From Candidatus Aminicenantes bacterium (GTDB taxonomy: Bacteria > Acidobacteriota > Aminicenantia > Aminicenantales > CAVYOD01), in contig OY969586.1 of NCBI GenBank assembly GCA_963701305.1, positions 1,865,509 through 1,929,508 of the forward strand: a stretch of 64,000 nucleotides of DNA, given 5' to 3'. Both the position numbers and the translations under genes were made by a program. The notes beneath the pieces are model-generated. The model was given only the letters and a program-made list of their open reading frames with translations. It made no database searches and was not told the origin of the DNA. Shown here piece by piece: positions 1-64,000 of the stretch. How positions within the stretch are numbered: the first letter of the stretch is position 1; the number at the start of each line of letters is the position of its first letter.

Positions 1-251
1 TCTTCGCTCTCCTTCTCCCTGCGGTCGAGGAACCGTGCCCGCTCATCCTCTCAGACGGCCTTCTTCAACAACCACCCTTCGCCGCTCGAGATACGGCCGC
101 ACGGAGGGTAGTTCCAGAGAAAGCCGCAGCAAATTCAATCAGATTGGCGACGAACGGGGCCCGAGGCACGGAGTACGGGGAAATTTGACTTTTCGCCTCA
201 ATGAATCTAAGATGAATTTCTGATTTTCCGGACTCAAATCAACACAATGCC

Positions 252-2750
252 ATGACCAACCGCGAGTTCAAAGAAGCTTACGATTTTCGCCGTATTGAGG
301 TAAAGTGGCAGAAGATCTGGGCCGAGGAGAGGGTCTTCGAGGTCTGCGAAGACCCCCAGAAGGTCAAATATTATTGCCTGGAAATGTATCCCTATCCGTC
401 CGGGCACATCCATATGGGCCATGTCCGCAACTACTCCATCGGCGACGTCATCTCCCGATATAGGATCAGGAAGGGGTTCAACGTCATCCACCCTATCGGT
501 TGGGATGCCCTGGGAATGCCGGCCGAGAACGCCGCCATCCGTCACGGCATCCATCCTCAGAAATGGACGATGGACAATATCGCGCACATGAGGGACCAGA
601 TGAAGCGGCTGGGCCTGAGCTACGACTGGTCCAGGGAAGTGAACAGCTGCCTCCCTGAGTATTATAAATGGAACCAGTGGATCTTCTTGAAGATGTTTGA
701 CCGAGGCCTGGCCTTCCGCAAAAAGAGCTGGGTCAACTGGTGTCCCCAGTGCCGGACCGTCCTGGCCAACGAGCAGGTGACGACCGGTCAGTGCTGGCGC
801 TGTGACGATGTTGTGGTCCCGAAGAAAATGGAGCAGTGGTTCCTGAAGATCACCGACTATGCCGATGAGCTCCTGACCGGTCACGACCTGCTCCGGAAGT
901 GGCCCGAGCATGTCCTGCTGATGCAGAAGAACTGGATCGGGAAAAGCACCGGCAGTCTTGTGTCTTTTCCGGTTTCGGGGAAGGATTTGGCTATCGATGT
1001 TTTTACGACCCGGGTGGATACCATTTACGGGGCGACTTTCGTCGTCCTGTCACCCGAGCATCCGTTGGCCCATGAGCTGGTGACCGAGCCGGCAGGCCGA
1101 GAGAAGCTCCATCAGTGGATGTCCCGGGCGGGCGCAGGGGCCCGGTCCAGACAAGAGGGCGATGAAGAGAAAGAGGGGATTGATACCGGCAAAAAGGCCC
1201 TCAACCCATTCTCCGGGGCGGAGATTCCCGTCTGGATCGCCAATTATGTCTTGATGGAATACGGGACGGGCGCCATCATGGCCGTCCCCGCTCACGACCA
1301 AAGGGATTATGAATTCGCCCTCAAATATGGGATACCCATCAAACCCGTCATCTTCCCGGAAAACGACCTGGATCCCAAGTCGAAACCGGGCGAAGCATTT
1401 GAAGCTTACGGAGTTCTCCGTGACTCAGGCCCTTACTCTGGATTGCCCTCCTCCGCGGCCATTGAAAGGATGAACCTTTTTGCAGAAAGAAAAGGCTTCG
1501 GCGCGGAGAGCACGACCTTCCGCCTTCGAGACTGGGGGATTTCCCGTCAGCGCTATTGGGGGACTCCCATCCCGATCATCTACTGCCAAAGGTGCGGGAC
1601 CGTCGGCGTGCCCTATGAGGACCTGCCGGTCAAGATCCCCTTCGATGTGAAATTCACTGGGGAGGAGGGATCTCCCCTGGAAAAGCTGGAGAGCTTTGTC
1701 AAAACGACCTGTCCAAAGTGCGGAGGAGAGGCCCGCCGGGAAACGGACACCATGGACACTTTCGTCGATTCCTCATGGTATTATTTCCGCTACTGTTCGC
1801 CTGGTGAAAGTCGCTTCCCCTTCGACCCGGAAGCCGCCGATTATTGGCTTCCTACAGACCTCTACATCGGCGGGGTAGAACACGCGATCCTGCACCTGAT
1901 TTATGCCCGGTTTTTTACCAAAGTCCTGCGCGACCTGGGGCTGGCCAAGATCGATGAACCGTTCCCCCATTACCTGGCTCAAGGCATGGTGACCAAGGAC
2001 GGCGCGGCCATGTCCAAGTCGAAGGGGAACGTGGTCGACCCCGATGAGATCGTCCAGGAATACGGAGCCGACGCTCTGCGCCTCTTTATTCTCTTTGCCT
2101 CTCCTCCCGAGAAAGAATTCGCCTGGGACGAGGAGGGAATCGAGGGTTGTTACAGGTTCCTAGCCCGAGTCTGGAATCTCTTTCAGGAAAATAAGGACCT
2201 CTTCGAAGGACGGGCCCGGCCTTTGGCCAAGGCGGAGGCGGAAGGGGAAAGCGCCAAGAAGTTGCTCAAGAAGATTCACCAGACCATCAAGAAGGTCAGC
2301 GAGGACATTGAAATCAGGTTCCATTTGAATACGGCTATAAGCGCGATCATGGAACTCTATAACCAAATCAAGAAAGATAGAGAAATCCTGATGGGGTCCC
2401 CGGAAGGGAAAGCCCTCCTGCGGGAGGCCGTGGAGCAGACGATCATGCTTCTCTCACCCTTTGCGCCGCACATAACCGAAGAGATCTGGGAACTGATGGG
2501 ATACCATGAGCTCCTCGCCCGCGCCCCCTGGCCGTCCTATAATCCCGAATTGGCCCGCGAGGAGATACGGACGGTCGTCGTCCAAATCAACGGAAAGCTG
2601 CGCGATAAATTTGAAATCGAGGCCGGGGCGAGCGAAGACAGGCTGAAAGAAGAGGCGCTCCGCCTGGTCCGCATTCAGGCCATATTGGCCGGAAAAACGA
2701 TCGGAAAAGTGATTTGCGTTAAAGATAAGCTTGTCAATATCGTCGTTTGA
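252..2750 (+). CDS. leuS: Leucyl-tRNA synthetase
   Basis: 832 aa. Class I aaRS HIGH-type motif (PYPSGHIHMGHVRNY) and KMSKS motif (AMSKSKGN). LeuS-like editing (CP1) region. Followed by lptE-holA as in E. coli. Confidence 0.95.
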   Translation: MTNREFKEAYDFRRIEVKWQKIWAEERVFEVCEDPQKVKYYCLEMYPYPSGHIHMGHVRNYSIGDVISRYRIRKGFNVIHPIGWDALGMPAENAAIRHGIHPQKWTMDNIAHMRDQMKRLGLSYDWSREVNSCLPEYYKWNQWIFLKMFDRGLAFRKKSWVNWCPQCRTVLANEQVTTGQCWRCDDVVVPKKMEQWFLKITDYADELLTGHDLLRKWPEHVLLMQKNWIGKSTGSLVSFPVSGKDLAIDVFTTRVDTIYGATFVVLSPEHPLAHELVTEPAGREKLHQWMSRAGAGARSRQEGDEEKEGIDTGKKALNPFSGAEIPVWIANYVLMEYGTGAIMAVPAHDQRDYEFALKYGIPIKPVIFPENDLDPKSKPGEAFEAYGVLRDSGPYSGLPSSAAIERMNLFAERKGFGAESTTFRLRDWGISRQRYWGTPIPIIYCQRCGTVGVPYEDLPVKIPFDVKFTGEEGSPLEKLESFVKTTCPKCGGEARRETDTMDTFVDSSWYYFRYCSPGESRFPFDPEAADYWLPTDLYIGGVEHAILHLIYARFFTKVLRDLGLAKIDEPFPHYLAQGMVTKDGAAMSKSKGNVVDPDEIVQEYGADALRLFILFASPPEKEFAWDEEGIEGCYRFLARVWNLFQENKDLFEGRARPLAKAEAEGESAKKLLKKIHQTIKKVSEDIEIRFHLNTAISAIMELYNQIKKDREILMGSPEGKALLREAVEQTIMLLSPFAPHITEEIWELMGYHELLARAPWPSYNPELAREEIRTVVVQINGKLRDKFEIEAGASEDRLKEEALRLVRIQAILAGKTIGKVICVKDKLVNIVV

Positions 2751-2764
2751 ACCTTGGAATGACA

Positions 2765-3274
2765 ATGAAAAAGATACCTTGGCTTTTTTTCACCTGCGCT
2801 CTGCTGATCCAGTGCGGCTATCACCTTCGGGGGACGGGGAGCTTCCTTCCGGCCCACATCAAGAAGATCAGCATCCCGATGTTTAAGAACGAAACGACCC
2901 GCTATGAGTTGGACCTCAAGCTGACCCAAAACGTGATCAATGAACTGGTGGCCCGGGCGAGACTGGATGTCAGCGCAGATGCCGGCGGAGCCGACGCCGT
3001 ACTTGTCGGCGACATCATCTCCTTCAATGTTAACCCGATTGCCTTTTCGGGCGGCGGCTCGGCCGACCGCTACAACATCGTCATCGTCGCCAAGATCGTT
3101 CTCCGAGACCTGGTGAGCCAGAAAGTCCTTTTTTCCAACCCCTCGTTCAATTATACAGAAGAGTATGACGTTCCCCAGGGTACCGACTTTGAATCCGTCG
3201 AAACGCTGGCCATCGATAAGGTGGCCGAGAAATTCGCCCGCAGCCTGGTCGTCAACATCCTGGAGGGGTTTTAG
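2765..3274 (+). CDS. lptE: LPS-assembly lipoprotein LptE
   Basis: Signal peptide plus lipobox (LLIQCGYHLRG, compare E. coli LptE AGCGWHLRD). About 170 aa. Conserved position between leuS and holA. Start taken at the internal Met (MKKIPWLF) just after the leuS stop. Confidence 0.75.
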   Translation: MKKIPWLFFTCALLIQCGYHLRGTGSFLPAHIKKISIPMFKNETTRYELDLKLTQNVINELVARARLDVSADAGGADAVLVGDIISFNVNPIAFSGGGSADRYNIVIVAKIVLRDLVSQKVLFSNPSFNYTEEYDVPQGTDFESVETLAIDKVAEKFARSLVVNILEGF

Positions 3275-3278
3275 CCCG

Positions 3279-4367
3279 GTGCGGAGTTCCCTGCTGAATC
3301 GAGAAGTCAACGAAGGTACGCTTTCCGCAGCCTATTTTTTTTATGGAGAGGAAACCTACCTCGCAGAGCAATTCACCAGGCAGCTGAGGGATGCCCTGGT
3401 CCCACCTGAGGGTGAGCACTTCAACTACGAGAGATTCATCCTTGGGGATTCCAACTGGATGGACATCATCGACCTGGCCAGGACCGTCCCCTTTTTCTTT
3501 TCTCCCTGGAGAATTATCCGGGTGGAAGTCGGGGGCGGAGAAAAAGGCACGCTTTCCGCCACCGAGAGCAAGCTTCTCAGGGATTATTTTTCCTCCCCTT
3601 CTCCCCGGACCGTGATCATTATCGTGCTGCCCGAGAAGGCCAGGAAGAGCCACCCTCTGGTAAGATTCTTCTCCTCATTCGCCGAATCCACCGTGACCGT
3701 CAAAGAGATCAAAACGCTCCGGGGCATGAATCTTTCCGCCTGGATTGACGGCAGGCTCTATTCGTCGGGGAAGAAGATCAGCCAGGAAGCCAGGAATGAA
3801 CTCGTCGACCTCGTCGGAAATGATCTTCAAAGGCTGGATAACGAGCTGGAGAAGCTGAGCCTCTATGTCGGAGAAAAAAAATTGATCGAGGTGGACGATG
3901 TCAACCTGGTTTCAGCCTGGGACAAAACCTTTCTGGATTGGGAGTTGACGGACAACCTGGAGAGAAGGGACCCGGCCCGCTCCCTCAGGGTGCTGAACAA
4001 TCTTTTCGAGGAGGGCACGAAGCCGGAGAACATCCTGGGAAACGTCTTCCGTATGTTCAGGGACATTTATATTGCAAAGATGTCCCTGAAGGAAAAGGTC
4101 AAGGACAAAAAACAGATTTTTCGGGAACTAAAGCCTCAGATTTCTGAGAACTATGCGGACCTCTACACCCGAAAATTCAACGATTTTTTCTCATTGACCG
4201 AAAGAACCTCCGGGGAAGATTTGAAATGGGCCTTCCAGGAGCTGCAGATGATCGATCTCAATATGAAGACCTCAGATGTTTCGGTCAAAACGCTTCTGGA
4301 AGAGTTCGTTTTGGAGTATTGTCGCCGAAGCAAGGCGAAAAAGCCTATTTTGACGGGACCGGATTGA
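3279..4367 (+). CDS. holA: DNA polymerase III delta subunit
   Basis: About 360 aa. Position after leuS-lptE as in E. coli. Start assigned to the in-frame GTG just after the lptE stop; the ORF-track upstream extension overlaps lptE and is likely untranslated. Confidence 0.75.
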   Translation: MRSSLLNREVNEGTLSAAYFFYGEETYLAEQFTRQLRDALVPPEGEHFNYERFILGDSNWMDIIDLARTVPFFFSPWRIIRVEVGGGEKGTLSATESKLLRDYFSSPSPRTVIIIVLPEKARKSHPLVRFFSSFAESTVTVKEIKTLRGMNLSAWIDGRLYSSGKKISQEARNELVDLVGNDLQRLDNELEKLSLYVGEKKLIEVDDVNLVSAWDKTFLDWELTDNLERRDPARSLRVLNNLFEEGTKPENILGNVFRMFRDIYIAKMSLKEKVKDKKQIFRELKPQISENYADLYTRKFNDFFSLTERTSGEDLKWAFQELQMIDLNMKTSDVSVKTLLEEFVLEYCRRSKAKKPILTGPD

Positions 4368-4623
4368 TCTCGGCCACCTGACGGCTGAGCCGGGACTTGT
4401 AGCGGCTTCCCTTGTTCTTGGGAATCGCGCCCCTTTTGATCGTCTTATCGATAGCTGAGAAAGTTTGGGGAAGGAGTTTTTCAGCCTCTTCCTTATTTTT
4501 GCTCCGGATGGCTTCTCTGACTCTCTTGACCTGGCTGCGCAGGCTGGATCTGTTCCTCTTGTTGACGGCATTCCGGCGGAGGCTGCGCCGCATCTCTCGA
4601 ACAGCGGACCCATGATGAGCCAT
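4345..4623 (-). CDS. rpsT: 30S ribosomal protein S20
   Basis: 92 aa, very basic, typical S20 length. Confidence 0.9.
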   Translation of the reverse strand: MAHHGSAVREMRRSLRRNAVNKRNRSSLRSQVKRVREAIRSKNKEEAEKLLPQTFSAIDKTIKRGAIPKNKGSRYKSRLSRQVAEINPVPSK

Positions 4624-4772
4624 TATCTTCTCCTTCTCGAAGTGGATATGGTAGAATAAACCGGGTTCAAAGTCAACATGAAGAGGCCTATCTCGTCTAT
4701 CTGGTCAAAACCCAAACGATTTTATAATTATCTTTCTTTTTTTATTCTTGACGCGATGGACCCGACGACGAG

Positions 4773-5255
4773 ATGGCCGAGATACACGAGTTTGCCATGA
4801 TCATTGTGCTGCAACGAGTCAAAAGAGCTTCCGTCGAAGTGGAGGGCCGTCTGGTAGGAGAGGTGGGGAAGGGGGTCTGCCTCTTGATCGGAATTGAAAA
4901 GGGAGATTCCGAGAAGGATGCGGAGTTCCTGGCCAGAAAAGCCGCCGAGCTCAGGATATTTCCTGACGATTTGGGGAAAATGAATCTTTCCCTAGAGGAA
5001 GTGCAGGGGAAGATTCTGGCTATTTCCCAATTCACCCTGGCCGCCTCGGTCCGAAAAGGCCGCAGGCCGGGATTCGATAACGCCGAGGAGCCAGGGAAGG
5101 CCCAGGTGCTCTTTAACTTTTTCGTGGAATCGGTCAGACAGAGAGGGATCGAGGTCGAAACCGGCGTCTTTCAAGCCCTGATGGAAGTTCTGATTGTCAA
5201 CGACGGTCCTGTTACCTTCATCCTGAATTCCAGGCAATCCCTGGAGCCAAAATAA
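4773..5255 (+). CDS. dtd: D-aminoacyl-tRNA deacylase
   Basis: Dtd family, about 150 aa (MIIVLQRVKRASVEV..., C-terminal SQFTLAAS..GRRPGF motif). The true start may be the Met at about 4797. Confidence 0.85.
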   Translation: MAEIHEFAMIIVLQRVKRASVEVEGRLVGEVGKGVCLLIGIEKGDSEKDAEFLARKAAELRIFPDDLGKMNLSLEEVQGKILAISQFTLAASVRKGRRPGFDNAEEPGKAQVLFNFFVESVRQRGIEVETGVFQALMEVLIVNDGPVTFILNSRQSLEPK

Positions 5256-5262
5256 GGCTCAT

Positions 5263-6039
5263 CTAACAAAACTTCACTCGGGACGCATTTCTCAGGGCGG
5301 CCTCAGCGGCCGTCCGGACGTAGGAACTTCTGTCTTTAGACAGGAGCACAAGAAGCCGCAGCGCGTCTTTGCCCCCGATCTCGCCAAGGGCGAGAGTTGC
5401 GTTCCGGCGGACATCAACATTTGTGTCGCCGAGAATCCGCTCGATCTCCCGGACCGAATCGGGGTTCTTCTTCCAGGCCAAAACTTTTAGGGCCGTGCTC
5501 TTCACAAACCAGGGAGATTTTACGAGCTTTGGATAAATAAGGCTCAGATCCAAGGGCTCCCGTTTTCCGAGCATCGCGGCGATCTGATCACGGACGTCTT
5601 CGCTCGGGTCGGTAAAGGCCTCTAGGAGAACCTTGGGAACCCAGGAAGCTTGCAGCTTGGCAATCGCTTTCAAGGTCCTGAGCCTCCTCTGTTTATCGGG
5701 AGTCGACTGAATCTTTCCTAAAATGGACTTGATGATTAGACCGTTCCCGCTGTTCTGAGCTTCATAATCGCTCATCGCCTTCTGGGCTGCCTTGACCACA
5801 ACCGGATGGCGGTCGTTGAGGCACTTTTCGAAGACTCCGGCGCGATTGACTTCCGTCCGGCGCAAGAACTTCAGGGTCGCGGCCCTGAGTGTCGGAGAAC
5901 GGCCCTCATCCTGAATGAGGGGCAGAAGAAAAAGGGCCCGTTCTTTCTCGCCTAGGCTTGCGATATTCCTATATATGAACCTGACGCCCTCCCGGAAGGG
6001 AAGAGACTTGAACTTTTCTTGAAACTCCTTCAGCTCCAT
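5263..6039 (-). CDS. HEAT-repeat (PBS-lyase-like) protein
   Basis: 258 aa with repeated alpha-helical HEAT-like units (…VRRNATLALGEIG…, …VRTAAEAALRN…). Terminal gene of the rib operon strand. Confidence 0.6.
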   Translation of the reverse strand: MELKEFQEKFKSLPFREGVRFIYRNIASLGEKERALFLLPLIQDEGRSPTLRAATLKFLRRTEVNRAGVFEKCLNDRHPVVVKAAQKAMSDYEAQNSGNGLIIKSILGKIQSTPDKQRRLRTLKAIAKLQASWVPKVLLEAFTDPSEDVRDQIAAMLGKREPLDLSLIYPKLVKSPWFVKSTALKVLAWKKNPDSVREIERILGDTNVDVRRNATLALGEIGGKDALRLLVLLSKDRSSYVRTAAEAALRNASRVKFC

Positions 6040-6067
6040 GCCTTTTCAGGTTCAAGCCTGTGATTTT

Positions 6068-7285
6068 TCAAACCATATCCAGGATATGGCCCAGTTTTTC
6101 TTTTTTTGTTTTGAGGTATTTCAGATTGCATTTGTTGGGCGGGATTTCCAACGGAACGCGGTCGACGATCTCCAGTCCATAGCCGGTCAGGCCGATGAAT
6201 TTGCGGGGGTTATTGGTGATCAAGCGGAGCTTGTTGATTCCCAAAGCAACCAGAATCTGGGCTCCGATTCCATAATCCCTCTGATCAGGCTTAAATCCCA
6301 GCCTGCTGTTGGCTTCCACGGTGTCGGCCCCCCGGTCCTGGATAGCATAAGCTTTGATCTTATTGTTCAGACCGATGCCGCGTCCCTCATGATTGAGGAT
6401 GTAGAGGATAACGCCTTTTCCCTCGGCACTGACCATCTCCATGGCCCGGTGGAGCTGCTCTCCGCAATCGCAGCGAGACGAGCCGAATGTGTCCCCAGTC
6501 AGGCACTGGGAGTGGGCCCTGACCAGGGTCGGCTCTTCCCGATTGAGCTCACCCTTGATCAGCGCAACATGGGTTTCATGGTGAATGATATCCTCATAGA
6601 TGACAATTCGGAAATCGCCGTATCTGGTAGGGAGTTCCGCTTCGTCCACCTTTTGGACCAGGCTCTCATGTTTGAGCCGGTATTTGATCAAGTCGGCGAT
6701 GGTCAGGACAGGGATGTCATTTGTCAGGCTGAAACTTTCGAGCTCAGGCATCCTGGCCATGGTCCCATCTTCGTTCATGATTTCACAGATCACCCCAGCC
6801 GGCTTGAGACCTGCCAAACGGGCGAGGTCAACCGCCGCTTCAGTCTGACCGGCCCTGGCCAGAACGCCGCCCTCCCTCGCCCGGAGAGGAAAGACGTGGC
6901 CGGGTCGGGCCAGGTCCGAAGGTTTTGTCCGGGGGTCGATCGCCACCTGGATTGTTCTGGCCCGGTCGTAGGCTGATATGCCGGTGGAGATGCCTTGTTT
7001 GGCGTCGACCGAGACCGTGAAGGCCGTTTCGAAACGGGCCGTATTATCCATGACCATCAGGGGCAGATGGAGCTCTTCGAGCCTCTCCCGGGTCAAGGGA
7101 AGGCAGATGAGTCCCCGGCCGTTCTTGGTCATGAAATTGATTATGTCGGGAGTGACCTTTTCTGCCGCGACCATCAGGTCGCCTTCGTTTTCGCGGTCTT
7201 CGTCATCCACAATGATGATCAAATGACCCTCCTTGACCGCTTTGAGGGCCTGCTCGACTGTGGCTGTTTTTATCTTTTTTTCCAT
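6068..7285 (-). CDS. ribBA: Bifunctional 3,4-dihydroxy-2-butanone-4-phosphate synthase / GTP cyclohydrolase II
   Basis: 405 aa. N-terminal DHBP synthase motif (RENEGDL). C-terminal GTP cyclohydrolase II zinc site (CxCGxxLH-type CDCGEQLH). Confidence 0.95.
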
Positions 7286-7340
7286 GACCCAACCTAAAAA
7301 GTTCGGTCGTCGTTGCTTCGCCGCACTTTGCGCCGTCTCT

Positions 7341-7937
7341 TCAAGCTCTTCGCGGCGATGGCACGACTCGATTATACACGTATTTCCCGATTATGTCACA
7401 TTCTATATTGACTTCGTCTCCGGGTTTGAGGCTCCCTAAGTTGCTGTTAGTCAAGGTGATAGGGATAACTTCGACCTCCAACGAGGAAGGCCCCAGGCCG
7501 GCCAGGGTGAGACTGACGCCGTTGATCGCAACCGACCCTTTGAGGATGAAAAAAGGCCGGAGGCGGACCGGGAAACTGATCGTCAGCCTTCGCCCAGGCC
7601 TGCGAGGGATCGATTTCAAGACCTTCCCCCGGTCGTCGATGTGGCCGGCGACCAAATGTCCGCTCAGCGGTGTCTGGAGTGAGATCGGGAGCTCCAGATT
7701 CACCCGCTCTCCGGGCCGCAACAGTCCCAAGTTTGATATGCCGCGGGTTTCCTGGGAGAGGTTGAAGACGAGCCCCTTGGCTTCTTTTCGGACGAGTGTC
7801 AGGCAGACCCCGTTCACGGCCAGACTGTCGCCAGGCTCGATCTGCGCGGCCAGGGCAGGAGCACCGATAAGCATCTCTTGTTTTCCCCGGCCGTAGTTTT
7901 TAAAGACCCCAAGATGACTGATGATTCCTGTAAACAT
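7341..7937 (-). CDS. ribE: Riboflavin synthase alpha chain
   Basis: 198 aa. MFTGII...NGVCLTV and duplicated lumazine-binding halves (…NGVSLTL…). Confidence 0.9.
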
Positions 7938-9037
7938 TAGAGATATCCTTCAATGATGATGTCGTCTTCGACCCGGAAGGAGCGCGGATTTTTCAGGCGG
8001 ATGGAATCCTTGATGAGATCAACGCCCTTTCCTCCCAAGAAAGGAAGCGCCTGGTCGCCCCCGGTGATTTTGGGAGAGAGGGTCAAATAAACCTTGTCCG
8101 CCAGCTTTTGTTCGAGGAGGGAGGTCATAAGACGGCTTCCCCCCTCGACCAGAAGGCTGGAGACCTCCCTCCGCCCAAGCCATCCCATGACGTCGCCGAG
8201 ATCAATCATTCCGGAATGACCGCGAAGGGGAACAACCTCAGCCCCTCTAGCAGATAACAAATCCGCCTTCCTCGAAGAGACCCCGGCCATGGTAAAGATG
8301 ATCAGTTTGCCCTCACCCCGCGTCGATAGAATCCTGGCCTTCAAAGGGAAACGGAGGTGAGAGTCCAGGATGATCCTCGTCAGCCTTTTCTTCCCCCAAT
8401 TGGGATGACGCGCAGTCAGGAGGGGGTCATCTCGCAGAACCGTCTGGATTCCAACCATAATGGCGTCGTATTCTCCGCGCAGGAGATGAATATATTCGCG
8501 CGTGGCAGGGGAAGATATCCAGCGGGAATCGCATCGTCTGGTCGCCATCCGACCGTCCAAGGTTAACGCCGCTTTAAGAGTGACGAACGGCAGCTTTTGG
8601 GTTATGTATTTAATATAGGCCTCATTGAGGCGGGAATTCTTTTCCTGGAGGAGCCCGAGTGAGACATCCACGCCGGCCTGCTTAAGTTTTTGGATTCCTT
8701 TCCCATAGACAAGTGGATTCGGGTCAAGCGCGGAGACGACGACTCTTTTCAACCCAGCTCGGAGCAGGCTGTCTACGCAGGGCGGAGTCCTGCCCCAATG
8801 GACACAGGGTTCGAGAGTGATAAAGGCGGTTGCTTTTTTGGCCAAGCCCCCCGCCCTGCCCAAGGCGATCACTTCGGCATGCGGTTTTCCCGCCTCCTCG
8901 TGGTAGCCATGGCCAACGATGGCTCCTGCACGGACGACCAGGGCTCCGACCAGGGGATTGGGACTAACCCGTCCCCTGGCCTTTTCAGCCAGACCGTAGG
9001 CCATTTCGAGGAAAGCCAGATCCTTGGAGTTATTCAT
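7937..9037 (-). CDS. ribD: Bifunctional riboflavin deaminase/reductase
   Basis: 366 aa. CMP/dCMP-type deaminase zinc motifs (HAEVIAL…PCVHWGRTPPC) plus C-terminal RibD reductase domain. Confidence 0.95.
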   Translation of the reverse strand: MNNSKDLAFLEMAYGLAEKARGRVSPNPLVGALVVRAGAIVGHGYHEEAGKPHAEVIALGRAGGLAKKATAFITLEPCVHWGRTPPCVDSLLRAGLKRVVVSALDPNPLVYGKGIQKLKQAGVDVSLGLLQEKNSRLNEAYIKYITQKLPFVTLKAALTLDGRMATRRCDSRWISSPATREYIHLLRGEYDAIMVGIQTVLRDDPLLTARHPNWGKKRLTRIILDSHLRFPLKARILSTRGEGKLIIFTMAGVSSRKADLLSARGAEVVPLRGHSGMIDLGDVMGWLGRREVSSLLVEGGSRLMTSLLEQKLADKVYLTLSPKITGGDQALPFLGGKGVDLIKDSIRLKNPRSFRVEDDIIIEGYL

Positions 9038-9926
9038 GAGAGGAGGGCGTCGACGAAATTCTGGGGAGAAAAAGGCAGCATATCCTCTTCACTCTCTCCC
9101 ACTCCGATGAATTTGACCGGAAGCCCCAGCTCCGAAACGATGCTGATTACGCTTCCTCCTTTGGCCGTGCCATCGAGCTTGGTCAGGAATATCCCGGTGA
9201 TGCCTGAGAACTTCAGGAATTCCCTGGCCTGGACGATGGCATTCTGGCCGATGGTTGAATCCAGGACAAGCAGGATCTCATGCGGCGCCCCGCTGATTTC
9301 TCGGGCGATTATCCGTTTGACCTTTTCGAGTTCGTTCATCAGGTTGGCATTGGTGTGAATCCTGCCGGCCGTGTCGATGAGCAGAATATCAAAACCGTGG
9401 ATCTTGAAGGATTGAACCGCATCATAGACGACCGAGGCAGGGTCCGCGCCGTACTGGCCCCTGATCACCTGGATATTCAGCCTTTTCCCCCACAGGGCGA
9501 GCTGCTCAAGAGCCGCCGCCCGGAATGTATCAGCTGCCACCATCATGACCTTTTTGCCCTCATTTTTCAAGGCAAAGGCGAGCTTAGCCAGGGAGGTCGT
9601 TTTGCCTCCCCCGTTCACTCCGACCATCATAACCACCAACGGAGCCGAATTGCGGGCTCCTTCAGGAGGATACTGCGAAAGGATCCTCACCAACTCCTCT
9701 TTGAGAAGAGCCTGGACCACCGGGAATGAGCTATCCTTCTTTATCTTGTCCTTAAGGTCCCCGATGATCTTCTCGGTTGTCCCGATTCCGACGTCCGCCA
9801 GGATCAAGAGCTCAGTTATCTCATCGAGGATTTCTTCACTCTGTCTGCTGCCCTGAAGAAAGGTCTCGAGCTTGTCCCGAAAAACTTGTCGGGTCCTGGC
9901 CAGTTTTTCCTTCAGATTTCCCAGCA
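9034..9926 (-). CDS. ftsY: Signal recognition particle receptor FtsY (short NG-domain form)
   Basis: SRP GTPase motifs (GVNGGGKTTSLAKLA, DTAGR, TKLDGTAKGG). Stop overlaps the ribD start (ATGA). The ORF track extends to 10131, which would overlap divergent recJ and read through a heptad-repeat array. A GTG at 9926 gives a roughly 297-aa FtsY typical of short forms. Start uncertain. Confidence 0.8.
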
Positions 9927-9980
9927 CGGCATGAATATTATATTCATAACCGTCTATCCCGTCTATCTCGCAAAATTGCA

Positions 9981-10020
9981 GTAAGGGTGAGGGGTGAGGC
10001 GTAAGGGGCAAGAGGCAAAG
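9981..10020. repeat. Tandem GTRAGGG heptad array (copy A, one-armed)
   Basis: gtaaggg/tgagggg/tgaggcg/taagggg/caagagg: about 5 tandem 7-nt units in the ftsY/recJ divergent region. A 9-nt direct repeat (cgtctatcc cgtctatct) lies immediately upstream. Confidence 0.7.
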
Positions 10021-10112
10021 GGCTGTTTTTGGCGAAAGGAGCGCGGGGTACGGTGAACGGGGCACAGCTTTCGCGATTTGAGGATTGTCGTTGATTGTGC
10101 TAGATTTAAGCC

Positions 10113-11810
10113 GTGTCCATGACCGGTTCACGGTGGATCCTCAGGCCGCCGCGGCCTGAATCTGAGGTCATATCCAGGGAGCTCGGGATTCCGCTGCCTA
10201 TCGCCCAGATCTTGGTCAACCGCAACATCGACAGCCCCGTGAGTGCCCACCAGTTTCTTCACGGCGATCTCAGCGGGCTTTTTGATCCGTATCTGATGGC
10301 CGGAATGGCCGAGTCCGTTTTCAGGATAAAGGAGGCGATTGCCCGCCGGGAGAAGATCCTCATCTTCGGGGACTATGACGTCGATGGAATCTTATCAGTG
10401 GTCATGCTGCACAAAGCCCTGGAATCGCTCGGCGCAGAAATCGACTATTTCATTCCCGAGCGGCTCAAGGATGGCTACGGAATCAAGACTGAACACATCG
10501 ATATTGTCTCCCAGAAAAGAGCGGGCCTCGTGATCAGCGTGGACTGCGGGGTCAAGGCGGTCCAGTTTGTCCGAGAGGCCAAATCCAGAGGAATTGATGT
10601 CATCATCACCGACCACCATCGCCCTGGAGCCGAACTCCCGGCCGCGCTCGCCATTCTGAATCCCATGCTCGAGGCGAGCGGCTACCCGGATAAGGGGCTC
10701 GCCGGAGTCGGTGTCGTCTTCAAATTGATCCAGGCTCTCCTTGAGGACGCGCGCCGGTCGCGTTTGATTCCGCATTATATCAAGCTGGTGGCCATCGGGA
10801 CGATCGCTGACGTGGTGGAATTGAGGGGCGAGAACAGACTTCTGGCAAAATATGGACTCAAGGGTCTTGAAACAGTCGTTAACCTGGGCTTGAGAACACT
10901 GCTCGATTCCTGTGGACTTGTGAAAAAACGGGTTTCCGAGGGAGACGTCGGATTCAGGATCGGGCCGAGGATCAACGCGGCCGGCCGGATGGGCATGACC
11001 GACCTTGCGGTTCGGCTCTTTTTTTCAAAGTCCCCGGAAGAATGCCTCGATATTGTCGGCCGGCTGGAAACTCTGAACAGGAAAAGACAATCGACCGAGG
11101 AACGGATTTTCAAACAGGCGGCCCAGACAATCAGGACGAAGGCGCTCGAAAAACGGTACCGTTTCCTAGTCATGGGCTGTGACGAATGGCACCGTGGTGT
11201 CATCGGAATCGTGGCCGCTCGGCTGAAGGACGCCTTCCACCGTCCGGTACTTCTCTTTGCCTACGAGGACGGAAAGGCCTTCGGCTCGGGCAGGAGCATC
11301 AGCGAATTTTCGATGATCGATTGCCTGGACCAGTGCCGGCACCTGTTCCTCAACTACGGCGGCCACACCTATGCCGTCGGTTGTTCCCTCGAACGCGACC
11401 GGATGAGCTCGTTCAGGGCTTTGGTGAATGAACTCGCGGCCGCCCGGATCTCCGACGCGGATCTCCAGAGGAAAATACCGATCGATACGCGGTTGTGCCT
11501 CGATGAAATCCAACCCGCGCTCCTCAAGGACTATGTGCTCCTCTGGCCGTTTGGAATGGGTAACCCCAAGCCGGTGTTCATGACGGAGAGAGTGAAAGTG
11601 GCGGGCCCTCCCCAGACGATCCAAGGCAAGCACGCCAAGCTTCTGGTCAAACAGAGTGGGAGGACGGTCGAAGCGCTCGGCTGGGATAAAGCCGACTGGG
11701 CAGCGACGATCAAGAAAGGAGATGAAATCGATATCGCCTACTCTCTCCAGTTCTCCGAGTACATGGGGGAAGAAAAAGTCTCTCTTACTTTGGAAGACAT
11801 CAGGACCTAG
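10113..11810 (+). CDS. recJ: Single-stranded-DNA-specific exonuclease RecJ
   Basis: 565 aa. DHH and DHHA1 motifs (…ITDHHRPG…). Confidence 0.9.
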   Translation: MSMTGSRWILRPPRPESEVISRELGIPLPIAQILVNRNIDSPVSAHQFLHGDLSGLFDPYLMAGMAESVFRIKEAIARREKILIFGDYDVDGILSVVMLHKALESLGAEIDYFIPERLKDGYGIKTEHIDIVSQKRAGLVISVDCGVKAVQFVREAKSRGIDVIITDHHRPGAELPAALAILNPMLEASGYPDKGLAGVGVVFKLIQALLEDARRSRLIPHYIKLVAIGTIADVVELRGENRLLAKYGLKGLETVVNLGLRTLLDSCGLVKKRVSEGDVGFRIGPRINAAGRMGMTDLAVRLFFSKSPEECLDIVGRLETLNRKRQSTEERIFKQAAQTIRTKALEKRYRFLVMGCDEWHRGVIGIVAARLKDAFHRPVLLFAYEDGKAFGSGRSISEFSMIDCLDQCRHLFLNYGGHTYAVGCSLERDRMSSFRALVNELAAARISDADLQRKIPIDTRLCLDEIQPALLKDYVLLWPFGMGNPKPVFMTERVKVAGPPQTIQGKHAKLLVKQSGRTVEALGWDKADWAATIKKGDEIDIAYSLQFSEYMGEEKVSLTLEDIRT

Positions 11811-11818
11811 AATCGGGC

Positions 11819-13729
11819 ATGCGCGAAAAGACAAAGTTCAGGCTGACCAGGACCCTGAGAATAGCGATCCTCGCTGTCCTCCTCGGTATTGTAACGATGA
11901 TCTTGGTCTATCTCGTGACGCACCTGGGAGAAAAATCCAGTCCGCCCCGGCAATCGGCCGACATTGGTCCTTTGAAGATCGACCAGAAAGAAAAGATCGA
12001 GCATTTCGAGTTCAAGGGCGGCAAGGGAAACATCGAGCTCCGGGCGAACAGGTTTTATGTCGGAGAGGACAAACTGAATCACCTCGAAGGCAGCGTCGAG
12101 GTCGTCGATTTCGGGCAAAAGGGAGGACAGAAGACAATGATCTTCGCCGACCAGGTGGCTTACGACCAGGAGGGAAATCATTTTGTCCTGACCGGAAAGG
12201 TTAAGATTCAGGACAAGGATCTGACTCTTGTCTCCGATTTTTTCGATTATGATAAGAAGACAGAGGTCTTCAGGTCCGACAAGGGTGTCGGCATCGCCTC
12301 TCTGAGGCTCAACGGTTTTTCCCGAAACCTTCTCTACACTCGAGCGGACCAAACCCTGACACTCGAAGACGGGGTTCGACTGGAGGTCAAGCCCAAGCCC
12401 GAGCAAAAGATCACACGACCGTTTTTCCTGCGAGGCCAAAAGCTCGTCTATAGCCGCAAGGGACACCAGGGCGAAGGCGAGGGCCTGATCGAATTTCATT
12501 CCGGAGAAAGTGGGGGCTCCTGCCAGAACCTAAATTTTGCTCTGTCAACTGACGAAAACTTTCTGACAGAACTGCGCCTGAAAGGTAAAGTCCGGCTGGA
12601 GCTGATCTCGGAAGCCCAGCCGCAGGGCACACTTTCGAGTGGCTCGTCGGTCTTACTCCGGAGCAGGAGAAGGGAAGTCGAGGCCGAGAAGGTGGACCTC
12701 AGGATGTTCAAGAAGTCCTCCAAGGTCCGTTCCCTGGAGACCCGGGGTGACTCCCGTCTAATCCTGCACTCGGAATCAGGCGCCTGGTCCGAGCTCCTGT
12801 CTCAATCGTCGGAATTCTCTTTTGATGAGGAGGGTGAACTCCGGGGTTTCAGGGGGGGCAGGCAAGTCGCGATGGTCGATAAAGACAAGGAAGGACAGGA
12901 GTTGCGCCGCGCGAGCGGAGACGAAATGTCCTTCGGGGCGAAGAGACTCGAGCTTCGCGTCAAGGGCGGTCCGCAGGCTCCGGCAGGATTCACATCCCCT
13001 GAGAGCGACCTCCAGGCCTCAGAGATCGTCCTTTTCCTCAAAAACGACGACATCAGCGCCTCCGGAGAGGTCAAGGCCGTCTTGAAACCCAAGGGGGCGG
13101 ATAAACGGCCTCCCGGCTTTTTTTCCGGCGATCAGGCTCTCTTCGTAACCACCCGGAATCTGAGACATTTGGGCACCCCGGAGCGTTTTATTTTTAGCGG
13201 CGACATCCGAGTCTGGCAGGAGAAGAACATGATCGTGGCCCAGGAACTGACGCTTTTTAAGGAAAGCGGAGAAATCCGTTCGGCCGGAGCGGTCAGGACG
13301 ACCTTTCCCCACAAGGCAAAAACAGACGAACCAGAGGAAAAAGTCGAGATATCGGGCAATATCATGAATTACAAACCGAAAAACCGGGTCCTCTCTTTCT
13401 CGGACTCGTGCGTCCTCCTCATAAAGAACTATTCCATATCCGCGAGGACGATGTCAGTCCTTCTCAGGGAAGAAGACGGCAAGATGAAGGCGATCGAGGC
13501 CAGTGACAATGTCGTGATCCAGCAGGAGTCGAAAGAGGGAAGGGGAAAGCAGGCCATTTACAACGTGGCTAACGAGACGATTGTCCTTACCGGAAGCCCT
13601 CAGCTGCTTGACAAAAGTAAGGGAGAGACCAGGGGGGACAAATTGACTTTTTACCTATCGGATGGTAAAATCCGGGTCGAAAACCTGGAGCGGGAAAGGT
13701 CGGAAACACTCATCAAACGTGAGAAATGA
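11819..13729 (+). CDS. LptC/LptA-like OstA-fold protein (apparent LptC–LptA fusion)
   Basis: 636 aa. N-terminal membrane anchor (AILAVLLGIVTMILVYLV) followed by repeated OstA-like segments. C-terminal LptA signature (…VVIQQE…AIYNVANETIVLTGSPQL…GDKLTFYLSDGKIRVEN). Immediately upstream of lptB-rpoN-hpf, where lptC and lptA lie in E. coli. Confidence 0.65.
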   Translation: MREKTKFRLTRTLRIAILAVLLGIVTMILVYLVTHLGEKSSPPRQSADIGPLKIDQKEKIEHFEFKGGKGNIELRANRFYVGEDKLNHLEGSVEVVDFGQKGGQKTMIFADQVAYDQEGNHFVLTGKVKIQDKDLTLVSDFFDYDKKTEVFRSDKGVGIASLRLNGFSRNLLYTRADQTLTLEDGVRLEVKPKPEQKITRPFFLRGQKLVYSRKGHQGEGEGLIEFHSGESGGSCQNLNFALSTDENFLTELRLKGKVRLELISEAQPQGTLSSGSSVLLRSRRREVEAEKVDLRMFKKSSKVRSLETRGDSRLILHSESGAWSELLSQSSEFSFDEEGELRGFRGGRQVAMVDKDKEGQELRRASGDEMSFGAKRLELRVKGGPQAPAGFTSPESDLQASEIVLFLKNDDISASGEVKAVLKPKGADKRPPGFFSGDQALFVTTRNLRHLGTPERFIFSGDIRVWQEKNMIVAQELTLFKESGEIRSAGAVRTTFPHKAKTDEPEEKVEISGNIMNYKPKNRVLSFSDSCVLLIKNYSISARTMSVLLREEDGKMKAIEASDNVVIQQESKEGRGKQAIYNVANETIVLTGSPQLLDKSKGETRGDKLTFYLSDGKIRVENLERERSETLIKREK

Positions 13730-14457
13730 ACAATTCCCTGAAAGCCGTCTGCCTGAACAAATCCTATCAGCGGAAAAAAGTGGTCAATGATGTTTCTGTC
13801 GAGGTCCAGGGCGGCGAAGTGGTCGGACTCCTGGGGCCGAATGGGGCCGGGAAGACAACGACCTTTTCGATGATTCTCGGCCTTGTCCCGGAAGATTCCG
13901 GCAAGATCTTTCTTCATGGGGAAGAGATCACAGGGCTTCCCATGTACCTGAGGGCTCAGAAGGGGATGTGCCTGCTCCCCCAAGAACCCTCCGCTTTCAG
14001 AAGGCTCAGCGTAGAAGAAAATCTGCTGGCCATTCTAGAGGTTTTTCCCGATTCCCAATCCCGAAGAGAAAACGGGGAAATCGCCCAGGCTCTCCAGGAG
14101 TTCGGACTGGAAAAACTGGCCAAAGCCAGGGCCTATACCCTGTCCGGCGGAGAGAGGCGGAGGCTGGAGATTGCCAGGGCGATGATGACCAGGCCGGAGT
14201 TCATCCTGCTGGATGAGCCTTTCACCGGCATAGACCCGCTGGCCATCAATGACCTGCAGGAAATCATCGTCTCCCTCAAACGGAGGGGGCTTGGGCTGCT
14301 CCTGACGGATCACAGCGTCCGGGAAGCTCTCCGGATCACCGACCGTGCTTACATCATCGATAAAGGCCGGATCATCATGGAAGGGGAACCGCCGGAATTG
14401 ATCGCCTCGCCAGAGGTCCGAAGGAACTACCTGGGCGAGGATTTTTGCCTCTATTAA
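13726..14457 (+). CDS. lptB: LPS export ABC transporter ATP-binding protein LptB
   Basis: Walker A (GPNGAGKTT), ABC signature (LSGGERRRLEIARA), Walker B (ILLDEP). Position before rpoN. Confidence 0.92.
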   Translation: MNNSLKAVCLNKSYQRKKVVNDVSVEVQGGEVVGLLGPNGAGKTTTFSMILGLVPEDSGKIFLHGEEITGLPMYLRAQKGMCLLPQEPSAFRRLSVEENLLAILEVFPDSQSRRENGEIAQALQEFGLEKLAKARAYTLSGGERRRLEIARAMMTRPEFILLDEPFTGIDPLAINDLQEIIVSLKRRGLGLLLTDHSVREALRITDRAYIIDKGRIIMEGEPPELIASPEVRRNYLGEDFCLY

Positions 14458-14487
14458 TGTTAGAATAAGGGATATCGCGTTAAGACC

Positions 14488-15966
14488 ATGGTGATGAAAC
14501 AGAGGCTCGACCAGAGGCAGGTTCAGAAACTGATCCTGGCCCCTGCCCTGCAACAAGCGATCAGGCTCCTCCCTCTCACCAACCTCGAGCTCATCGAGAT
14601 CATCGACTCCGAGATCTCTCAGAATCCCGTCATCGAGCTGGAGGAGGAGACCTTCCAGAGGCAGGTCAAGGAAGGCAACGGGAAAAACCCGAAGGAGCGG
14701 AGCGAACTGGAGAAGCAGCTAGAAAAAATGCGGGACAACCCCCAGGATCAGGACGCTGAATATCAGAACGAAGCTGACTTCGAATCGCACTTTCAGGAGT
14801 ATTTCGGGGACGGCTTTCGTCCTTCCGTCGTCGGGAGGAAGGAGATTCCGTCGATTGAGAACTTCCTGTCCAAGACGCCCTCCCTCTGGGACCACTTAAA
14901 CTGGCAGGCCAACCTCACTTTTTTTGACCCAAAAGACCGGGAAATCTCTCAGCAGATCATCGGCAACATCAACGAGGACGGATATCTGAGCACTCCGCTC
15001 GAGGAAATCGCCAGGCAGTGCCAGGTCACAGTGGAAAGAGTCAACGAAGTCCGCGGCAAGATCAAGGTTTTCGATCCGGTCGGGGTGGGAAGCCTGGACC
15101 TGCGGGAAGCCCTGCTTGCCCAGATGGAATATCTGCAGATGACCAACGAGACGACGAGAACCCTCGTCACCCAATACCTCCAGCTTCTCGAAAAATCGGA
15201 TTTCTCTCAATTGGCCAAGGCCCTGCAGATCCCGCTCTCTGAGGTTAAATACCACATCGAGATCATCAAAGCCCTGGACCCGACCCCGGGGCGTAAGTAC
15301 AGCCAGGAAAGGACCTTTTACGTCGTGCCGGATATCCTGGTGACCAAGGAAGGGAACGAATACAAGGTTGTCCTGAATGACGAGGGGTTGCCCAGGCTCC
15401 GGATCAGCAGCTATTACAAGAAGCTCCTTGCGACGACGTCGAAGGACAACCCTGAGGCCCACCGCTTCCTCAAGGACAAGATGAAGAAAGCACTTTGGTT
15501 CCTGAGAAGCTTGAACCAGCGGGACCAGACCATATATAAAGTGGCGAAGTATATCGTTGATAAGCAGCAGGATTTCTTTGAGAAAGGACTGGACTATATT
15601 AAACCTCTGACTCTGATGGAGATCGCCCAGGAAATCGGCGTCCACGAATCCACAGTCGGCCGCGTCGTCGCCAACAAGTATCTCACGACCCCGCGAGGGG
15701 TCTTTTCGCTGAAGTATTTCTTCCACAAGTCCTTGGTCGGGGATTATGGTGAGGAGATTTCTTCCCTCAGGATCAAAGAGAAAATCAAAAAACTCGTTGA
15801 AAACGAGGATCGGAACCGCCCCCTGAGTGACATCGAGATCGGGGAGCTTTTGGCCAAAGAAAACCTGAAGATTGCCCGACGCACGATCGCCAAGTACAGA
15901 AAACAGCTCAAGATTCTTCCTTCCCATATCCGGAAAAGAAAATTTGTCATGGAGGGCAGCTCATGA
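14488..15966 (+). CDS. rpoN: RNA polymerase sigma-54 factor
   Basis: 492 aa. C-terminal RpoN box (ARRTIAKYR) and HTH. Acidic/Gln-rich region I. Confidence 0.95.
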   Translation: MVMKQRLDQRQVQKLILAPALQQAIRLLPLTNLELIEIIDSEISQNPVIELEEETFQRQVKEGNGKNPKERSELEKQLEKMRDNPQDQDAEYQNEADFESHFQEYFGDGFRPSVVGRKEIPSIENFLSKTPSLWDHLNWQANLTFFDPKDREISQQIIGNINEDGYLSTPLEEIARQCQVTVERVNEVRGKIKVFDPVGVGSLDLREALLAQMEYLQMTNETTRTLVTQYLQLLEKSDFSQLAKALQIPLSEVKYHIEIIKALDPTPGRKYSQERTFYVVPDILVTKEGNEYKVVLNDEGLPRLRISSYYKKLLATTSKDNPEAHRFLKDKMKKALWFLRSLNQRDQTIYKVAKYIVDKQQDFFEKGLDYIKPLTLMEIAQEIGVHESTVGRVVANKYLTTPRGVFSLKYFFHKSLVGDYGEEISSLRIKEKIKKLVENEDRNRPLSDIEIGELLAKENLKIARRTIAKYRKQLKILPSHIRKRKFVMEGSS

Positions 15967-16487
15967 ACGTTCATTTCACGGCCCGCCAGATGACTCTGAC
16001 CCCGGAGCTGAGGCAATACTGCGAGAAACGTCTCAACTCGTTGGAAAAACTGATGGGGTCGGTCCTGGAAGTGGATGTCATCTGCTCGGTGGAACGCAAC
16101 AGGCATAAGGCCGAAATTTACGTCAAAGCCAAAGGGGCGAGCCTGTTCGTGGTCGAAGAGACTCCGGAGATGTTGAACTCGCTCAACCGGGCCTTTGACA
16201 GCCTGGAAAAGAAGATCAAAAAAGAAAGGGAAAAATTCAGGGAGAGGAAGCGGCGGAGCAGCCGAGTGACGAAGGAGATCCCCTATGTTCCCGAGCCTGG
16301 GGAGACCGAAAAGAGAGTTGTCCGGAGCCGGGATTTTTCCCTTAAGCCCATGGCTCTCGAAGAGGCCCTGGTCCAGTTCGACGTGGAAAAGAGGGACGTC
16401 TTCGTTTTCCGGAGACCCGGCACGGAAAAATGGGCCGTCCTTTACAGACGCAGGGACGGAAACTATGGTTTGGTGGAGCCGGAATAA
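15963..16487 (+). CDS. hpf: Ribosome hibernation promoting factor (long form)
   Basis: 174 aa. Sigma-54 modulation protein/S30EA family N-terminal domain plus C-terminal extension. Conserved position after rpoN. Confidence 0.85.
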   Translation: MNVHFTARQMTLTPELRQYCEKRLNSLEKLMGSVLEVDVICSVERNRHKAEIYVKAKGASLFVVEETPEMLNSLNRAFDSLEKKIKKEREKFRERKRRSSRVTKEIPYVPEPGETEKRVVRSRDFSLKPMALEEALVQFDVEKRDVFVFRRPGTEKWAVLYRRRDGNYGLVEPE

Positions 16488-16496
16488 TCCTCAGGG

Positions 16497-16976
16497 GTGT
16501 CCGGCGTGAAGCTATCCGACTTCCTGGCCGAGGGCATGATCATCCCGGATCTCAGATCGAGAAAGGTGGAGAGCTCGCTCCATGAGATGGTGGATTTTCT
16601 GAAAAAAACGAATCGGGTTGTCGGGGGCACGGAGCTGTACACCAGGCTTCTCGAGAGAGAAAAATTGGGGAGCACGGCCATCGGCGAGGGCGTGGCCATC
16701 CCCCACTGCAAGTTTGCAGGGCTGAAAAACCCAATGGTCATGTTGGGCGTTTCGCGGAAGGGGGTGGATTTTAAATCGGTTGACGCAAAACCGGTTCACG
16801 TCTTTTTTTTGGTGATCGCCGCCCCGGGGGACCCCGGCAGCAGCCTTCAGATCCTGGCTTCGATTGCCCAGCTGGTTCGGAAAGCCGGAACTCTGGACAA
16901 GAAGATTCTGCAGGCGGCGAGTCCGCGGCCCATGCTAGAGGTTATCCGGCGCGAGGAGCAGAGGTTTGATGAGTAA
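16497..16976 (+). CDS. ptsN: PTS EIIA-Ntr (nitrogen regulatory IIA)
   Basis: 159 aa. PTS EIIA fructose/Ntr-type with active-site His motif (GVAIPHCKF). Conserved position after hpf. Confidence 0.85.
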   Translation: MSGVKLSDFLAEGMIIPDLRSRKVESSLHEMVDFLKKTNRVVGGTELYTRLLEREKLGSTAIGEGVAIPHCKFAGLKNPMVMLGVSRKGVDFKSVDAKPVHVFFLVIAAPGDPGSSLQILASIAQLVRKAGTLDKKILQAASPRPMLEVIRREEQRFDE

Positions 16977-17517
16977 GAAAGGGAAGTGCGTTCCGGAGGA
17001 GACGACGATTTCCGGCGAGCTTCTTCAGATCTTCGGGCTCGGTGCGCTCATTCGGGGAGACAGCGGAATCGGGAAGAGCGAGAGCTCCCTGGAGCTCATC
17101 GCCCGGGGGCACAAGTTCATTTCCGATGACGTGGTTCTCGTTCGGAAAACGGCCGCTGGCCGCTTGACCGGGAAATCACCCTCCCTGAGTCATAATTATA
17201 TGGAGATCCGGGGCCTGGGCATCATCAATATCAGAGAGATCTTTGGCGCCAAGTCGATCCTCCGTCAGGCTCCGGTCGATTTGATCATCAGGCTCAAGAA
17301 ATGGCATCACCGCAGAGAGTACGACCGGCTCGGCCTGAAATTCCCCGAAGATATCAAGATCCTGGGGGTCGGGACCCCGCAATTGAGCATTCCCGTTGCC
17401 CCCGGTCGGAATATCGCCACCCTGATCGAGGTCGCCTGCAAAGTTCATCAGCTCAGGTTGAGGGGTTACCACGCTTCCCAGGAGATCATGAAAAAACTCG
17501 AGCGGGCTTTGTCGTGA
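16966..17517 (+). CDS. hprK: HPr kinase/phosphorylase, short form (catalytic domain only)
   Basis: 183 aa. P-loop GDSGIGKSE and the HprK C-terminal domain signature. Lacks the N-terminal domain of long HprK/P. Confidence 0.8.
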   Translation: MMSKKGKCVPEETTISGELLQIFGLGALIRGDSGIGKSESSLELIARGHKFISDDVVLVRKTAAGRLTGKSPSLSHNYMEIRGLGIINIREIFGAKSILRQAPVDLIIRLKKWHHRREYDRLGLKFPEDIKILGVGTPQLSIPVAPGRNIATLIEVACKVHQLRLRGYHASQEIMKKLERALS

Positions 17518-17538
17518 GCCCGAAAGGAAGGTCTGCTT

Positions 17539-18396
17539 GTGAAGGATGACAGGTTCCTCATCATCACCGGGCTGTCCGGGTCGGGAAAAACCGCGGTCAG
17601 CCATTTCCTCGAGGACCTGGGTTACTACTGCGTGGACAATCTGCCGGCCAAGCTGATCCCGAGCTTCGTCGACCTGTGGCTCAGGGAAGAAGTCGAGATC
17701 GAACGCGTAGCCCTGGTCGTCGATATCCGGGAGCCGGGTTTTCTGAGCAAGTTTCCTCTCGTCTGGAGGGAGATCAACAAAAAGATATCCCCCCGGTTGA
17801 TCTTCCTGGAGGCTTCCGACGAAGCCCTGGTCAAACGGTTCAGCGAGAGCCGCCGGCCCCATCCGCTGACCAAGAAGAAGTCCGTCCTGGAAGGCGTTCG
17901 CCTCGAGCGCAAGCGGTTGGCAGAGATCAAGAAGATGTCGGATGAAGTCATCGATACTTCGGCCTCCACCGTCTCCCAGCTCAAGGAGTTGTTGATGCGG
18001 CGGTTTTCTAAGCGAAAGGGCCCGCGCCTTCAGATCGTTCTTGTCAGTTTCGGCTACAAATACGGTTTGCCCATAGAATCAGACCTCGTCTTCGACACAC
18101 GTTTCCTTCCCAATCCCTTTTATGAGGAGGCCCTCAGAGAAAAGACTGGAAACAATCGCCTGGTCAGGGACTTCGTCCTCAAATCTCCGGAGACCCAGGC
18201 CTTCCTGGCCGAGCTGATTCGTTTCCTGGATTTTCTGATTCCCAAATTCCTGGACGAAGGCAAGAGTTATCTGACCGTCGCCGTCGGCTGCACGGGGGGA
18301 AAGCACAGGTCCGTGGTGATCGCGGAAAAATTGAACGGGTACTTTCACAAGCACGGTTATCATAGTAAAATCTATCACCGGGATATGTTCAAATAA
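17539..18396 (+). CDS. rapZ: RNase adapter protein RapZ (YhbJ)
   Basis: 285 aa. P-loop ITGLSGSGKT. Conserved position after ptsN in the rpoN cluster. Confidence 0.88.
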   Translation: MKDDRFLIITGLSGSGKTAVSHFLEDLGYYCVDNLPAKLIPSFVDLWLREEVEIERVALVVDIREPGFLSKFPLVWREINKKISPRLIFLEASDEALVKRFSESRRPHPLTKKKSVLEGVRLERKRLAEIKKMSDEVIDTSASTVSQLKELLMRRFSKRKGPRLQIVLVSFGYKYGLPIESDLVFDTRFLPNPFYEEALREKTGNNRLVRDFVLKSPETQAFLAELIRFLDFLIPKFLDEGKSYLTVAVGCTGGKHRSVVIAEKLNGYFHKHGYHSKIYHRDMFK

Positions 18397-18400
18397 AAAA

Positions 18401-18440
18401 GTGAGGAGTCGGGGGTGAGGAGTGAGGGGTAAGAAGTCAG
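18401..18440. repeat. Tandem GTGAGGR heptad array (copy B, one-armed)
   Basis: gtgagga/gtcgggg/gtgagga/gtgaggg/gtaagaa/gtcag between the rapZ stop and the EIIA(Man) start. Confidence 0.7.
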
Positions 18441-18500
18441 CAAAAAAAATATCATCGATAGGATCGACGCGGCGAACATGACGAACGCGGAGAGTGCAAG

Positions 18501-18905
18501 ATGATCGGCGGGATCATAGTCTCACACGGGAAGCTGGCCGAGGAATTGCTGAACGCCCTGACGATCATTCTGGGAGAAGCCCCCAACATCGAGGCCATCT
18601 CCATCGGCTGGTATGATGATGTGGAAGAATCCAGGAAAAAGATCAACTCCAGCCTGAAAAGAGTCGATCAAAAGAACGGCGTCTTGATTTTCACCGACAT
18701 GTTCGGTGGGACCCCCTCCAACCTCAGCTTCGGTTTTCTGAAAGACGACCATATCGAGATCATCACCGGAGTGAATCTCCCCATGCTGATCAAATTTGTC
18801 TCGCTCCAGAGAAGCAACAATCTCAAAGATGTCGCCAGAAAGGTCGTCGACCAGGGGAAGAAGAACATCCACCTGGCCAGCGCTCTGCTGAGCTCCAAAC
18901 ACTGA
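18501..18905 (+). CDS. PTS EIIA, mannose/fructose family
   Basis: 134 aa. EIIA-Man fold with N-terminal phosphorylatable His motif (MIGGIIVSHGKLAEEL). Confidence 0.8.
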   Translation: MIGGIIVSHGKLAEELLNALTIILGEAPNIEAISIGWYDDVEESRKKINSSLKRVDQKNGVLIFTDMFGGTPSNLSFGFLKDDHIEIITGVNLPMLIKFVSLQRSNNLKDVARKVVDQGKKNIHLASALLSSKH

Positions 18906-18919
18906 GGGACCGACGGCCG

Positions 18920-19189
18920 ATGATCAAAAGAAAAGTGACCATCACGAACAAGCTGGGACTGCATGCCAGGGCCGCGGTGAAGTTCGTCAACCTGGCCAAT
19001 CGCTTCAGTTCGCTGGTGAAGATCGTCAAGGATGGGAGCGAGATCGACGGCAAGAGCATCCTCGGGATCCTCACCCTTGCGGCCACACAGGGCAGCCAGC
19101 TCGAGCTCAAGATCTCGGGCAAGGACGAAGACGCGGCCTGCGGCGCTCTGGTCGGACTGATCGACAACAAATTCGAGGAAAGAGAATAG
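18920..19189 (+). CDS. ptsH: Phosphocarrier protein HPr
   Basis: 89 aa. His15 region GLHARAA and regulatory Ser46 region (GKSILG). Confidence 0.9.
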   Translation: MIKRKVTITNKLGLHARAAVKFVNLANRFSSLVKIVKDGSEIDGKSILGILTLAATQGSQLELKISGKDEDAACGALVGLIDNKFEERE

Positions 19190-19195
19190 CGGCCC

Positions 19196-20959
19196 ATGGA
19201 CATCATCCGCCTCAGAGGGATCGGCGTTTCTCCCGGGATCGCCATGGGCGAAGTCCGGCTCTCCGCACGCGTCATCTTCACTGGAAGAAAGGAAACCATC
19301 TCCTCCCGCCGGGTTGATAACGAGCTGCGGCGGATGAAAAGGGCCATCGCCCGGACCAGGGCGGAGCTGGTCAAGATCAAAGGGGAGATCAAAAAGAAGA
19401 TGGGGGACGAACACGCCTTTATCTTCGACGCCCACCTTCTTATCCTTCAGGATAAATCCCTGCTGACGAGTCTGGAGAGGATCATTCGCGAAGACAGGGT
19501 GAAGACAGAGTGGGCTCTCTCTCAGATCAATAACAAGTATTTGAGGGTCTTCGAGGCGATCAACGATGAATATTTCAGGCAGAGGAAATCGGATATCTCC
19601 GACGTTCTGGCCAAGGTCTATCGAAATCTGGAGGCCGGGAAAAAGACCACAGAAACGGACGAAGCCGACAAGATATTAGTCGCCCATGAACTTCTGCCCT
19701 CTGAAGCGGCCTCCAGGCTCAGCCGGGGAACGATCCTGGGGGTGGCTATGGACATGGGCGGGCAGACGTCCCATACGGCGATCCTGGCGCGGTCCCTGAA
19801 CATTCCCGCCGTGGTCGGCCTCCACAACCTGACCCGGCTCGTCAAGAATGGGGACAATTTGATCGTGGACGGGACCGACGGTGAGGTCATCGTCAACCCT
19901 CCCCTGGCGGTGCGGAAGGAATTCGCAAGCAAGCGGGAGAAATACAACACCTACAGGAAGGACCTGCAAAAAACCTCCCGGCTGGCCTCGGCGACCCTGG
20001 ACGGCGAAAGATTCTTTCCGCTGGCCAACATCGAGCTGCCTGAGGAAGTGAATAACGCATTCTCCTTCGGGGCAGAGGGAATCGGTCTCTTCAGGTCTGA
20101 ATTTCTCTACCTCCGGGGTTCCCTCCTTCCCACTGAAGACGATCATTTTGCGGTCTATTCCAGGATCGCCAAGGAAGCCTATCCCGCTCCGGTGTACATT
20201 CGGACGATCGACATCGGGGGCGAAAAGGCCCTGCCCCAACTGAATATCGAGAAAGAGCCCAACCCTGCCCTGGGGCTGAGGGCGATCCGTTTTTCCCTCC
20301 GCAACAAGGATATGTTCATGACCCAACTCCGGGCTGTTTTGAGGGCCAGCGCCCTGGGCAACATGAGGGTCCTCATCCCCATGATCACGGAGCTCGAGGA
20401 GATTCTGGAAGTCAAACACCTTTTTGAGGAAGTGAAGGAGGGGCTCCGCGAACACAAGGTCAAATTTGATGAGCACATCCCGCTGGGTATCATGATCGAA
20501 GTTCCAGCCGCTGCCGCGGTCGCCGATATGCTCGCTGAGCATGTGGATTATCTTAGCATCGGGACGAACGACCTCATTCAATATTATTTGGCCGTAGACC
20601 GTTCCAATGAGTATGTCTCCTACCTCTATAAACCCCTCCACCCTTCGGTGCTCAGGCTCATCCGCTTCGTCATCAAGTCGGCCCTCAAGGCGGGTAAAGA
20701 TGTTACGGTCTGCGGAGAGATGGCGGCCGATCCTCTGTCGGCGCTTTTCTTGCTCGGCTTCGGGTTGAGAAAATTCAGCATGAACCCGATCTTCATTCCC
20801 AAATTCAAAAAGGCCCTCCGCTCTGTCGACTCGCGGACAGTGGAAAAGGTGATCCAGGGTGCCCTGAAATTGAAGACCGCTCAGGCGATCGAGGAATACG
20901 TTATTGAAGAGATCCTGGTGAAATACCCCGGTGTATTCCTGATGGGCCCCACGAGCTAA
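19196..20959 (+). CDS. ptsI: PTS enzyme I (phosphoenolpyruvate-protein phosphotransferase)
   Basis: 587 aa. Phosphohistidine motif GGQTSHTAILARSL. PEP-utilising C-terminal domain. Confidence 0.92.
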   Translation: MDIIRLRGIGVSPGIAMGEVRLSARVIFTGRKETISSRRVDNELRRMKRAIARTRAELVKIKGEIKKKMGDEHAFIFDAHLLILQDKSLLTSLERIIREDRVKTEWALSQINNKYLRVFEAINDEYFRQRKSDISDVLAKVYRNLEAGKKTTETDEADKILVAHELLPSEAASRLSRGTILGVAMDMGGQTSHTAILARSLNIPAVVGLHNLTRLVKNGDNLIVDGTDGEVIVNPPLAVRKEFASKREKYNTYRKDLQKTSRLASATLDGERFFPLANIELPEEVNNAFSFGAEGIGLFRSEFLYLRGSLLPTEDDHFAVYSRIAKEAYPAPVYIRTIDIGGEKALPQLNIEKEPNPALGLRAIRFSLRNKDMFMTQLRAVLRASALGNMRVLIPMITELEEILEVKHLFEEVKEGLREHKVKFDEHIPLGIMIEVPAAAAVADMLAEHVDYLSIGTNDLIQYYLAVDRSNEYVSYLYKPLHPSVLRLIRFVIKSALKAGKDVTVCGEMAADPLSALFLLGFGLRKFSMNPIFIPKFKKALRSVDSRTVEKVIQGALKLKTAQAIEEYVIEEILVKYPGVFLMGPTS

Positions 20960-20966
20960 TAATATA

Positions 20967-21060
20967 GTGTGAGGTAAGAGGTCAGGAGTAAGGGGCAAAA
21001 ATCAGAAAACCCCTTCCCCCTTACCGTTTACTCCTTACCACTTATAGCTGACTGCTCAGC
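20967..21060. repeat. Heptad-unit inverted-repeat element (copy C)
   Basis: Left arm gtgtgaggtaagaggtcaggagtaagggg. Right arm ccccttcccccttaccgtttactccttaccacttatagctgactgctcagc is its imperfect reverse complement. Lies between convergent ptsI and the cupin gene; likely hairpin-forming. Confidence 0.7.
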
Positions 21061-21064
21061 CTTG

Positions 21065-21448
21065 CTAGGTTCGCCCATAGAAATCTTGAATCCGGACGAT
21101 ATCGGATTCAGAGGATTTCCCGATCCAGATTTCCATCACCCGGCCGGGCTGTCGGCCGACGCAACGAAGCCGGTGGGGAGTCCGTTGGGGGACAAAGATC
21201 TCCTCATTCTTCCTCGGTCGCCAGATTCTTTCCCCCAGCGTCACTTCCAGGCCCCGGTCCAAGACGATCCAGTACTCGTGGCGATTGCGATGGTATTGCA
21301 GAGAAACCGCCCCTTTCGGGTTGACGGTGATAACCTTGATGCTGCAGACGTTGCTCCGAGGATAAGAACGGAATTTTCCCCAAGGCCTAATGTCTTCGAT
21401 GATGCTCCCCCGAAACCGACGCTCGGGTTCTTTTTTTCGGGCGGTCAT
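21065..21448 (-). CDS. Cupin-domain protein (mannose-6-phosphate isomerase type II C-terminal-like)
   Basis: Cupin motifs (…SLQYHRNRHEYWIVL…, …PHRLRCVG…). Start moved to the internal Met (MTARKK…) 16 bp after the ssb stop. The ORF-track N-terminal extension is a K/R/P-rich read-through of the ssb 3' end. Confidence 0.6.
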   Translation of the reverse strand: MTARKKEPERRFRGSIIEDIRPWGKFRSYPRSNVCSIKVITVNPKGAVSLQYHRNRHEYWIVLDRGLEVTLGERIWRPRKNEEIFVPQRTPHRLRCVGRQPGRVMEIWIGKSSESDIVRIQDFYGRT

Positions 21449-21464
21449 CCGCTGGCGTCCCTCC

Positions 21465-21926
21465 CTAGAACGGGACTTCGTCGTCGCCTCCGCCTTCTTC
21501 GGTCGCGGCGGGAGTTTCCTCCCCGCTCGGGAAATCCTGGGGCGGCGGCTCGGCGGTCGGGGCTTCATCGGTTCCTTCTTCGCGCCTGCCGAGCAGGACG
21601 ATGTTTTGAGCCTCCACTTCGGTCGTGGATCTCTTGTTGCCATCCCTGTCCTGCCAGCTCCGGGTTCGCAGTTTCCCTTCGAGATAAATCTGTTTTCCCT
21701 GGGTCAAGTACTTTTCGCAGAACTCGGCAAGTTTCCCCCACACGACGACGCGGTGCCACTCGGTCCGGTCCCTGCTCTCGTTGGTGTTCGGGTTGAACAG
21801 GCGCTCATTCGTGGCCAGTGTGAAGCGTGCGACGCGCCGTCCGTTCTGGGCCAGGTACCTGATTTCCGGCTTCGCGCCGAGGCGGCCGATCAATAAGACT
21901 TTGTTGAGGCTGTTGATATCTCTCAT
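21465..21926 (-). CDS. ssb: Single-stranded DNA-binding protein
   Basis: 153 aa. OB-fold N-terminus, Gly/Pro/Glu-rich linker and acidic C-terminal tip (…DDEVPF). Confidence 0.92.
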   Translation of the reverse strand: MRDINSLNKVLLIGRLGAKPEIRYLAQNGRRVARFTLATNERLFNPNTNESRDRTEWHRVVVWGKLAEFCEKYLTQGKQIYLEGKLRTRSWQDRDGNKRSTTEVEAQNIVLLGRREEGTDEAPTAEPPPQDFPSGEETPAATEEGGGDDEVPF

Positions 21927-22813
21927 TTTTCAGATTGAAGATCCTTGATTTTTTGTTGAGCGATCTTGGTCTCTTCCTCGAGGGGGTGTTTGCTGACGAG
22001 AAGTTTGAAGACGGCCAGGGCTTCTTCTTTTTTCCCCATCTCCATGAAGCTGATCCCCTTCTTGAGATAGGCCGCGGCGGTCTTGTCTCCGTTGGGGTAA
22101 TTGAGGATCAGCTCATTGAACTGGTCGATGGCCTCTTTGAATTTCTTCTGGCTGAAATAGCACTCTCCGATCCAGTAGAGGGAGTTGTCTGCCAGCGGGC
22201 TGTCGCGGAATTGCTGGATGTACTGCTTGAAACCTTCGATGGCCAGGGTGAAATTCCCCTTCAGATAATCCGAGTAGGCCATGCTATAAACTTCTTGGGG
22301 AGAAACAGAGGGAGGGGGAGGGGGTTGCGTTTTATCCTCAGCCGGCTTGCCTTTCTTTTCTCCCGGTTTAGGTTTTTCGGCCTTCTCGCCCTGCACCGGA
22401 GCTGCAACCGCTCCGGCTTTCAGAGTGATCAGATCCTCGGAGATCCTGATAAGCTGCTGGTTCATCTCCTCGAGTTTTTGTAGAAAGACCTGGTACTGGG
22501 TGGGGAGATTCCTCAGGTTTTCCTTAAAATTCGATTGTTCCGACTGAAAGAGTCGAAACTGTGCCTGGAGGTCCTTGATCTGAACAATGACCTGTTTCAG
22601 GTCTTCTGCGTTTCGAACGATCTTCGTTTCAACGTCCAGGAGCTTCTGCTTCAGGAGCTGGACATCTTCGTAGATGAGCTCGTAGGCCTTTTTGCTTTTG
22701 TCATCGCCCAGAGAGACTAGGGACATGAACAGAATGAGGAACACCCCAAGAAATTTTCTGGACACGGCTATTTTTCGATGATCGTGAACTGGGCTCTTCT
22801 GTTCCTGGCCCAA
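21923..22813 (-). CDS. cpoB: Tol-Pal system protein CpoB/YbgF (coiled-coil plus TPR)
   Basis: Signal peptide, long coiled coil, Pro/Lys-rich linker, C-terminal TPR repeats. Last gene of the tol-pal cluster. The start overlaps the pal 3' end and is uncertain. Confidence 0.75.
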   Translation of the reverse strand: MGQEQKSPVHDHRKIAVSRKFLGVFLILFMSLVSLGDDKSKKAYELIYEDVQLLKQKLLDVETKIVRNAEDLKQVIVQIKDLQAQFRLFQSEQSNFKENLRNLPTQYQVFLQKLEEMNQQLIRISEDLITLKAGAVAAPVQGEKAEKPKPGEKKGKPAEDKTQPPPPPSVSPQEVYSMAYSDYLKGNFTLAIEGFKQYIQQFRDSPLADNSLYWIGECYFSQKKFKEAIDQFNELILNYPNGDKTAAAYLKKGISFMEMGKKEEALAVFKLLVSKHPLEEETKIAQQKIKDLQSEK

Positions 22814-23316
22814 GCGGTCTCGCTATTGGCTGGGTCTAAGGGCTGGCTCTTCCCGTAGGAGATGATCTTCATCCTGTCCTGGGAAATCCCGAGAGAGACT
22901 AGATAATCAAGGGCGCTCTTGGCTCTTTTTTCGCCCAACGCCAAGTTGTATTCTTCCGTTCCCCTCTCATCGCAATGGCCCTCGATCAGCACCTTGACCA
23001 TCCGGAACTTTTTGAGCCAGGCCGCATCGCTCTCGAGGATAGACTTGGCATCGTCCCGGATAAAATACTTGTCGTAGTCAAAGTGGATCATCTGGAGAGG
23101 CTGTTCCTTGTTGATCTGTTCCAGCGACTTTGACATGAAGATCTCTTCTTCGGTCATCTGCGGTTTCTGGACGGGCGGCTCGACGACTTTTTCAACCTTG
23201 GGCTGTTCCTTGGCCTGGGGGGGAGGCGGCGGGACTTCCTTGGGTTTCGCCCGGCAGGAAATCAGAAAGGCAAAAACCAGAAAACAGGCTAACGAAAGAA
23301 TGAGCACTTTTTTCAT
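22768..23316 (-). CDS. pal: Peptidoglycan-associated lipoprotein Pal
   Basis: Lipoprotein signal (…FLISC) and OmpA-like C-terminal domain (NLALGEKRAKSALDYLVSLGI…). Confidence 0.9.
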   Translation of the reverse strand: MKKVLILSLACFLVFAFLISCRAKPKEVPPPPPQAKEQPKVEKVVEPPVQKPQMTEEEIFMSKSLEQINKEQPLQMIHFDYDKYFIRDDAKSILESDAAWLKKFRMVKVLIEGHCDERGTEEYNLALGEKRAKSALDYLVSLGISQDRMKIISYGKSQPLDPANSETAWARNRRAQFTIIEK

Positions 23317-23447
23317 CAGACCTCCTCTTCGGTGGTTTGTTGACTTACCATTGTTGAGGCAAGTGTATTTTGTTAACTGTCATTTTTATACAATTAAAGA
23401 ATTTTGATGTCAATAGATATTGCTGGGTCCGGGCCTCCCAGCCCGGC

Positions 23448-24743
23448 TCATCTGGACCAGTCGGGAAGTTTGTTCGTTCCTTTGGACGTCAGGGGCCGCA
23501 AATTTGTCCCATCGTAGTCGACGCAATAAACCTGGACTTTGCCGGCGAGACTGGAAGCGAAAACCAGGTGGCGGCCGTCCGGAGACCAGGAGGGAGATTC
23601 ATTCCGGGCGTTGCTCTCGGTGAGCTTGGTTATTTGATTGGTCCTCAGGTTCAGGATGTAGAGGTCGAAGGCCTGGTCCACCCGAGAGACGTAGGCGATC
23701 CGGTCGCCGGCCGGAGACCAGACCGGCGAATCATGGTAGGTCCCGCCGAAGCTCACACGGCGGACGTTTGACCCCTCCGCGTCCATGATATAGATCTGAG
23801 GCGCTCCGCTTCCGCCCCGGTCCGAAGTGAAGACGATCTCGCGGCCGGTTGGGGACCAGGAGGGAGAGGTATCGATGGCCTCGGTGAAGGTCAGTCTTTT
23901 GACATTTGAGATCTTTGTCCCGTCGACATCAGCCGCGTAGACTTCCGCGTTGCCGTCCATGGTCGAGCAGAAAGCGATCCTCTTCCCGTCGGGTGACCAG
24001 GAGGGCGCGTAGCTCGTTCCCCGAGAGACAATCGCGTTGATCTTGCCCTCGTAGATGCTCAGGATATACAGATCGGCGTTCCCCCGGCGATAGGAAGTGA
24101 ACGCAATCCTTTTCCCGTCCGGTGACCAGGAGGGCATGTAGTCAATGGTCTTGTTGAAGGTGAGACGGGTTTGGTTCTGGCCGTCGTAGTCCATTATGTA
24201 GAGCTGGTCATTTCCGTCGCGGTCGGAGACAAAGGCGATCTTGGAGCTGAAGATCGGTCGTTCGCCATAGACCTTCATGATCTCGTCGGCCATTTTGTGG
24301 GCCGCCAGGCGGAGCACGTTTTTTTCCGATTGGTAGCGCTTGCCGACAATAAACCGTTCGGAGCGGACATCGTAGAGCTTGCCTTCAAAAACGAACTCAG
24401 TTTTTCCGGCCGAGGAGACTTCGCCCACGAGCAGGAGCTTGGCCTGGATGGAGTCCCAGTCCTTAAAAAAAATCTTGTCCGGGTCGAGGGGCCGGATATA
24501 GCTGAAGTAGCTGCTGGGCAGGAGCTGGAAGATCCGGCTGAACTTCAGGTCGGCGTAGAGCGCCTGGTACAAATCCTCTGCGGCCGCTCCGGCCTGTGGC
24601 GAGTGGGTGATAAATTTTGGGATGGCGAAGGGAATGGCCGGCATGCCTTCGCTGATCTTGATCACCACCTCCTGCTGGGGGAAGACGACGAAGGCGGTCA
24701 GCCATAAAGAAAAGGCGGTCAGGATGATTCTTCTAAACTTCAT
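23448..24743 (-). CDS. tolB: Tol-Pal system beta-propeller protein TolB
   Basis: 431 aa. N-terminal TolB domain plus PD40/WD40-like repeats ([11 protein letters not shown] repeated). Confidence 0.92.
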
Positions 24744-25561
24744 TTGGAATGCTCGAAGATGAGATGGATTCCGAGAAACTCGTCTTCATACTCTTTGGGC
24801 AGGGGTGGAAAGGGCGAAGCGTTTTGAATGGCCCTCAGGGCCGACATGTCTAGGGATTGGATGCCGCTCGTCTCCTCGACCTTGAGGTCGGAGATACCCC
24901 CGCTCCTGAGGATCCTAAAAAACACGGTGGTCTGGAAATTTCCGGAGATTCCGGGAGCGACGAGGGAGGTGAACCAGGACGCCGAGACTCTGTCCATGAT
25001 AATCTGGAGGTAATACTGGAAGGGAAAATTGGAGAGGCCGATCTGGTCGGCGAGGCCCGACCCCGAGCCGCCGGGGCCGCTCCCCAGGCCTCCGATCTTG
25101 AGCCCCGTTCCGGAGTCCGGGCCCTGGCCGGCGTCCGCTGCGTCCTTGTCCGATGGTTTTTGGATTTTGGTATCGGGGAGATTCGCCGGCGGCTTGGTGA
25201 TGGCCGCTTTCTTGGTCTGTTTTGTTTTGTCCTCTTTTTTGGGCTTCTCCACCGGATGCCTCAAGCTGGATTTCGGCTCCGGTTGCAGCTTCAGGGGCAC
25301 CGTGAGATCCTTCAGGGTTTCCTTTTTTTGGGGGGGAGGAACTTCAGCCTTTTTCCCTCCCCGGCCGCCTCCGCCGCCCGCCCCGTCTCCACCGGGCAAC
25401 GACCCGAGGTTGAAAGTCACATAGTGAATCATCCCTTTCTTGGAGGACTTGGGCAGGGAGGGAGCTGCAGCAATCAGAATGATCAGTCCGATGTGCACGG
25501 CGATCGAGGCCAGGAGCGCGCTCTGGAATGTCTTTTGGCCCCGGTCGATGGCGATGGTCAT
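24740..25561 (-). CDS. tolA: TolA (TonB_C-family energy transducer)
   Basis: N-terminal TM anchor, Pro/Lys/Gly-rich spacer, C-terminal TonB/TolA domain. Position between tolR and tolB. Confidence 0.75.
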
Positions 25562-25998
25562 TCGATCTTCTTTTTCTCTTTGGGCTCGGTGACCAGGCCG
25601 ATCACTTCGATCCCAACCCTCTTGGTGATATCGAGAATGTCCACGACGAAGCCATAGGGAAGGTCCTTGTCTGCTTGAAGGTAGATAACCTTCTTTGACT
25701 TTCCATAGAAGTATTCTTGCAGCTTTCTCTCGAGGAGCATGATATTGATGACGGTTTGCCCCACGTGGATGTAGCGATCTTTGGTGATGGTCAGGGTCAG
25801 ACCTTCCTCAGCCGGAGCCGACTCCGTTTCGGCCTGAGGCAGGTTGACGCCTATCCCGGAGGTCATCATCGGTGTCGTGACCATGAAGATGATCAGGAGG
25901 ACGAGGACGACATCGACAAAGGGAGTGACGTTGATTTCGGAAAGGGAAGTGCCGATCTGGCGTTTGGAGCCCGAAGCTGACCCGACCTTAAGAGCCAT
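25558..25998 (-). CDS. tolR: TolR (ExbD/TolR family)
   Basis: 146 aa. Single TM (VVLVLLIIFMV) with ExbD/TolR periplasmic domain. Confidence 0.85.
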   Translation of the reverse strand: MALKVGSASGSKRQIGTSLSEINVTPFVDVVLVLLIIFMVTTPMMTSGIGVNLPQAETESAPAEEGLTLTITKDRYIHVGQTVINIMLLERKLQEYFYGKSKKVIYLQADKDLPYGFVVDILDITKRVGIEVIGLVTEPKEKKKIE

Positions 25999-26650
25999 AA
26001 AGACGCCCTGTAATGTTGAGAAATTCCAGGGAGAAGTTCTCCATTTCGGTGATCACGCCTTTGATCCGCTGGAGAAAAAGATTGTAGGCGATAACCGCCG
26101 GGATCGCGCAAACAAGGCCGACGGCCGTGGTCACGAGGGCCTCGGCAATCCCCGGAGCCACGGTGGCCAGGCTGGCTGAGCGTACGACCCCGATCCTGAT
26201 AAATGCATCCATGATTCCCCAGACCGTGCCGAAAAGACCGATGAAAGGAGTCACGTTTCCAGTCGTGGCCAGAAAGCTCATCATTTTTTCGAGCTTGGCC
26301 ACCTCCGAGTTCGAGGCCCTGAGGAGCGCCCGGTTTAGGTTGTCCATTTTGTCCGGGCTGAGCTCGGGCTTCGGGTTGGACTTGGCCAGATAAGCCAATT
26401 CCTTGAACCCCGATTGGAAGAGGGACGCCAGAGGACTGGACTGATATTTGCGGGCCGCCTCGTTGACGTCGGAGAGATTGGTGCTTTTGCGAAAAACGGT
26501 CAGAAACTTCCGGGACTGAGCTTCAGCCGTCTTGAGTGTTTTCCGCTTGAAAAAAACGATCGTCCAAGAAAAGATTGAAAAGAAGATAAGAACTAAAAGA
26601 ACCAGCTGCACAACGGGGCTGGCGCCGGCAATCAAATCCAGAAAATTCAT
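25988..26650 (-). CDS. tolQ: TolQ (MotA/TolQ/ExbB proton channel)
   Basis: 220 aa. Three TM segments with a conserved C-terminal MotA/TolQ/ExbB region. Confidence 0.88.
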   Translation of the reverse strand: MNFLDLIAGASPVVQLVLLVLIFFSIFSWTIVFFKRKTLKTAEAQSRKFLTVFRKSTNLSDVNEAARKYQSSPLASLFQSGFKELAYLAKSNPKPELSPDKMDNLNRALLRASNSEVAKLEKMMSFLATTGNVTPFIGLFGTVWGIMDAFIRIGVVRSASLATVAPGIAEALVTTAVGLVCAIPAVIAYNLFLQRIKGVITEMENFSLEFLNITGRLYGS

Positions 26651-26695
26651 CTTATTTCACCCAAAAAGTAGCACATGGAACAGACAAAGTCAAAC

Positions 26696-26783
26696 CCGAG
26701 TACGTGAGCGGTGAGCAGTGAGCGGTGAGATGTTCAAATCAAAAAACGGAATGGTTCACTGCTCAGTGATCACATCTCACTGC
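26696..26783. repeat. GTGAGCR heptad inverted-repeat element (copy D)
   Basis: Left arm cgtgagcggtgagcagtgagcggtgagatg. 25-nt spacer. Right arm actgctcagtgatcacatctcactgctcactgg (reverse-complementary). Lies between the helicase stop and the tolQ start on the - strand, so it sits in a transcribed 3'/5' region. Confidence 0.75.
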
Positions 26784-29177
26784 TCACTGGAGGAGGGCTT
26801 TGAGGATTTCCCTGGCGACCTGCTTGGCCTGCTCGCCGCTCTCCTTCGTCGGCCCGACGCAGGAGGGGCATCCTTCCTGGCAGGGGCAGATTTCGATCGT
26901 CTTCAGACAGTGTTCGAGGAGGGCCGTCTCTAGCTCAAAGAGTGAAGGGCTCAACCCGATTCCGCCGGGATAGTTATCGTAGATAAAAATATTGGGCTCA
27001 AAATCGGCGTCGGCGAAGATGGGCTGCTCTTCCTGGCGCAGGATCTTGAGGGGAATGGTCCTGGGAGGAACGGATTCGCCGGTGGAATTGTCTCCGATGG
27101 AGGCTCCGACGTCGTGGAGATCACACATCATGAACAATGGCGAGACGTGATGGAGAAGGTAGGCCAGCCCGAAAAGCCCGTTGATCTTCTGTTCCGAAAG
27201 GAAGGGCAAAACCTGGATGATGGAGGCGGGAATGGTCAGCCAGTAGGCCGTGGTGTGCATCTCATTCTGGGGTAGACTCAGGTCTCCGGCTCCGACGTTT
27301 TCCATGGTTTGGAATTTGATCTTCTTGAAGCCGACCACTTGAGTGGCGACATGGACCTCTCCGTGGGAGACAGTGCAGCCGTCAAGCGCTTTTTTGTTGA
27401 AGACATCGAGGATCTTGATCTTGGTATAGTCGATGGCATCGGTGAAATAGTCAACATCGGTCTTTTTGACATAGGCCTTGCGCTGGTCATACTCGAGCTT
27501 CTCGACGAAGTACTGTTCACCTTCGCAGATGTAAATGGCTTTGGGATGAAGGGTTGTCAGGGCCGAGGAGAAGTCGACCTCGGCGATGGCTTTGGATTTT
27601 TGGGTGGTATCGACGACGACGAAGTTGTCGGAGCTGATGCTGCGCAGACTGACGCCGTCGGCCGGATAGACATCGGACGTCCAGAACCATTTGTCCTGGG
27701 AGTGGTGAACGAGCTTCTCTTCCTCCAAGAATTTCAGAATCTCAGAGGGTTCGCCCTCGCCGAATTTTTCGCCGTCCGTGAAGGGGAGCTCGAACGCGGC
27801 GCACTCGATGTGGCTGATGAGGATGGAGAGGTTGTCGGGGTTGATGAGCGCCCGCTCCGGCGGTTTCGAAAAGAAGTAATCGGGGTGGTTGACGATGAAT
27901 TGATCGAGCGGGGAGCTCGAGGCCACGAGCACGGCCGCGGATATTCCGGTCTTGCGGCCCGCCCGCCCGGCCCGCTGCCAGGTGCTGGCGATCGTTCCGG
28001 GATAGCCGGCCAGCACGGCCACGTCCAGGCTTCCGATGTCGATCCCGAGCTCCAGGGCGTTGGTCGAGACGACTCCGAGGATCTTGCCCTCGCGCAGGCC
28101 CTTCTCGATCTCCCGCCTGGTGAGGGGAAGATAGCCTCCCCTGTAGCCTCTGATCAGTCCCTCGTCCTTGATCGTCTTTTCGATGTCTCCCTTGAGGTAG
28201 GTGAGCAGGACCTCGGTGATCAGCCGGCTCTGGGCGAAGATGATCGTCTGGAGACGATTCTTGAGGAAGATCGAGGCCAGGCGGCGTGATTCATTGACAT
28301 AGGACCGCCGGATCCCCAACGGTTTGTTGACCACGGGCGGCGTATAAAAGATGAAATACTTTTCCCCCCGCGGCGCTCCGTTGTCGTCGACCAAGGCGAC
28401 CGGCCGCTCGATCATTTTTTCGGCCATCTCGACCGGATTGGCGATCGTCGCCGTACAGAGGATGACCTGGGGGTTAGAGCCGTAGAACTGGGCGATCCTC
28501 TTCAGCCGCCGAAGGACGTTGGCCAGATGACTGCCGAAGATCCCTCGGTAATTGTGGAGCTCATCGATAACGATATATCTCAAATTCTCGAAGAGCTTGA
28601 TCCATTTGGTGTGGTGGGGAAGAATGCCCGAGTGGAGCATATCCGGGTTGGTCAGGACGATGTGACCCCTGGCCCGGATGGCCTTGCGCGCATCCTGGGG
28701 TGTGTCTCCGTCATAGGTGAAGATACGGATCTCTTCGGGGAGGAAATGGATGATCTCGTTGAGCTCGGCCTGCTGGTCCTGGGAAAGCGCTTTGGTCGGG
28801 AAAAGATAGAGGGCTCGGGCGGAGGGGTTCTTGAGAATCGTGTCGAGAACGGGAAGGTTGTAACAGAGCGTTTTTCCCGAAGCGGTCGGCGTGACGACAA
28901 CAATGTTCTTCCCCTCTCGAATGGCCTGCCAAGAGGTCAGTTGGTGGGAATAGAGCCGCTCGAAGCCTTTCTGCCTCAGGGCCTCGAGGAGGGCGGGGTG
29001 AACACCGTCCGGGTAATCCTGAAACCGGCCTGCCTGGGCCGGCAGGTGTTTGATCGCCTTGATGGAATCGGACTTGTGGCCGATTTCCCTCAGGATTTCC
29101 AGGGATTTGAGGAGGTTTTCTTCTCTGGGCATGCCCGTCTCTCTAACCTCGGTCCATGCTATCCTATAAAGCGCCAA
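26784..29177 (-). CDS. DEAD/DEAH-box helicase with C-terminal DUF1998 zinc module (YprA/MrfA family)
   Basis: 797 aa. Helicase motifs I (TPTASGKT), II (DELH), VI (QRAGRAGR) and a C-terminal Cys cluster (CPCQEGCPSC). Confidence 0.85.
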   Translation of the reverse strand: MALYRIAWTEVRETGMPREENLLKSLEILREIGHKSDSIKAIKHLPAQAGRFQDYPDGVHPALLEALRQKGFERLYSHQLTSWQAIREGKNIVVVTPTASGKTLCYNLPVLDTILKNPSARALYLFPTKALSQDQQAELNEIIHFLPEEIRIFTYDGDTPQDARKAIRARGHIVLTNPDMLHSGILPHHTKWIKLFENLRYIVIDELHNYRGIFGSHLANVLRRLKRIAQFYGSNPQVILCTATIANPVEMAEKMIERPVALVDDNGAPRGEKYFIFYTPPVVNKPLGIRRSYVNESRRLASIFLKNRLQTIIFAQSRLITEVLLTYLKGDIEKTIKDEGLIRGYRGGYLPLTRREIEKGLREGKILGVVSTNALELGIDIGSLDVAVLAGYPGTIASTWQRAGRAGRKTGISAAVLVASSSPLDQFIVNHPDYFFSKPPERALINPDNLSILISHIECAAFELPFTDGEKFGEGEPSEILKFLEEEKLVHHSQDKWFWTSDVYPADGVSLRSISSDNFVVVDTTQKSKAIAEVDFSSALTTLHPKAIYICEGEQYFVEKLEYDQRKAYVKKTDVDYFTDAIDYTKIKILDVFNKKALDGCTVSHGEVHVATQVVGFKKIKFQTMENVGAGDLSLPQNEMHTTAYWLTIPASIIQVLPFLSEQKINGLFGLAYLLHHVSPLFMMCDLHDVGASIGDNSTGESVPPRTIPLKILRQEEQPIFADADFEPNIFIYDNYPGGIGLSPSLFELETALLEHCLKTIEICPCQEGCPSCVGPTKESGEQAKQVAREILKALLQ

Positions 29178-29368
29178 TGGTCAACTTTCTCGCTCATCGC
29201 CCATGGTTTATAGCTCATGGCCTTCCATCAAGTGTTTTAATCTAAATCCTGGGTATCATATTGAATGTGTTCCTTGGCTAGGGGCCGTGAGCTCAAGATC
29301 CTAGTAATCCCATAAAAATGCTATACTTAAGGCTTGTCACGAGGAAACCGAAGCGCTAGAATAGGAGC

Positions 29369-31903
29369 ATGCTGGAAGAGATCAGGGTCAAAAAAGCGGC
29401 CCAGCACAACCTCAAGCGGATAGACGTCGATCTGCCGCGAAACAAGCTGATTGTCATCACCGGCCCGAGCGGCTCTGGAAAGTCGTCTCTCGCCTTCGAC
29501 ACCCTCTACGCCGAGGGGCAGAGGCGGTATATCGAATGCCTTTCGGCCTACGCCCGCCAGTTCATCGAGCAGATGGAGAAGCCGGAGGTGGAATCCATCG
29601 AGGGTCTCTCCCCGTCGATCTCGATCGACCAGAAGACAATCTCCTCGAACCCGCGCTCAACGGTCGGAACGGTCACGGAGATCTACGACCTCGTCCGGCT
29701 GCTCTTCGCGCGAGCCGGCATTCCCCACTGTCCCCGCTGCGGCCGAAAGGTGAGCTACCAGACACGCGCTCAAGTCCTGGGCCGGATTCTACAGACTCTC
29801 GCGGGGGAAAAGATCAAACTGTGTGCTCCTGTGGTCAAGGGGCGAAGAGGCGAATACCAGCGTCTTTTTGATAAACTGAGAAAGAAAGGCTTTCTCCGGC
29901 TCCGGGTCGACGGGACATGGCGGGAGCTCGAGGAGAAAATCGTTCTAGAAAAAACCAAGAAACACGAGGTGGATGTTCTGGTCGACGAAGTCCGGGTTTC
30001 GTTGAAATCAGAAGCCAGGCTCAAGGAGGCTATTGAAAAAGCTTTGGAGGTCTCCAAGGATGAGCTCTTGGTTGTCCGGGAGAACGGCCGGGAGGCATAT
30101 TATTCTCTGAGGCTGCGCTGCCCCGAGTGCGAGCTCAATCTGCCCGAGCTCGAACCGAGGAATTTTTCTTTCAATAGCCCCTACGGCGCTTGCCCCGGAT
30201 GTCACGGGCTGGGCTACCAGACCTCCCTCAACGAGTGGGGCGAGGTCGAGGTCAGCGATGAAGTCTGTGCCACTTGCCAGGGGATGAGGCTGCGACCCGA
30301 GAGCCTCTCGGTAAAGATAGGCGGCAAAAATATCCATGAGCTGAGTTCTGTTCCGGTCAGCCGGCTCATGGAAGTGCTGACGGGCCTGGAATTTTCTGCG
30401 GCCCAGAAGGCCGTGGCGCCAAGGATCGTGAAAGAGATCTCCTGCCGCCTCCAGGTTATGGCCGAGCTCGGAATGCCTTACCTTCAGCTCAGCCGGACGA
30501 CCGGCTCGCTCTCCGGAGGTGAAGCCCAACGAGTCCGTCTCGCCGCGCAGATCGGAGCCAGGCTGAGGGGAGTGCTCTACGTGCTGGACGAGCCGACGAT
30601 CGGTCTTCATCAGAGAGACAACGGCCGGCTGATCTCGCTTCTGCGAGGAATCAGGGACGAAGGCAACTCGATCGTGGTTGTTGAACACGATGAGCAGACC
30701 ATCCGCTCCGCGGATTTTATTCTTGACCTCGGTCCTGGCGCGGGCGAAAAAGGCGGGTACAAAGTGGCCGAGGGAGACCTCGGTCAGATCCTCCGTTCCC
30801 CGAACTCTCTGACCTCACAATATCTGCGGCGGGAGAAGCGAATCCCCGTCCCCGCAAAGAGGAAGGAGCCGAACGGCTGGCTCACCATTCTGAAAGCCGC
30901 CGAGCACAATCTCAAAGAGATCAGTGTCCGGCTGCCTCTTTCGGTGATGACAACCGTCACCGGCGTCTCCGGGTCAGGAAAAAGCACGCTGGTTTATGAT
31001 ATCATTTACAAAAGTCTGATCAACAAACTTTACCGTGCGAAGCAGAAAATCGGCCGGCACGGGGGCATCCTCGGTGCCGAGCAGCTCGACAAAATCATCT
31101 CGGTTGACCAGCGGCCCATCGGGCGGACGCCGCGCTCGAATCCGGCGACCTATACGGGGCTCTTCACTCCCCTGCGGGAGCTATTTTCGCGCACTCAGGA
31201 AGCCCGCCTCCGCGGTTATGTGGCCGGTCGGTTCAGCTTCAACCTTTCGGGAGGACGGTGTGAGGAATGCCAGGGGGCCGGGGTCAAGAAAATCGAGATG
31301 CATTTTCTTCCCGACGTTTTTGTCACCTGTGACCGCTGCGGGGGGAAGCGTTACAACAAGGAGACACTTTCTGTTTATTACAAAGGGAGGAACATCTCCG
31401 ATTATCTGGAGATGACGGTGGACGAAGCTTACGAGTCTTTGAAGGCTCACCCCGTTCTGAAGCGCAAGCTGGCCGCGCTCAAAAAAGTCGGGCTGGCTTA
31501 TATCCGGCTGGGGCAGCCGGCTCCCACGCTTTCCGGGGGAGAGGCCCAGCGGATCAAACTGACCAAGGAACTCGGCCGGAAGAATACCGGCAGGACGCTT
31601 TATCTTCTCGACGAACCGACGACCGGGCTCCACTTTGACGATGTCAGCCACCTGCTCGAGCTCCTGACGGAACTGGTCCGGCTCGGCAACACGGTTGTGA
31701 CGATTGAGCACAACCTTGAAGTTATAAAGTATTCCGATTATATTATAGACCTGGGTCCCGAGGGGGGAGAAGAAGGCGGTTGGATCGTGGCCGAGGGGAC
31801 TCCCGAAGAGGTGGCCAGGGTCGAGAATTCCCACACCGCGCCCTTCTTGCGGCGAGCCCTGGCTGATGCCCAGGCAGGTGAAGAGAGAACAGATGGCTTT
31901 TAA
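29369..31903 (+). CDS. uvrA: Excinuclease ABC subunit A
   Basis: 844 aa. Two ABC modules ([10 protein letters not shown]… / [10 protein letters not shown]…), signature LSGGE twice, Zn-finger Cys pairs. About 100 aa shorter than E. coli UvrA; the insertion-domain segment after the first CxxC…GLG appears to be missing. Confidence 0.9.
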
Positions 31904-32885
31904 AGGTATTCCCGGCAATGAGCGGATAAAGAAGACGCTGCGAATCGCCCTGGAGAGATCGCGCGTTCCCAATTCCCTGCTCTTCTGCGGCCCCGAGGGC
32001 GTCGGCAAAAAAACCATCTCGCTCGTCCTGGCCAAGGCCCTGAACTGCGAGCGCAAGAAAGACGACTCTTGTGATGAATGCACGAATTGCCTGGCCATCG
32101 ATAACCACAGGTTCCCCGACGTTATGGAGCTCACTGCCGAGAAGGAGGTTATCAAGATCAGTCAGATGAGGTTCCTGAAGCAGATGGCTTATCTGAGGCC
32201 GATGACCAAGGAGAAGAGAGTTTTTATCGTGGAGGAAGCGGACAAGATGAACGATGAGGCGGCCAACTCTCTCCTCAAGATCCTCGAAGAGCCGCCGCTT
32301 TTTACCCATATCATCCTTTTGACCAGCAACCCGTATCTGATCCTGCCCACGATCCGGTCGCGCTGCCGGATTCTGAATTTCCTCCCCGTCTCCAACCCGG
32401 AGATCGAGAGACTGCTCCTCGAGCGCGGCTTTCCCGAGGACAGAGCCAAGATCGTCTCTCTTGTGGCAAGAGGGAACCTGGATAAAGCCCTCTCCTTGGA
32501 ATGGGAGGAGGTTCAGAAAAGGAAGCGCGACACCTGGGGGCTTTTTCTGGCGCTCCTCCAAGGCCGGGGAGCGTCGGGCGTCCTGAGGAAGCTGAGCACA
32601 ACCCAGCGCTCCGTCGTCAGGGAGGAACTCGAGCAGCTCTTGGAGCTCCTGTCATCGTTCGGGCGGGATGTTGTCCTGCTCAAGGAGGGGGGTAAAACAC
32701 GCTACCTCCTCAATCCCGACTTTGAAAATGAGCTCAGAGAGGCGGAAAAGCTCCTCGGCTTGGAGGGAGCGCTGGAGGGGCTGGCCCAGATCGATTTCGC
32801 GACGGCCGGCCTGTCCAGGAACCTCAACACCGGCCTGTTGGTCAACTCACTTTTTTCAAAATTTGGAGAACAGAGAAATGTCTGA
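31893..32885 (+). CDS. holB: DNA polymerase III delta' subunit
   Basis: AAA+ Walker A-like GPEGVGKKT and zinc module (CDECTNC). Start taken at the internal Met (MAFKGIPG…) overlapping the uvrA stop. Confidence 0.85.
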   Translation: MAFKGIPGNERIKKTLRIALERSRVPNSLLFCGPEGVGKKTISLVLAKALNCERKKDDSCDECTNCLAIDNHRFPDVMELTAEKEVIKISQMRFLKQMAYLRPMTKEKRVFIVEEADKMNDEAANSLLKILEEPPLFTHIILLTSNPYLILPTIRSRCRILNFLPVSNPEIERLLLERGFPEDRAKIVSLVARGNLDKALSLEWEEVQKRKRDTWGLFLALLQGRGASGVLRKLSTTQRSVVREELEQLLELLSSFGRDVVLLKEGGKTRYLLNPDFENELREAEKLLGLEGALEGLAQIDFATAGLSRNLNTGLLVNSLFSKFGEQRNV

Positions 32886-33561
32886 TATCGTCTGCATGAT
32901 CTCGGAAAGCACGGGCCGGCTGGTGCGCGCCAAAACCGAAGGCTTGGCTGTCCAACGGGGAGACCTGTGCCTGGTCGAATCAGAGCTGGGGGGCGACTTG
33001 GCGACAGTCTTCGATCTTTCGAGCTGCCTCTGCACATCTCCCAAAGCGGTTAAGGATGCGGCCAGGTTGATCCGAAAGGCCACCGAAGAGGACAAGAGGA
33101 AGTTCGAGTGGCTGCGGGAAAAGGAGAAACGAGCTCTGGATTTTTGCCTGAGGAGGATCAGTGCCCGCGGTCTGCCGATGAAACTCGTCGCCGTCCGCTA
33201 TTTTTTCAGTGAGAAGAAGGGGATCTTCTACTACACGGCCGAAGGCCGAATTGATTTTCGTCAATTGGTCAAAGACTTGGCCAAGGAGTTCAGGATGAGG
33301 ATCGAGATGCGCCAGGTGGGCGTCCGGGACGAGGCCAAGATGATGGGCGGGCTGGGAGTGTGCGGAAGGCCGCTCTGCTGCTCCAGTTTTATGAGGAGCT
33401 TCGAGCCCGTCACCATCCAGAAGGCCCGGAGGCAGCAGATCGTCATCAACCCAACCAAGATATCCGGGCTCTGCGGACGCCTGATGTGCTGTCTGGCCTT
33501 TGAGGAAGAGAGCCGCGGCCGCATGTACACCGGGGAAGAAGACAGACTCATCGAAGACTGA
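32878..33561 (+). CDS. ricT: PSP1 domain protein (YaaT/RicT-like)
   Basis: PSP1 C-terminal domain (…GVCGRPLCCSSF…GLCGRLMCCLAFE). Conserved position after holB as in Bacillus. Start at the internal Met MSDIVCM overlapping the holB stop. Confidence 0.85.
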   Translation: MSDIVCMISESTGRLVRAKTEGLAVQRGDLCLVESELGGDLATVFDLSSCLCTSPKAVKDAARLIRKATEEDKRKFEWLREKEKRALDFCLRRISARGLPMKLVAVRYFFSEKKGIFYYTAEGRIDFRQLVKDLAKEFRMRIEMRQVGVRDEAKMMGGLGVCGRPLCCSSFMRSFEPVTIQKARRQQIVINPTKISGLCGRLMCCLAFEEESRGRMYTGEEDRLIED

Positions 33562-33662
33562 GAAAGCCGACCGGCTTATTTTTTGGGGGCCTTCCGGAAA
33601 ATCAAAGACAAAAAAAAGAAGTTGGCTTTTCTTCTCTCAAAAGAAAAGCCAACTCCCTCGGT

Positions 33663-34331
33663 TTATTCGACTCTGGAAATCTTGAACGGGACCTTGCTCG
33701 AGACGGCGATCAACGCGCCTTTGGGATTGAACGCTTTCACCTGCCAGGAATATCTCTCTCCCGCGACCATCCGGTTCTTTACCTCAGTCGGCAGGACGAT
33801 CCGGCTCTCTCTGGTCGAGCTCTTCCAGAGAAGTTGCAGGTTAGATAAGTAGAACTGGTATTCGATATCGTCGCCCAGGCTCTTCCATTCAAAAGCAGCC
33901 GGCACCGTGCCGACGTCCGACAGCGGCGAGATGAGCTGGATCGAACTTCCTCGGACCGTTTCGCCTTCACTGAGATAAAACTGGGGTGTGCCGTGTTTGA
34001 GGCTCGGGAGGACTCCGAAAACAGCGATCAAGACGACGGCCGCTGAGACCGCGGCCACGGCCCACCGTTGAGGAGTCAAAAAGGAAAGAACATTCTGGTA
34101 CCAGGCGGGCGCCCGGTCCTTCTCCATCGCAGGCTCCTGGGCGAAGAACTCGGCCCGTTTGGACTTGATGGCCCTTATCATTTCGTCTCGTTCGCGGGTC
34201 AACTCAAAACAGGCCAGGCAGTTGAAATAGTGCTCTTCAAATTTCTCTTTTTCGGCAGCCGGGAGTCTGTTCAGAAGGTAATCATCGATCTGATTTTCAT
34301 ACAAGCATTTCTTCATCGGACTCACCTTCAT
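33663..34331 (-). CDS. Anti-sigma factor (zf-HC2 type), membrane-spanning
   Basis: N-terminal HxxxCxxC zinc motif (EEHYFNCLACFE), a single TM, periplasmic C-terminal domain. Immediately downstream of the ECF sigma gene. Confidence 0.7.
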   Translation of the reverse strand: MKVSPMKKCLYENQIDDYLLNRLPAAEKEKFEEHYFNCLACFELTRERDEMIRAIKSKRAEFFAQEPAMEKDRAPAWYQNVLSFLTPQRWAVAAVSAAVVLIAVFGVLPSLKHGTPQFYLSEGETVRGSSIQLISPLSDVGTVPAAFEWKSLGDDIEYQFYLSNLQLLWKSSTRESRIVLPTEVKNRMVAGERYSWQVKAFNPKGALIAVSSKVPFKISRVE

Positions 34332-34391
34332 TCTTTTAAGCTGATTTCAACGATTTAGTCGAATTCAGGGCCGAAAAACTGAAAGAATCAC

Positions 34392-34928
34392 TCATTTTTT
34401 CATGATCTTCCGGAGCAGCTTCTGGGCGTAGTTGACTCGCTCACTCACTCTTCGAGGCGAAATTCCTAGGCGCTTGGCCACTTCCTCCCTGGAGAGTTCC
34501 TTATAATAATAGAGATAGATGACCTCCTTGAACTTGGGTTTTAACTTGTCCAGAGCCCCGGAGATCCATTCCGCCCGCTCTTTGCTCTCGACGTCCTCCT
34601 GGGGGTCGGGAAAAGGATTGCTCTCGGGGATGTGTCTCAGGACCTTGCTCTTCTCCCGGATATGATCCACAATCCTCCTGCTGGTAATGGTATAGATGAA
34701 GGTTCCGATCGAGGAATCCCCCCGGAACTCGCCCTTGCGTAGCTTTTCGATGGTCTGGGTCATGATCTCGGCGACGACATCTTCCCAGTCCGGGCTGTAG
34801 CTGCCCAGGGTGCGTCTGACTCTGAAGCTGACCACCGGTCTGTATTTGGTGATGATCTCTTCTAGATTGAACTCCCTTTTTTCTGCGCTCACGGCTGCTA
34901 TTATATCGATTGGTCCCTGGGTTGACAA
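34392..34928 (-). CDS. ECF-type RNA polymerase sigma factor
   Basis: 178 aa. Sigma-70 region 2 and region 4 HTH (…LSREEVAKRLGISPRRVSERV…). Confidence 0.88.
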   Translation of the reverse strand: MSTQGPIDIIAAVSAEKREFNLEEIITKYRPVVSFRVRRTLGSYSPDWEDVVAEIMTQTIEKLRKGEFRGDSSIGTFIYTITSRRIVDHIREKSKVLRHIPESNPFPDPQEDVESKERAEWISGALDKLKPKFKEVIYLYYYKELSREEVAKRLGISPRRVSERVNYAQKLLRKIMKK

Positions 34929-34983
34929 GCAAAGGGCCTGTCAATTTTTGGTCCCGGGGCGCGACTAATCTTGTGCATTTGAA

Positions 34984-35175
34984 GTGAGGACAACCATGGG
35001 AGATCATCCGGAGGGGCGAAAAGGACCCGGTTATTTCGTTCTCAAAACAGAGCGAGATTTCTATAACCACATCGAGAACAGGCTGAAACAAGAAGGTTTT
35101 GAGGTCCTGGACCTCTTCGCTCCCAGTCAGCCGGAACGCCGCTCCGCCACCGGAGTCGGTCAGGAAGGAGCGTAG
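34984..35175 (+). CDS. Small hypothetical protein (63 aa)
   Basis: Only ORF in the 366-bp divergent region between the ECF sigma gene and the HD-GYP gene. Non-repetitive composition (…GYFVLKTERDFYNHIENRLKQEGFEVLDLF…). Coding status unproven. Confidence 0.3.
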   Translation: MRTTMGDHPEGRKGPGYFVLKTERDFYNHIENRLKQEGFEVLDLFAPSQPERRSATGVGQEGA

Positions 35176-35294
35176 GCCCGGCGCAGAAGGTTGGCCGTTC
35201 TTTGCGGAGGAGACAAAGGATTCAATTTTATTTTGTCTTTTCCGACTAAAGTTTTGGAACCGCGCTTCAGGATGGAAGTAAGAGCAAGCCAAGG

Positions 35295-36350
35295 ATGAAA
35301 GGATCGATGAAGACAAGAGTTGAGACCGGACGCCAAAAGCGGTTCGTCCTCGAGGATGAAAAGGGACTGAAAAGCGTCTTCTATCAGACCATGACCCCCA
35401 GGGAGCTTGAATACTTCCAGACCTTTAGCAAATTGGAAGCCATGAATCCTCAGAAAACCCGGACATTCTCAAGCTTCAGCCTGACGCAGGGCCTGAACGC
35501 ACTTCTCATTCTGGACCGCGGCGGAGACAGAAACGGCCGGACCTTATCCCCGATGCCGCTCCCCGAATCTCCGGAAAAAGAGCAGGAGCTCGAGAAACAT
35601 TTCAGTTGGGATAACCAGCTCGAGAAGCTCGTTAAGATCATCTCGGCCCGTCGGATTCTTAAAGAACTGGACCAGTACTATGAGCGTGTCTTCAAGGAGC
35701 ACGTATCCGAGATGGGAAAGAACGTCAGCGAAGCCCAGGTATTCTTCAACTCCAACCTTCTCTATTTCATCGCCGCCACCGACGACAACGAGGATTCTCT
35801 GGGTCATTCCCAGTACGTGGCGAGCTATGCGCTGCTTCTGGCCAGGGCCCTCGGGATCGATGATAAGAAATTCCTGAGTGACCTGGAGAGGGGCGCTCTG
35901 CTCCACGACATCGGCAAAATCGGAGTCCCCGAGTCCATCCTGAAAAAGGCAGGCCCCCTGACAACGATCGAGAGAGAGATCGTCAAGGACCATCCTCTCC
36001 TCGGCCACGAGATGATCGCCGAATTCGATTCCCTCAAGGAGGCCGCCCGGGTCGTGCTCTACCACCATGAATCCTACGATGGCAGGGGCTATCCTTACGG
36101 CTTGGCCGGTGAACAGATCCCGCTGGAAGCCCGGATCTTCGCCCTGGCGGACACACTCGACGCCATCACTTCCGACCGGCCCTACCGCAGAGGGAGAGGC
36201 TTTGATGAAGCCATCCGGGAGATCGAGAAGTGCGGCGGCCGTCAATTCGATCCGCTGGTCGTCGACGTCTTCCTCTCCATTCCCAAAGATAAATGGCAGC
36301 GCTCCAGGCTCGAGACCAAGAGCTCTCTTCGCCTGCCATCAATCCATTAA
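35295..36350 (+). CDS. HD-GYP domain c-di-GMP phosphodiesterase
   Basis: HD motif (ALLHDIGKIG), HHE..DG..YPYGL GYP-motif region. Confidence 0.85.
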   Translation: MKGSMKTRVETGRQKRFVLEDEKGLKSVFYQTMTPRELEYFQTFSKLEAMNPQKTRTFSSFSLTQGLNALLILDRGGDRNGRTLSPMPLPESPEKEQELEKHFSWDNQLEKLVKIISARRILKELDQYYERVFKEHVSEMGKNVSEAQVFFNSNLLYFIAATDDNEDSLGHSQYVASYALLLARALGIDDKKFLSDLERGALLHDIGKIGVPESILKKAGPLTTIEREIVKDHPLLGHEMIAEFDSLKEAARVVLYHHESYDGRGYPYGLAGEQIPLEARIFALADTLDAITSDRPYRRGRGFDEAIREIEKCGGRQFDPLVVDVFLSIPKDKWQRSRLETKSSLRLPSIH

Positions 36351-36395
36351 AACCGTCCCCCGTCCTCCGTGCCCCGTCAATCTCACCAAGAAGAC

Positions 36396-36718
36396 GGTGA
36401 GCAGTGAGCTGTGAGCACTGAGCAGCTAAAAAACGATGATCCAGAACAGCTGAACACGCCGTGCATCCTTCCGAAGTAACGTCCGGGCGGGAATTAAAGA
36501 TAGTCAAGAACATAAATCAAGAACCCCGAGATCATACTTGGTGCTCTGTCTGATTCCCTCAAAATAAGAGACGGACGCACATCCAAGCCCAGGTCCGCGC
36601 CCCTGATTGCCGGCTGTGGGAAAAGAGCCGTCGGGAGTGAGTCTTAATCGCGGTGTCAAGCATAAGATAGCCTTTTATGCTTTTCACTGCTCAGTGCTCA
36701 CAGCTCGCCGCTCACTGG
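36396..36718. repeat. MITE-like element bounded by inverted GTGAGCR heptad arms (copy E)
   Basis: Left arm 36396-36426 ggtgagcagtgagctgtgagcactgagcagc. Right arm 36685-36718 cactgctcagtgctcacagctcgccgctcactgg. Reverse complements share a perfect 20-mer gagctgtgagcactgagcag. They enclose 258 bp of non-coding sequence between convergent HD-GYP and ftsK. Confidence 0.75.
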
Positions 36719-36731
36719 AGGTCTTGACGAA

Positions 36732-39050
36732 TTATTGTTGTTCTTTTTGTTTGAGGTAGGAGATGGGGTCGACAAGGATGTCCCGCGGTTTGCTGCCTTC
36801 GCCGGGTCCCAGGATCCCTTCTTGTTCCATCTGGTCGATGATTCTCGCGGCCCGGGCATAGCCCAGCTTCAGCTTTCTCTGGAGGTAGGAGACCGATGCC
36901 TGACCGGTATTGAGGATAAGCTCCACTGCTTTTTCGTAGAGCTCATCCTTCTCCCCATCTTCGTCCCAGACCTGGTCCGACGCGCCTTTGACCACATTGA
37001 CGATCTTCTCATCGTATTTCGGCGTCCTCTGTTCGCGGACGAATTTGACCAGGCGTCTGACCTCCGGGATGGAGATGTAAGCGCAGTGCAACCGGATGAT
37101 TCTGGGGTAGTTGGGAGGCATGAACAGCATGTCACCCAGGCCCAGGAGCTTATCGGCCCCGATCGTGTCGATGATGATTCTGGAATCGACTTTGGAGGGC
37201 ACGCGGAAGGCGATCCGGCTTGAGAAATTGTTCTTGATCGTCCCGGTGATGACATCGATCGACGGACGCTGGGTCGCCATCACCAGGTGAATGCCAACGG
37301 CCCGGGCGAGCTGGGCCAACCGAGCGATGCAATTCTCCACATCCTGGGCTCCGACCATCATTAGCTCGGCCAACTCATCAATGATGATGATGATGTAAGG
37401 GAGCGGCTTGAATTTTTCTTTCTCCTCATCGGAGAGCTTCCCCTTCTTTTCGGTCAGGATCTGCTTGACCTGCTGGTTGTACTGCTCGATGTTGCGGACC
37501 TTCATCAGGTTCAGTGTCTGGTACCTCTCTTCCATTTTCTTGATGGCGTAATAGAGCACGGGGGCGGCCTTCTTGGGATCGTTGATCACCGGGCTGAGGA
37601 GGTGGGGGATGCCTTCGTAAAGGGTGAATTCCAGCCTCTTGGGGTCGATAAGGATCAGCTTTACTTCGTCCGGGGTGGATTTGTAAAGAATGGAGGCAAT
37701 GAGGGCGTTGAGGGCGACACTTTTTCCCGTCCCCGTCGCCCCGGCGATGAGCAGGTGGGGCATGACCGACAGATCGGTCACGTAGACCTCTCCGTGGACG
37801 GTTTTCCCCAGGGCGAAGCTCAACCTGGAGGGAGCGTTCATGAATTTTTCCGATTGGATGATATCCCTGAGGTTGATGACCTCTCGCCGATTATTGGGGA
37901 TCTCCACCCCTAGTGAGGATTTGCCGGGGATTCTCTGAATTCTGACTGATTCCGCACCCAGGGCGAGAGACAGGTCCTCGGCGAGGTTGGCGACCTGAGC
38001 GATTTTTATCCCCGGATCGGGACAAAATTCGTAGGTCGTGATGACCGGGCCGGGATGGTACTCCCTGACCTCTCCCTGGACCTTGAACTCACGGAGCTTC
38101 TCCTCGATCCGCTGCTTTTTTTCATAGAGTTCACTTTTATCGACTTTTTCTGACGGTTTGCCGGGGTCGAGCAAATTGAAGGGCGGAAAATGATAATCTC
38201 CCGTCAGTTCCATCTCCGGGAAGAGAAACTTCTCGGGCGGCCGCGGGGGTTCCGCGACAGGAGGAGCGGTCCCCAGTCTGAGCCCCCTCTTGGGTTCCTT
38301 GGCTTTTTTTTGCTTCTCTTCTTTTTTCGCCTCTTTCTTGTCTTCTTTTTCTTTGTCTTTCTCCGGAGCCGGCGACGAGTACTTCTTGACGACCTTATCC
38401 CTCATCTTCTCTTTGTTCTTGGATTTCTGGTAATGGATCACGCGGATCCTGACTTCCTTGAAGGCGAACTGAGAAACGCGGGCCAAGGAATGAAGGACCT
38501 TGCTCAAGGAGAATTCCGTGGAGAACATGATGAAAAGGATGAGCCCGGCGATGAGAAAGATCAGCGTCCCAACGTGGTTAAAATAGCGAATCAGGAGAGA
38601 AGAGAGGGAGCTTCCGATAATGCCGCCGGCCGGGATTTCGGTCCCGCCCCAGGTGTAGCTCTGGAACAGAATAAAGGATAGGGAACTCAGGATAAAAACA
38701 AAGAGGACTGTCCCGCCGAATCGCAGCAGGAGTCGGGCGGTCTTCTGGGACAGGATCGACCTGAGCCCAAGATAGCCCAGGAGGAAGGGGAAAACAAATG
38801 CGGAAAGGCCGAGGAATTGAAGAAAAACCTCGGCCAGCGAGGCACCGACCTTTCCTCCGAAGTTGTGGACTTTAGCCCGGGAGGAAGTGACGCTGGCCCA
38901 GGATGGGTCCTTGGAGTCGTAACTGACCAGGCTGATCAGAAGGAAAAGCGATAGAAAGACGACAAGGATGCCGACGATCTCCGAGGAAAAAGTGCGCTTT
39001 TTCGCCGAGCGTTTTTCCGGCGCCGCCTTCTTGCTTTTTTTGATCGTCAT
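36732..39050 (-). CDS. ftsK: DNA translocase FtsK/SpoIIIE
   Basis: 772 aa. N-terminal TM segments, Lys/Glu/Pro-rich linker, motor domain with Walker A (GATGTGKS) and a C-terminal gamma winged helix. Confidence 0.92.
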   Translation of the reverse strand: MTIKKSKKAAPEKRSAKKRTFSSEIVGILVVFLSLFLLISLVSYDSKDPSWASVTSSRAKVHNFGGKVGASLAEVFLQFLGLSAFVFPFLLGYLGLRSILSQKTARLLLRFGGTVLFVFILSSLSFILFQSYTWGGTEIPAGGIIGSSLSSLLIRYFNHVGTLIFLIAGLILFIMFSTEFSLSKVLHSLARVSQFAFKEVRIRVIHYQKSKNKEKMRDKVVKKYSSPAPEKDKEKEDKKEAKKEEKQKKAKEPKRGLRLGTAPPVAEPPRPPEKFLFPEMELTGDYHFPPFNLLDPGKPSEKVDKSELYEKKQRIEEKLREFKVQGEVREYHPGPVITTYEFCPDPGIKIAQVANLAEDLSLALGAESVRIQRIPGKSSLGVEIPNNRREVINLRDIIQSEKFMNAPSRLSFALGKTVHGEVYVTDLSVMPHLLIAGATGTGKSVALNALIASILYKSTPDEVKLILIDPKRLEFTLYEGIPHLLSPVINDPKKAAPVLYYAIKKMEERYQTLNLMKVRNIEQYNQQVKQILTEKKGKLSDEEKEKFKPLPYIIIIIDELAELMMVGAQDVENCIARLAQLARAVGIHLVMATQRPSIDVITGTIKNNFSSRIAFRVPSKVDSRIIIDTIGADKLLGLGDMLFMPPNYPRIIRLHCAYISIPEVRRLVKFVREQRTPKYDEKIVNVVKGASDQVWDEDGEKDELYEKAVELILNTGQASVSYLQRKLKLGYARAARIIDQMEQEGILGPGEGSKPRDILVDPISYLKQKEQQ

Positions 39051-39074
39051 CGGGGGAGATTATAACATATTTTA

Positions 39075-39298
39075 GTGAGCAGTGAGCAGTGAGCAGTGAG
39101 CACTGAAATAATTAACACATCATCTTTATCGATTATAATGAAGATGCTTTTATTTATAATAGGTTCTTGCCAGTTAAACGGAGCGACGCAGACCAGATAA
39201 ACGTTTGTCCAGTGAGAACTGAGCAATAAAGTACTTCGCTGATTCGGCCTTTACTTGCTTTTTTTGGCTTCTCACTGCTCAGTGCTCACGGCTCACTG
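39075..39298. repeat. MITE-like element with AT-rich core bounded by inverted GTGAGCA heptad arms (copy F)
   Basis: Left arm 39075-39106 (gtgagcagtgagcagtgagcagtgagcactga). Right arm 39270-39298 (tctcactgctcagtgctcacggctcactg). Reverse complements match 19/20. The 163-bp core is about 30% GC in a 58% GC genome. The right arm supplies the last codons (…SEP*) of the upstream GT-C gene. The left arm ends 25 bp before the ftsK start codon. Confidence 0.75.
39112..39139 (+). promoter_or_regulatory. Sigma-70-like promoter motif inside element F core (TTAACA-N16-TATAAT); a second TATAAT at 39155-39160
   Basis: Perfect -10 hexamers in the AT-rich core. A GC hairpin plus T7 run (ggcctttacttgcTTTTTTTgg, 39247-39267) lies about 120 nt downstream on the same strand. 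Orientation and function not established. Confidence 0.3.
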
Positions 39299-41706
39299 TT
39301 TTCTCCGAGGGGCGGGAGCTCGCGAACCTCGAAACTCTCCGATCTTCCGACTCGGGCCGGCTTCCGGTTGTCATAATAGTCGTCGTAGCCGACCACGATC
39401 CTAAAGGGACGAGGCAGAGAAGGAATTTCCCAAGATCCCGTGACTGGCGCCCTGCGGTCGGCCTGCCAGGAGCCCACCTTGCCCTCAAAGAGAACGTGTT
39501 TTTGGACCTCACGGCCGTCCCGGTCTGTGATTTGCACAAACGGGTTGAGGACATACTCTTCGCCCCAGCGGAGCTCCCCCCCAAAGACCGCGCTGGAGAG
39601 TCTCCATGCCCCCCCCCTGTCGGCCAGGGAGACGACCTGGCAGTAGGCGTGGCCGCGATCGTTTGGAACGAGGATGTAATAATAAAAAAAGGTGAAGGAC
39701 TTTTGGCCGGGAACAAACTTGATAGTTCCGTAAGGCAAGGGGCTTTCCTTGGTCAGCTGACGCTCCGGCTTGGGAAGTCTGAGTCCTGGAATCTTAAGGT
39801 CATATTTATAGCCGATCGCAACCTTGGAATCATCCGGCCATGAAGGAAGGCGAGAGGAGCCCGAATACGAAGATTCGGACTCTTTCTCCAAACGGCCCGG
39901 ATAAACCTTTAACAGACTGATCTCTCTTCCCCGGATATCTGAGATCCGGACATAGGGATCTCTCACGTGTTCATTCAGCCCCGGGAGCGGCCTTCCGGAA
40001 ACGAAACTGGACAGGGCCCAGCTCCCGTCCTCGGCTTCTTTTAAGATAACACTCTGCGAATAGGAGCTGAAGTTACCGGGGAAAAGATGGGTGGGACAGT
40101 TCGTCCATTTGTAGACTCTGATCGTAGGATTGTGAAGGTCGGTCAGAGGCGGGTCATTTTTGTACTCGTCCCAGGCAGGCTCGAAGGTTTTGATCAAAAC
40201 GCCGCCGGCATCCAGCGAGCCGTAAAATTCCGCCTCTCTGGGAAACTCTTTCGGAAAACGGGTGAACCGCGCCGACATGGCGTCGCTTGTGACGACATAC
40301 TGGATTCTTTTCCAGGTGAGCCACTCCAGGTTGATCTGGCTCAAGGTGTGCCGATAAGAAAGTTGATAATCTTGCGGGGAAAGAGGAGGGCAGTAGGACT
40401 CCAGTGCGATTCTACTCCCCTTCGCGATGAACCTCTCAATCCAGGCTTTGGCCGTGATCCGGGTATCCGGTCGAGTCAGAGTGTAATCGACCATCACGAC
40501 CTTGTAAGCAGGGCCAAGGAGGAGGATGAAGACGACGGCCGCGGCGAGGATTTTTTCTCCCGCCGGAGTCACTTTTGCTTTCAAATGGAGCGACGACGAC
40601 AGCTTTTTGAGCCACGATAACATGGCGTCCAGAAAGAGAGAGGCCAAGAGAATCAGGAAGGGAGCGAGAGGGAGCATGTACCGGGTCGCTCTCGTCTTCC
40701 ACATGCCGATCAGGATAAAAAGCACGAGTGGGTAGGAGAGCAGAATGAGGTCTTTCTTTCTGTGCCGGACCAGGGCGTAGACGAGACCCCCTCCGACCAG
40801 GAACTGGGCGTAAGGCCCGACATTTTCTCTGAACCCGTACTTGAGGTAAAAAAGCCAGGCGGGATCCGCCGTCGAATCGCCGAAGTGGCCGAAGGAATAG
40901 AGATGTCTCGATTGCCAGCGAAAATCTCTCCAGAAGGTCGGAAAATCAAGCACGGCATATGGACAACCGGCCAGGAATCCGGCGGTGAATGAGGCCGCTG
41001 ATAGAAAGAGATCAGGACTCAGAATGATCTTTCGAAGCGGAAGCTTGTTTTCGAGGATACGAAAGATGTGGGCCAGGATAAGAGGAAGGAAGAGCATTTG
41101 GCCGCCGTACTTTGTGGCCGTGGCCAGTCCGGCTGCCAGTCCGGCCCAAACATAGTATTTTCGATCGCCTCGAGTGTAGATGAGCCAGCAAAAAAAGAAA
41201 GATAAAACCAGAAAGAAAACCATCGGTGAGTCGGGGTTCATGTAGTGCGAGATTTTGTTGTGCTCGGGCGAAAATATCAGGAACAGCCCGGCCAGGAATC
41301 CGAGGCGCCGATCGTACATTTTTTTCCCGATGAGATAGACGAGGAGGATTGTCCCCACGCTCAGAAAAAGGGTCAGGAGACGGCCGATGAGATAGAAAAC
41401 GGTTGGGTCATGGTTGAAATGGGCGACGAAGGTCGCGACAGAAGGAAAATTCCCGGCCATCTTGCCGCCGAGAAAATAGACGCCCCACAGCGCCGCGACC
41501 ATATAGGTATAAAGAGTAGGGACATGGAAAAAATGGGGGTCCAGGCCCTTGCTGAAATAGTCGATCGAGATCTGGGCGAAGCGCGCCTCGTCAACGTGAA
41601 GAATGAAGGGCAGGCCGAAATTGATGCCCCAGCCTCGAACGAGGACCGCGAGGACGACAAGGACAATGAGGACGGTTTTTTCTGATGGAAATTTCTCGGA
41701 ATTCAT
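39286..41706 (-). CDS. GT-C fold glycosyltransferase, ArnT/PMT-like (GT39/GT83) with large C-terminal periplasmic domain
   Basis: 806 aa. About 11 N-terminal TM helices with a first-loop acidic motif (HVDEARFAQ), then a roughly 350-aa soluble domain. Confidence 0.75.
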   Translation of the reverse strand: MNSEKFPSEKTVLIVLVVLAVLVRGWGINFGLPFILHVDEARFAQISIDYFSKGLDPHFFHVPTLYTYMVAALWGVYFLGGKMAGNFPSVATFVAHFNHDPTVFYLIGRLLTLFLSVGTILLVYLIGKKMYDRRLGFLAGLFLIFSPEHNKISHYMNPDSPMVFFLVLSFFFCWLIYTRGDRKYYVWAGLAAGLATATKYGGQMLFLPLILAHIFRILENKLPLRKIILSPDLFLSAASFTAGFLAGCPYAVLDFPTFWRDFRWQSRHLYSFGHFGDSTADPAWLFYLKYGFRENVGPYAQFLVGGGLVYALVRHRKKDLILLSYPLVLFILIGMWKTRATRYMLPLAPFLILLASLFLDAMLSWLKKLSSSLHLKAKVTPAGEKILAAAVVFILLLGPAYKVVMVDYTLTRPDTRITAKAWIERFIAKGSRIALESYCPPLSPQDYQLSYRHTLSQINLEWLTWKRIQYVVTSDAMSARFTRFPKEFPREAEFYGSLDAGGVLIKTFEPAWDEYKNDPPLTDLHNPTIRVYKWTNCPTHLFPGNFSSYSQSVILKEAEDGSWALSSFVSGRPLPGLNEHVRDPYVRISDIRGREISLLKVYPGRLEKESESSYSGSSRLPSWPDDSKVAIGYKYDLKIPGLRLPKPERQLTKESPLPYGTIKFVPGQKSFTFFYYYILVPNDRGHAYCQVVSLADRGGAWRLSSAVFGGELRWGEEYVLNPFVQITDRDGREVQKHVLFEGKVGSWQADRRAPVTGSWEIPSLPRPFRIVVGYDDYYDNRKPARVGRSESFEVRELPPLGENSEP

Positions 41707-41807
41707 ATGTTAAGGCAATTTACGCACACTTGAGGAAAGGCGTCAAGAAGAAGCGTGATCCAGGCACAGAAGCAAGAGAAAAACAAATCAAGGTGAGGGT
41801 GGTCATC

Positions 41808-43862
41808 TCATTGATCGCCGGCGGGCCTTGAGCAGGGCCCTTCCACCCCATCCGCTCTGATCACAGAGACGATGTAGAGATAATTTTCAGAAGGGATGAT
41901 GCTCTTGTCAAAGTACTGGAGCAACGGGGCAACGGTGGCAATGAGTCGATATTCCCCCTCCGCCTCCGACAGACTTTTCCGGTAAATGTTGTAGCCTTTG
42001 ATCAGAGTCTTGTCAGCGGTCTTGGGGTTATCGTGCCAGACGACAGAATTGATCAGCCCTTGGCTCTGGACAGAGATCGATATCTTAATCGGGTTGAAGG
42101 GGGGAGTGAGGGCAAAATCCCTCCTTTTGACCTCCAAATCTATCGGGGGAAAGGGGAATTTTTGAATCTCCTCAGACCATGTTAAAGCCATGAACTGGTA
42201 GCCCTTGACGCTGGGATGTTTCCGGTCGCTCGACAAAAGAGAAAGGCAGCCTCCATCCGCTTCAGGGTAATCGTTGAAGGCATTGAACTGCTCGACCAGC
42301 GGGACGCCCAATTCAGAAGCGACCTGACGAATCAGCTCATTGAGATAGTAGATTCGCTCCCGATAAAAATCATTATCCCAGCGCGTGTCCCTTCGGGGAA
42401 TGGTGGTCGCCAGGGCCGGAAAAACTCCGTAACCCAGACATCGGCTGGCTATCTCCTTGAGGTTGAAGGCTGAGGTATCCATCGAGATTTGATTGAAGAC
42501 GATGTCGTTGGTGCCCTCCATGATCAGAAAATATTGTGACGAGTGAGCGGTTAACACGGCGTTGATTCGGCCCAGGCCTTGCGAAGTGACCTCGCCGGGG
42601 AAACCTTCATTAAAACAGGTCGTGTCTCCAAATCTCTGAAGCAGGAGGTTCTGAAGCCGGGGGATGTAGCCGATCGATGGATCTTCTAGATCGGTATCGC
42701 CATTATATCCATAGGTGATACTGTCTCCAAAACAGGTATATTCATTATCAAGCAGTGAGGCGTTTGCGATAACCTGAGAAGAGGGCGGAGGTAGCGGGAT
42801 AAAGTCGGATTCACTCCCTAAATTGGAATCCAGGACGACCGCCCTGGCCCCGGCCTCTGATTGCCAAGCGATTCCAATTTCGTGTCCCCCGATGATCATT
42901 TTGGGAATGGCCGGGCCTGCGATTGACGTTATGATCCGCTTCTCCCAGCGCCCAGTATCGTTTCTGAGATGCCTCAGGTAGATCGAGCTGCCCTTGGGCC
43001 CGGAGTGAAGGCAGACCACGACCGGGACGTTTCCCGAAGCGAATCCGATCGTAGGGAAAGAGTCACTCCCGTTCTGGGTAACATCCGAGACCTTGCGGAC
43101 TTTTGACCATCCGCTTGGTTGCCGACGAGAGCTTTCGATTTCATAGCTCCGGCCATTGTAGGCGGACCAAACGACCCAAATGGTGCCTTCTTCGTCCAGG
43201 GCGGCATCCGGATTCAAGGCGGGAAACCGAGGATCGGTCGAGATTTTGCTGAGCGCTGACCATTGAGAATGGTTGTAAACTCTGTAAAAAATCTCCTCCT
43301 GCAAACGGCCTTTTCTCGTCCAGAAGACCCAGATGTTGTTATCGCGATCGGTGATCATTTTGGGCGTAAAGGTTGAGGGTGAAGGGGAGGAATCGAGCAG
43401 CCATGTCTTACCGGATTTGACCTCCTGGACATAGACACCGTGGTTAGACTTCCGGACATTATTCCAGGCCAAAAAAGGCTCGTTGCCTTGATCGAAACAG
43501 ACATCGGCGGAAAAATTAAAACCCTGAGGCTGTTTCAAGTCCGGAGCTCCGAGGATCCGGCCGTCTTCCAATCTTCCGAGGCGAATCTGGCTTTGATATT
43601 GGTCCCACTCTTCCCAAATCAACCAAAGGTTGCCGGATCTGTCCTTCTTGACCTGAGGAGAGCAAGCGTTTTTCTGAAGGGAGAGAACCTTGAGGAGAGG
43701 CTTGGCCGAAGATGTCGCCAGGATGTTCAGACCGATTCTTCCATCCTTCCCTTTATAAGCGAAGACCAAGGCTCCCCGTTTGTCGAATTCAACAGAGGCT
43801 CCGAGGTATGAAACAGCGATGAGCACGGCGAAGAGCGAGCTGAAAATAAACCTGCTTTTCAT
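41808..43862 (-). CDS. Secreted beta-propeller – SGNH/GDSL hydrolase – Fn3 multidomain protein
   Basis: Signal peptide (start at internal Met MKSRFIF, ATGA-overlapping the upstream GT-C gene). Repeated D-x-x-G-N-[IL]-W-[VL]-[IV]-W blades. GDSL block I (CFGDSITYGY) and block III (GTNDI). C-terminal Fn3-like domain (GYNIYRKS…). Confidence 0.7.
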   Translation of the reverse strand: MKSRFIFSSLFAVLIAVSYLGASVEFDKRGALVFAYKGKDGRIGLNILATSSAKPLLKVLSLQKNACSPQVKKDRSGNLWLIWEEWDQYQSQIRLGRLEDGRILGAPDLKQPQGFNFSADVCFDQGNEPFLAWNNVRKSNHGVYVQEVKSGKTWLLDSSPSPSTFTPKMITDRDNNIWVFWTRKGRLQEEIFYRVYNHSQWSALSKISTDPRFPALNPDAALDEEGTIWVVWSAYNGRSYEIESSRRQPSGWSKVRKVSDVTQNGSDSFPTIGFASGNVPVVVCLHSGPKGSSIYLRHLRNDTGRWEKRIITSIAGPAIPKMIIGGHEIGIAWQSEAGARAVVLDSNLGSESDFIPLPPPSSQVIANASLLDNEYTCFGDSITYGYNGDTDLEDPSIGYIPRLQNLLLQRFGDTTCFNEGFPGEVTSQGLGRINAVLTAHSSQYFLIMEGTNDIVFNQISMDTSAFNLKEIASRCLGYGVFPALATTIPRRDTRWDNDFYRERIYYLNELIRQVASELGVPLVEQFNAFNDYPEADGGCLSLLSSDRKHPSVKGYQFMALTWSEEIQKFPFPPIDLEVKRRDFALTPPFNPIKISISVQSQGLINSVVWHDNPKTADKTLIKGYNIYRKSLSEAEGEYRLIATVAPLLQYFDKSIIPSENYLYIVSVIRADGVEGPCSRPAGDQ

Positions 43863-45877
43863 GGGTCCGGCTCCATAGTATAGCATACTCCCCCCCGAGA
43901 AGCCTTGTCGGTAGAAGTATGCTCCATATAGTCAAAATGGGCTGGTCCCGTCAAAGGCACGATCTCCAAATAATACCAATCGCTCCTGGGAGTCTCGACG
44001 CCGAAAATTGCCCGGTGGCCTTCGATCCTGACTGCCTTCTCGGCAAGAGTCTTCCCATAAAGCCTAAACCGTATTTTAACTCTTCTCCCTTCTGAACGCC
44101 TAAAAAAAAGCCTGAGCTCCTCGATTCCCTTGTCGAAGTGCACAAAAGACGTGAGGTACTTTTGTCTTATCCGGACGCACGAGGATTCGGAGAGGTTATG
44201 AACAGGCTCAAGTGCTCCAGGCTCAAAAATTCCCCATTCAGCCTCATAAAACCGGCTCGGCGTGACGGTGTCGTCAAAAAGATAGGCCCGGCTAAATCCG
44301 TCCTTGCCCAGCCATCTCGTTCGAAAACTGTTTTGATGCAAAAAGTCCCTGATTCCCTTATTGATATGGCCTCGTTTCTCTATCGAGGTCGTCGAAACGA
44401 CCCAGACTCTTCCCCCTTCTCCGAGATTCCGGCTGATCATATCCTTCAATTCCTCGACCGTTCTCAGCCAGGGGACTCCGAGATAAAAATCGACCCATTG
44501 GCCATGAGTATACTCCCCCGCATCCCAGGTCCCGGGGCCGCCGCTGAAAAGCCAGGCGTCGACCTGCCCGCCGTAGATGTGCTCAAAGATCATGTTCATG
44601 GCGATCACCTTGTCGCCCTTTCGGAGATGTCCCTTCACATATTCAGCGCAGGAGCGATGGTCTTCCTGAAAATAGCGGCCCGAGGTATAGATAATGTCGG
44701 TTCGGATTTGATCGACATACTCCCGGCGGAAGATCGAGCTGAGTTTATTGATCCCGACGTCGCGCACAAATAAAAAAGGAATGAGAAGAGTCGGGACGAG
44801 AGCGAGCGGCCCGGCCCAGGACGGCTTAAAAACCTTTTGGAATAGCACCCTTGAAAAATCGTACAGGAAATAGAGGTTGATCAGTAAGAACTGGGCGCTG
44901 AAGGGAAAGAGATAGCGAGGCATGGGATGGGTTCTCATCAACCCGAGGCTCAGGGTGGTCAGGCCGAAATTGATCAAGAGGAAGAGGATGAATTTCTCCG
45001 AGACCGAGAACTCCCCCTTTTTTGTTTTTTTGATACAAAGAGTGATCAGAAAGAGGCACGTCCCCACCAGGAACAAAGGCCAGAAAAAAGGAAATGACCT
45101 CCTGAGCATTCCCAAATAGTTGAAAGAAAAATCTTTGAAGAAATAACTCAGGGTGTCCCGGACAGAGGTCACCGCCTGAGTGGAGTATGCTTGTCCCACT
45201 TTCCAGACCAAGACTTCCTGGAGCTGAACGAAAGCGATCAAGGGCAGCCAGAGCGCAAAACTGAGAATGTTCTTTTTGGAGAAAAATCTCTTCCCGGTTA
45301 GGACGAGCAAAGCCAAAAAACAAAAGATCAGGGAGATAGCCAGTTGGTGGGTGAGCAAGGCCGCGATCCAGACCAGGAAATAGAGATTTCTCCGGCTGAG
45401 AAAACGGTTCCTGAAAAACAGAATGACGCCCAAGAGAATGAGAAGCTCTGTCAGACCAAAGTAGAGGATGACTCGCGAGTATTCTGTCTGCCAGGAGGAA
45501 AAATAGAACAGGATTCCAAACGCGACCAGAATTTCTTTTTTGAGAATATCCTTGAGCAGGAGGTAGGCCAGGAGTGGTGTCATCACATGTACCAGAACGG
45601 AGAAAAAGCGCAGGGCCTCCGCAGAAAACCCGGAAAAGAGTGAAAAAAAAGCAAGGGCATAGGAAAAGAAGATGCTCTTAAAAAGAATATGGCCCGAAGG
45701 ATACAATGGATACCCGAGGGCCCTTATTTTTTGGGCGGCGAGATAATAAAATCCCTCATCCATCCACATAGGAAAATAGCCGAGCCGCAGCGATTTCAAA
45801 ATGAGGACGAAGAGGGCCAGAACGCAGAGCAGAAGAAGGTAAAAGTCGATTCTTTTCTTCAACGCAATCAGATTCAA
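43859..45877 (-). CDS. GT-C fold glycosyltransferase, ArnT/PMT-like paralog
   Basis: 672 aa. About 12 TM helices with a first-loop DE motif (FPMWMDEGFYY), C-terminal soluble domain. ATGA overlap with the upstream methyltransferase gene. Confidence 0.7.
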   Translation of the reverse strand: MNLIALKKRIDFYLLLLCVLALFVLILKSLRLGYFPMWMDEGFYYLAAQKIRALGYPLYPSGHILFKSIFFSYALAFFSLFSGFSAEALRFFSVLVHVMTPLLAYLLLKDILKKEILVAFGILFYFSSWQTEYSRVILYFGLTELLILLGVILFFRNRFLSRRNLYFLVWIAALLTHQLAISLIFCFLALLVLTGKRFFSKKNILSFALWLPLIAFVQLQEVLVWKVGQAYSTQAVTSVRDTLSYFFKDFSFNYLGMLRRSFPFFWPLFLVGTCLFLITLCIKKTKKGEFSVSEKFILFLLINFGLTTLSLGLMRTHPMPRYLFPFSAQFLLINLYFLYDFSRVLFQKVFKPSWAGPLALVPTLLIPFLFVRDVGINKLSSIFRREYVDQIRTDIIYTSGRYFQEDHRSCAEYVKGHLRKGDKVIAMNMIFEHIYGGQVDAWLFSGGPGTWDAGEYTHGQWVDFYLGVPWLRTVEELKDMISRNLGEGGRVWVVSTTSIEKRGHINKGIRDFLHQNSFRTRWLGKDGFSRAYLFDDTVTPSRFYEAEWGIFEPGALEPVHNLSESSCVRIRQKYLTSFVHFDKGIEELRLFFRRSEGRRVKIRFRLYGKTLAEKAVRIEGHRAIFGVETPRSDWYYLEIVPLTGPAHFDYMEHTSTDKASRGGVCYTMEPDP

Positions 45878-46848
45878 AATTTATTTTGAGCGAAGACTCT
45901 CCAGCTCATCCCATTCCTGGAGGTGATCATGACTTTTTCAAATTTCAGATCTCTGAACTGGTCCTCTAATTCCCTTTTTTTAAAATAGTGAGTCCGGGGA
46001 GCAATGAGCTGGTCGTAGACCGTGTTGTGCTGGTACCTAAAGGGGAAGCGGGCCATGTATAAAAGATAATTCTTCATCGGAAGAATCGCGCTCAAACCGG
46101 GAACTCCACTCATTGCCTGATAGATCTTTCCGCTGAGGTAAAATAACGCCGCGAAAATGAAGGAGCACAGATAGGCAAATCTCAGATTCGTTTGGAGAAA
46201 GATTCTCCTCAAGGGTTCGATAAAGGTCCTGACCAGAAAGGTACCCTCGTAGCCATAAACCCAGATCGAAAAATTCCCCCCTTTTTTGAGGAGAGAGGTC
46301 AGCTTCTTGAGGGCCTTTTCTCGCTCCGGCAGGTGCTGAATGACGCCGACCGAATAGACATAATCGAAGCTCTCTTCTTTAAAGGGAGGAGCATAGAGAT
46401 CGGCCTGAGAAACGTAAACATTTTTTCGGTCTCGACAATTGTCAAAGGCCGCCTCGACGGCGGTGGAAAGGTCGATCGTGTAGACCTTTTCGGCTCCGAA
46501 TTCGGAGGCAAAACGAGCGTGAAGACCGTTGCCCGCACCGGCGTCCAGGACAATTTTGCCTTTAAAAAAATCGGGTTTGGCCGGATAAACCCAATTCAAA
46601 AAGTCTTCCTTCTGATCCAGATAAATGTCCGAAAACCGCCGCCAGGAAAAACCGAAATTGGACCTTGTCTTTGGATCGAACTTCGGCTCAAACCAGGGGA
46701 TTCCCCGTTTGATCTCATAGCGAGAGCCACAAAAGCTGCAGGCCAAGACTCCGGAGATGATCTCATCGCCTTGAGATTCCGAGGAACGGCTCAAAAGCCG
46801 ATGCCGACACTTTGGACAGACAGCAAAGGTCAGAAACTCTTCTCTCAC
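45874..46848 (-). CDS. SAM-dependent methyltransferase with N-terminal Trm112-like zinc ribbon
   Basis: CPKC…CSFCG zinc ribbon plus class I MTase motif I (VLDAGAGNG). Confidence 0.75.
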   Translation of the reverse strand: MREEFLTFAVCPKCRHRLLSRSSESQGDEIISGVLACSFCGSRYEIKRGIPWFEPKFDPKTRSNFGFSWRRFSDIYLDQKEDFLNWVYPAKPDFFKGKIVLDAGAGNGLHARFASEFGAEKVYTIDLSTAVEAAFDNCRDRKNVYVSQADLYAPPFKEESFDYVYSVGVIQHLPEREKALKKLTSLLKKGGNFSIWVYGYEGTFLVRTFIEPLRRIFLQTNLRFAYLCSFIFAALFYLSGKIYQAMSGVPGLSAILPMKNYLLYMARFPFRYQHNTVYDQLIAPRTHYFKKRELEDQFRDLKFEKVMITSRNGMSWRVFAQNKF

Positions 46849-47041
46849 AGAGGTTCAATTTAACAGAAACCCCTGGGGCTGTCAATTTTCCAGGCTTGCT
46901 TCCGGAGGGCTCGGCAGCGCCGTTATTCGAACACAAGCATTCGGCCATAAAGGGCGCAAAATCAATAGCTTGCAATGACAGCAGAGGCCAAAACGAAGAT
47001 CCGGGACCGAGGGGCCTGCGTCGGGTGCTGGGGGGCGTGAG

Positions 47042-47070
47042 TTGACAAGATTTCGCTTTTGCACTAAATT
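47042..47070 (+). promoter_or_regulatory. Candidate sigma-70 promoter TTGACA-N17-TAAATT
   Basis: Good -35/-10 spacing about 125 bp upstream of the 47197 gene. Followed by a structured leader (gacgag…ctcgtc, ccctctcggccgaggg hairpins). Confidence 0.35.
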
Positions 47071-47196
47071 AAAAATTCTGGAGACGAGTTTTTTGTTTTT
47101 TCGTCGAGAGCGACTGCTCGTCAGAAGTGACGATTCTCCCTCTCGGCCGAGGGCAAAAAATGCTTTCTCGATTTTCAATAGAGGAGACTTAGGCGA

Positions 47197-48957
47197 ATGA
47201 AAAAATCAGCCTTTTGTTTGGTCCTGATAATTCTCGGGACAGGTTTTGGGCTTGCTCAGACCATGTCCAATCCGGTCAGGGTTTCCACCATTGATCCGGT
47301 GGACGGGTTCGCCTGGTGGGCCCAGGTGGCCATGGGGCCCAAAGGAGAGGTCTATGTCGTTTGGCAAGAAAACCATACCACGAACAGCGGTTACGATATC
47401 AAGTTCAGATCCTATAACGGAGCGAAGTGGTCGGATATCATAAACCTCAAGACCAGGGACAATCTCGCCTCGGAGAGACCCGGAATAGCCTGCAATAAGC
47501 AAGGGGTCATTGCCGTCGTCTGGGGCCAGCCTGAGGGCGTCTTTCTGAGGGAATACGATCCCCTCCAGAAAAAATGGCTTCCCGTCTTTAAAGTCAGCCA
47601 ATCGGATTTGAGCGGCTGGGAACAATCTGTGGCCCTCGATCCGGACGGCAATGTCTATGTGATTTGGTATGGACGTAAACCCATAGCCGGTCGTATTTTT
47701 TCTCGGTCCAGAATCAACGGAATATGGGAAGAAACTGTCCAGATGTGCGGACCGGCTTATTCCACCGGGTGTTCGATCGCCGCCGGTCAAGACGGTCGGG
47801 TGTGGGCGGTCTGGAGGGAGAAAACAAGTGATTACTATATTCAGTATAGTAGGCGGACAAAGAGCACTGGCTGGACGGCCAAGAAACCGATAGTGAACCA
47901 AGGCGCGGGCCATGATCATCCCAATATCACGGTCGGGCCGGATAACGTGCCCTGGGTCACGTATGCGGAGGTCCCCAAGGAGGGCTACGCTTACGTTTGG
48001 CTGTTGATGCTCAACGAAAAACGCAACCCGCGCGAGGTCGTTTTTCCGCCGATTCTTCAGCACTATTCTCAAGTTGCGATTGATGCCAGCCTGAACAGGC
48101 ACCTGACAATTGCCGTCGGACCTGGCGACAACGGAATCGGGATTAAGTACTCAAACAATATCGGAGGAGCATGGATGGCTCCCCAGATGATGCCGAACGC
48201 CATCGGGAATGCCAAGACCCCGGGCATAGCCGCGGATGCCTTTGGAAATGTCGCCTTGGTCTGGTCCGCGGGCGGACAAACCTGGTTCAGTTCACTCCAT
48301 CCGGTTCTTGTCGTCGAGGCTCCCCTCAATCTGGCTGGACGGCTCACTTTTAATCCGGACCCGACGTATGTCTTGACCTGGCAGGCGAACCCTGATAACA
48401 CGGGCGGCATCGCTCAAGGCTACAATATCTATAAAAAAGAGAGTGCGGATGCGGATTTCGTCAAGCTCCTGAGCGTTTCGAATTCGACCTTCACGGCTTC
48501 GCTGACTTACCCCGAGGTCAAGATTGGAATTCAATTCGGACTCACCACCGGCGGCCCGGGAGGCAAAGAGAGCGATATGGTTCTGTTCCCGGTCACCTAT
48601 CCCCAAATCTATGCTCCCGTCAATCTGAAAGCGACGATCAACGTCGGTTCGCTCAAAGGGACTCAGGAAGTGACCTATGCCCTGAGCTGGCAGTCCAGTC
48701 CTCAAAACAGTCCGAAGTACGTCCAGAGCTATAAAATCTATAAAAAAGAAGGCAGCGGAGAGTTTGAGCTCCTGACCACGGTCTCAAACTCGACGTTCTC
48801 TTATACTCAGACTTTCGTCAATCCCCAGCAGAAGATGCAGTTCGCCGTTTCGGCGGTTTCCGTCTTGGGCCAGGAGAGCGCGCAGCCGATCTTTGGAGCC
48901 CAAGCGAGTGGGCTGAAAAGCCGCATCACGACGAGAAGCGTCGATCGCCATTTCTGA
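47197..48957 (+). CDS. Secreted beta-propeller protein with two C-terminal Fn3-like domains (paralog 2)
   Basis: Signal peptide. Same blade motif as 41808 (DPDGNVYVIWYG, GQDGRVWAVWRE, AFGNVALVWSAG). Two GYNIYKKE…/SYKIYKKE… Fn3-like modules. Confidence 0.7.
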   Translation: MKKSAFCLVLIILGTGFGLAQTMSNPVRVSTIDPVDGFAWWAQVAMGPKGEVYVVWQENHTTNSGYDIKFRSYNGAKWSDIINLKTRDNLASERPGIACNKQGVIAVVWGQPEGVFLREYDPLQKKWLPVFKVSQSDLSGWEQSVALDPDGNVYVIWYGRKPIAGRIFSRSRINGIWEETVQMCGPAYSTGCSIAAGQDGRVWAVWREKTSDYYIQYSRRTKSTGWTAKKPIVNQGAGHDHPNITVGPDNVPWVTYAEVPKEGYAYVWLLMLNEKRNPREVVFPPILQHYSQVAIDASLNRHLTIAVGPGDNGIGIKYSNNIGGAWMAPQMMPNAIGNAKTPGIAADAFGNVALVWSAGGQTWFSSLHPVLVVEAPLNLAGRLTFNPDPTYVLTWQANPDNTGGIAQGYNIYKKESADADFVKLLSVSNSTFTASLTYPEVKIGIQFGLTTGGPGGKESDMVLFPVTYPQIYAPVNLKATINVGSLKGTQEVTYALSWQSSPQNSPKYVQSYKIYKKEGSGEFELLTTVSNSTFSYTQTFVNPQQKMQFAVSAVSVLGQESAQPIFGAQASGLKSRITTRSVDRHF

Positions 48958-49055
48958 TATCGGATTTTCTCGGCTCCTGGCCCAGCGGACGGCCGCGACA
49001 TTTGTTCTAACTTTCTCTTTGGTCTGAAAAAAGAGAGCGGCATCATCGAGAACTC

Positions 49056-50429
49056 ATGAAAAAGAAAGTCCTCTTGCTCCATTGCCCTGGGGATAAGATC
49101 TATCTTCACGACCTTTACTGCAGTTATTCTACAAAGGCGAACTACTATTGGTCGCCTTCGGACTTGATCATTCTGAGTGGAGTCCTTCGCGGTCACGAAT
49201 TGGCTGTGATCGATGCCATAGCTGAGCGCTTGACTGAGGAAGAATGCGAAAGGAGGATCGCCGCTTTCGGGCCGGAGGCCATTGTTTTTGTAACGGGAAC
49301 AGCGACCCTGGAGAGTGATTTTGCCTTTGTGCAGAAAATAAAAAAGAACCGGGCCGTGAGACTCATCGCCTCGAGCGCTGTTTTTGTTTTTGAAATCAAC
49401 GGCTTCCACAAGACCTACCCATTTGTTGATGCCTTTATCCTGGACATCACGAGCCCGGAGATCGGAGATTTTATTGACGGGCAGGAAAAAGAATATCGGG
49501 CACTGGCCTACCGGAAGGGAGACACGCTCCGGGTCCCGCCGGCCAGAAAATCGAGGGGGCTCATTCATCTTCCGACTCCGCGGCATGAGCTCTTCAAGTT
49601 CTGTCTCAACAGAAGCCCCCTGGCCAAGCGAACCCCTTTTGCCGTCGTCATCGGCTCTCTGGGCTGTCCTTTTGGGTGCAAGTTCTGCGTCTCTGGTTCC
49701 GTTGACTACCAATATCGCAGTGTTGATGAGGTTCTTCAGGAAGTCGAGTATGTCCGTTCGCTCGGCATCAGGGAGATCATGTTCAATGATTCCACGTTCA
49801 CGGTTTCGCGGAAGCGGGTGATCGAGCTCTGTCAAAGAATGATTGGTCAAAACCTGGACCTCAGCTGGATATGCAACGCCCACGTAGCGACGATCTCCGA
49901 AGAGCTGATTGCGGCCATGCGGGAGGCGGGCTGCCACACGGTCATGATCGGAGTCGAGAGCGGAGAGAATGCAATCCTGGAGCGATGCGCCAAGAGGACG
50001 ACGACGGACCAGATCAAAAGCGCTTTTCTTCTTTGCAAAAAACACAGAGTGAAGACTCTGGCTTACTTCGTCATCGGCCTTCCGGGAGAAACCCGGGGAT
50101 CTGTGCTCGAGACGATCCGTTTCGCCAGGGAGCTTGATCCCGATTATGCCTCCTTTACCGTGCTCACTCCCGATATCGGTTCCGAGTTGCGCCGTGAGGC
50201 CATAGCCAAGGGTCGGCTGGATGAAAAAGCCCTCATTTTTGATAGCACGGCTTTCCCCGTCTTCGCCGCCGGAGACCTGAGCAAAGAGGCGATCTGGAGA
50301 TTGCGTCAGAAGGCCGTCCGCCATTTTTATCTCCGGCCGGCCTATCTCTTCAAAAGACTTACCGCCATCCGCTCTATCAGGGACGCGGCTCTGCTCATTG
50401 ACCAAGCCCGTTCGATGTTCCTGAAATAG
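49056..50429 (+). CDS. B12-binding domain radical SAM enzyme (class B)
   Basis: 457 aa. N-terminal B12-binding-like domain plus CxxxCxxC (CPFGCKFC) radical SAM core. Confidence 0.8.
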   Translation: MKKKVLLLHCPGDKIYLHDLYCSYSTKANYYWSPSDLIILSGVLRGHELAVIDAIAERLTEEECERRIAAFGPEAIVFVTGTATLESDFAFVQKIKKNRAVRLIASSAVFVFEINGFHKTYPFVDAFILDITSPEIGDFIDGQEKEYRALAYRKGDTLRVPPARKSRGLIHLPTPRHELFKFCLNRSPLAKRTPFAVVIGSLGCPFGCKFCVSGSVDYQYRSVDEVLQEVEYVRSLGIREIMFNDSTFTVSRKRVIELCQRMIGQNLDLSWICNAHVATISEELIAAMREAGCHTVMIGVESGENAILERCAKRTTTDQIKSAFLLCKKHRVKTLAYFVIGLPGETRGSVLETIRFARELDPDYASFTVLTPDIGSELRREAIAKGRLDEKALIFDSTAFPVFAAGDLSKEAIWRLRQKAVRHFYLRPAYLFKRLTAIRSIRDAALLIDQARSMFLK

Positions 50430-50524
50430 AAACGGCGGCGACGATAGGTCATAAGCCGCTGGCGTGCGTTCTCTCCCAGGCTCTTGTCTTTGGGCCGGAG
50501 TTGTGGCATAAATAGAGACTCCGA

Positions 50525-51640
50525 GTGCCGTCACGGCCCCGATTCATGCTCAGGAATGATTGCCGCTATTTTAGAGGAGACAAGCCCTGCCGTTTCAAAA
50601 TCGTCTGTGATGACTGCTCGCATTTTGCTCCCTCCTCCCATAAAATCCTGATCGTCAAATGCCGGGCGCAGGGCGATGTCCTCAGGACGACACCGCTCCT
50701 CCCCGCCCTCAAACGAAAATATCCGCAGGCTTTGATTTCCTGGCTCGTCGATGAGGAGAGCGTGGAACTTCTCCAGAATAATCAGGACATCGACCGTCTT
50801 TATCCTCTCAGATGGGAAGATACCCTGCCCTTAACCGTCGAAAAATTTGACACCCTCATCTCGCTTGACAAGGAACCAGCCCTGGCCTCCCTGGCGACCA
50901 AGATCTCTTCTTCCCAGAAATTCGGGTTCGGGATGAATGAGTTCGGAAACCTGATGATTTTCAACCCGGCGGCCGAATATGCCTTCCGCCTGGGCGTCGA
51001 CGACGATCTCAAATTCCGCCGGAATCAGAAGACCTATCAGAAAATCATACATGAAGTGGCCGAGGTCGAATTTCGGAATGACGACTACGTTTTCGCGCTC
51101 GCGGAGAAAGACAAAAAAAAGGCCAAAGAATTCTTTAGGAAGCACAGAATCCCCTCCAGAAAACCAGCCATTGGACTCAACACCGGCGCGGGAACGAAAT
51201 TTGAGACGAAGCAGTGGCCCGCCGAATTCTTCCTCCAACTGATCCGACTTCTGGAGGCCAAGCTCGAGGCCAATATTTTTCTGCTGGGGGGGCAAAAGGA
51301 GAGAGAGTTCAATAGCGACCTCGAGAGGAGAGCCGGGGGCGGGGTCTTTAACACCGGCAATGACAATTCGCTGCTCGAGTTTGCCGGATTTCTTTCCCTG
51401 ATGGACCTGGTTGTCACCTCGGACACGCTGGGGATGCATCTGGCCATAGCTCTGAAGAAAAAAGTGGTCGTTCTTTTCGGCCCCACCTGCCCCCAGGAGA
51501 TCGAGCTCTACGGTCGGGGCACAAAGATCTTTCAGGGCATACCCTGCTCGCCCTGCTATAAACAGACTTGTCCGGACCCTCGATGCATGCGAGAAATCTC
51601 GCCGCGCCGAGTCTTCAACAAGATAAAAACCCTGGTCTGA
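50525..51640 (+). CDS. GT9 glycosyltransferase (ADP-heptose:LPS heptosyltransferase family)
   Basis: GT9 N-terminal motif (ILIVKCRAQGDVLRTTPLL) and C-terminal GT-B region (…SDTLGMHLAIAL…). Extra Cys-rich N- and C-termini. The start may be an internal Met. Confidence 0.75.
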   Translation: MPSRPRFMLRNDCRYFRGDKPCRFKIVCDDCSHFAPSSHKILIVKCRAQGDVLRTTPLLPALKRKYPQALISWLVDEESVELLQNNQDIDRLYPLRWEDTLPLTVEKFDTLISLDKEPALASLATKISSSQKFGFGMNEFGNLMIFNPAAEYAFRLGVDDDLKFRRNQKTYQKIIHEVAEVEFRNDDYVFALAEKDKKKAKEFFRKHRIPSRKPAIGLNTGAGTKFETKQWPAEFFLQLIRLLEAKLEANIFLLGGQKEREFNSDLERRAGGGVFNTGNDNSLLEFAGFLSLMDLVVTSDTLGMHLAIALKKKVVVLFGPTCPQEIELYGRGTKIFQGIPCSPCYKQTCPDPRCMREISPRRVFNKIKTLV

Positions 51641-51646
51641 GGGACG

Positions 51647-52399
51647 ATGGAAGGACAAACAAAAAAACGGTGTGTCGTCACCATCCCGACCTACAACGAA
51701 AAAGAGAATATCGCCGAAGTCCTGCGGGAGATTCTTGACCTTCCCCTTCCGGGCTATGACTTGATGGTCCTGGTGGTCGATGATAACTCTCCGGACGGCA
51801 CGGCCCAAGAGGCTGCCCGGCTGGCCCAATCAGACGGTCGCGTTCGGCTCCTCGTCAGGACCAAGCGCCGAGGACGCGGCGCCGCCGGGATCGACGGATT
51901 CCGGACAGCCCTTGGGCTCCATCCCGACCGGGTCATCGAAATGGACGGCGACCTTTCTCACCAGCCGCGCTTCATCCCTTCTCTCCTCGCCGCGAGCGAT
52001 TCCTACGATATCGTCCTCGGCTCCCGGTTTGTCCAGGGGGGAAAAGACGCCGACCGCAATATTGTCCGCAGGATCATCACTTCTCTCGTCCGCAAGTTCA
52101 TCCGATACCAATTCCACTTTCCCGTCCGCGATGTCTCTTCCGGTTTCCGCTGCTTCAATGCCCAAGTCCTCGAACGGATCGACCTAGATGACATGATTTC
52201 AGTCGGGCCTTCGATCGTCCAGGAAGTTCTCTACAAAGCCTCCCTCCTCGGCTTCAAGATGGGCGAAGTGCCCATCACCTTCCTCGACCGCAAAAGAGGG
52301 AAGACCAAGCTGAGCTTTTTGACCTTGCTCGAAACCCTGATCATGGTGCTGAAGTTCAAGAAGCAGTATGCCAGTCTCTCCCAAGCCAAGGCATCTTGA
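51647..52399 (+). CDS. GT2 polyprenyl-phosphate mannose/hexose synthase (Dpm1/Ppm1-like)
   Basis: 250 aa. GT-A DxD (VVDDNSPDGT…EMDGDLSH). Soluble Dpm1-like architecture. Confidence 0.8.
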   Translation: MEGQTKKRCVVTIPTYNEKENIAEVLREILDLPLPGYDLMVLVVDDNSPDGTAQEAARLAQSDGRVRLLVRTKRRGRGAAGIDGFRTALGLHPDRVIEMDGDLSHQPRFIPSLLAASDSYDIVLGSRFVQGGKDADRNIVRRIITSLVRKFIRYQFHFPVRDVSSGFRCFNAQVLERIDLDDMISVGPSIVQEVLYKASLLGFKMGEVPITFLDRKRGKTKLSFLTLLETLIMVLKFKKQYASLSQAKAS

Positions 52400-52421
52400 A
52401 AACTCCCCGGCCATAAAAACA

Positions 52422-53243
52422 ATGAAAAAGAGCAGACGCCACGCCTTGGGACAGCACTTCCTGGTCAACTCCGGAGTTCTTAAAAAAATCATTCAGGCGA
52501 TTGATCCGCGAAGTGGCGACCTCATTATCGAGATAGGTCCGGGCCGGGGGGCACTGACGATTCCGCTGGCTGAACGAGCCGGCCGGATCATCGCGATCGA
52601 AAAGGATAAGGTTCTGGCCGAGCGACTCAAGAGCGGGGAGATCACGAATCTCAAGGTTCTGGAAGCCGACGTTTTGAAAATCGATCTCAACAATATTCTC
52701 GCCCTGGAGAATGCGGCCGGTGACCGGGTGAAACTCGTCGGGAATTTGCCTTATTCGATCTCTTCTCCGCTGCTCTTCCGAGTCCTGGCTCAAAAAAGCC
52801 TCCTTCCCGAGTGTGTTTTCCTCCTCCAGAAGGAGGTGGCCGAGAGGATCTGCGCTTCGCCGGGCTCCAAAAAATATGCTCCACTCAGCGTCCTTTTTCA
52901 AATCTATTTCGCGGTCCGCCTCCACTTTGTTGTCTCGGCCGGGTCCTTCTCTCCCCCTCCCAGGGTAGAATCGGCCCTCGTCTCCCTACGGAGACGGCCC
53001 GAGCCGCTTTTTGAGGTCAAGGACGAAGAGGGGTTCCAGAAATTCCTCAGGGTGGCATTTGGCCATCGCCGCAAAACCCTGCTGAAGAATCTTCGGGAAC
53101 TCAACCTTGAGCCTGCTCCTCTGGGTGACGGCTACGGGACGTTTCGGCTGAGCCGGCTGGCCCGGCCGGAAGAGCTCACCATCTCGCAGTTTGTCGATCT
53201 CTACAACTTTCTGTTCAAGACGGAGAGCGCGACTGTTGCCTGA
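52422..53243 (+). CDS. rsmA: 16S rRNA (adenine1518/1519-N6)-dimethyltransferase
   Basis: KsgA motifs (GQHFL…, EIGPGRGALT, NLPY). Start taken at the internal Met (MKKSRRH…). Confidence 0.88.
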   Translation: MKKSRRHALGQHFLVNSGVLKKIIQAIDPRSGDLIIEIGPGRGALTIPLAERAGRIIAIEKDKVLAERLKSGEITNLKVLEADVLKIDLNNILALENAAGDRVKLVGNLPYSISSPLLFRVLAQKSLLPECVFLLQKEVAERICASPGSKKYAPLSVLFQIYFAVRLHFVVSAGSFSPPPRVESALVSLRRRPEPLFEVKDEEGFQKFLRVAFGHRRKTLLKNLRELNLEPAPLGDGYGTFRLSRLARPEELTISQFVDLYNFLFKTESATVA

Positions 53244-53287
53244 ACGGCCGGGGCATGGTATAAATTCCAGAGAAACCAAAAAATCCG

Positions 53288-54265
53288 ATGACCAGAATGG
53301 ACTATTTCCGTCGGCTCTTCCGGATCTTTTTTGCTTACAAGGGGAAAAAGACCCGGCTCGACTACCTCCCGATCCGCTTGTGGGTCGAGCCCACGAACTG
53401 CTGTAACCTCGCCTGTGTCATGTGTCCCAACAAGAGTCTGCCCGAAGAGAAAAAGGGTTTTATGGAATTCACACTGTTCCAAAAGGTCATTGACGAGGCC
53501 AGGGATTTTGTGTTCGACGTCAACCTCCTTCATCGAGGCGAAGCCCTGCTTCACCCCGAATTCTTTAGGATGGTCCGCTATGCGCACGAGGCAGGACTCT
53601 TCACCAAGTTCCACACCAACGGGACCCTGTTGGATGAATCGAGATCCTACGAACTCATCCATTCGGGGATCGACCAGTTTACCTTTTCCTTCGACGGCTA
53701 TGACCAAAAAACTTATGAGAGCATTCGGGTCAATGCCGGATTTGAAAAAACAGTCGAAAATATCCTCGGTTTCCTTCAGATCAAGAAGAGCCTGAGGGTC
53801 AAAAAACCCTATACCATCCTCGAGCTGATCAATTTCCCCGAAATCTACAGGCAGGTATCCCGGGCGCAGAGGCGGGAATTCCTGAATCGATTCAAGGGCC
53901 TTCCCTTGGACAGGATGATTGTCAAAGAAATTCACAACTGGGCCGGCGAAATCGCGGCCGCCCGAGGATCCAAGAGTTACCTCCCCTGCACTTTTCTGTG
54001 GCAGGCTCTGGTCATTTTCTGGGACGGAGAAATCCTCCCCTGCGCCCAGGACTTCCAGGGATATTACTCTCTCGGAAATATCCGAGATTCCAAGCTGGAA
54101 GAGATATGGAACGGGGAGCGGCTGGTCACGCTGAGAAAAAAGATTTTGGAGCGGGACATCGAAGGCCTGAAAACTTGTGCCGGCTGCGACAGGCTCTGGC
54201 GCGATCAGATCTTTGGGATTCCCAAAGAGAACCTCTGGAAATTCCTCTTCAAGAAAATGCCCTGA
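53288..54265 (+). CDS. Radical SAM protein with C-terminal SPASM-like Cys cluster
   Basis: CxxxCxxC (CNLACVMC) near the N-terminus. C-terminal CxxC…C motifs (…LPCAQDF…CAGCDRLW). Confidence 0.75.
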   Translation: MTRMDYFRRLFRIFFAYKGKKTRLDYLPIRLWVEPTNCCNLACVMCPNKSLPEEKKGFMEFTLFQKVIDEARDFVFDVNLLHRGEALLHPEFFRMVRYAHEAGLFTKFHTNGTLLDESRSYELIHSGIDQFTFSFDGYDQKTYESIRVNAGFEKTVENILGFLQIKKSLRVKKPYTILELINFPEIYRQVSRAQRREFLNRFKGLPLDRMIVKEIHNWAGEIAAARGSKSYLPCTFLWQALVIFWDGEILPCAQDFQGYYSLGNIRDSKLEEIWNGERLVTLRKKILERDIEGLKTCAGCDRLWRDQIFGIPKENLWKFLFKKMP

Positions 54266-54284
54266 CGATGCCGGAATGGGAAGA

Positions 54285-55238
54285 CTAATTCCAGTCAGGA
54301 AAGACCGCTCTTCCGGGGACGTCTAACAAGAGGGTCACTTTTTTGGTCGCCACGTTGACAAGATAGAGCTTCCAATCTCCTTCTTGGGCATAGTGGCTCT
54401 TGGCATTTGAACAAAAGACGATCCATTTTCTGTCGGGCGACCAGGCCGGAAAATAGTTATAGCCCTTGATCGCTTCAGTCAGCCGGGTCTCCCCGGTTCC
54501 GTCCGGATTCATCATCGAAATATCACTTTTTCCGTCCCGCCGGGAGGAGACGAAGACGATTTTCTCCCCGTCTTGGGAAAAGCGAGGCCGGCAGCCTCGT
54601 CCTCCCTCCGTCAGGCTCTTGTATTCTCTTTTCTCCAGGTCAAACACAAAAACGTCCCAGCCTCTCATCCTGCCTCCCGTAAAAGCCATCAAGGGGGCCT
54701 TGGGAGAAAAATTGGGCAGAGCCGTCGAGCCTGAAAAGTCGGGAATGATTTTTTCGCTCTTTTTCGAGAGGAGGTCGATCATCCAGAGCGTGTAGCTTTT
54801 GAAAATGCCTTTTTTTCTCATCTCCGTGTAGGCGATCTTTTTTCCGTCGGGTGCCCAGGCCATCTCAAACTCATCCCGTGGAGAAGCGGCCACAGGAGTC
54901 ATGTTCGTGCCGTCATCGTTCATCACATAGACATCATAATTATCCCGGGGGCTTGCCGCGAAGGCGATTCTTCTTCCCTCGGGAGACCAGAGTGGATACT
55001 CGCTCCTCCAGGAGTGTTCGGTTATTTTCTTTAATCCGTCACTGGTCAGGAGGTAAATTTCGTTGTGGCCGGACAGATCCGACTGGAAAACAATCCTTCC
55101 GTGAAAGGAAATCAGGGGCTTCACGAGGCTCAGGTCGGCGGGTTTCTTTCCCGGCTCCGCCTGGCTGTCCCTTGGTTTTTCAGAACAGCCCAGATTCGCC
55201 ACCACGGTCAAAACCAAAAGATAAATCCTAATGCTCAT
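54285..55238 (-). CDS. PD40/TolB-like beta-propeller lipoprotein
   Basis: Lipoprotein signal (…VVANLGCSE) at the internal Met. The ORF-track N-terminal extension overlaps the upstream gene. Repeated PD40 units (WSPEGRRIAF, WAPDGKKIAY, WSPDRKWIVF). Confidence 0.7.
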   Translation of the reverse strand: MSIRIYLLVLTVVANLGCSEKPRDSQAEPGKKPADLSLVKPLISFHGRIVFQSDLSGHNEIYLLTSDGLKKITEHSWRSEYPLWSPEGRRIAFAASPRDNYDVYVMNDDGTNMTPVAASPRDEFEMAWAPDGKKIAYTEMRKKGIFKSYTLWMIDLLSKKSEKIIPDFSGSTALPNFSPKAPLMAFTGGRMRGWDVFVFDLEKREYKSLTEGGRGCRPRFSQDGEKIVFVSSRRDGKSDISMMNPDGTGETRLTEAIKGYNYFPAWSPDRKWIVFCSNAKSHYAQEGDWKLYLVNVATKKVTLLLDVPGRAVFPDWN

Positions 55239-55386
55239 TCTTGCCTTTACTCCTGAGTGCGTCTCTTGGCGCGGGTTCTCAAATAACCGCGGCGCGGTCT
55301 GTTCCGGCCGGCGCTGAGCGTCCACGACGATCCGTTTTTTTTCTTCCCGGTCGAAGCAACAGAGGGATTGGCTGGCTCCGGCAGAA

Positions 55387-55983
55387 TCAGAATACGAGCG
55401 CCAGGCCAATCGCGTATTCCAGGCCGCCGAGCTGCAGTGTGCGGTTGGAGCCGTGAGCCTGGGCGGTCGTGTATTTGAACTTCAGGTTTAACCAGACGGG
55501 GATTCTCTTGGAGGCCTGAAAATATGTCCCCACCTGAAAATGATATCCCTGCGCATAATTGGTTGCTGTTCCGATGGGATTATCCTCATAATAAAAATAG
55601 TAGTCAGCCCCAATCCCGACGTAAGGAAAAAACCAGGTTGTTGGATAGATGTAGCGAACGCCAAGGGTAAGCGGAAACAGATAAAAATCCGTTTTTGCCT
55701 TGCTGAAGGTCAGCTCCCCCGTCTTGTGCCAGCCCTTGAACTCGAGATAGACATTGAAGTTTGAAACCAGATACGCTGAAAGCACAAGTCCCCTGATAGC
55801 GCCCCCCGTTTGATAGACTTTTTTGAATTGATCATCATTAGGAGTGAAGCCGCCAAGCAAGAACTCGACCGTCCCCTGTCGCCTGTCAGCGGCCAGCGAG
55901 GAGAAGCTCAAGAGCCCGCTCAGGAAGAAAAAAGACAAGAGAAGAATCGCCGTTCGCTCGGCCAGATTTTTCTTTATCTCCAA
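55387..55983 (-). CDS. Small outer-membrane beta-barrel protein
   Basis: Signal peptide, alternating amphipathic beta-strands rich in Tyr/Gly, C-terminal aromatic (…LALVF). Confidence 0.6.
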   Translation of the reverse strand: MEIKKNLAERTAILLLSFFFLSGLLSFSSLAADRRQGTVEFLLGGFTPNDDQFKKVYQTGGAIRGLVLSAYLVSNFNVYLEFKGWHKTGELTFSKAKTDFYLFPLTLGVRYIYPTTWFFPYVGIGADYYFYYEDNPIGTATNYAQGYHFQVGTYFQASKRIPVWLNLKFKYTTAQAHGSNRTLQLGGLEYAIGLALVF

Positions 55984-56014
55984 AGAAGCCTCAATCCTTT
56001 AGTCGAGATTTCCT

Positions 56015-57304
56015 CTAAAAGTTATATTTGAGTCCCAGAACAAACTGGATTTGAGAAAAATTGGCTTTCCGGGCGAGGTTTTTGATATTCGGGTTGAGAT
56101 AGATCACCCGGCCATCCAGGTCCAAGGACAATCTCGGGCTGATCGAGTATTCCAGGCTGGCTTGTGCTCCGAAAAGGAGGCTCGAGATGTTGTCCTCGGC
56201 ATATGTTTTGTCAGTGACGGTGACGTCGGAATTTCCGAAGGGGAAATTATCCGTGATGTTGAAGTCCTGAAGAGACAAATATCTTCCTGAGGCAAAACCC
56301 AGGGCAGGCCCCGCAGACACGCTAAACCTCTCCCCTCCCATGACCGGATAGAGACCGTAAAGATAAAAATAAAACAGCTTGTCTTGAAGGTTGTCTTCGC
56401 TCGATACCGTTCGCGGGTTGTTGGGGATAAAAGGATGAGGCAGGGACAGGTCAAGAGTCGCCTTATATTTGAACTGATAATACCCTAATCCGATCCCGGC
56501 TTTGATCTCTTTTCCCACCATCTTGAAATATCTGCCGAAGCCGAGCTCTGCAAGAAGAACCGATCTGAGCTTGTAGCTTTCTTTTATGGAACCAACCTCT
56601 CCATAAAGGTTGAGATCTTCCTGGAATTGAGTCGCCGACGCAAGGGGCAATACGATTCCACCTCCGACCTGGAGGAAATAGCCTTTTCCCTCTTGGCGCG
56701 TCTGCGGAACTTCCTCGACGGCTTTTTCGGGCTTCTTGTCGGCTGCGATTTTCTTTTCGGTCGTCTCCTTCAAAGTTTCCTTTGTCTTAGATTCAGCGAC
56801 TTCGGTCTTCACCACGGGAGCAACGTCTTCTTCTTTTTTGGGTACTTCGGCCTCGGCCGGGGCCTGGGCGGCTTCCTGCCAGAAAACAACCTTCAGGCCG
56901 TCCTCGACCTGAGAAATCCGATGAAGAGGACCTTTTTCGTCGAGGTCACAGACGACCCGGGCCAGCTTAGGCTGGAATTGTCCGACCCGAACGGTCAAGA
57001 CGCCGACGTCGTTGATCTGCAGGAGAGCTTCCGAAGATATTTTTTCAACTGAAGAAAGGTCGATCACCAGGCGGTTGGGAGAGCTGAGCTCGAATATTTC
57101 AAAACCGAATTTCCCCTGGATCTTGATATCAACCTCAAGCTGTCCTCCTACCTTGTTATAGCTGATTTCCTTTAGTTCCGAACTATGCTGAAAGTTGAAA
57201 TTGGCTCCAAATGTCTGGGTTTGTCCGAAGAAAAAGATGATGGCCAAGCCAGAGATGAGCCATTTTGACGTGTTTCTCAAGTCGACCTCCGTACTCAAAT
57301 ACAA
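56015..57304 (-). CDS. Outer-membrane protein with N-terminal AMIN domain and C-terminal beta-barrel
   Basis: Signal peptide. AMIN-like region (…NRLVIDLSSVE…VGVLTVRVGQF…). Lys/Glu/Pro-rich linker. C-terminal barrel ending …LGLKYNF. Confidence 0.6.
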   Translation of the reverse strand: MYLSTEVDLRNTSKWLISGLAIIFFFGQTQTFGANFNFQHSSELKEISYNKVGGQLEVDIKIQGKFGFEIFELSSPNRLVIDLSSVEKISSEALLQINDVGVLTVRVGQFQPKLARVVCDLDEKGPLHRISQVEDGLKVVFWQEAAQAPAEAEVPKKEEDVAPVVKTEVAESKTKETLKETTEKKIAADKKPEKAVEEVPQTRQEGKGYFLQVGGGIVLPLASATQFQEDLNLYGEVGSIKESYKLRSVLLAELGFGRYFKMVGKEIKAGIGLGYYQFKYKATLDLSLPHPFIPNNPRTVSSEDNLQDKLFYFYLYGLYPVMGGERFSVSAGPALGFASGRYLSLQDFNITDNFPFGNSDVTVTDKTYAEDNISSLLFGAQASLEYSISPRLSLDLDGRVIYLNPNIKNLARKANFSQIQFVLGLKYNF

Positions 57305-57449
57305 TCAAACCGACAAATCACTATAGCACAGTCTTGATCTTTTTTTAATTTGTTTTTGCCGCTCGCGCGACTAAATATATAGAGGCAGGAAGGTCTGTCC
57401 TGAAAAAAGGTTTGACAAGATCAAAAAAAATGACGCAACATATAACGAC

Positions 57450-59501
57450 ATGATCAGGAAGAAAGGGATGATGCAGGGAATTTATCCAAAATATGCTTTC
57501 ATCTTCGTTTTCTTGGCGCTCTTCTTTGCCGCCTTTCAAAGCCAGAGTCTGGCAGCTGTCAACATTTCCAATTCATCGGGCCATGCCTCGTGGGCCCCAA
57601 GGATCGCATTGGACTCTCAGGGGAACATCTATGCCGTCTGGCTCGAAATTTATTCGGCGACCAGCGCAAGCGGCGATATCTTTTACACAAAATTCGATAG
57701 CCTGGATCAAAGCTGGAGCGCTCCCCTGAATTTGAGTCAATCGGGTGTGGCCGCGAGCTATTCTTACATGGCTTGTGATGTTGCCAGCGATAGCTCTGAT
57801 CGCATCTACGTCGTCTGGGCAGAAAGCAATGTGATCAAGCTGAGAATTCTTTCGGGGGGGGCTTGGGGCGGCTCGATCGTTGTCGCCAACTCATCGGGCT
57901 CGGATCATCCCAGGATTGGCGTGAGCTCGGACGGGGATCTCTTTATCATCTGGTGGACAACAAACGGGGTGGTCTATTCCAGGGCAAGAGTTGGGGGGAC
58001 ATGGGAAGGGACCAGGACTATAAGCAGAGCGGGAGCACGAGCCAAATTTCCTAACATTGCCGTAAGAGGAGGATCGGTTTTCGGGACTTGGGTCGAGAAG
58101 AGCGGGGACTACAAGGCGGTTTATGCCACGCGGAATTCCGGTCTCAATTCAGGTTGGAGTCAAAGCGAAGCGCTGCCGTCGTCCAAAGGATCGGACGAGC
58201 ATCCGGATGTCGTCATCGATACCAATGGGACGGCTCATTTCATCTGGACGCCCGACTTCGGCGGGACCAGAGCCGTCTGCTATACCTACCGCACGGGCAG
58301 CGGCTTCGGCCCTCTGCAATGGATTTCAGAGCAACAGATGCTGCACTACCCGAATCTCGTGGTCCAGGGCACGAGCCTCTATGCGTGCTGGCAGGTCGGA
58401 GCGTACGGCAATGGCTTGCGCGTCAATTATAATATCAGGCAGGGAGGGACCTGGACTGGGGAAACCCCAGTCTCTCAATCGGCTGGATCGACATTCTCTG
58501 ACATCGAGATCAGTCAGGGTGGGGAGAGCGTTTATTTTGTTTGGGAATCCCATGGAGAGATTTATTTCGCGTCGACGGGACAGACTCCGCCGCCACCTCC
58601 GTCAGGAAATCAGCCCCCTATTGCCGATTTTGGGTTCTCGCCGACAACCGGTCAATATCCTCTCGAGGTCACTTTTGACGGCTCTCTTTCCTATGATCCT
58701 GATGGGCGGATCGATTCCTATGCCTGGATTTTTGGAGACGGCGGCACCGGCACAGGGAAAGCCGTCAAACACACTTACAAGAAAAACGGCACATTCAGCA
58801 TCAAATTGACAGTCGCTGATGACAAGGGAATGACAGGAACTTATGCTCAGAAAATTACCGTTTTGAAGCCGAACACTCCTCCCGTCGCCGGGTTTGCCTT
58901 CTCTCCAACAACCGGGATCTGTCCCCTGGCCGTGAATTTTGATGCCTCGGCTTCGCGGGATCCTGATGGCAGCATCGTCTCTTTTGCCTGGAATTTTGGC
59001 GACGCCGGAACTGGTTCAGGCAAGCTCACCAATCACACTTATTCTAAACCCGGAACATTCGACATCCAGCTCACGGTGACCGACAACAGGGGAGGCACAG
59101 GAACGAAGACGAAGACGATCACCGTCCTGGCCCTTTATGGTCCGCTGGACGTGCGCTGGGAGACCGTTATCGATGAAAGCCTTTTTCAGTCTCGCCATGT
59201 CACCGAGGTCGTTTGGGCCAAGAATCCCAAAAATGACGCCATCGGCGCCCAGATCACCGGGTACAGGGTCTATCGCAAAGGAACTCAGGATCCCATCAGT
59301 TCGTACGCGCCGGTCAAACTCGTGGATGCCAATACGTTTTCTTACATGGATTTCGATGTCGAGGGGAAGGGCCTCTATTCTTACGTTGTGACGACGGTGG
59401 ACAGCCAGGGTCATGAGAGTCTGATTGGCAACACGGCCGGGAGGATCCTGGATTCGGTCAAGAGCCAGGAATCAGCCAGAAATCGGATCAAAAAATATTA
59501 G
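57450..59501 (+). CDS. Secreted beta-propeller protein with two PKD domains and an Fn3-like domain (paralog 3)
   Basis: Signal peptide. Same blade motif (DSQGNIYAVWLE, SDGDLFIIWWT, DTNGTAHFIWTP). Two canonical PKD modules (…FDGSLSYDPDGRIDSYAWIFGDG…). C-terminal GYRVYRKG Fn3-like domain. Confidence 0.75.
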   Translation: MIRKKGMMQGIYPKYAFIFVFLALFFAAFQSQSLAAVNISNSSGHASWAPRIALDSQGNIYAVWLEIYSATSASGDIFYTKFDSLDQSWSAPLNLSQSGVAASYSYMACDVASDSSDRIYVVWAESNVIKLRILSGGAWGGSIVVANSSGSDHPRIGVSSDGDLFIIWWTTNGVVYSRARVGGTWEGTRTISRAGARAKFPNIAVRGGSVFGTWVEKSGDYKAVYATRNSGLNSGWSQSEALPSSKGSDEHPDVVIDTNGTAHFIWTPDFGGTRAVCYTYRTGSGFGPLQWISEQQMLHYPNLVVQGTSLYACWQVGAYGNGLRVNYNIRQGGTWTGETPVSQSAGSTFSDIEISQGGESVYFVWESHGEIYFASTGQTPPPPPSGNQPPIADFGFSPTTGQYPLEVTFDGSLSYDPDGRIDSYAWIFGDGGTGTGKAVKHTYKKNGTFSIKLTVADDKGMTGTYAQKITVLKPNTPPVAGFAFSPTTGICPLAVNFDASASRDPDGSIVSFAWNFGDAGTGSGKLTNHTYSKPGTFDIQLTVTDNRGGTGTKTKTITVLALYGPLDVRWETVIDESLFQSRHVTEVVWAKNPKNDAIGAQITGYRVYRKGTQDPISSYAPVKLVDANTFSYMDFDVEGKGLYSYVVTTVDSQGHESLIGNTAGRILDSVKSQESARNRIKKY

Positions 59502-59576
59502 CTCTCCCTCCCCTTGCCTTTCGCCAAGGAGATTTTTTCGCACACCGTTATCCCACTGCGGCCAACGAATCGCGGC

Positions 59577-60230
59577 TCATTCCTTGGCGGCGAAAAAAAG
59601 GACGTGGGGATACCAATAGCCTTTGTCCAAGGAGATTGGTCTAACTCTAAATCCTACTCCCTCGAGCAGCCGGAGATATTCAGCCCTGCTCCGGAAACAA
59701 AATCTGTTCCCGTGCGTGAATCCGATGATCTTGACGGCCATGGTTTCCTGGAAGAGATTCCAGAGATATTTCCAGCGGGGCCGGGTATCCATATCTTTGA
59801 GTAGGAGCACTCCTCCCTTAGTCAAAGCCTGGTAACATTTGCGGAGCATGGCCTCCTGCCGGGAGGAGGGGATGAGATACAGAACATCGATCATGGCGAT
59901 GACGTCGCTCTTCGGATAATCCATATCCGTGATGTTAAAAACCCGGAATTCCAGACCGGGAATGTCTTTATGGACATCGCGGGCGGTCTTGATCTTTTTG
60001 GGGTCCAAGTCAAAGCCGAGAATCTCACGGGCGGGAGATCCCAGTTTGAGCAGGTTCGAAAAAACGCCGTTGCCGCAGCCTAGATCGATGACTTTTCCGG
60101 CAGGAGGAAAATAGGTCTCCATCGCCAGAAACGGGCAAATCTTGAGCTTGATCCGCAAATAGAGTTTTGTGGCCAGGCCACAGTTGTGATAGAGACGGAA
60201 GACTTCTTCTCGATTCAGCATCCGCCTCAC
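59577..60230 (-). CDS. Class I SAM-dependent methyltransferase
   Basis: Motif I VIDLGCGNG, post-I D, about 217 aa. ATGA-coupled to upstream asnB. Confidence 0.75.
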   Translation of the reverse strand: MRRMLNREEVFRLYHNCGLATKLYLRIKLKICPFLAMETYFPPAGKVIDLGCGNGVFSNLLKLGSPAREILGFDLDPKKIKTARDVHKDIPGLEFRVFNITDMDYPKSDVIAMIDVLYLIPSSRQEAMLRKCYQALTKGGVLLLKDMDTRPRWKYLWNLFQETMAVKIIGFTHGNRFCFRSRAEYLRLLEGVGFRVRPISLDKGYWYPHVLFFAAKE

Positions 60231-62137
60231 CTCAGATAGTGATCATACCAGAACTGGAAGATGATGAGCGGCCATAGCAACTGGCGATGATTGTGATTTC
60301 CTTCGAAGTGCTCTTTCATGATCTTCCCAACGTAGGCGGCATTAAAAAAACGGTGCTTTTTCAGGTTCTCAGGGGAGAGGACGGAGGCCACGAAATCCTT
60401 GAGGTCATCCTTGATCCAGACGCCCAGGGGGATGTCGAAACCTATCTTCTTCCTGCGGATGATTTCCCGTGGCAACCGGCGGCTCATTGCTTTCTTGAGG
60501 ATGTATTTGGAGGTCATTCCCTTGAGCTTGAGGGAGCTTGGGATCGTGGCGGCGAACTCGACGAAGGTGTAATCCAGAAAGGGGACGCGGATCTCGAGGG
60601 AATTGGCCATGCTCATCCGGTCCACTTTGACCAGGAGGTCGTCCTGGAGATAGAGCTTGAGGTCCAGGTAGGCCAGCCTGTCCAGGGTTTCGCTGGCTCG
60701 GCAGTTTCGAAGATGGAAGGCCACCGGGGAGTAGGCATCTTGGCCAAGCGCCTCCCTGAACTCCTCGGAGAAGAGGTCCTTTTTGGCGGCGGGAGTGAAA
60801 GCGCCCCACCAAACAAAATTGGCGATCTCGGGCGGGTATTCGACACCGGCGATGAATTTTTTCGCCTTGAACTCGAAGGAGAGCCTCTTCTTAGTGGCCG
60901 GCAGGAGCGAGACCAGGTTCTTGACGATTCCGGTCCTGATCAACCGAGGGACCCTGCGGTAGAGACGGGCCACCTTGTAAGCTTTATAGGTATCGTAGCC
61001 CGCGAAGAGCTCATCGCCGCCGTCCCCGGCCAGGGCCACGGTGACATATCGACGTGCCAGTTTGGAAATGATATAAGTTGGGATGATCGAGGCATCAGCC
61101 AGGGGCTCGTCCACATAGTTCATCAAGAGGGGAACCAGGTCTTTCACCAGGCTCGACTCGACGACGAACTCCCGGTGTTCGGTGCCGAAGCGCTGCGCGA
61201 TCGTCTTGGCGTAATCCAGCTCATCGAAGCTCTTTTCTTTGAAACCGATCGAGAAGGTCTTGATGGGAGACGATGCGCCCTCGCTCATCAACGACGTGAT
61301 CGAACTCGAATCGATCCCGCCGCTCAAGAAAACGCCGAGGGGGACATCACTGATGAGTCTCATCCGCACAGACTCCTTGAGCCGGCGTTCAATCTCCTCC
61401 GCAAATTCTTCTTCGCTCTTCGGGGGAGAAGGCTTGGGCTCAAAGCGAACATCCCAGTAAGGACGCAGAGTGACTCGGCCGTTCTCAAGGACGAGCATTT
61501 CACCTGGCTGGAGTTTCTGAATGCCTCTGAAGATCGTGCGCGGAGCCGGGACATATTCGAAGGTAAAATATTGCGAGAGGGCCTCCAAGTCGATCTCTCT
61601 CGGGCAGTCTGACTGAAGCAGCGACTTAATCTCCGAGGAAAAAAGGAGCTGGCTCTTGTACCTTAGGTAGTGAAGCGGCTTCACGCCCAACCGGTCTCGG
61701 ACAAGGATCAGTTTTTTTTTGGCCTTGTCCCAGAGGGCGATGGCGAACATCCCGTTGAGGTCCTGGACGAACGACTCTCCTTTTTCTTCGTAAAGGTGGA
61801 CGATGACTTCCGTATCGGTTTGCGTCCGGAAGGTGTGGCCCTTGTCCACGAGGCGCTTCTTCAATTCCGGGAAATTGTAGATCTCGCCGTTGTAGATCGT
61901 CCAGATCGATCCGTCCTCGTTGGACAGCGGCTGATGGCCGGTGACCAGGTCGATGATGCTCAGCCTCCTCATCCCCAGGGCGATCCGGTCGTCTCGATAA
62001 TAGCCCTCGTCGTCAGGGCCGCGATGGACCATCGCCCGGCACATCGCCCGGGTCAGGATTTCCGCGTCCGGGCCCAGTTCGCCAAAACCGCAGATTCCGC
62101 AGATGCCACACATCTCAGTTGGGCTCATTGTATCCAT
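60227..62137 (-). CDS. asnB: Asparagine synthetase (glutamine-hydrolysing) family amidotransferase
   Basis: N-terminal Ntn Cys (MCGICGF), SGGIDSS PP-loop. 636 aa. Confidence 0.88.
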   Translation of the reverse strand: MDTMSPTEMCGICGICGFGELGPDAEILTRAMCRAMVHRGPDDEGYYRDDRIALGMRRLSIIDLVTGHQPLSNEDGSIWTIYNGEIYNFPELKKRLVDKGHTFRTQTDTEVIVHLYEEKGESFVQDLNGMFAIALWDKAKKKLILVRDRLGVKPLHYLRYKSQLLFSSEIKSLLQSDCPREIDLEALSQYFTFEYVPAPRTIFRGIQKLQPGEMLVLENGRVTLRPYWDVRFEPKPSPPKSEEEFAEEIERRLKESVRMRLISDVPLGVFLSGGIDSSSITSLMSEGASSPIKTFSIGFKEKSFDELDYAKTIAQRFGTEHREFVVESSLVKDLVPLLMNYVDEPLADASIIPTYIISKLARRYVTVALAGDGGDELFAGYDTYKAYKVARLYRRVPRLIRTGIVKNLVSLLPATKKRLSFEFKAKKFIAGVEYPPEIANFVWWGAFTPAAKKDLFSEEFREALGQDAYSPVAFHLRNCRASETLDRLAYLDLKLYLQDDLLVKVDRMSMANSLEIRVPFLDYTFVEFAATIPSSLKLKGMTSKYILKKAMSRRLPREIIRRKKIGFDIPLGVWIKDDLKDFVASVLSPENLKKHRFFNAAYVGKIMKEHFEGNHNHRQLLWPLIIFQFWYDHYLR

Positions 62138-62213
62138 TTTCGATCAAAAACACTACCTTCGCCTGTCTTATCCCTCTCTTTATCTGATGTAAACGCGATA
62201 AGTAACTTGACAT

Positions 62214-62350
62214 GTTCAAGATTGCGCCCACGGCCACCCTCTGGCCCCCGGACCCCGAGGAACCAGTCCCGTCGGTTCCCCCGTCGGACATGCCGACGGG
62301 CCCCCCTCCGCTACGGGGTCTCAAGGGTGGCCGTGGGCGCAATCTTGAAC
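62214..62350. repeat. 137-bp element with perfect 27-bp terminal inverted repeats and a nested GC hairpin
   Basis: gttcaagattgcgcccacggccaccct (62214-62240) is exactly reverse-complemented at 62324-62350. The 83-bp C-rich spacer contains cccgtcgg-acatg-ccgacggg. Lies in the asnB/ydjC divergent region. Confidence 0.8.
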
Positions 62351-62400
62351 AGAAATGTCGCGTTTGTATTAGTCATCTCGTCATCCCGTCAAGAAAGAGA

Positions 62401-62476
62401 AAGCAGTAAGCTGTAAGCACTGAGCAGTGAAAGCCCAAATCAAATATTTTCTTACCGTTCACTCCTTACCCCTGAC
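62401..62476. repeat. Heptad-unit inverted-repeat element (copy G)
   Basis: aagcagtaagctgtaagcactgagcagtga … ttaccgttcactccttacccctgac. Shares the cttaccgttYactccttacc module with copy C. Confidence 0.7.
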
Positions 62477-62573
62477 TATCTTCTCGACGAGATGGACGTC
62501 TTTTTGTTGTTTTTTAGGTGAAAACTGGCATAAAATAAGCCGGGTTGGAGATAAAAAAAGCCCGAGATTCCGA

Positions 62574-63443
62574 TTGAGATCAGAAAAAAGAATCATCGTC
62601 AACGCTGATGACTTTGGGCTGAGCCGGGGCATCAATGAAGGGATCATCCTGGCCCACAGGAAGGGCATCCTGACGAGCGCCACCCTCATGGCCAACATGC
62701 CGGCTTTCGACCAGGCCGTGGATCTGGCCAGGCAAAATCCCGGGCTGGGAGTGGGGATTCACCTGAACATCCTCAGAGGCGCCCCCGTTTCTTCACCCGG
62801 CCAGGTGACCAGCCTGGTCGATCCGCAAGGCCTATTTTGGGGCCGCGTTTCCATCCTTATCAGGAAATTGATCTCCAGGAGTATCCAAGCCGAGGATGTC
62901 GAGAGGGAATGGCGGGCCCAGCTGGAGAAAATCTTGGCTGCCGGGATCAGGCCGACTCATTTTGACAGCGAGAAACATCTCCACACCTGGCCTCTCCTCT
63001 TCCGCACCGTCCTCAAGCTGGCCAAGGAATATTCAATCCCGCGTGTCAGATTCATCCGGGAATATTGCTGGTCCGGGTCTCCGGCCCAGATACTGAAATC
63101 TCTCGGGATCTCGCTCGCCTGCAGTTTTATGAAGAAGAAAATTGCCCGGAATGGTATAATGAGGCCCGATCATTTCTCGGGAATCTGCCGGAGCGGCGGG
63201 ATGACAGTGCAGCGGTGGGAGAAAATTCTGGCCAATCTTGCTGATGGTACCACCGAGGTCATGGTTCACCCGGGCTTCAAAACGGCGGAACTGGATGCCC
63301 TCCAGGGACTGACCGGCTCCTATTATATTCATAAATTCAGAGAGAAGGAGTTGGAGGCCCTGGTGGATGAAAGGCTGAGATCTCTGGTCCGGGCTTCCGG
63401 GATTCAACTCATTAATTTTAGCGGGCTGGACAAAGATGGCTAA
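62574..63443 (+). CDS. YdjC/ChbG/HpnK-family carbohydrate deacetylase
   Basis: N-terminal IIVNADDFG motif and conserved His/Asp residues. The ORF-track start (GTG at 62427) reads through repeat copy G; a TTG at 62574 is the more plausible start. Start uncertain. Confidence 0.75.
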   Translation: MRSEKRIIVNADDFGLSRGINEGIILAHRKGILTSATLMANMPAFDQAVDLARQNPGLGVGIHLNILRGAPVSSPGQVTSLVDPQGLFWGRVSILIRKLISRSIQAEDVEREWRAQLEKILAAGIRPTHFDSEKHLHTWPLLFRTVLKLAKEYSIPRVRFIREYCWSGSPAQILKSLGISLACSFMKKKIARNGIMRPDHFSGICRSGGMTVQRWEKILANLADGTTEVMVHPGFKTAELDALQGLTGSYYIHKFREKELEALVDERLRSLVRASGIQLINFSGLDKDG

Positions 63444-64000
63444 GACGAAAGACCTTCCCCAAGTCTCGATTGTCGTCCCATTTTTCAACGAGCAGGAGAA
63501 CATCGGGGAACTGTATGGTTCCCTGAAGCGGGTCCTGGACGGGTTGAAGATCAGCTACGAACTGATCTTCATCGACGACGGGAGCAAGGATCAGACCTAC
63601 TCAACTCTCGTCGGATTGTTTAATAGAGATGAAAACGTGCGGATCATCAAGCTAAGAAAGAATTTTGGCCAGACAGCCGCCCTCCAGGCGGGGTTCGATG
63701 ATGCCCGGGGGGAGATCATCATCTCCATGGATGGTGACCTTCAGCACGACCCCAGTGATATCCCGGCCATGCTGGAGAAGATGAAGGACGGTTATGATAT
63801 TGTCAGCGGTTGGCGCAAGAGGCGAGTGGATAACTTTTTTCTCCGCAAGCTCCCTTCTCTCCTGGCGAACCGCATGATGAGAAAACTCTCTGGAGTCCAG
63901 ATCCATGATTTCGGAACGACCTTCAAAGCTTATAAAAAAGATGTGATCAAGAGCGTACGTCTCTACGGTGAGCTCCACCGTTTCATCCCCGCTCTCATCA
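63436..64000 (+). CDS. GT2 polyprenyl-phosphate glycosyltransferase (ArnC/GtrB-like), 5' portion; runs off window end
   Basis: MAKTKDLPQVSIVVPFFNE…IFIDDGSKD…SMDGDLQHDP: GT-A DxD and ArnC/GtrB-type N-terminus. No stop before the window end. Confidence 0.8.
   Translation, partial: MAKTKDLPQVSIVVPFFNEQENIGELYGSLKRVLDGLKISYELIFIDDGSKDQTYSTLVGLFNRDENVRIIKLRKNFGQTAALQAGFDDARGEIIISMDGDLQHDPSDIPAMLEKMKDGYDIVSGWRKRRVDNFFLRKLPSLLANRMMRKLSGVQIHDFGTTFKAYKKDVIKSVRLYGELHRFIPALI

Follow-up and report, generated by a model that had tools for sequence, protein, structure and literature searches.

Dispersed heptanucleotide tandem arrays at gene boundaries in an Aminicenantes genome

Heptad arrays and their flanking genes

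We analysed a 64-kb stretch of DNA (the window) of an uncultured Aminicenantes bacterium, in which seven loci, copies A to G, each carry a 7-nt tandem array with the unit GTGAGCN, the majority type, or GTRAGGN. All seven arrays lie at the coordinates that the original prediction had assigned to them. Tandem Repeats Finder returned period-7 arrays at 7/7 loci, and in a self-match scan of periods 4–12 only period 7 was enriched (26 high-scoring windows, compared to 0 at each other period). Within the window, the pattern GTRAGSNGTRAGS with at most one mismatch has 29 matches where 2.49 are expected, and 0/100 shuffles reached 29.

Pfam supports the flanking gene pairs ftsY/recJ (A), rapZ/EIIA-man (B), ptsI/cupin (C), exbB/helicase (D), HD/ftsK (E), ftsK/PMT-like (F) and asnB/ydjC (G). 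All arrays in the window are confined to the spacer or overlap a gene only in its stop codon or last 1–4 codons, which upholds their proposed placement between genes or at gene ends. Low-complexity protein-coding sequence was considered as an alternative and rejected, because the arrays sit between Pfam-supported genes and their sense strand carries TGA in all three frames; we regard this reading as extremely improbable.

Copy A (9981..10026, + strand) is a single G-rich array, GTAAGGG TGAGGGG TGAGGCG TAAGGGG CAAGAGG CAAAGGG. It lies between the divergent genes ftsY and recJ, and its 5′ end points at the ftsY start, ~50 nt off. Copy B (18401..18441, + strand), also a single array (GTGAGGA GTCGGGG GTGAGGA GTGAGGG GTAAGAA GTCAGCA), is in sense orientation, with the rapZ stop 4 nt before it and the EIIA-man start 60 nt after it. 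The folding test found no self-structure in A or B. Copy C has a left arm of the GTRAGG type (20967..20998, + strand), in sense right behind the ptsI stop, and a right arm (21009..21045, − strand; GTAAGGA GTAAACG GTAAGGG as read on that strand), in sense to the convergent cupin gene and 20 nt past its stop. These two arms pair weakly (z = −1.7).

At least A, B and C, which are G-rich, could be regulatory repeats that form G-quadruplexes, as proposed for the GGGAATC repeats of Xanthomonas, and related G-rich heptads do form G-quadruplexes in vitro (PMC4692102). The potential that had been predicted for A and B is nevertheless marginal. The canonical rule (four tracts of at least three G, loops of 1–7 nt) is satisfied by 0 arrays; A has four such tracts once loops up to 12 nt are allowed, while B has two. 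Two-tetrad patterns number in the hundreds in the window, and the majority unit GTGAGCN cannot form a G-quadruplex. Accordingly, we consider this explanation very improbable.

Copies D, E and F are built differently: one arm is a true inverted copy of the other, and their odd units coincide in identity and register. The left arm of D (26704..26733, + strand; GTGAGCG GTGAGCA GTGAGCG GTGAGAT) lies on the non-coding strand 54 nt upstream of the exbB start. Its right arm (26754..26789, − strand; GTGAGCA GTGAGAT GTGATCA CTGAGCA GTGAACC on that strand) includes the TGA stop of the helicase (...ALLQ*) in its first heptad, and the two arms form a strong hairpin (z = −4.15). The left arm of E (36397..36431, + strand; GTGAGCA GTGAGCT GTGAGCA CTGAGCA GC) is in sense, 46 nt past the HD-gene stop, and its right arm (36681..36717, − strand; GTGAGCG GCGAGCT GTGAGCA CTGAGCA GTGAAAA on that strand) is in sense 15 nt past the ftsK stop; the arms are 89% complementary across 35 nt and are separated by 249–258 nt of unique sequence.

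The left arm of F (39074..39111, + strand; (GTGAGCA)x4 CTGAAAT) lies ahead of ftsK, 24 nt upstream of its start and on the non-coding strand, where it adjoins a conserved extended −10 box (TGTTATAAT). The right arm (39260..39298, − strand; GTGAGCC GTGAGCA CTGAGCA GTGAGAA on that strand) supplies the C-terminal codons of the PMT-like gene together with its stop (...ENSEP*). Left and right arms make a 38-nt pair with 82% complementarity, and a third, middle arm that had previously been missed (CCAGTGAGAACTGAGCAA; 39210..39228, + strand) pairs with the right arm (z = −2.55). The arms of D, E and F can thus form a hairpin or cruciform.

Copy G combines a left arm (62399..62432, + strand; GAAAGCA GTAAGCT GTAAGCA CTGAGCA GTGAAAG) with a right arm of the other unit type (62448..62476, − strand; GTCAGGG GTAAGGA GTGAACG GTAAGAA on that strand), 17 nt upstream of the ydjC start, whose unit order is that of the C right arm. 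The arms of G, being of different unit types, showed no pairing (z = +0.09). Five loci had been put forward as paired; the pairing is convincing at D, E and F, weak at C and absent at G, and only D, E and F are convincing inverted repeats.

Several further features recur among the copies. The core CACTGCTCAGTG(C/A)TCAC, proposed as conserved in D, E and F, is exact in all three and is found in G with one mismatch and in the opposite orientation; with up to two mismatches it has 11 matches versus 0.01 expected. A 14-nt mini-palindrome (TCACT-GAGC-AGTGA) occupies the inner end of arms, and the unit orders GTGAGCA-CTGAGCA-GTGAA and GTAAGGA-GTRAACG-GTAAG are each common to unrelated loci. On the outer side of A, E and G lie CGTC-type companion repeats: CCGTCTATC x2 at A (9950..9967, + strand), a CCGTCNN repeat (CCGTCCC CCGTCCT CCGTGCC CCGTCAA; 36353..36378, + strand) separating the HD-gene stop from the left arm of E, and GTCATCTC GTCATCCC GTCAAG beside the left arm of G (62372..62391, + strand). 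The same arrangement is found again in two other loci, L121, a relative, and L212, a non-orthologous copy that keeps the companion repeat of G.

A degenerate eighth site at about 29185..29295, in the divergent uvrA/helicase spacer, contains GAGCTCACGG and CCATGAGCT...ATGGGCGATGAGCGAGAAAG; its inverted heptad arms are clearer in L121. A canonical bidirectional terminator was also detected in the same window, at 33615–33659.

Orientation of the arrays relative to genes

In the window, all outer arms (13/13) have their 5′ end outward, toward the nearest ORF, and the independent gene calls of L121 agree with this anchoring. In all three frames the G-rich strand of the arrays contains TGA or TAA; it reads away from the neighbouring ORF, so that an array behind or overlapping a stop codon is in sense and one upstream of a start codon is on the non-coding strand. 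Because the 5′ end of an array is anchored at an ORF, paired arrays almost always face each other, in the order GTGAGC-arm, loop, GCTCAC-arm. Among the matches listed, this polarity prevails by 35 to 1 in 126 sequences, made up of the window and 125 fetched loci and drawn for the most part from many phyla. It prevails by 36 to 4 in viral contigs, where all four exceptions, when examined, enclose a gene between two elements.

For single arrays, the gene on the 5′ side is the nearer one in 13/16, 42/67 and 60/85 cases, although ORF calls are crude except in the window and L121, and counts of a closer 5′ side or of an array at a stop codon are inflated because sense arrays stop ORFs in every frame. 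With the same crudeness of ORF calls outside the window and L121, arrays start −10 to +45 nt from stop codons, in sense. The next start typically lies ~75–90 nt downstream of the distal arm, which leaves room for a promoter.

This orientation rule could be the functional signature of dedicated gene-boundary transcription elements, acting as orientation-dependent non-canonical terminators, 3′-end protecting stem-loops or insulators. Such a role would fit the sense placement of arrays at stop codons, the left arm of F that adjoins the ftsK −10 box, a single rule common to three data sets and to the species in the literature, and a copy D that stays a hairpin in two genomes despite sequence change. 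At D, E, F and C a stem-loop lies directly downstream of stop codons, as in intrinsic (Rho-independent) terminators, but the arrays are without the short loop and T tract of the latter. Since their loops are long and the T tract is absent, 0 arrays were detected as intrinsic terminators. Moreover, the spacers that hold A, G and the eighth site are divergent and have no transcript to terminate, and such spacers are not depleted of pairs (12/52); G, A and B have no structure. The RNA-level structure test revealed no G·U versus A·C strand asymmetry in favour of sense RNA (the more stable strand is sense in 12 cases and antisense in 16), and a role as 3′-UTR stem-loops is therefore weakened. On balance, dedicated transcription elements seem a distinctly unlikely explanation.

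Copies elsewhere and turnover between relatives

We found at least ~65 arrays, among the matches listed, at non-syntenic sites in ~226 kb of same-lineage DNA from independent contigs. Copies thus exist outside the window, and the objection that the family might be confined to it falls away; the dispersed intergenic family, many of whose members have inverted arms, is genuine. The same-lineage metagenome loci were picked by the inner module, and the module's frequency there is consequently biased. Arrays are also built from other heptads: in viral contigs, GTGAGCN has 92 stretches, GAGTGCN 57 and GGTACGN 7, and in Rivularia and Allocoleopsis loci GTTAACA, GTGAACA and GTTATCA units are mixed among GTGAGCA units.

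When aligned by blastn, L121 and the window are continuous at ~95% identity, interrupted only at array-bearing spacers, those of D, E and F and the one between uvrA and the helicase gene. The whole of copy D is inverted in L121 (score 106 inverted versus 58 direct), and both orthologues fold (−20.6 and −17.8 kcal/mol) though their units differ. Copy F differs by an indel and copy E is replaced. In relatives with FtsK identities of 81% and ~70%, arrays are absent. Based on the two genomes that are ~95% identical, between which the inversion of D and the other turnover were compared, the elements alter at the DNA level far faster than their surroundings, by changes in unit number, an inter-arm indel, spacer replacement and the flip of D.

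The resemblance to MITEs that had been suggested is not borne out. E and F do have terminal inverted repeats of 35–38 nt around 150–250 nt, but their interiors (about 258 nt in E, 164 nt in F) are unique in the ~226 kb of same-lineage DNA, where the arms alone recur, and D, E and F show no sign of a target-site duplication. A MITE origin is as improbable as a coding one.

A second kind of mobility would make the family REPIN-like. The inverted doublets D, E and F would be non-autonomous elements, excised and inserted in the form of single-stranded hairpins; the enzyme would be a RAYT or IS200-like HUH transposase with a single gene at another place in the genome, and the single arms A and B would be decayed remnants. 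Like the REP and REPIN-RAYT elements of Bertels and Rainey 2011 (PMC3116915), the family is dispersed and extragenic, has inverted doublets with variable spacers that fold as hairpins, and shows concerted or compensatory change, since both arms changed together at the orthologous site D. The shared unit order of arms at unrelated loci implies copying, close relatives differ in the presence or absence of elements, and the mini-palindrome at the inner arm end also agrees with this reading. The predicted likeness to REP/BIME elements stands for these inverted doublets and their dispersal, and not for the arms, which consist of 7-nt direct repeats and not of imperfect palindromes. Loops span 20 to 260 nt with unique interiors, and elements of the G type recur with the same architecture yet without folding. 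REP sequences co-diverge with their RAYT, and here the same units and orientation rule are common to many phyla and phage contigs. No RAYT or other transposase was found in the 64-kb window, nor, by a crude HUH prefilter, at the other same-lineage loci listed, save for an unrelated IS91 fragment; the closest described relatives were reported without IS association. We therefore hold a REPIN-like origin to be unlikely, though conceivable.

Relation to known heptanucleotide repeats

The arms had been thought to match no named family; intergenic heptanucleotide repeats fit them closely. Short tandemly repeated repetitive (STRR) heptamers of Calothrix, Nostoc and Anabaena were reportedly described by Mazel et al. 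in 1990. STRR are heptanucleotide arrays dispersed among intergenic sites; many share a CAGT core, and GGGGAYT of Nostoc is one of them. Shifted in register, GTGAGCA becomes GAGCAGT; unlike the present family, however, STRR are mostly single arrays, with few pairs reported in Nostoc, and the host here is not a cyanobacterium.

Besides the STRR of Calothrix and Nostoc, such repeats are described as GGGAATC in Xanthomonas and TAACTGA in Beggiatoaceae (PMC4692102, PMC4679880). The GGGAATC repeats of Xanthomonas campestris and X. citri (Rehm et al. 2015, PMC4692102) and GGGGAYT follow the same rules: they form convergent pairs, the nearer ORF is the 5′ neighbour whatever its orientation, and the G-rich strand coincides with the coding strand right behind stops or across them and with the non-coding strand ahead of starts, with no IS association (PMC4692102). 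In both, the repeat type is kept between species while length varies; for GGGAATC, the site and type (single or pair) persist between related genomes, with variation in length and sequence (PMC4692102). The present family likewise consists of intergenic 7-nt arrays in facing inverted pairs with the same anchoring and strand rule. It differs in its unit (GTGAGCN or GTRAGGN), its little G-quadruplex potential, its host (Aminicenantes rather than Gammaproteobacteria), its arms, which share an inner module that is not periodic and have CGTC-type companion repeats on their outer side, and the outright inversion of one element documented between relatives.

The TAACTGA direct repeats of marine Beggiatoaceae, cyanobacteria and Bacteroidetes (MacGregor 2015, PMC4679880) have stop codons in the forward orientation and are open in reverse, and are patchy across phyla with no known transfer mechanism (PMC4679880). 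They too are intergenic heptamer arrays, and their reverse complement in the GT register, GTTATCA, fits GTnAnCn. In contrast, they lie mainly forward and directly upstream of start codons, with inverted pairs almost never seen.

With a probability of about 0.55, we interpret the loci as copies of a lineage-specific, non-coding heptanucleotide tandem-array family (GTGAGCN, GTRAGGN) of the same kind as STRR and as the GGGAATC arrays that form convergent pairs in Xanthomonas. Slipped-strand mispairing would lengthen and shorten the arrays, and recombination or template switching between arms may keep them alike and invert them. Slippage alone fails to account for the unit order shared by unrelated loci, which suggests that existing arms are copied to seed new sites, presumably by a route that acts in trans. 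The arrays would be mainly self-propagating or near-neutral DNA for which gene boundaries are the sole tolerated places. Their effects on the host would likely be modest: stop codons in all frames where a gene ends and, when a copy is paired, a stem-loop that the upstream gene carries in its 3′ UTR. The family is a new example of the known heptanucleotide-repeat class and not a new kind of element.

Heptad arrays and their placement at gene boundaries

Direct reading confirmed that all seven loci named in the original prediction (copies A to G, by rising coordinate) carry heptad arrays, and Tandem Repeats Finder reports period-7 arrays at 9985, 18400, 21009, 26704/26756, 36397/36684, 39074/39271 and 62401. 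A degenerate two-unit pattern, GTRAGSNGTRAGS, with at most one mismatch, has 29 matches in the window compared to 2.49 expected, and no shuffle reaches 29. Period 7 is the sole enriched period among the high-scoring windows of a self-match scan of periods 4 to 12. The arrays are head-to-tail repeats of at least three 7-nt units, over-represented compared to other periods, as is characteristic of the heptanucleotide SSR/STRR class. The unit type is GTGAGCN in copies D, E and F and in the left arm of copy G, and GTRAGGN in copies A, B and C and in the right arm of G, where the arms are the facing arrays of one locus. The proposed right-arm core, CACTGCTCAGTG(C/A)TCAC, is exact in copies D, E and F. 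We also found a third arm of copy F (39210–39228) and, in the helicase/uvrA spacer, an eighth site that is degenerate (about 29185–29295).

The window has 54% G+C and carries housekeeping genes: ftsY, recJ, lptB-rpoN-hpf-ptsN-hprK-rapZ-PTS, a tol/exb cluster, a MrfA-like helicase, uvrA, holB, ftsK, asnB and ydjC. No tRNA or Rfam family (at the gathering threshold) was found across its whole length. FtsK matches one protein at 97%, and every named homologue of it at about 70% identity belongs to a Candidatus Aminicenantes MAG.

About 7 of roughly 18 true spacers in the window bear arrays. The claim that they lie between genes or at gene ends is borne out, as the spacers are flanked by Pfam-supported genes and any overlap extends no further than the stop codon or the last 1–4 codons; the same flanking genes refute a protein-coding, low-complexity reading. 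The genes around copies A (ftsY/recJ) and G (asnB/ydjC) are divergent, those around C (ptsI/cupin) and E (HD gene/ftsK) are convergent, and those around B (rapZ/EIIA-man), D (exbB/helicase) and F (ftsK/PMT-like) are co-directional.

The arrays are anchored to ORF boundaries with a fixed polarity. All 13 outer arms in the window point their 5′ end toward the nearest Pfam-supported ORF, and independent gene calls in L121, a locus from a close relative, agree with this rule. The same 5′-side trend appears in three larger sets, where the ORF calls are crude and biased by the stop-rich sense strand. Arrays after a stop codon are in sense orientation and start at −12 to +46 nt, while arrays before a start codon are on the non-coding strand, at a distance of 17–54 nt; this spacing does not apply to the left arm of G, where another element intervenes. 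In copy D the helicase TGA lies within the first heptads, as do, in copy F, the final four codons of the PMT-like gene. In general, the sense strand of (GTGAGCN)n has a TGA in all three frames within three units, and the complementary strand is open in all three. A stop-codon barrier is nevertheless insufficient as the sole cause of the polarity, since 12 pairs in divergent spacers (crude ORF calls) keep the usual orientation.

Several smaller observations concern these boundaries. Array-adjacent ORFs often draw their stop codon and last 1–4 residues from the first heptads (for example, 26784–26789 and 39286–39298), and C-termini consequently differ between genomes (…GENSEP-stop in the window compared to …EERSER-stop in L121). 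A conserved extended −10 box, TGTTATAAT, lies only ~9 nt from the ftsK ATG (39051–39074 on the minus strand; L121:9977–10000; comparison locus L122:228–251), a distance that suggests a leaderless or near-leaderless ftsK mRNA, judging by sequence. In both the window and L121, this box directly adjoins a heptad arm. Just upstream of the minus-strand gene starting at 41706, a short fragment (41790–41807, AAATCAAGGTGAGGGTGG) resembles the AAATCAA loop motif and GTGAGGG unit of copies D, G and C; it may represent a copy that has decayed.

Inverted arms and rearrangement between close relatives

The original prediction that five of the seven loci are paired is right in that copies C to G have facing arrays, all arranged as convergent inverted pairs, with A and B single. 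Complementarity extends to D, E and F, but C is weak and G does not fold. Compared to shuffles, copy D folds far better as ssDNA (z = −4.15), the middle and right arms of copy F fold moderately (z = −2.55) and copy C is marginal (z = −1.71), with no such folding for copies G, A and B. The arms of copy E are 89% complementary over 35 nt and lie 249 nt apart.

In copies D and E, the arms are true inverted duplications. Both arms of D carry GTGAGAT, and both arms of E have the common reading G(T/C)GAGCT-GTGAGCA-CTGAGCA. An origin of these two pairs solely from two independent arrays is rejected, as the arms share odd units in register; for copies G and C, two independent arrays are a possible origin. 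A CTGAGCA-type terminal unit occurs in seven GTGAGC-type arms, mostly followed by GTGA(A/G), and the order GTAAGGA-GTRAACG-GTAAG is common to the right arms of C and G, at different loci. Such shared, non-periodic unit orders imply that arms were copied between loci.

Copying and concerted arm changes would be accounted for if the copies were REPIN/RAYT elements (cf. PMC3116915), a reading that we regard as unlikely. The arms are direct heptad arrays instead of imperfect palindromes, architectures that do not fold recur, the same unit spans phyla, and no RAYT was seen among the genes of the 64-kb window or, with a crude HUH prefilter, in other same-lineage loci. Palindromic content consists of a 14-nt mini-palindrome, TCACT-GAGC-AGTGA, at the inner end of some arms only. 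The suggested resemblance to REP/BIME is mixed: the doublets D, F and E are hairpin-like, C is weak, G does not fold, A and B are singlets, and the arms lack the REP palindrome unit itself. No transposase, RAYT included, is found among the genes of the window. The sole HUH-prefilter match is a truncated IS91-family Y2 transposase ORF on a same-lineage contig (L183:126–1019; Pfam Y2_Tnp, E = 1.8e-24), which has no evident array association, the nearest heptad array being 4.7 kb away. The proposal of MITEs is rejected: the interiors of copies E and F have no second copy in ~226 kb of same-lineage DNA, among the matches listed, and inspection by eye of D, E and F revealed no flanking direct repeats that would be target-site duplications.

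We fetched the ftsK loci of graded relatives for comparison. L121 (97% FtsK identity, ~95% nucleotide identity to the window) aligns continuously with the window, array-free spacers included, and the alignment breaks only at copies D, E and F and at the uvrA/helicase spacer. The elements thus change fast at the DNA level, by inversion, indel and replacement, against conserved flanks. At copy D, a heptad hairpin sits at the helicase stop codon in either genome, yet the two versions are inverted relative to each other over their full length, asymmetric loop included (alignment score of 106 when inverted compared to 58 when direct), and the blastn match runs opposite to the flanks. Within each genome the odd unit of D is kept common to both arms (GTGAGAT in one version and GTGATC in the other), and both versions fold. 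At copy F, the arms are common to both genomes and the window has ~150 extra nt between them. The D and F sites are therefore occupied in both genomes while differing in unit content, spacing or orientation; the E spacers are wholly different and unrelated, though both are built of short repeats. The clean inversion of one element between two ~95% identical genomes is an addition to the original prediction. In relatives with 81% and about 70% FtsK identity, the fetched loci contained no heptad arrays.

Further copies do exist beyond the window. Among the matches listed, ~65 arrays occur at non-syntenic sites in ~226 kb of same-lineage DNA, a set defined as the 54–56% G+C subset of metagenome matches to the inner module and ascertained by that module. 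A recurrent layout is a stop codon, a sense array, a 20–250 nt loop and an antisense arm, followed by ~75–90 nt to the next start. The asymmetric architecture of copy G, which combines a left arm of GTGAGC type with a right arm of CCTYAC type, is found again in three of these loci (L212, L220 and L228).

We also considered whether the arrays act through nucleic acid structure. The suggested G-quadruplex potential is not supported, as no array has a canonical motif (four tracts of at least three G, loops of 1–7 nt) and copy A passes only with loops of up to 12 nt. A dedicated terminator or other RNA-level role is disfavored by the position of copies A and G and the eighth site in divergent spacers, and by the copies that do not fold. 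A canonical terminator reading is rejected: when terminators were defined by a G+C-rich stem, a 3–8 nt loop and a T tract downstream of a gene, no array was among the terminator-like sites of 26000–40000, of which 33615–33659 is one. A comparison of sense and antisense arm duplex energies in co-directional spacers showed no asymmetry (12 compared to 16) indicative of RNA-level hairpin selection. Between convergent genes, 33562–33662 is a canonical bidirectional intrinsic terminator with a 20-bp stem and T tracts on both sides; where heptad arrays are lacking, the organism therefore relies on ordinary terminators. Another terminator-like hairpin, at 59502–59545, has a T run after it.

Companion and look-alike repeats

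Tandem Repeats Finder identified short CGTC-type companion repeats with a period of 7–9 nt (CCGTCTATC, CCGTCCC, GTCATCYC and TATCTCGTC) on the outer side of several arms, at 9950–9967, 36353–36378 and 62372–62391. Another copy, at 4688–4706, stands alone without heptads, and in L121 (12328–12356 and 12478–12515) the repeat makes its own inverted pair around a heptad array. Window-wide, the companion pattern CGTCNNNNCGTC is not significantly enriched (5 matches compared to 2.2 expected).

Beside copy G lies a G+C-rich, 187-nt long inverted repeat (62181–62367, arms 62213–62250 and 62314–62351) that is itself dispersed, with ~90% identity copies on two non-syntenic contigs (L177:3744–3930 and L226:8714–8914). 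The core is invariant among the copies, the stem changes (CCCACGG/CCGTGGG, CCGAAGG/CCTTCGG and CCGGAGC/GCCTCCGG) appear to be compensatory, and the L177 copy again adjoins a heptad array. This repeat could be a new structured RNA or a small palindromic mobile element. The sole match of a permissive Rfam search of 62100–62520, MIR1882, was rejected as a generic long-hairpin match (40 bits compared to a gathering threshold of 107, equal on both strands).

A different dispersed repeat, of low G+C (…GAGTATTGTGAGGCAGTAAGCACTGAGCAGTGAGCAGACTCAGTCTGCTG…), shares the same 18-mer by chance and is highly multiplied in host-associated metagenomes (L127, L129, L136, L138, L143 and ~25 further loci, from Ga0056115/Ga0209568-type samples). 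It probably belongs to a eukaryote or symbiont and has no relation to the heptad family of the window.

Recurrence across phyla, class assignment and possible function

We scanned one genome per species for three GTGAGCN units, with counts that are lower bounds. The matches listed come from Gemmatimonadota, Acidobacteriota, Cyanobacteria (Rivularia, Allocoleopsis), Proteobacteria, Bacteroidota, Planctomycetota, Chloroflexota, Streptomyces and others, and compact hairpins are frequent among them. Inverted pairs have the GTGAGC-arm first and the GCTCAC-arm second in 35 cases, compared to 1 in reverse, among listed loci of many phyla. Viral contigs give a ratio of 36 to 4, with the exceptions shown being neighboring elements that flank a short gene. 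This recurrence of the unit and its strict arm polarity were likewise absent from the original prediction. Three-unit stretches in viral contigs number 92 for GTGAGCN, 57 for the permuted GAGTGCN and 7 for GGTACGN; GTGAGCN is a common heptad unit, yet not a unique one. The composition-matched GAGTGCN was meant as a negative control, and its 57 viral stretches (L345–L401) include some inverted pairs; therefore, several distinct heptads are favored, and not GTGAGCN alone. Some IMG/VR contigs hold at least 10 GTGAGCN arrays in a few kb (L288, L279, L259, L314 (IMGVR_UViG_3300039307_000285); L266 (IMGVR_UViG_3300017938_000062)), and in L266 heptad hairpins bracket each of successive short genes. 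These contigs may derive from array-rich lineages, either as their phages or as misbinned host DNA. A role in Rho loading, by a C-rich incoming strand, does not generalize, because the repeat-rich cyanobacteria are not known to have Rho.

Heptanucleotide repeats of cyanobacteria have been known since 1990, and the STRR3 unit is GTCAACA. When read in the GT register, GTGAGCA of the window family, GTTATCA (the reverse complement of TAACTGA) and GTCAACA all fit the pattern GTnAnCn. Among long SSRs, the heptanucleotide class is noted as the most abundant in many genomes, and STRR heptamers are long known in Calothrix (PMC4692102, PMC4679880). The patchy cross-phylum spread of TAACTGA repeats (PMC4679880) is similar to that of GTGAGCN. 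The anatomy of the window arrays has already been described for Xanthomonas GGGAATC repeats, which form 70–75 'convergent' pairs per genome (Rehm et al., PMC4692102). Those arrays are always nearer to the 5′ neighboring ORF in any orientation, with their G-rich strand being the coding strand where they follow or overlap stops, and the non-coding strand where they precede starts; they have no link to IS elements, and their sites are conserved while their length varies between species (PMC4692102). The window arrays match the polar placement published for GGGAATC/GGGGAYT. Because this anatomy is in the literature, the window arrays belong to the intergenic heptanucleotide-repeat class, in which both their unit and their phylum are new. 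The original prediction had described a real feature well, one that work on heptameric repeats already covers in kind. A literature search on the exact heptad string returned no relevant paper.

We infer that unit number changes by slippage, and that recombination or template switching between arms would homogenize them and flip the element, with arms also being copied to new spacers. If single arrays were 5′-anchored to an ORF, an inverted copy could arise only on their 3′ side, and the observed polarity would follow by that alone. Judging from sequence, putative consequences are all-frame stops at gene ends and, for paired copies, a 3′-UTR stem-loop. Heptamers are bound by cold-shock-domain proteins.

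The window is a well-resolved case of heptad repeats in the candidate phylum Aminicenantes. For genome annotation, the arrays are a practical marker of ORF ends, because their sense arm contains all-frame stops and is often the source of the stop codon itself. Cultured carriers among the matches listed (Phyllobacterium leguminum, Hymenobacter arizonensis, Algivirga pacifica and Streptomyces spp.) are hosts in which the orientation rule is open to experiment; they include P. leguminum ORS 1419, whose locus L050 bears a compact GTGAGCA hairpin, and Streptomyces ipomoeae. Heptad arrays such as (GTGAGCN)n might even form a single class of directional gene-boundary element shared across bacteria and phages, served by a conserved machine with a 7-nt footprint or step, though we consider this a long shot. 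Candidate machines would be a replication or repair polymerase that creates the arrays, or an OB-fold or transcription factor that reads them. Such a machine would explain the period, the constant direction of the G-rich, stop-rich strand away from the ORF, and why the same unit recurs across Acidobacteriota, Gemmatimonadota, Proteobacteria, Bacteroidota, Cyanobacteria and viral contigs. The arrays would then not be junk, and would instead insulate genes from outgoing and incoming transcription and translation.

Follow-up and report, generated by a model that had tools for sequence, protein, structure and literature searches.

We know of no accepted function for the heptameric repeats of bacteria. 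The classic STRR units are CCCCAGT, TTGGTCA and CAACAGT. STRRs of Calothrix and Anabaena are dispersed intergenic tandem heptamers of unknown function (Mazel et al. 1990, as cited in PMC4692102); they are not known to form the arms of hairpins that enclose conserved cargo. Among the long simple repeats of bacterial genomes, heptamers show the strongest over-representation, according to Mrazek (2007), as cited in PMC4679880. In Xanthomonas, the unit GGGAATC forms 70-75 convergent pairs per genome; the two arrays of a pair lie on opposite strands, and the pairs differ in length and sequence between close relatives (Rehm et al. 2015, PMC4692102). TAACTGA repeats of Beggiatoaceae, Cyanobacteria and Bacteroidetes are intergenic heptamers with a patchy cross-phylum spread. 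Because they carry forward stop codons, their overlap with gene ends is limited to a few bases; they occur just upstream of start codons, in 169 direct sets versus 1 indirect set, and have no predicted structure (MacGregor 2015, PMC4679880). REP, BIME and REPIN elements and MITEs are dispersed gene-end palindromes that are nested or mosaic and strain-variable; stabilisation of transcript 3' ends and termination have been proposed as roles (PMC3116915, PMC3733652).

We analysed a spacer within a 64,000-nt stretch of DNA from an uncultured Candidatus Aminicenantes bacterium (the window; 54.1% GC); homologs of the GT-C protein encoded there are likewise assigned to Candidatus Aminicenantes. The spacer separates two - strand genes, ftsK and, upstream of it, a GT-C glycosyltransferase gene that is the final gene of a variable glycan-gene island. 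The main features are:

36732-39050, - strand: ftsK (772 aa; Pfam FtsK_4TM, alpha, FtsK_SpoIIIE and gamma)
39059-39067, - strand: probable ftsK promoter, extended -10 TGTTATAAT, read from the sequence as TGnTATAAT-N8-ATG
39074-39106, + strand: left arm, 4.7 copies of AGTGAGC (TRF period 7, score 59)
39107-39270, no strand: AT-rich core, 164 nt, 36% GC (composition)
39210-39225, + strand: internal partial arm CAGTGAGAACTGAGCA (repeat search)
39271-39298 (39270-39298 in the feature list), - strand: right arm, four copies of CTCACTG (TRF period 7, 4.0 copies)
39286-41706, - strand: PMT-family GT-C glycosyltransferase gene (806 aa; ORF list; Pfam PMT, PMT_2)

An earlier, sequence-only reading of this DNA had described inverted heptad arms matching at 19/20 positions around a 163-bp core of about 30% GC in a 58% GC genome. 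The arms were confirmed as TRF arrays and by inverted-repeat search, in which the best 20-nt pairing (19/20) joins 39087-39106 with 39279-39298; a longer pairing spans 38 nt and is 82% complementary. The AT-rich core also stood, whereas its size and GC content and the background GC figure had to be corrected to the values given above. On the - strand, the right arm consists of four (A/C)GTGAGC-type heptads (AGTGAGC, CGTGAGC, ACTGAGC and AGTGAGA). The left arm, upstream of ftsK and on the strand that does not encode it, ends 23 nt from the ftsK ATG and overlaps the -35 region of the ftsK promoter. The internal partial arm, absent from the earlier reading, is a direct repeat of the left arm, is 13/14 complementary to the right arm, and is identical in the relative L001.

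The arms resemble the Xanthomonas GGGAATC pairs in having tandem 7-nt intergenic units, many dispersed loci, convergent pairs of fixed polarity, arrays that adjoin gene ends, and strain variation (PMC4692102). Unlike GGGAATC, the unit GTGAGCN does not form G4 structures and has a TGA in each of its three frames; the loops at the present loci contain long, conserved non-coding inserts, the host is an uncultured member of Aminicenantes, and the unit is found in many phyla. Direct reading of (GTGAGCA)n gave TGA in every one of the three frames, and its complement is stop-free in every frame. The classic STRR units differ from GTGAGCN. Forward stop codons are shared with TAACTGA; the direct orientation, start-codon position and lack of predicted structure of the latter are not. 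A REP is a single 20-40-nt imperfect palindrome with a GTAG/CGTC head and a partner RAYT transposase, whereas the arms described here are tandem heptads and carry neither a GTAG nor a CGTC head. MITE families share internal sequence, whereas the heptad loops are unrelated. By these comparisons, the arms are a known, poorly understood repeat architecture in a new lineage; we found no paper on such heptad repeats in Aminicenantes.

A pattern search revealed 17 heptad matches in the window, versus 0.39 expected. The arrays consist of at least three tandem copies of a 7-nt unit and are dispersed over intergenic loci (three loci plus degenerate relatives in the window). At these three loci the arrays are paired on opposite strands; all three inverted pairs are convergent, and their loops are mutually unrelated. 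The two sister loci are:

26703-26789, no strand: hairpin A, heptad arms with a 24-nt loop (repeat search; fold -34.5 kcal/mol)
36396-36717, no strand: cassette B, heptad arms at 36396-36425 and 36684-36717 with a 258-nt core (repeat search)

Hairpin A has an ortholog in the relative L130, and an MrfA-like helicase gene ends at a heptad TGA (26784-26786) in its right arm. Cassette B sits just downstream of ftsK, between convergent genes, and a promoter scan detected no promoter within it. It is present in the window and in L132 and absent from L001 and L130, independently of the cassette upstream of ftsK. At its position L001 and L130 have a CGTC-type repeat hairpin, and cassette B nests in the loop of that outer hairpin. 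Core B is identical at 244 of 258 positions between the window and L132, with no indels and with substitutions that show no 3-periodicity; no compensatory pairs were seen in this comparison of two sequences. BLAST showed that core B is unrelated to the ftsK-upstream core (core C). The arms had been read as the termini of one cassette. This was not borne out, because such arrays also flank unrelated loops at two further loci of the window. The arms are a dispersed heptameric-repeat family, not the ends of a discrete mobile cassette.

Degenerate GTRAGNN hairpins or single arrays were also noted in the window at 20966-21058, 62397-62477, 9985-10010 and 18399-18443. A separate, CGTC-rich repeat type lies at 36353-36378, 9950-9967 and 62372-62391.

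The orthologous GT-C/ftsK spacer was read in seven other contigs:

L001 (= L002), 91.9% DNA identity to the window: arms and the same core
L003 and L132: arms abut, core absent; tight hairpin of -25 kcal/mol
L130: short right arm, then an unrelated 38-nt filler, then left arm
L133: arms flank a different 36-nt GC-rich filler
L131: heptads absent; 32-nt spacer
L004, a 39% GC relative: heptads absent; 238-nt AT-rich spacer

A single site thereby displays a natural series that runs from a heptad-free spacer through a bare hairpin and short fillers to a conserved insert of 164 nt. Heptad numbers per arm vary among the window, L001, L130, L003/L132 and L133. Folding predicted stable hairpins directly after stop codons in the arm-bearing strains; in L130, pairing between the two arms has been lost. 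Since the arms are kept where the core is absent or replaced, they exist independently of the core, and loop content turns over. The proposal that the core is an insertion was upheld in the sense of an indel between retained arms, as seen from the abutting arms of L003/L132 and the unrelated fillers of L130 and L133. The core is known from two independent lineages only, the window and L001 (= L002). No further core-bearing lineage came from the GT-C and FtsK protein clusters, whose members were fragments or core-less strains. P0004 and P0007 were set aside as shorter PMT genes of paralog type from a different context.

Three features of the core lie on the + strand:

39112-39139, + strand: sigma-70-type promoter-like site TTAACA-N16-TATAAT (promoter scans; 11/12 match)
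39155-39160, + strand: second TATAAT (sequence)
39221-39265, + strand: weak AU-rich hairpin (39221-39258) and T7 run (39259-39265) (folding)

The promoter-like site points away from ftsK, toward the GT-C 3' end, with a predicted start near 39146. An 11/12 match occurs by chance in 0.5-0.9% of composition-matched random 164-mers. There are only four such matches in the 64 kb, and each of the other three precedes a gene and is correctly oriented; this organism therefore appears to use consensus sigma-70 promoters. Both hexamers and their spacing are unchanged in L001, and the second TATAAT is not conserved (TCTAAT in L001). The sequence-only reading had located both sites correctly. It had also described a GC stem followed by a T-run, of which only the T7 run stood. 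The stem is AU-rich and weakens from a predicted -6.2 kcal/mol (window) to -1.9 kcal/mol in L001, where substitutions break it and do not compensate; the T-run is conserved. A terminator scan made no call at 39221-39265. An intrinsic terminator at T7 was rejected because the stem is AU-rich, weak and not conserved, and we found no clean intrinsic terminator for the predicted core RNA.

Several other identities for the core were considered. A small protein was rejected, since the 20-aa ORF (MKMLLFIIGSC...) is frame-shifted in L001; six-frame translations gave no long ORF. A known RNA family was rejected, since Rfam at gathering thresholds gave no hit on the whole window; permissive Rfam scans of both cassettes returned only noise, with E up to 10. 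The core contains a direct repeat, CCAGWTAAACG, at 39170 and 39193. It was rejected as a recurrent protein-binding motif because it is not significantly enriched elsewhere in the window. By eye, no match was seen to a dif/Xer site or to an Acidobacterium-type LexA box (GTTC-N7-GTTC).

The ftsK promoter had been thought to lie within the cassette or to have been displaced by it. The motif TGTTATAAT lies 8 nt before the ftsK ATG, between the ATG and the left arm and thus outside the arms. The extended -10 is found at the same distance from the ATG in the window, L001, L130, L003, L132, L133 and L004; L131, which is heptad-free, also keeps it, with the start codon moved 6 nt downstream. The motif is kept with the core, without the core and without heptads, and the comparison of ftsK upstream regions in core-less relatives thus contradicted the earlier proposal. 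Because the -10 is conserved even in heptad-free lineages, the promoter is outside the arms and older than the arms. A parallel arrangement, TATAAT-N7-GTG, occurs at an ECF sigma gene (34892). ftsK would start at its own extended -10 just outside the left arm, and its mRNA is probably leaderless or near-leaderless.

The GT-C protein ends ...ENSEP*, and its stop codon, TGA at 39286-39288, lies within a right-arm heptad; the right arm does supply the last GT-C codons and the stop, as had been claimed. A heptad TGA is also the GT-C stop in L001, which has the core (..EEKK*), and in L003 and L132, which lack it (..EGKK*). The window GT-C gene enters the array in a different frame and is stopped by the heptad that follows. 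The further claim that the insertion remodelled this C-terminus failed when C-termini of core-less relatives were compared, because the stop is a heptad TGA there too. It is the heptad array, not the core, that determines the GT-C C-terminus.

These findings bear on the possibility that a self-contained MITE-like cassette was inserted upstream of ftsK, bringing the gene, promoter and terminator of a trans-acting sRNA, displacing the ftsK promoter and rewriting the GT-C C-terminus. Such an insertion would account for the inverted arms, for the presence or absence of the core among relatives, for the strong core promoter, and for cassette B, which is present together with its arms in the window and L132 and is absent from L001 and L130. 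However, the arms persist where the core is absent, the ftsK promoter is conserved outside the arms, heptads set the C-terminus whether or not the core is present, and the weak terminator is not conserved. Nor is there a second copy: BLAST of the window and fetched loci found neither core B nor core C again beyond orthologs, an exact scan of metagenome contigs with a core 22-mer matched the ortholog contig only, and no match to the core was obtained in viral contigs (two scans), plasmids or phages (distant BLAST). A mobile element with a conserved core, such as a MITE, was rejected because the core is single-copy and cores B and C are unrelated. By eye, no direct duplication was seen outside the arms in the window sequence; inverted arms are present but persist without the core. 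The inserted sRNA cassette is the weakest of the rivals, because the arms persist without the core, no other core copy was found, and its claims about promoter and C-terminus fail; we consider it quite improbable.

The position of the arms coincides with a change in sequence relationship. Over ftsK and the region downstream of it, L130 and L132 share 93-98% identity with the window and L001, versus only 77-83% over the GT-C and island genes, and the step falls exactly at the arms. The GT-C genes of L130 and L132 are 95% like that of L003. Upstream gene content also differs, with a PKD-domain gene in L130 and L132 versus a GDSL lipase in the window and L001. These findings demonstrate that the heptad hairpin marks the border between a variable glycan-gene island and the conserved ftsK region.

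Between the window and L001, the core is identical at 154 of 163 positions (94.5%), with both promoter hexamers and a 49-nt block (39183-39231) invariant. Four-fold sites are 0.82-0.83 identical overall, 82% identical in the first 128 codons of ftsK and 75% in the last 135 codons of GT-C; for two further intergenic regions the values are 80% and 82%. The comparison with L001 thus placed the core above neutral sites (94.5% versus 75-83%; two lineages), and the excess was significant (Fisher p = 5e-5, binomial p = 5e-6). A similar excess was found for core B in a different strain pair (window/L132), so that both long-loop cassettes of the window are ~94.5% conserved versus ~82% at neutral sites. 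The identity of the core suggests either purifying selection and function or recent exchange bounded by the arms.

The second of these possibilities forms part of an alternative in which the core is functionless filler in an unstable loop, the promoter motif is a chance product of AT-rich sequence, and the identity reflects recent arm-bounded recombination or cassette exchange, not selection. Close relatives have four or more distinct loop contents at this site, and the arms coincide with a recombination border. No Rfam family was found, no compensatory change was observed, and L001 shows decay of the hairpin that precedes the T-run. Genome-wide, a few 11/12 promoter matches would also be expected by chance in AT-rich spacers. 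However, four-fold sites beside the arms are only 0.75-0.82 identical, so the two boundaries of a recombination tract would need to coincide precisely with the arms; core B is conserved to a similar excess in another strain pair; and the remaining 11/12 promoter matches of the window are located at real gene starts. We regard functionless filler as rather unlikely.

The small RNA of roughly 120 nt proposed in the earlier reading is a predicted candidate. The core shares with sigma-70 sRNA genes a near-consensus intergenic promoter, no ORF downstream, a T-run ~120 nt on and, between two lineages, sequence identity above that of neutral sites. Unlike such genes, it has a weak, non-conserved terminator hairpin and no family match, and occurs in one narrow lineage.

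The whole arm-core-arm region folds far better than shuffled sequences on both strands (z -5.3 and -4.4); the - strand fold has an MFE of -71.7 kcal/mol and z -4.4. In a further alternative, the core acts in cis on the sense strand. The ~28-bp arm duplex of GT-C read-through RNA would then be an RNase III-type substrate, and processing would end the GT-C message, yield a stable RNA that consists of the core and insulate ftsK, with the + strand promoter being secondary. Such processing fits the long, near-perfect arm pairing of the - strand with the above MFE and z, and the position of the hairpins directly after stop codons in all arm-bearing strains. It also fits cassette B, which has the same arms between convergent genes and no detectable promoter, yet a conserved core. 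However, the antisense promoter is the strongest sequence signal in the core, and in L130 the pairing of the two arms with each other is lost. We consider sense-strand processing very unlikely.

The reading that we favour, with somewhat better than even confidence, is a heptad hairpin at an island border whose loop carries a lineage-specific non-coding element, probably an antisense-directed RNA. The arms are inverted arrays of the heptameric simple-sequence repeat GTGAGCN, which this Aminicenantes clade, like many other bacteria, places at gene borders; whichever strand is followed, the first array encountered reads GTGAGCN. Because GTGAGCN carries TGA in three frames, it closes any incoming frame, and the GT-C stop is provided in this way. 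At the RNA level, the two arms may pair as a long hairpin directly after that stop, which would end or stabilise the GT-C transcript and separate GT-C from ftsK. The hairpins have no U-tract in the sense direction, and we therefore only infer a terminator role. The 164-bp core would be a lineage-specific filling of the loop, apparently non-coding, unique, and conserved above neutral expectation. Because its near-consensus sigma-70 promoter points away from ftsK, the core most likely makes a predicted short non-coding RNA of ~120-160 nt, in antisense orientation to the 3' end of GT-C.

The locus combines arrays that end reading frames, a glycan-island border, and enclosed conserved non-coding DNA with a promoter. 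Should the core RNA exist, uncultured Aminicenantes would have a first candidate regulatory RNA, and heptad hairpins would be suggested as lodging places for new non-coding genes. Otherwise, the region would be an ordinary spacer that evolves fast and is made of repeats of a known type. Conserved and promoter-bearing, the core in this polymorphic hairpin loop is a lead of moderate interest.

An exact scan for GTGAGCNGTGAGCNGTGAGC was performed in one-genome-per-species contigs, which are a sample and not a census. It revealed the GTGAGCN unit at at least 120 loci across many phyla. The matches listed include Pyrinomonadaceae and other Acidobacteriota, Gemmatimonadota, cyanobacteria, Planctomycetota, Nitrospirota, Alpha-, Beta- and Deltaproteobacteria, and others. 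Among these listed matches, the order (GTGAGCN)n..(NGCTCAC)n was found at 37 loci versus 2 with the opposite order (p = 3e-9), and the loops of inverted pairs range from 0 to ~400 nt. Also among the matches listed, 101 of 209 arrays (48%) end an open frame of 300 nt or more, versus 7.6% of random windows. A wider interpretation would be that GTGAGCN hairpins are cross-phylum gene-end slots with fixed polarity and three-frame stops both ways, that they hold exchangeable but maintained non-coding cargo, and that their arms serve as exchange or recombination points that delimit variable gene islands; the ftsK-upstream core would then be cargo encoding an antisense RNA. We put this generalisation forward tentatively and consider it unlikely as a whole. 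Among the matches listed, arrays of GTGAGCN or GTGAACN, some with inverted partners, occur in Rivularia, Allocoleopsis and other cyanobacterial MAGs.

On the GT-C side of the heptad arms, the window was 77-83% identical at the DNA level to L130 and L132, two relatives' contigs carrying the orthologous region; on the ftsK side, identity was 93-98%. The step in identity relative to both contigs coincided exactly with the arms (window 39074-39298), and the gene content upstream was also unlike. The position of the step and the dissimilar upstream genes thus indicate that a recombining island of glycan genes has its border at the heptad hairpin. In L130, a 143-kb contig, the GT-C gene (7495-9914) was broken up, with three ORFs (197, 254 and 330 aa) in its place; either the gene is a pseudogene or the long-read assembly introduced indel errors.

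Within the 164-nt core between the arms, the best-conserved stretch contained an 11-nt direct repeat that showed no significant enrichment in the rest of the window:
Window 39170-39180 and 39193-39203: CCAG(T/A)TAAACG, 23-nt spacing.

ftsK was flanked on both sides in the window by heptad-bounded cassettes. The one downstream, cassette B, had a 258-nt core with no relation to the core upstream of ftsK:
Window 36396-36717: cassette B, heptad-bounded, directly 3' of ftsK.
Its core showed 94.6% identity to L132 with no indels, the corresponding value for ftsK four-fold sites being 83%. The entire cassette was missing from L130 and from L001, another relative's contig.

A second repeat type was CGTC-rich, with units of 7-9 nt (CCGTCTATC, CCGTCCC and TCGTCATC):
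Window 9950-9967, 36353-36378 and 62372-62391: CGTC-rich repeat.
L001 14990-15105: CGTC-rich repeat.
L130 12327-12515: CGTC-rich repeat.
These repeats formed an outer hairpin within which cassette B was nested, and in L001 and L130 they made inverted pairs of their own downstream of ftsK. A start codon lay 3 nt downstream of the repeat at window 9950.

Among the cross-phylum matches listed (L006-L125), GTGAGCN heptad arrays occurred in many bacterial phyla, their polarity was almost fixed (37 vs 2), and approximately half terminated a long open frame. These matches include some with 21-nt periodicity (e.g. Streptococcus contigs, L020, L024 and L079), which look like coding repeats rather than heptad arrays. 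Two hairpins came from one Gemmatimonadales MAG:
L015 2222-2308: GTGAGCG heptad hairpin.
L022 6668-6773: GTGAGCG heptad hairpin.
Because the loops of these two distinct hairpins share an identical palindromic element (GTGTCATCCCGAGGAGCG..AGCGACGAGGGATCTACT..), small mobile repeats may use the loops of such hairpins as landing sites.

Degenerate heptad arrays began no more than a few bases from the stop codons of genes ending at 18396 and 20959, respectively:
Window 18394-18443: AGTGAGG/AGTCGGG.
Window 20959-21058: GTGAGGT/GTAAGGG, folding as a hairpin (-32.6 kcal/mol).

The ECF sigma factor gene (window 34892-34928, minus strand) appears from its sequence to be leaderless: TTGTCA-N17-TATAAT is followed after 7 nt by GTG. 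Its mechanical ORF start is TTG at 34928, which would place the promoter inside the gene. Taken together, this gene and ftsK suggest that the organism commonly makes leaderless mRNAs.

Follow-up and report, generated by a model that had tools for sequence, protein, structure and literature searches.

A region of about 25 kb (39286–64000) from an uncultured Candidatus Aminicenantes bacterium, lying within the 64 kb stretch of DNA analysed here (the window), most likely holds a conserved gene set for building unusual sugars, tailored by radical enzymes, on a lipid carrier and for joining them to the cell envelope. It is a variant of the known lipid A or glycan decoration systems, itself previously undescribed, and we lean slightly towards regarding it as the version, in Aminicenantes, of a conserved supercluster for envelope glycosylation that combines polyprenyl-phosphate-linked donors with periplasmic GT-C transferases. 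Every gene class listed in the initial annotation was found in its place (Table 1) by Pfam, NCBIfam, homologues and predicted structure, and the central proposal made there, a periplasmic glycosylation fed by lipid-linked monosaccharides, is supported, both GT-C and both GT2 enzymes being real.

Table 1. Features of the region, in window positions, with probable gene starts and products where these differ from the open reading frame.
Feature	Position	Strand	Evidence	Probable start or product
GTC1, 806-aa GT-C of PMT/PMT_2 (GT39/GT83-like) type	39286–41706	-	Pfam PMT and PMT_2	
Secreted GDSL+propeller protein: signal peptide, propeller-like N-terminal region, SGNH/GDSL esterase, Fn3-like C-terminal domain	41808–43886	-	Pfam Lipase_GDSL_2 1.6e-22	43862; 684 aa, matching L081 gene call
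GTC2, diverged GT-C of PMT_2 lineage	43859–45877	-	Homologues, AlphaFold model, Foldseek	45862; 667 aa
Class I SAM methyltransferase, N-terminal Trm112-like zinc ribbon, hydrophobic C-terminal part	45874–46848	-	Pfam	
Secreted 586-aa protein, propeller-like region and two Fn3-like repeats	47197–48957	+	Signal peptide in translation	
Hub radical SAM protein, 457 aa, N-terminal B12-like Rossmann domain	49056–50429	+	Pfam, NCBIfam, PDB profile, Foldseek	
GT9, heptosyltransferase-like	50525–51640	+	Pfam Glyco_transf_9 1.6e-21	50546; 364 aa
Dpm1/AglJ/PpgS-like GT2, 250 aa, without TM helices	51647–52399	+	Pfam Glycos_transf_2 2.1e-26	
RsmA/KsgA 16S rRNA dimethyltransferase	52368–53243	+	NCBIfam ksgA 241.7 bits (cut-off 171, equivalog pass)	
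Radical SAM/SPASM enzyme	53288–54265	+	Pfam SPASM 5e-15, Radical_SAM 9.1e-15	
TolB-like PD40 beta-propeller lipoprotein	54285–55409	-	Pfam PD40 2.1e-28	54285–55238; 317 aa, lipobox LGC (L081 gene call)
OMP198, predicted small outer-membrane beta-barrel, 198 aa, signal peptide	55387–55983	-	Translation; faint OmpW match only	
AMIN domain, charged linker and C-terminal beta-barrel	56015–57304	-	Pfam AMIN 3.5e-8, translation	
Secreted 683-aa PKD protein: propeller-like region, two PKD domains, Fn3-like C-terminus	57450–59501	+	Pfam PKD_4 4.1e-43	
MT217, small class I SAM methyltransferase	59577–60230	-	Pfam Methyltransf_31 8.3e-15	60221; 214 aa
AsnB-type glutamine-dependent amidotransferase	60227–62137	-	Pfam Asn_synthase 5.2e-106	62113; N-terminal MCGICG
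GC-rich imperfect palindrome, ~140 nt, between divergent AsnB and YdjC genes	62213–62351	.	38-nt arms, 89% complementary	
YdjC-family carbohydrate deacetylase (NaxD/LgmC/HpnK-like)	62427–63443	+	Pfam YdjC 1.6e-71	TTG at 62574 (checked); 289 aa
ArnC/GtrB/PgfS-type polyprenyl-phosphate GT2	63436–64000	+	Gene cut by window end after 188 aa	

Of the two GT-C transferases, GTC1 was recognized by Pfam (PMT, 57.3 bits, 2.2e-15; PMT_2, 53.8 bits, 3.3e-14); its translation and hydropathy place a VDEARF (DE) motif past TM1, and its C-terminal periplasmic domain of ~400 residues is internally duplicated. GTC2 was identified by homologues and predicted structure only, a Pfam search of its own sequence giving no match. 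Its homologues (35–41% identical) bear PF13231 and carry the GT39 name, and Glu40 of the MDEGFY (DE) motif is invariant and Asp39 nearly so. The top Foldseek matches of its AlphaFold (AF2) model (pLDDT 88.8) are exclusively GT-C enzymes, namely AglB, EmbC, ArnT (TMt 0.53), ALG9 and PglB; CBM6 appears among the later matches, and the C-terminus forms a CBM6-like beta-sandwich.

The two polyprenyl-phosphate-type GT2 enzymes are likewise confirmed by Pfam and NCBIfam. The truncated ArnC-like enzyme, whose start overlaps the stop codon of the YdjC gene, matches Glycos_transf_2 (5.3e-35), and its full-length L001 orthologue (92% identical) matches ArnC (206.6 bits, 4.5e-61) and, with the same coverage, PgfS (193.5 bits, 4.9e-57), in both cases over the whole length. 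The Dpm1-like enzyme matches AglJ (2.4e-20), PgfS, PpgS, ArnC and Dol-P-hexose transferase models of NCBIfam, and is a candidate polyprenyl-phosphate hexose synthase. The YdjC protein scores 202.5 bits against HpnK (cut-off 232.6) and 174.5 bits against ChbG. For the GT9 protein, the WaaC and WaaF models of NCBIfam remain under cut-off and the PDB matches are 3TOV, WaaC and WaaF; a conserved Cys4 motif occurs in both its N-terminal and its C-terminal part.

The hub radical SAM enzyme had been described as B12-binding. Its radical SAM nature (Pfam Radical_SAM 7.6e-27; invariant CX3CX2C motif, Cys204, Cys208 and Cys211) and its domain of B12-like fold stand, but the B12-binding score (20.4 bits) is under cut-off and the nearest relatives are the cobalamin-free AprD4 together with HpnJ. 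Indeed, HpnJ is its best NCBIfam match (158.7 bits, under the equivalog cut-off), AprD4 was retrieved from the PDB by profile (E 2.7e-44), and Foldseek superposed AprD4 on the predicted model (AF2, pLDDT 91.5) with TM scores of 0.80/0.81, compared with TMq 0.61–0.72 and TMt 0.41–0.67 for TsrM, MgmA, OxsB, TokK and CysS. AprD4, a 1,2-diol dehydratase, has the glucosamine ring of paromamine as its target (PMC5461906), and HpnI, HpnK and HpnJ act in that order (PMC13459092); both AprD4 and HpnJ act on a de-N-acetylated glucosamine glycoside. By analogy, the reaction of the hub enzyme is most likely to be a dehydration or deoxygenation, with C-methylation and ring contraction as alternatives. Ring contraction, as carried out by HpnJ, has against it that the product would no longer serve the GT-C transferases as a glycosyl donor.

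Conservation of these genes was assessed in 50 Aminicenantes loci, each spanning 10 kb on either side of the hub radical SAM gene as the single anchor, with crude gene calls (longest ORFs, some of them spurious antisense ORFs). A close relative (L081, 87–92% DNA identity) displays identical gene order in independent gene calls, and the same families occur together in more distant relatives, so that their combination is not due to chance. Across the sample the families remain together although their order varies, with at least three arrangements seen, and each of three complete chromosomes (L006, L008 and L032) contains one hub locus by a pattern-based scan, in a different type of neighbourhood in each. 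The region, first termed an island, is therefore not a mobile one but an ancestral supercluster that undergoes rearrangement and usually adjoins ftsK; co-conservation of its genes is strong throughout Aminicenantes and partial outside the phylum. The most frequent adjacent pairs include YdjC followed by the ArnC-like GT2 (20 loci), hub radical SAM by YdjC (18), AsnB by MT217 (14), and, in 11 loci each, the ArnC-like GT2 by GTC2, hub radical SAM by GTC1 and GTC1 by FtsK; OMP198 precedes the hub gene in ten and GT9 the Dpm1-like GT2 in nine. In relatives the hub gene directly precedes YdjC, the ArnC-like GT2 and a GT-C, the first two in most of them, and this joins parts that had been listed separately into one pathway. 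Against this, the cassette is split in the window itself, where the hub gene lies 12 kb from YdjC and the ArnC-like GT2, and GTC2 lies 18 kb away.

The core of the supercluster was found again in several other anaerobic phyla. A cassette of GT2, MT217-like methyltransferase, radical SAM, YdjC and PMT_2 GT-C occurs in Omnitrophota, Planctomycetota and Acidobacteriota, in all of which MT217 adjoins the radical SAM gene. In five such loci (L047, L056, L057, L063 and L067) the last component is a large polytopic DDEA(W/Y)H protein, two of which exceed the Pfam PMT_2 cut-off. One Omnitrophota locus (L059) carries, in a single co-directional array, radical SAM-SPASM, ArnC-like GT2 (53% identity), AsnB (43%), radical SAM, a polytopic protein, MT217 and a polytopic protein with a DE motif.

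MT217, AsnB and the radical SAM-SPASM enzyme could tailor the sugar. MT217 is most similar among solved structures to phosphoethanolamine N-methyltransferases (weakly, 2.2e-8), and AsnB to the XrtA/PEP-CTERM EPS-associated amidotransferase of NCBIfam (641.7 bits, below the 816.9 cut-off); as a search for a uronic-acid-forming dehydrogenase found none, AsnB is left without an obvious substrate. The nearest solved relatives of the radical SAM-SPASM enzyme, whose cysteines are conserved, are the sugar or cyclitol modifiers BtrN (1.6e-12, in the auxiliary-cluster domain) and BlsE, the cytosylglucuronate decarboxylase (5.7e-5). The Trm112-fused methyltransferase (Methyltransf_11 9.3e-18, Trm112p 9.6e-6; NCBIfam Trm112_arch 6e-11) is co-located with the hub gene or GTC1 in 12 loci. 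The housekeeping rsmA, correctly noted as embedded in the region, keeps its position inside the operon, with the order Dpm1-like GT2, RsmA, radical SAM-SPASM retained in 5–6 loci.

About 8 kb, passed over in the initial annotation, encode outer-membrane barrels, a TolB-like lipoprotein and three secreted propeller/Fn3/PKD paralogues; these outer-membrane and secreted protein genes make up one third of the region and are co-conserved with the enzyme genes. OMP198 is the family most often linked with the hub gene (27 of the 50 loci), the AMIN+barrel protein, probably a peptidoglycan-tethered outer-membrane protein, is present in half of them (25/50), and the two follow each other, AMIN first, in 17. 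The TolB-like lipoprotein (NCBIfam TolB propeller 1.9e-42, under cut-off) is a second copy, the canonical tolB being at 23448–24743. The 586-aa protein has sub-threshold Pfam matches only and is 21.6% identical to the 683-aa PKD protein over 371 residues (E 2e-20), and the GDSL+propeller protein is a paralogue of both.

As initially suggested, the locus differs from textbook Arn, Gtr and O-antigen loci: no canonical pathway covering all the genes was found, and since the Arn and Hpn equivalog models of NCBIfam all score below cut-off, the assignment of substrates rests on analogy. From gene identities, folds, conserved linkage and cross-phylum distribution, all observed, we infer substrates, step order, radical chemistry and acceptor. 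The best reading is a Lgm/NaxD-type pathway, where a GT-C moves an amino sugar carried on a lipid, with radical SAM, methyl and amide tailoring added to it. GT2 + YdjC + GT-C has precedents in Bordetella, in the Lgm system (PMC4993483), and in Francisella, in the FlmK/Und-P-GalN system (PMC4402001). The ArnC/GtrB-type GT2 would place an N-acetyl-hexosamine on polyprenyl phosphate at the cytoplasmic face, YdjC would expose the 2-amino group, like NaxD, LgmC and HpnK, and the AprD4/HpnJ-like enzyme would then perform radical chemistry on the amino-sugar ring. MT217 and AsnB may attach methyl and amide groups, and the BtrN/BlsE-like enzyme may supply an anaerobic oxidation or decarboxylation. Once flipped, the sugar would be passed to a periplasmic acceptor by GT-C enzymes of PMT_2 type that carry carbohydrate-binding C-terminal domains, presumably GTC2 and a paralogue expected just past the window end. 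LPS or another envelope glycan is the favoured acceptor; the window also encodes LptB and LptC, both scoring above cut-off, which indicates that the organism exports LPS. The Dpm1-like GT2 and PMT-like GTC1 would form a second donor/transferase pair that adds a hexose, the Cys-rich GT9 working on the cytoplasmic side. The barrels, the TolB-like lipoprotein and the three paralogues, one with an SGNH esterase, may be the decorated structure or its assembly or remodelling factors. The window yielded no flippase and no AprD3-like reductase, and an SDR is present in only four relatives.

Repeats had been thought to flank the region. Arrays of (GTGAGCA)n do lie near it (39074–39107, 39263–39305 and 62399–62435), but others occur throughout the window (18415, 26704/26755 and 36397/36683), so that they represent a general intergenic repeat of the genome and not borders. 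The palindrome between AsnB and YdjC occurs once in the window, was absent from the 80 loci examined and had no match in Rfam; its predicted fold has a z-score of -8.07, and it may act as a regulatory or REP-like element.

Aminicenantes (OP8) are an abundant, uncultured lineage of anoxic sediments, and to our knowledge nothing is known experimentally about their cell envelope. The region 39286-64000 of the window offers a concrete, testable envelope-decoration pathway for this lineage. Mapping of the open reading frames (ORFs) between 36 and 64 kb, followed by Pfam and NCBIfam scans, recovered all of the gene classes named in the initial annotation. It also revealed genes, about 8 kb in all, that the annotation had not mentioned and whose products are outer-membrane or secreted proteins. 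The genes lie on both strands in six or more transcription units, and the GC content of the region (0.49-0.55) differs little from that of its flanks. Long ORFs lying antisense to, or overlapping, the radical SAM, AsnB and GT9 genes (48807-50534 and 50831-51829 on the minus strand, 60287-61612 and 61670-62416 on the plus strand) are most likely to be spurious; three of them were scanned against Pfam and matched no family, and none has a counterpart in the gene calls of the closely related locus L081. Elsewhere in the window are housekeeping and envelope genes of a diderm bacterium, namely leuS, holA, ribBA, ribD, ftsY, recJ, lptC/lptA-like genes, lptB, rpoN, hpf, ptsN, rapZ, the Tol-Pal genes, uvrA and ftsK; since LptB and LptC score above their cut-offs, the organism exports lipopolysaccharide (LPS).

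Predicted protein-coding genes of the region, with the short names used in the text
Feature	Coordinates	Strand	Remarks
GTC1, GT-C glycosyltransferase	39286-41706	minus	PMT/PMT_2 (Pfam)
GDSL_BNR, secreted paralogue	41808-43886		propeller-like region, SGNH/GDSL domain
GTC2, GT-C glycosyltransferase	43859-45877	minus	polytopic, 672 aa; no Pfam hit
MT_Trm112, methyltransferase	45874-46848	minus	fused to Trm112-like domain
Secreted paralogue	47197-48957		propeller-like region
rSAM, radical SAM enzyme (hub)	49056-50429	plus	weak B12-domain match
GT9	50525-51640	plus	
GT2_Dpm1	51647-52399	plus	Dpm1/AglJ/PpgS-like, without TM helices
RsmA/KsgA	52368-53243	plus	passes equivalog cut-off
rSAM-SPASM, radical SAM-SPASM enzyme	53288-54265	plus	
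TolB-like PD40 lipoprotein	54285-55409		
OMP198, small outer-membrane barrel	55387-55983		predicted
AMIN-plus-barrel protein (AMIN)	56015-57304		
Secreted PKD paralogue	57450-59501		propeller-like region
MT217, methyltransferase	59577-60230	minus	small
AsnB	60227-62137	minus	
YdjC	62427-63443	plus	probable TTG start 62574
GT2_ArnC	63436 onward	plus	ArnC/GtrB-type; overlaps YdjC stop codon, cut by window end

The hub of the locus is a radical SAM enzyme whose named relatives are all from Candidatus Aminicenantes and whose family displays an invariant CX3CX2C motif; a database entry encoded on a 4.07-Mb contig is 100% identical to it. Its best NCBIfam match, over the full length, is HpnJ (158.7 bits, not reaching the TIGR03471 cut-off of 577.6), followed by PhpK, BchE and AprD4, the last of which also stays under its equivalog cut-off (NF033070, 116.2 bits versus 500). 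The closest solved structure is that of AprD4, which was retrieved from the PDB by the family profile with an E value of 2.7e-44, the following match having 7e-19. The AlphaFold model of the enzyme (pLDDT 91.5) superposes on AprD4 with TM scores of 0.80/0.81 over 481 columns (Foldseek, E 3.4e-28) and shares its fold and domain architecture, with 453-454 resolved residues in AprD4 and 457 amino acids in the hub enzyme. The next matches other than AprD4 (TsrM, MgmA, OxsB, TokK and CysS) display query-normalised TM scores of 0.61-0.72 and target-normalised scores of 0.41-0.67, and those of TsrM, TokK and CysS (0.65-0.69, query-normalised) lie below that of the cobalamin-free AprD4. The B12-binding domain (PF02310) scores 20.4 bits in the window protein, under the cut-off of 32.1, and many homologues have a precomputed match to it.

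AprD4, which acts with AprD3 in apramycin biosynthesis, is a radical SAM 1,2-diol dehydratase that removes the 3'-hydroxyl group from the glucosamine (2-amino-2-deoxyglucose) ring of paromamine (PMC5461906). Paromamine in turn arises by transfer of GlcNAc and subsequent deacetylation. For HpnJ, a ring contraction of BHT-glucosamine has been proposed, after addition of GlcNAc by HpnI and deacetylation by the YdjC protein HpnK (PMC13459092). The substrate of each of these two characterized relatives is therefore a glucosamine glycoside that has lost its N-acetyl group, and calditol synthase (Cds) provides a further radical SAM precedent, with a lipid-linked hexose as substrate. The hub enzyme differs from AprD4 in that the two are only 22-23% identical, in that no AprD3-like NAD(P)H reductase was identified adjacent to it or elsewhere in the window, and in that it is surrounded by envelope genes rather than by an aminoglycoside cluster. 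A gene of the SDR epimerase/dehydratase family is present in only four related loci. Six relatives (L001, which is MAG contig CAVYOD010000023.1, L002, L006, L007, L009 and L010) have, immediately before the radical SAM gene, a gene for a DUF362 plus 4Fe-4S ferredoxin protein (8762-9973 in L001), which is absent from the window and whose product might supply electrons to the radical SAM enzyme or act as its partner.

The surroundings of this enzyme were compared by aligning 30 of its homologues and fetching 80 loci (±10 kb around relatives), onto which the window proteins were mapped by tblastn; adjacencies were counted in 50 Aminicenantes-type loci, in a sampling that used one anchor gene only and crude ORF calling. 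Several frequent 'neighbour clusters' proved to be spurious antisense ORFs of GC-rich genomes and were discarded. The loci share these gene families but arrange them in three or more ways: GDSL_BNR > AMIN > (GTC2) > OMP198 > rSAM > (MT_Trm112) > GTC1 > FtsK (type A); MT217 < AsnB, divergent from rSAM > YdjC > GT2_ArnC > GTC2 > hexapeptide acyltransferase (type B); and rSAM > GT9 > GT2_Dpm1 > RsmA > rSAM-SPASM (type C, that of the window). The adjacent pairs counted among the 50 loci were YdjC > GT2_ArnC (20), rSAM > YdjC (18), AMIN > OMP198 (17), GDSL_BNR > AMIN (15) and AsnB > MT217 (14), followed by rSAM > GTC1, GTC1 > FtsK and GT2_ArnC > GTC2 (11 each), OMP198 > rSAM (10), GT9 > GT2_Dpm1 (nine) and GT2_Dpm1 > RsmA (six). 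The complete chromosomes L006, L008 and L032 yielded one radical SAM locus each, each of a different arrangement type, and a single-copy gene therefore links all of the modules. L081, with 87-92% DNA identity, shows exactly the gene order of the window in independent gene calls, and a member of the 90% cluster of the radical SAM protein (P0176) led to a collinear 28-kb contig. The genes thus do co-occur across relatives, both in the 50 loci and in L081, a point on which the initial annotation had made its reading depend.

The locus is an ancestral supercluster that rearranges and usually adjoins ftsK. A mobile island was rejected in view of the GC content close to that of the flanks and of the position next to ftsK in many relatives. 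Within the window the candidate cassette is split. The MT217-AsnB-YdjC-GT2 block (59604-64000) is 90.6% identical at the DNA level to L001 4014-8470, whereas identity is no higher than 68-72% for the other genes shared with L001; with respect to the radical SAM gene, the block has the opposite orientation in the two. Either recent lateral exchange between Aminicenantes lineages or a chimeric MAG contig would account for this.

The core of the locus extends beyond Aminicenantes. Loci from Omnitrophota (L047 and L056), Planctomycetota (L057 and L067) and Acidobacteriota (L063 and L071) combine an ArnC/Dpm1-like GT2, an MT217-like methyltransferase, the radical SAM enzyme and YdjC. All of these except L071, which stops at the radical SAM gene, add a polytopic protein of 600-1030 amino acids, in which TM1 is followed by the motif DDEA(W/Y)H or WDEAW in L047, L056, L057 and L063 and not in L067; two of these polytopic proteins exceed the Pfam PMT_2 cut-off. 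In the Omnitrophota locus L059, a single co-directional array contains rSAM-SPASM, an ArnC-like GT2 (53% identity), AsnB (43%), the radical SAM enzyme, a polytopic protein, MT217 and a polytopic protein with a DE motif. A GT2 gene directly upstream of the radical SAM gene is also found in Chloroflexota, Nitrospirota, Sumerlaeota, a Firmicutes MAG and DPANN archaea, where a large polytopic protein is frequently encoded close by. Recurrence in several phyla indicates that the core is a cross-phylum cassette and not a local accident. Four non-Aminicenantes loci (L045, L050, L067 and L074) carry four or five hub-family paralogues side by side with a GT2 and polytopic membrane proteins, which suggests multi-step radical tailoring cassettes.

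Two GT-C transferases had been proposed for the region, and both assignments hold. GTC1 exceeds the Pfam PMT cut-off (PF02366, 57.3 bits versus 22.7) and carries a VDEARF (DE) motif after TM1, GT39 and GT83 not being separable for this protein because its PMT and PMT_2 scores are nearly equal; no MIR domain was found in it by the Pfam scan. GTC2 is identified by its homologues and predicted fold: the homologues, 35-41% identical, bear PF13231 and GT39 annotation, the DE motif after TM1 is conserved in the family (D39 nearly invariant, E40 invariant), and the top Foldseek matches of its AlphaFold model (pLDDT 88.8, built on 33 sequences) are all GT-C enzymes, namely AglB, EmbC, ArnT (TMt 0.52-0.53), ALG9, PglB/STT3, AftA and Pmt4. 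PDB sequence searches with GTC1, GTC2 and the GTC2 family profile gave no match. The C-terminal β-sandwich of GTC2 resembles CBM6 modules (Foldseek), suggesting a glycan acceptor. Carbohydrate-binding C-terminal domains are also found in the GT-C enzymes Rv3779 and Emb, which modify wall polysaccharide.

The truncated GT2_ArnC gene overlaps YdjC by 8 nt. A full-length orthologue (L001:3580-4578, 92% identical) has ArnC and PgfS as its best NCBIfam matches, without reaching the ArnC equivalog cut-off (NF007986, 206.6 bits versus 529), and HpnI is absent from its matches. In the window GTC2 sits 18 kb from GT2_ArnC, and the slot after GT2_ArnC falls beyond base 64000. In L001 the ArnC-like GT2 is followed by a 168-aa ORF, a 602-aa GTC2 paralogue and a hexapeptide-repeat acyltransferase (L001 687-3575), an order that predicts a small ORF, a GTC2 paralogue of about 600 amino acids and a hexapeptide acyltransferase just past the end of the window. 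A membrane-anchored acyltransferase of this type lies downstream of the GT-C gene in 12 loci, including L017, L019-L024 and L039.

YdjC matches PF04794 with 241.8 bits, and its best named family is HpnK (TIGR03473), with a score of 202.5 bits that is close to but below the cut-off of 232.6. The nearest structures to rSAM-SPASM in the PDB are BtrN (auxiliary-cluster domain) and the sugar decarboxylase BlsE, which points to carbohydrate rather than peptide substrates. MT217 is weakly nearest to phosphoethanolamine N-methyltransferases, and AsnB best matches the NCBIfam model of the EPS-associated XrtA-system amidotransferase. The GT9 protein (PF01075, 77.2 bits) remains under the cut-offs of both WaaC (90.3 versus 185.3) and WaaF (81 versus 134.6). 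Its comparison with orthologues from L001, L002, L008, L017, L020, L021 and L024 revealed an N-terminal Cys4 motif (C13, C22, C28 and C31) in all eight sequences and a C-terminal one (C341, C344, C349 and C354) in seven of the eight; these motifs, which are not present in solved WaaC and WaaF structures, are probably metal-binding. A role of this cysteine-rich GT9 as a TibC-like protein heptosyltransferase found no support, its PDB matches being only LPS heptosyltransferases and 3TOV. The rsmA/ksgA gene between GT2_Dpm1 and rSAM-SPASM keeps its position across several Aminicenantes lineages, recalling the lptD-surA-pdxA-ksgA envelope/ksgA operon of E. coli.

From the gene identities, folds, linkage and distribution demonstrated here, a pathway may be inferred. 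The ArnC-type GT2 would form a polyprenyl-phosphate-linked HexNAc, the amine of which would be freed by YdjC, by analogy with Bordetella LgmA/B/C (PMC4993483) and with the Francisella Und-P-GalN/FlmK system (PMC4402001). The AprD4/HpnJ-like enzyme would then perform radical chemistry on the sugar ring; dehydration or deoxygenation is favoured because AprD4 is the closest structure and because contraction of the ring would leave a product that can no longer donate a glycosyl group to the GT-C enzyme downstream in the operon, C-methylation being possible as well. MT217 and AsnB, the latter without an obvious substrate, would add methyl and amide groups. After flipping, GTC2-family enzymes would pass the sugar to a periplasmic acceptor, for which LPS is the first candidate given the presence of GT9 and Lpt genes; no flippase was identified in the window. 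The Dpm1-like GT2 and the PMT-like GTC1 would constitute a second donor/transferase pair.

It is tentatively proposed, as a possibility and with reserve, that the AprD4/HpnJ-like family marks a widespread uncharacterized route in which a hexosamine is radical-tailored on a polyprenyl-phosphate carrier and installed by a GT-C enzyme on LPS or a surface glycan, in anaerobes including Aminicenantes, Omnitrophota, Planctomycetota and Acidobacteriota, and probably Chloroflexota, Nitrospirota and DPANN archaea. The tailoring chemistry in such a route would be deoxygenation, branching or carbocycle formation. The locus joins three enzyme sets that have been studied separately, those of Lgm/NaxD lipid A modification, the HpnI/K/J hopanoid head group and the aminoglycoside enzyme AprD4, which have in common GlcNAc transfer, deacetylation and radical SAM chemistry on a glucosamine ring. 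If the radical step does occur while the sugar is attached to polyprenyl phosphate, bacterial glycobiology would gain a new point at which sugars are tailored, and radical SAM tailoring of a sugar on its lipid carrier would be seen for the first time. Such a step would be the anaerobic equivalent of what aerobes do with nucleotide sugars, and would predict that uncultured phyla make new amino sugars of the deoxy or branched kind. The presence of this cassette in Omnitrophota, Planctomycetota and other phyla suggests that the chemistry is widespread.

By analogy, the locus would work like the Lgm/NaxD and Arn class, in which an amino sugar linked to a lipid carrier is transferred in the periplasm by a GT-C enzyme. 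The Lgm (Bordetella LgmA/B/C) and Francisella FlmF2/NaxD/FlmK systems contain the same triad of ArnC-like GT2, YdjC-family deacetylase and ArnT/PMT_2-type GT-C, and share the logic of loading HexNAc on undecaprenyl phosphate, deacetylating and flipping it, and transferring it in the periplasm. Of their features, the adjacency of GT2_ArnC and YdjC is found in the window and in 20 related loci. GT2 and GT-C genes are neighbours in relatives, with GTC2 following GT2_ArnC in 11 loci and a GTC2 paralogue in L001; in the window itself GTC2 is 18 kb away. Unlike in those systems, an AprD4/HpnJ-like enzyme, one or two SAM methyltransferases, AsnB and rSAM-SPASM are conserved together with the triad, the GT-C has a CBM6-like domain, and there are several GT-C paralogues. 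The novelty of the locus lies in its co-conserved radical SAM, methyltransferase and amidotransferase genes, which are absent from the known triads. A standard pathway of the Lgm/NaxD type, in which lipid A is made cationic by plain GlcN or GalN on its phosphates and the radical SAM enzymes, methyltransferases, AsnB, GT9 and surface proteins are unrelated neighbours, would be in line with the tightly linked triad, exactly that of the known systems, and with the LPS export genes, but is unlikely, as the radical SAM gene lies immediately before YdjC in 18 loci, stays with GT2, YdjC, MT217 and GT-C in other phyla, and in L059 shares a co-directional array with AsnB and rSAM-SPASM; moreover, ArnT lacks the CBM6-like domain.

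The Arn system (ArnBCADTEF) likewise shares an ArnC-like GT2, an ArnT-like GT-C and modification of the sugar on the lipid carrier before periplasmic transfer, but the deacylase of the present locus is YdjC and not a CE4 enzyme, and none of ArnA, ArnB, ArnD and ArnE/F was found among the ORFs scanned by Pfam and NCBIfam in 39-64 kb. The NCBIfam equivalog scores of the pathway enzymes (HpnJ, HpnK, AprD4, ArnC, WaaC and WaaF models) are all below cut-off. With scores this low and partner genes missing, canonical Arn, Gtr or Hpn assignments were rejected, in agreement with the earlier view that this is not a textbook Arn, Gtr or O-antigen locus, and literature searches found no description of this gene combination.

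Protein O-glycosylation, in which the Dpm1-like GT2 would supply polyprenyl-P-mannose or another hexose for GTC1, and perhaps GTC2, to glycosylate the co-encoded secreted and outer-membrane proteins as a glycoprotein surface layer, has a low probability. The PMT match and DE motif of GTC1, the presence of the Dpm1-like GT2 and the recurrent co-directional array GDSL_BNR > AMIN > OMP198 > rSAM > GTC1 speak for it, and against it stand the inseparability of GT39 and GT83, the missing MIR domain, secreted proteins that by eye have no obvious Ser/Thr-rich linkers, and the carbohydrate-binding-module-like domain of GTC2, which suggests a glycan acceptor. It may hold for the GTC1 branch only and is compatible with the main explanation, the pathway inferred above. 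The actinobacterial systems Ppm1/Pmt, for O-mannosylation of proteins, and PpgS/Rv3779, which decorates arabinogalactan with galactosamine, share the pairing of a Dpm1-/PpgS-like polyprenyl-phosphate sugar synthase with a PMT-type GT-C, but the organism studied here is a diderm with LPS and sequence similarity is low, the PpgS model scoring 46.9-50.5 bits.

The HpnI/HpnK/HpnJ sequence (BHT-GlcNAc to BHT-GlcN to BHT cyclitol ether) runs through a GT2, a YdjC deacetylase and a B12-like radical SAM enzyme, three classes that the present locus also has and whose implied order it shares. A membrane-lipid head-group pathway of this or the calditol type, with a final membrane lipid glycosylated by the GT2 and deacetylated by YdjC, the ring contracted to an (amino)cyclitol ether and the GT-C enzymes belonging to a separate process, would be in line with HpnJ and HpnK as the best-scoring named families, encoded by adjacent genes, and with the precedents of HpnJ and Cds for radical SAM ring contraction of lipid-linked hexoses. 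It is nevertheless quite improbable: both families stay below their equivalog cut-offs, the GT2 is, over its full length, of the polyprenyl-phosphate ArnC/GtrB or PgfS type, with HpnI not among its matches, the conserved neighbours (±10 kb sampled) include no squalene-hopene cyclase (shc) or HpnH-like gene, and GT-C transferases are attached, following the GT2 in 11 Aminicenantes loci and also in other phyla. A chance build-up of independent envelope and housekeeping genes beside ftsK, to which the mid-cluster rsmA, the division between both strands into six or more transcription units and the variable gene order might point, is very improbable, since about 17 families come together again, in several different permutations, near a radical SAM gene found at one locus in each of the sampled complete chromosomes, the core families are linked in unrelated phyla and even the position of rsmA is conserved.

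The three secreted proteins are paralogues that combine a propeller-like region with Fn3-like or PKD domains; their GH43, BNR_4 and SBBP matches in Pfam are only sub-threshold, and a PDB sequence search with the N-terminal domain of the PKD protein gave no match. Their co-directional genes and those of the other surface proteins may encode acceptors, or assembly or remodelling factors, and an SGNH domain such as that of the GDSL protein would suit the handling of O-acyl groups on glycans. The window contains two TolB-like PD40 propeller proteins, the canonical tolB (23448-24743) inside the Tol-Pal operon and, within the glycosylation supercluster, a lipoprotein paralogue without the TolB N-terminal domain.

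The divergent AsnB/YdjC promoter region contains a GC-rich imperfect palindrome of about 140 nt (62213-62351), with 38-nt arms that are 89% complementary and a fold z-score of about -8; it has no other copy in the window, none in the 80 related loci and no match in Rfam, which detected no RNA family in the window. The repeats that were initially taken to flank the island do not delimit it. They are intergenic tandem arrays, (GTGAGCA)4-5 and (TGCTCAC)4-5 in inverted pairs, located at 39074-39107, 39263-39305 and 62399-62435 and also at 18415-18451, 26704-26793 (26704/26755) and 36397-36715 (36397/36683). Being found throughout the window, they are a general intergenic feature of the genome and not region borders, a genome-specific REP-like or terminator-like repeat. 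Two of the heptamer pairs lie to either side of ftsK, with 155-250 nt of non-coding sequence between their arrays, and the pair at 26704-26793 forms a tight hairpin.
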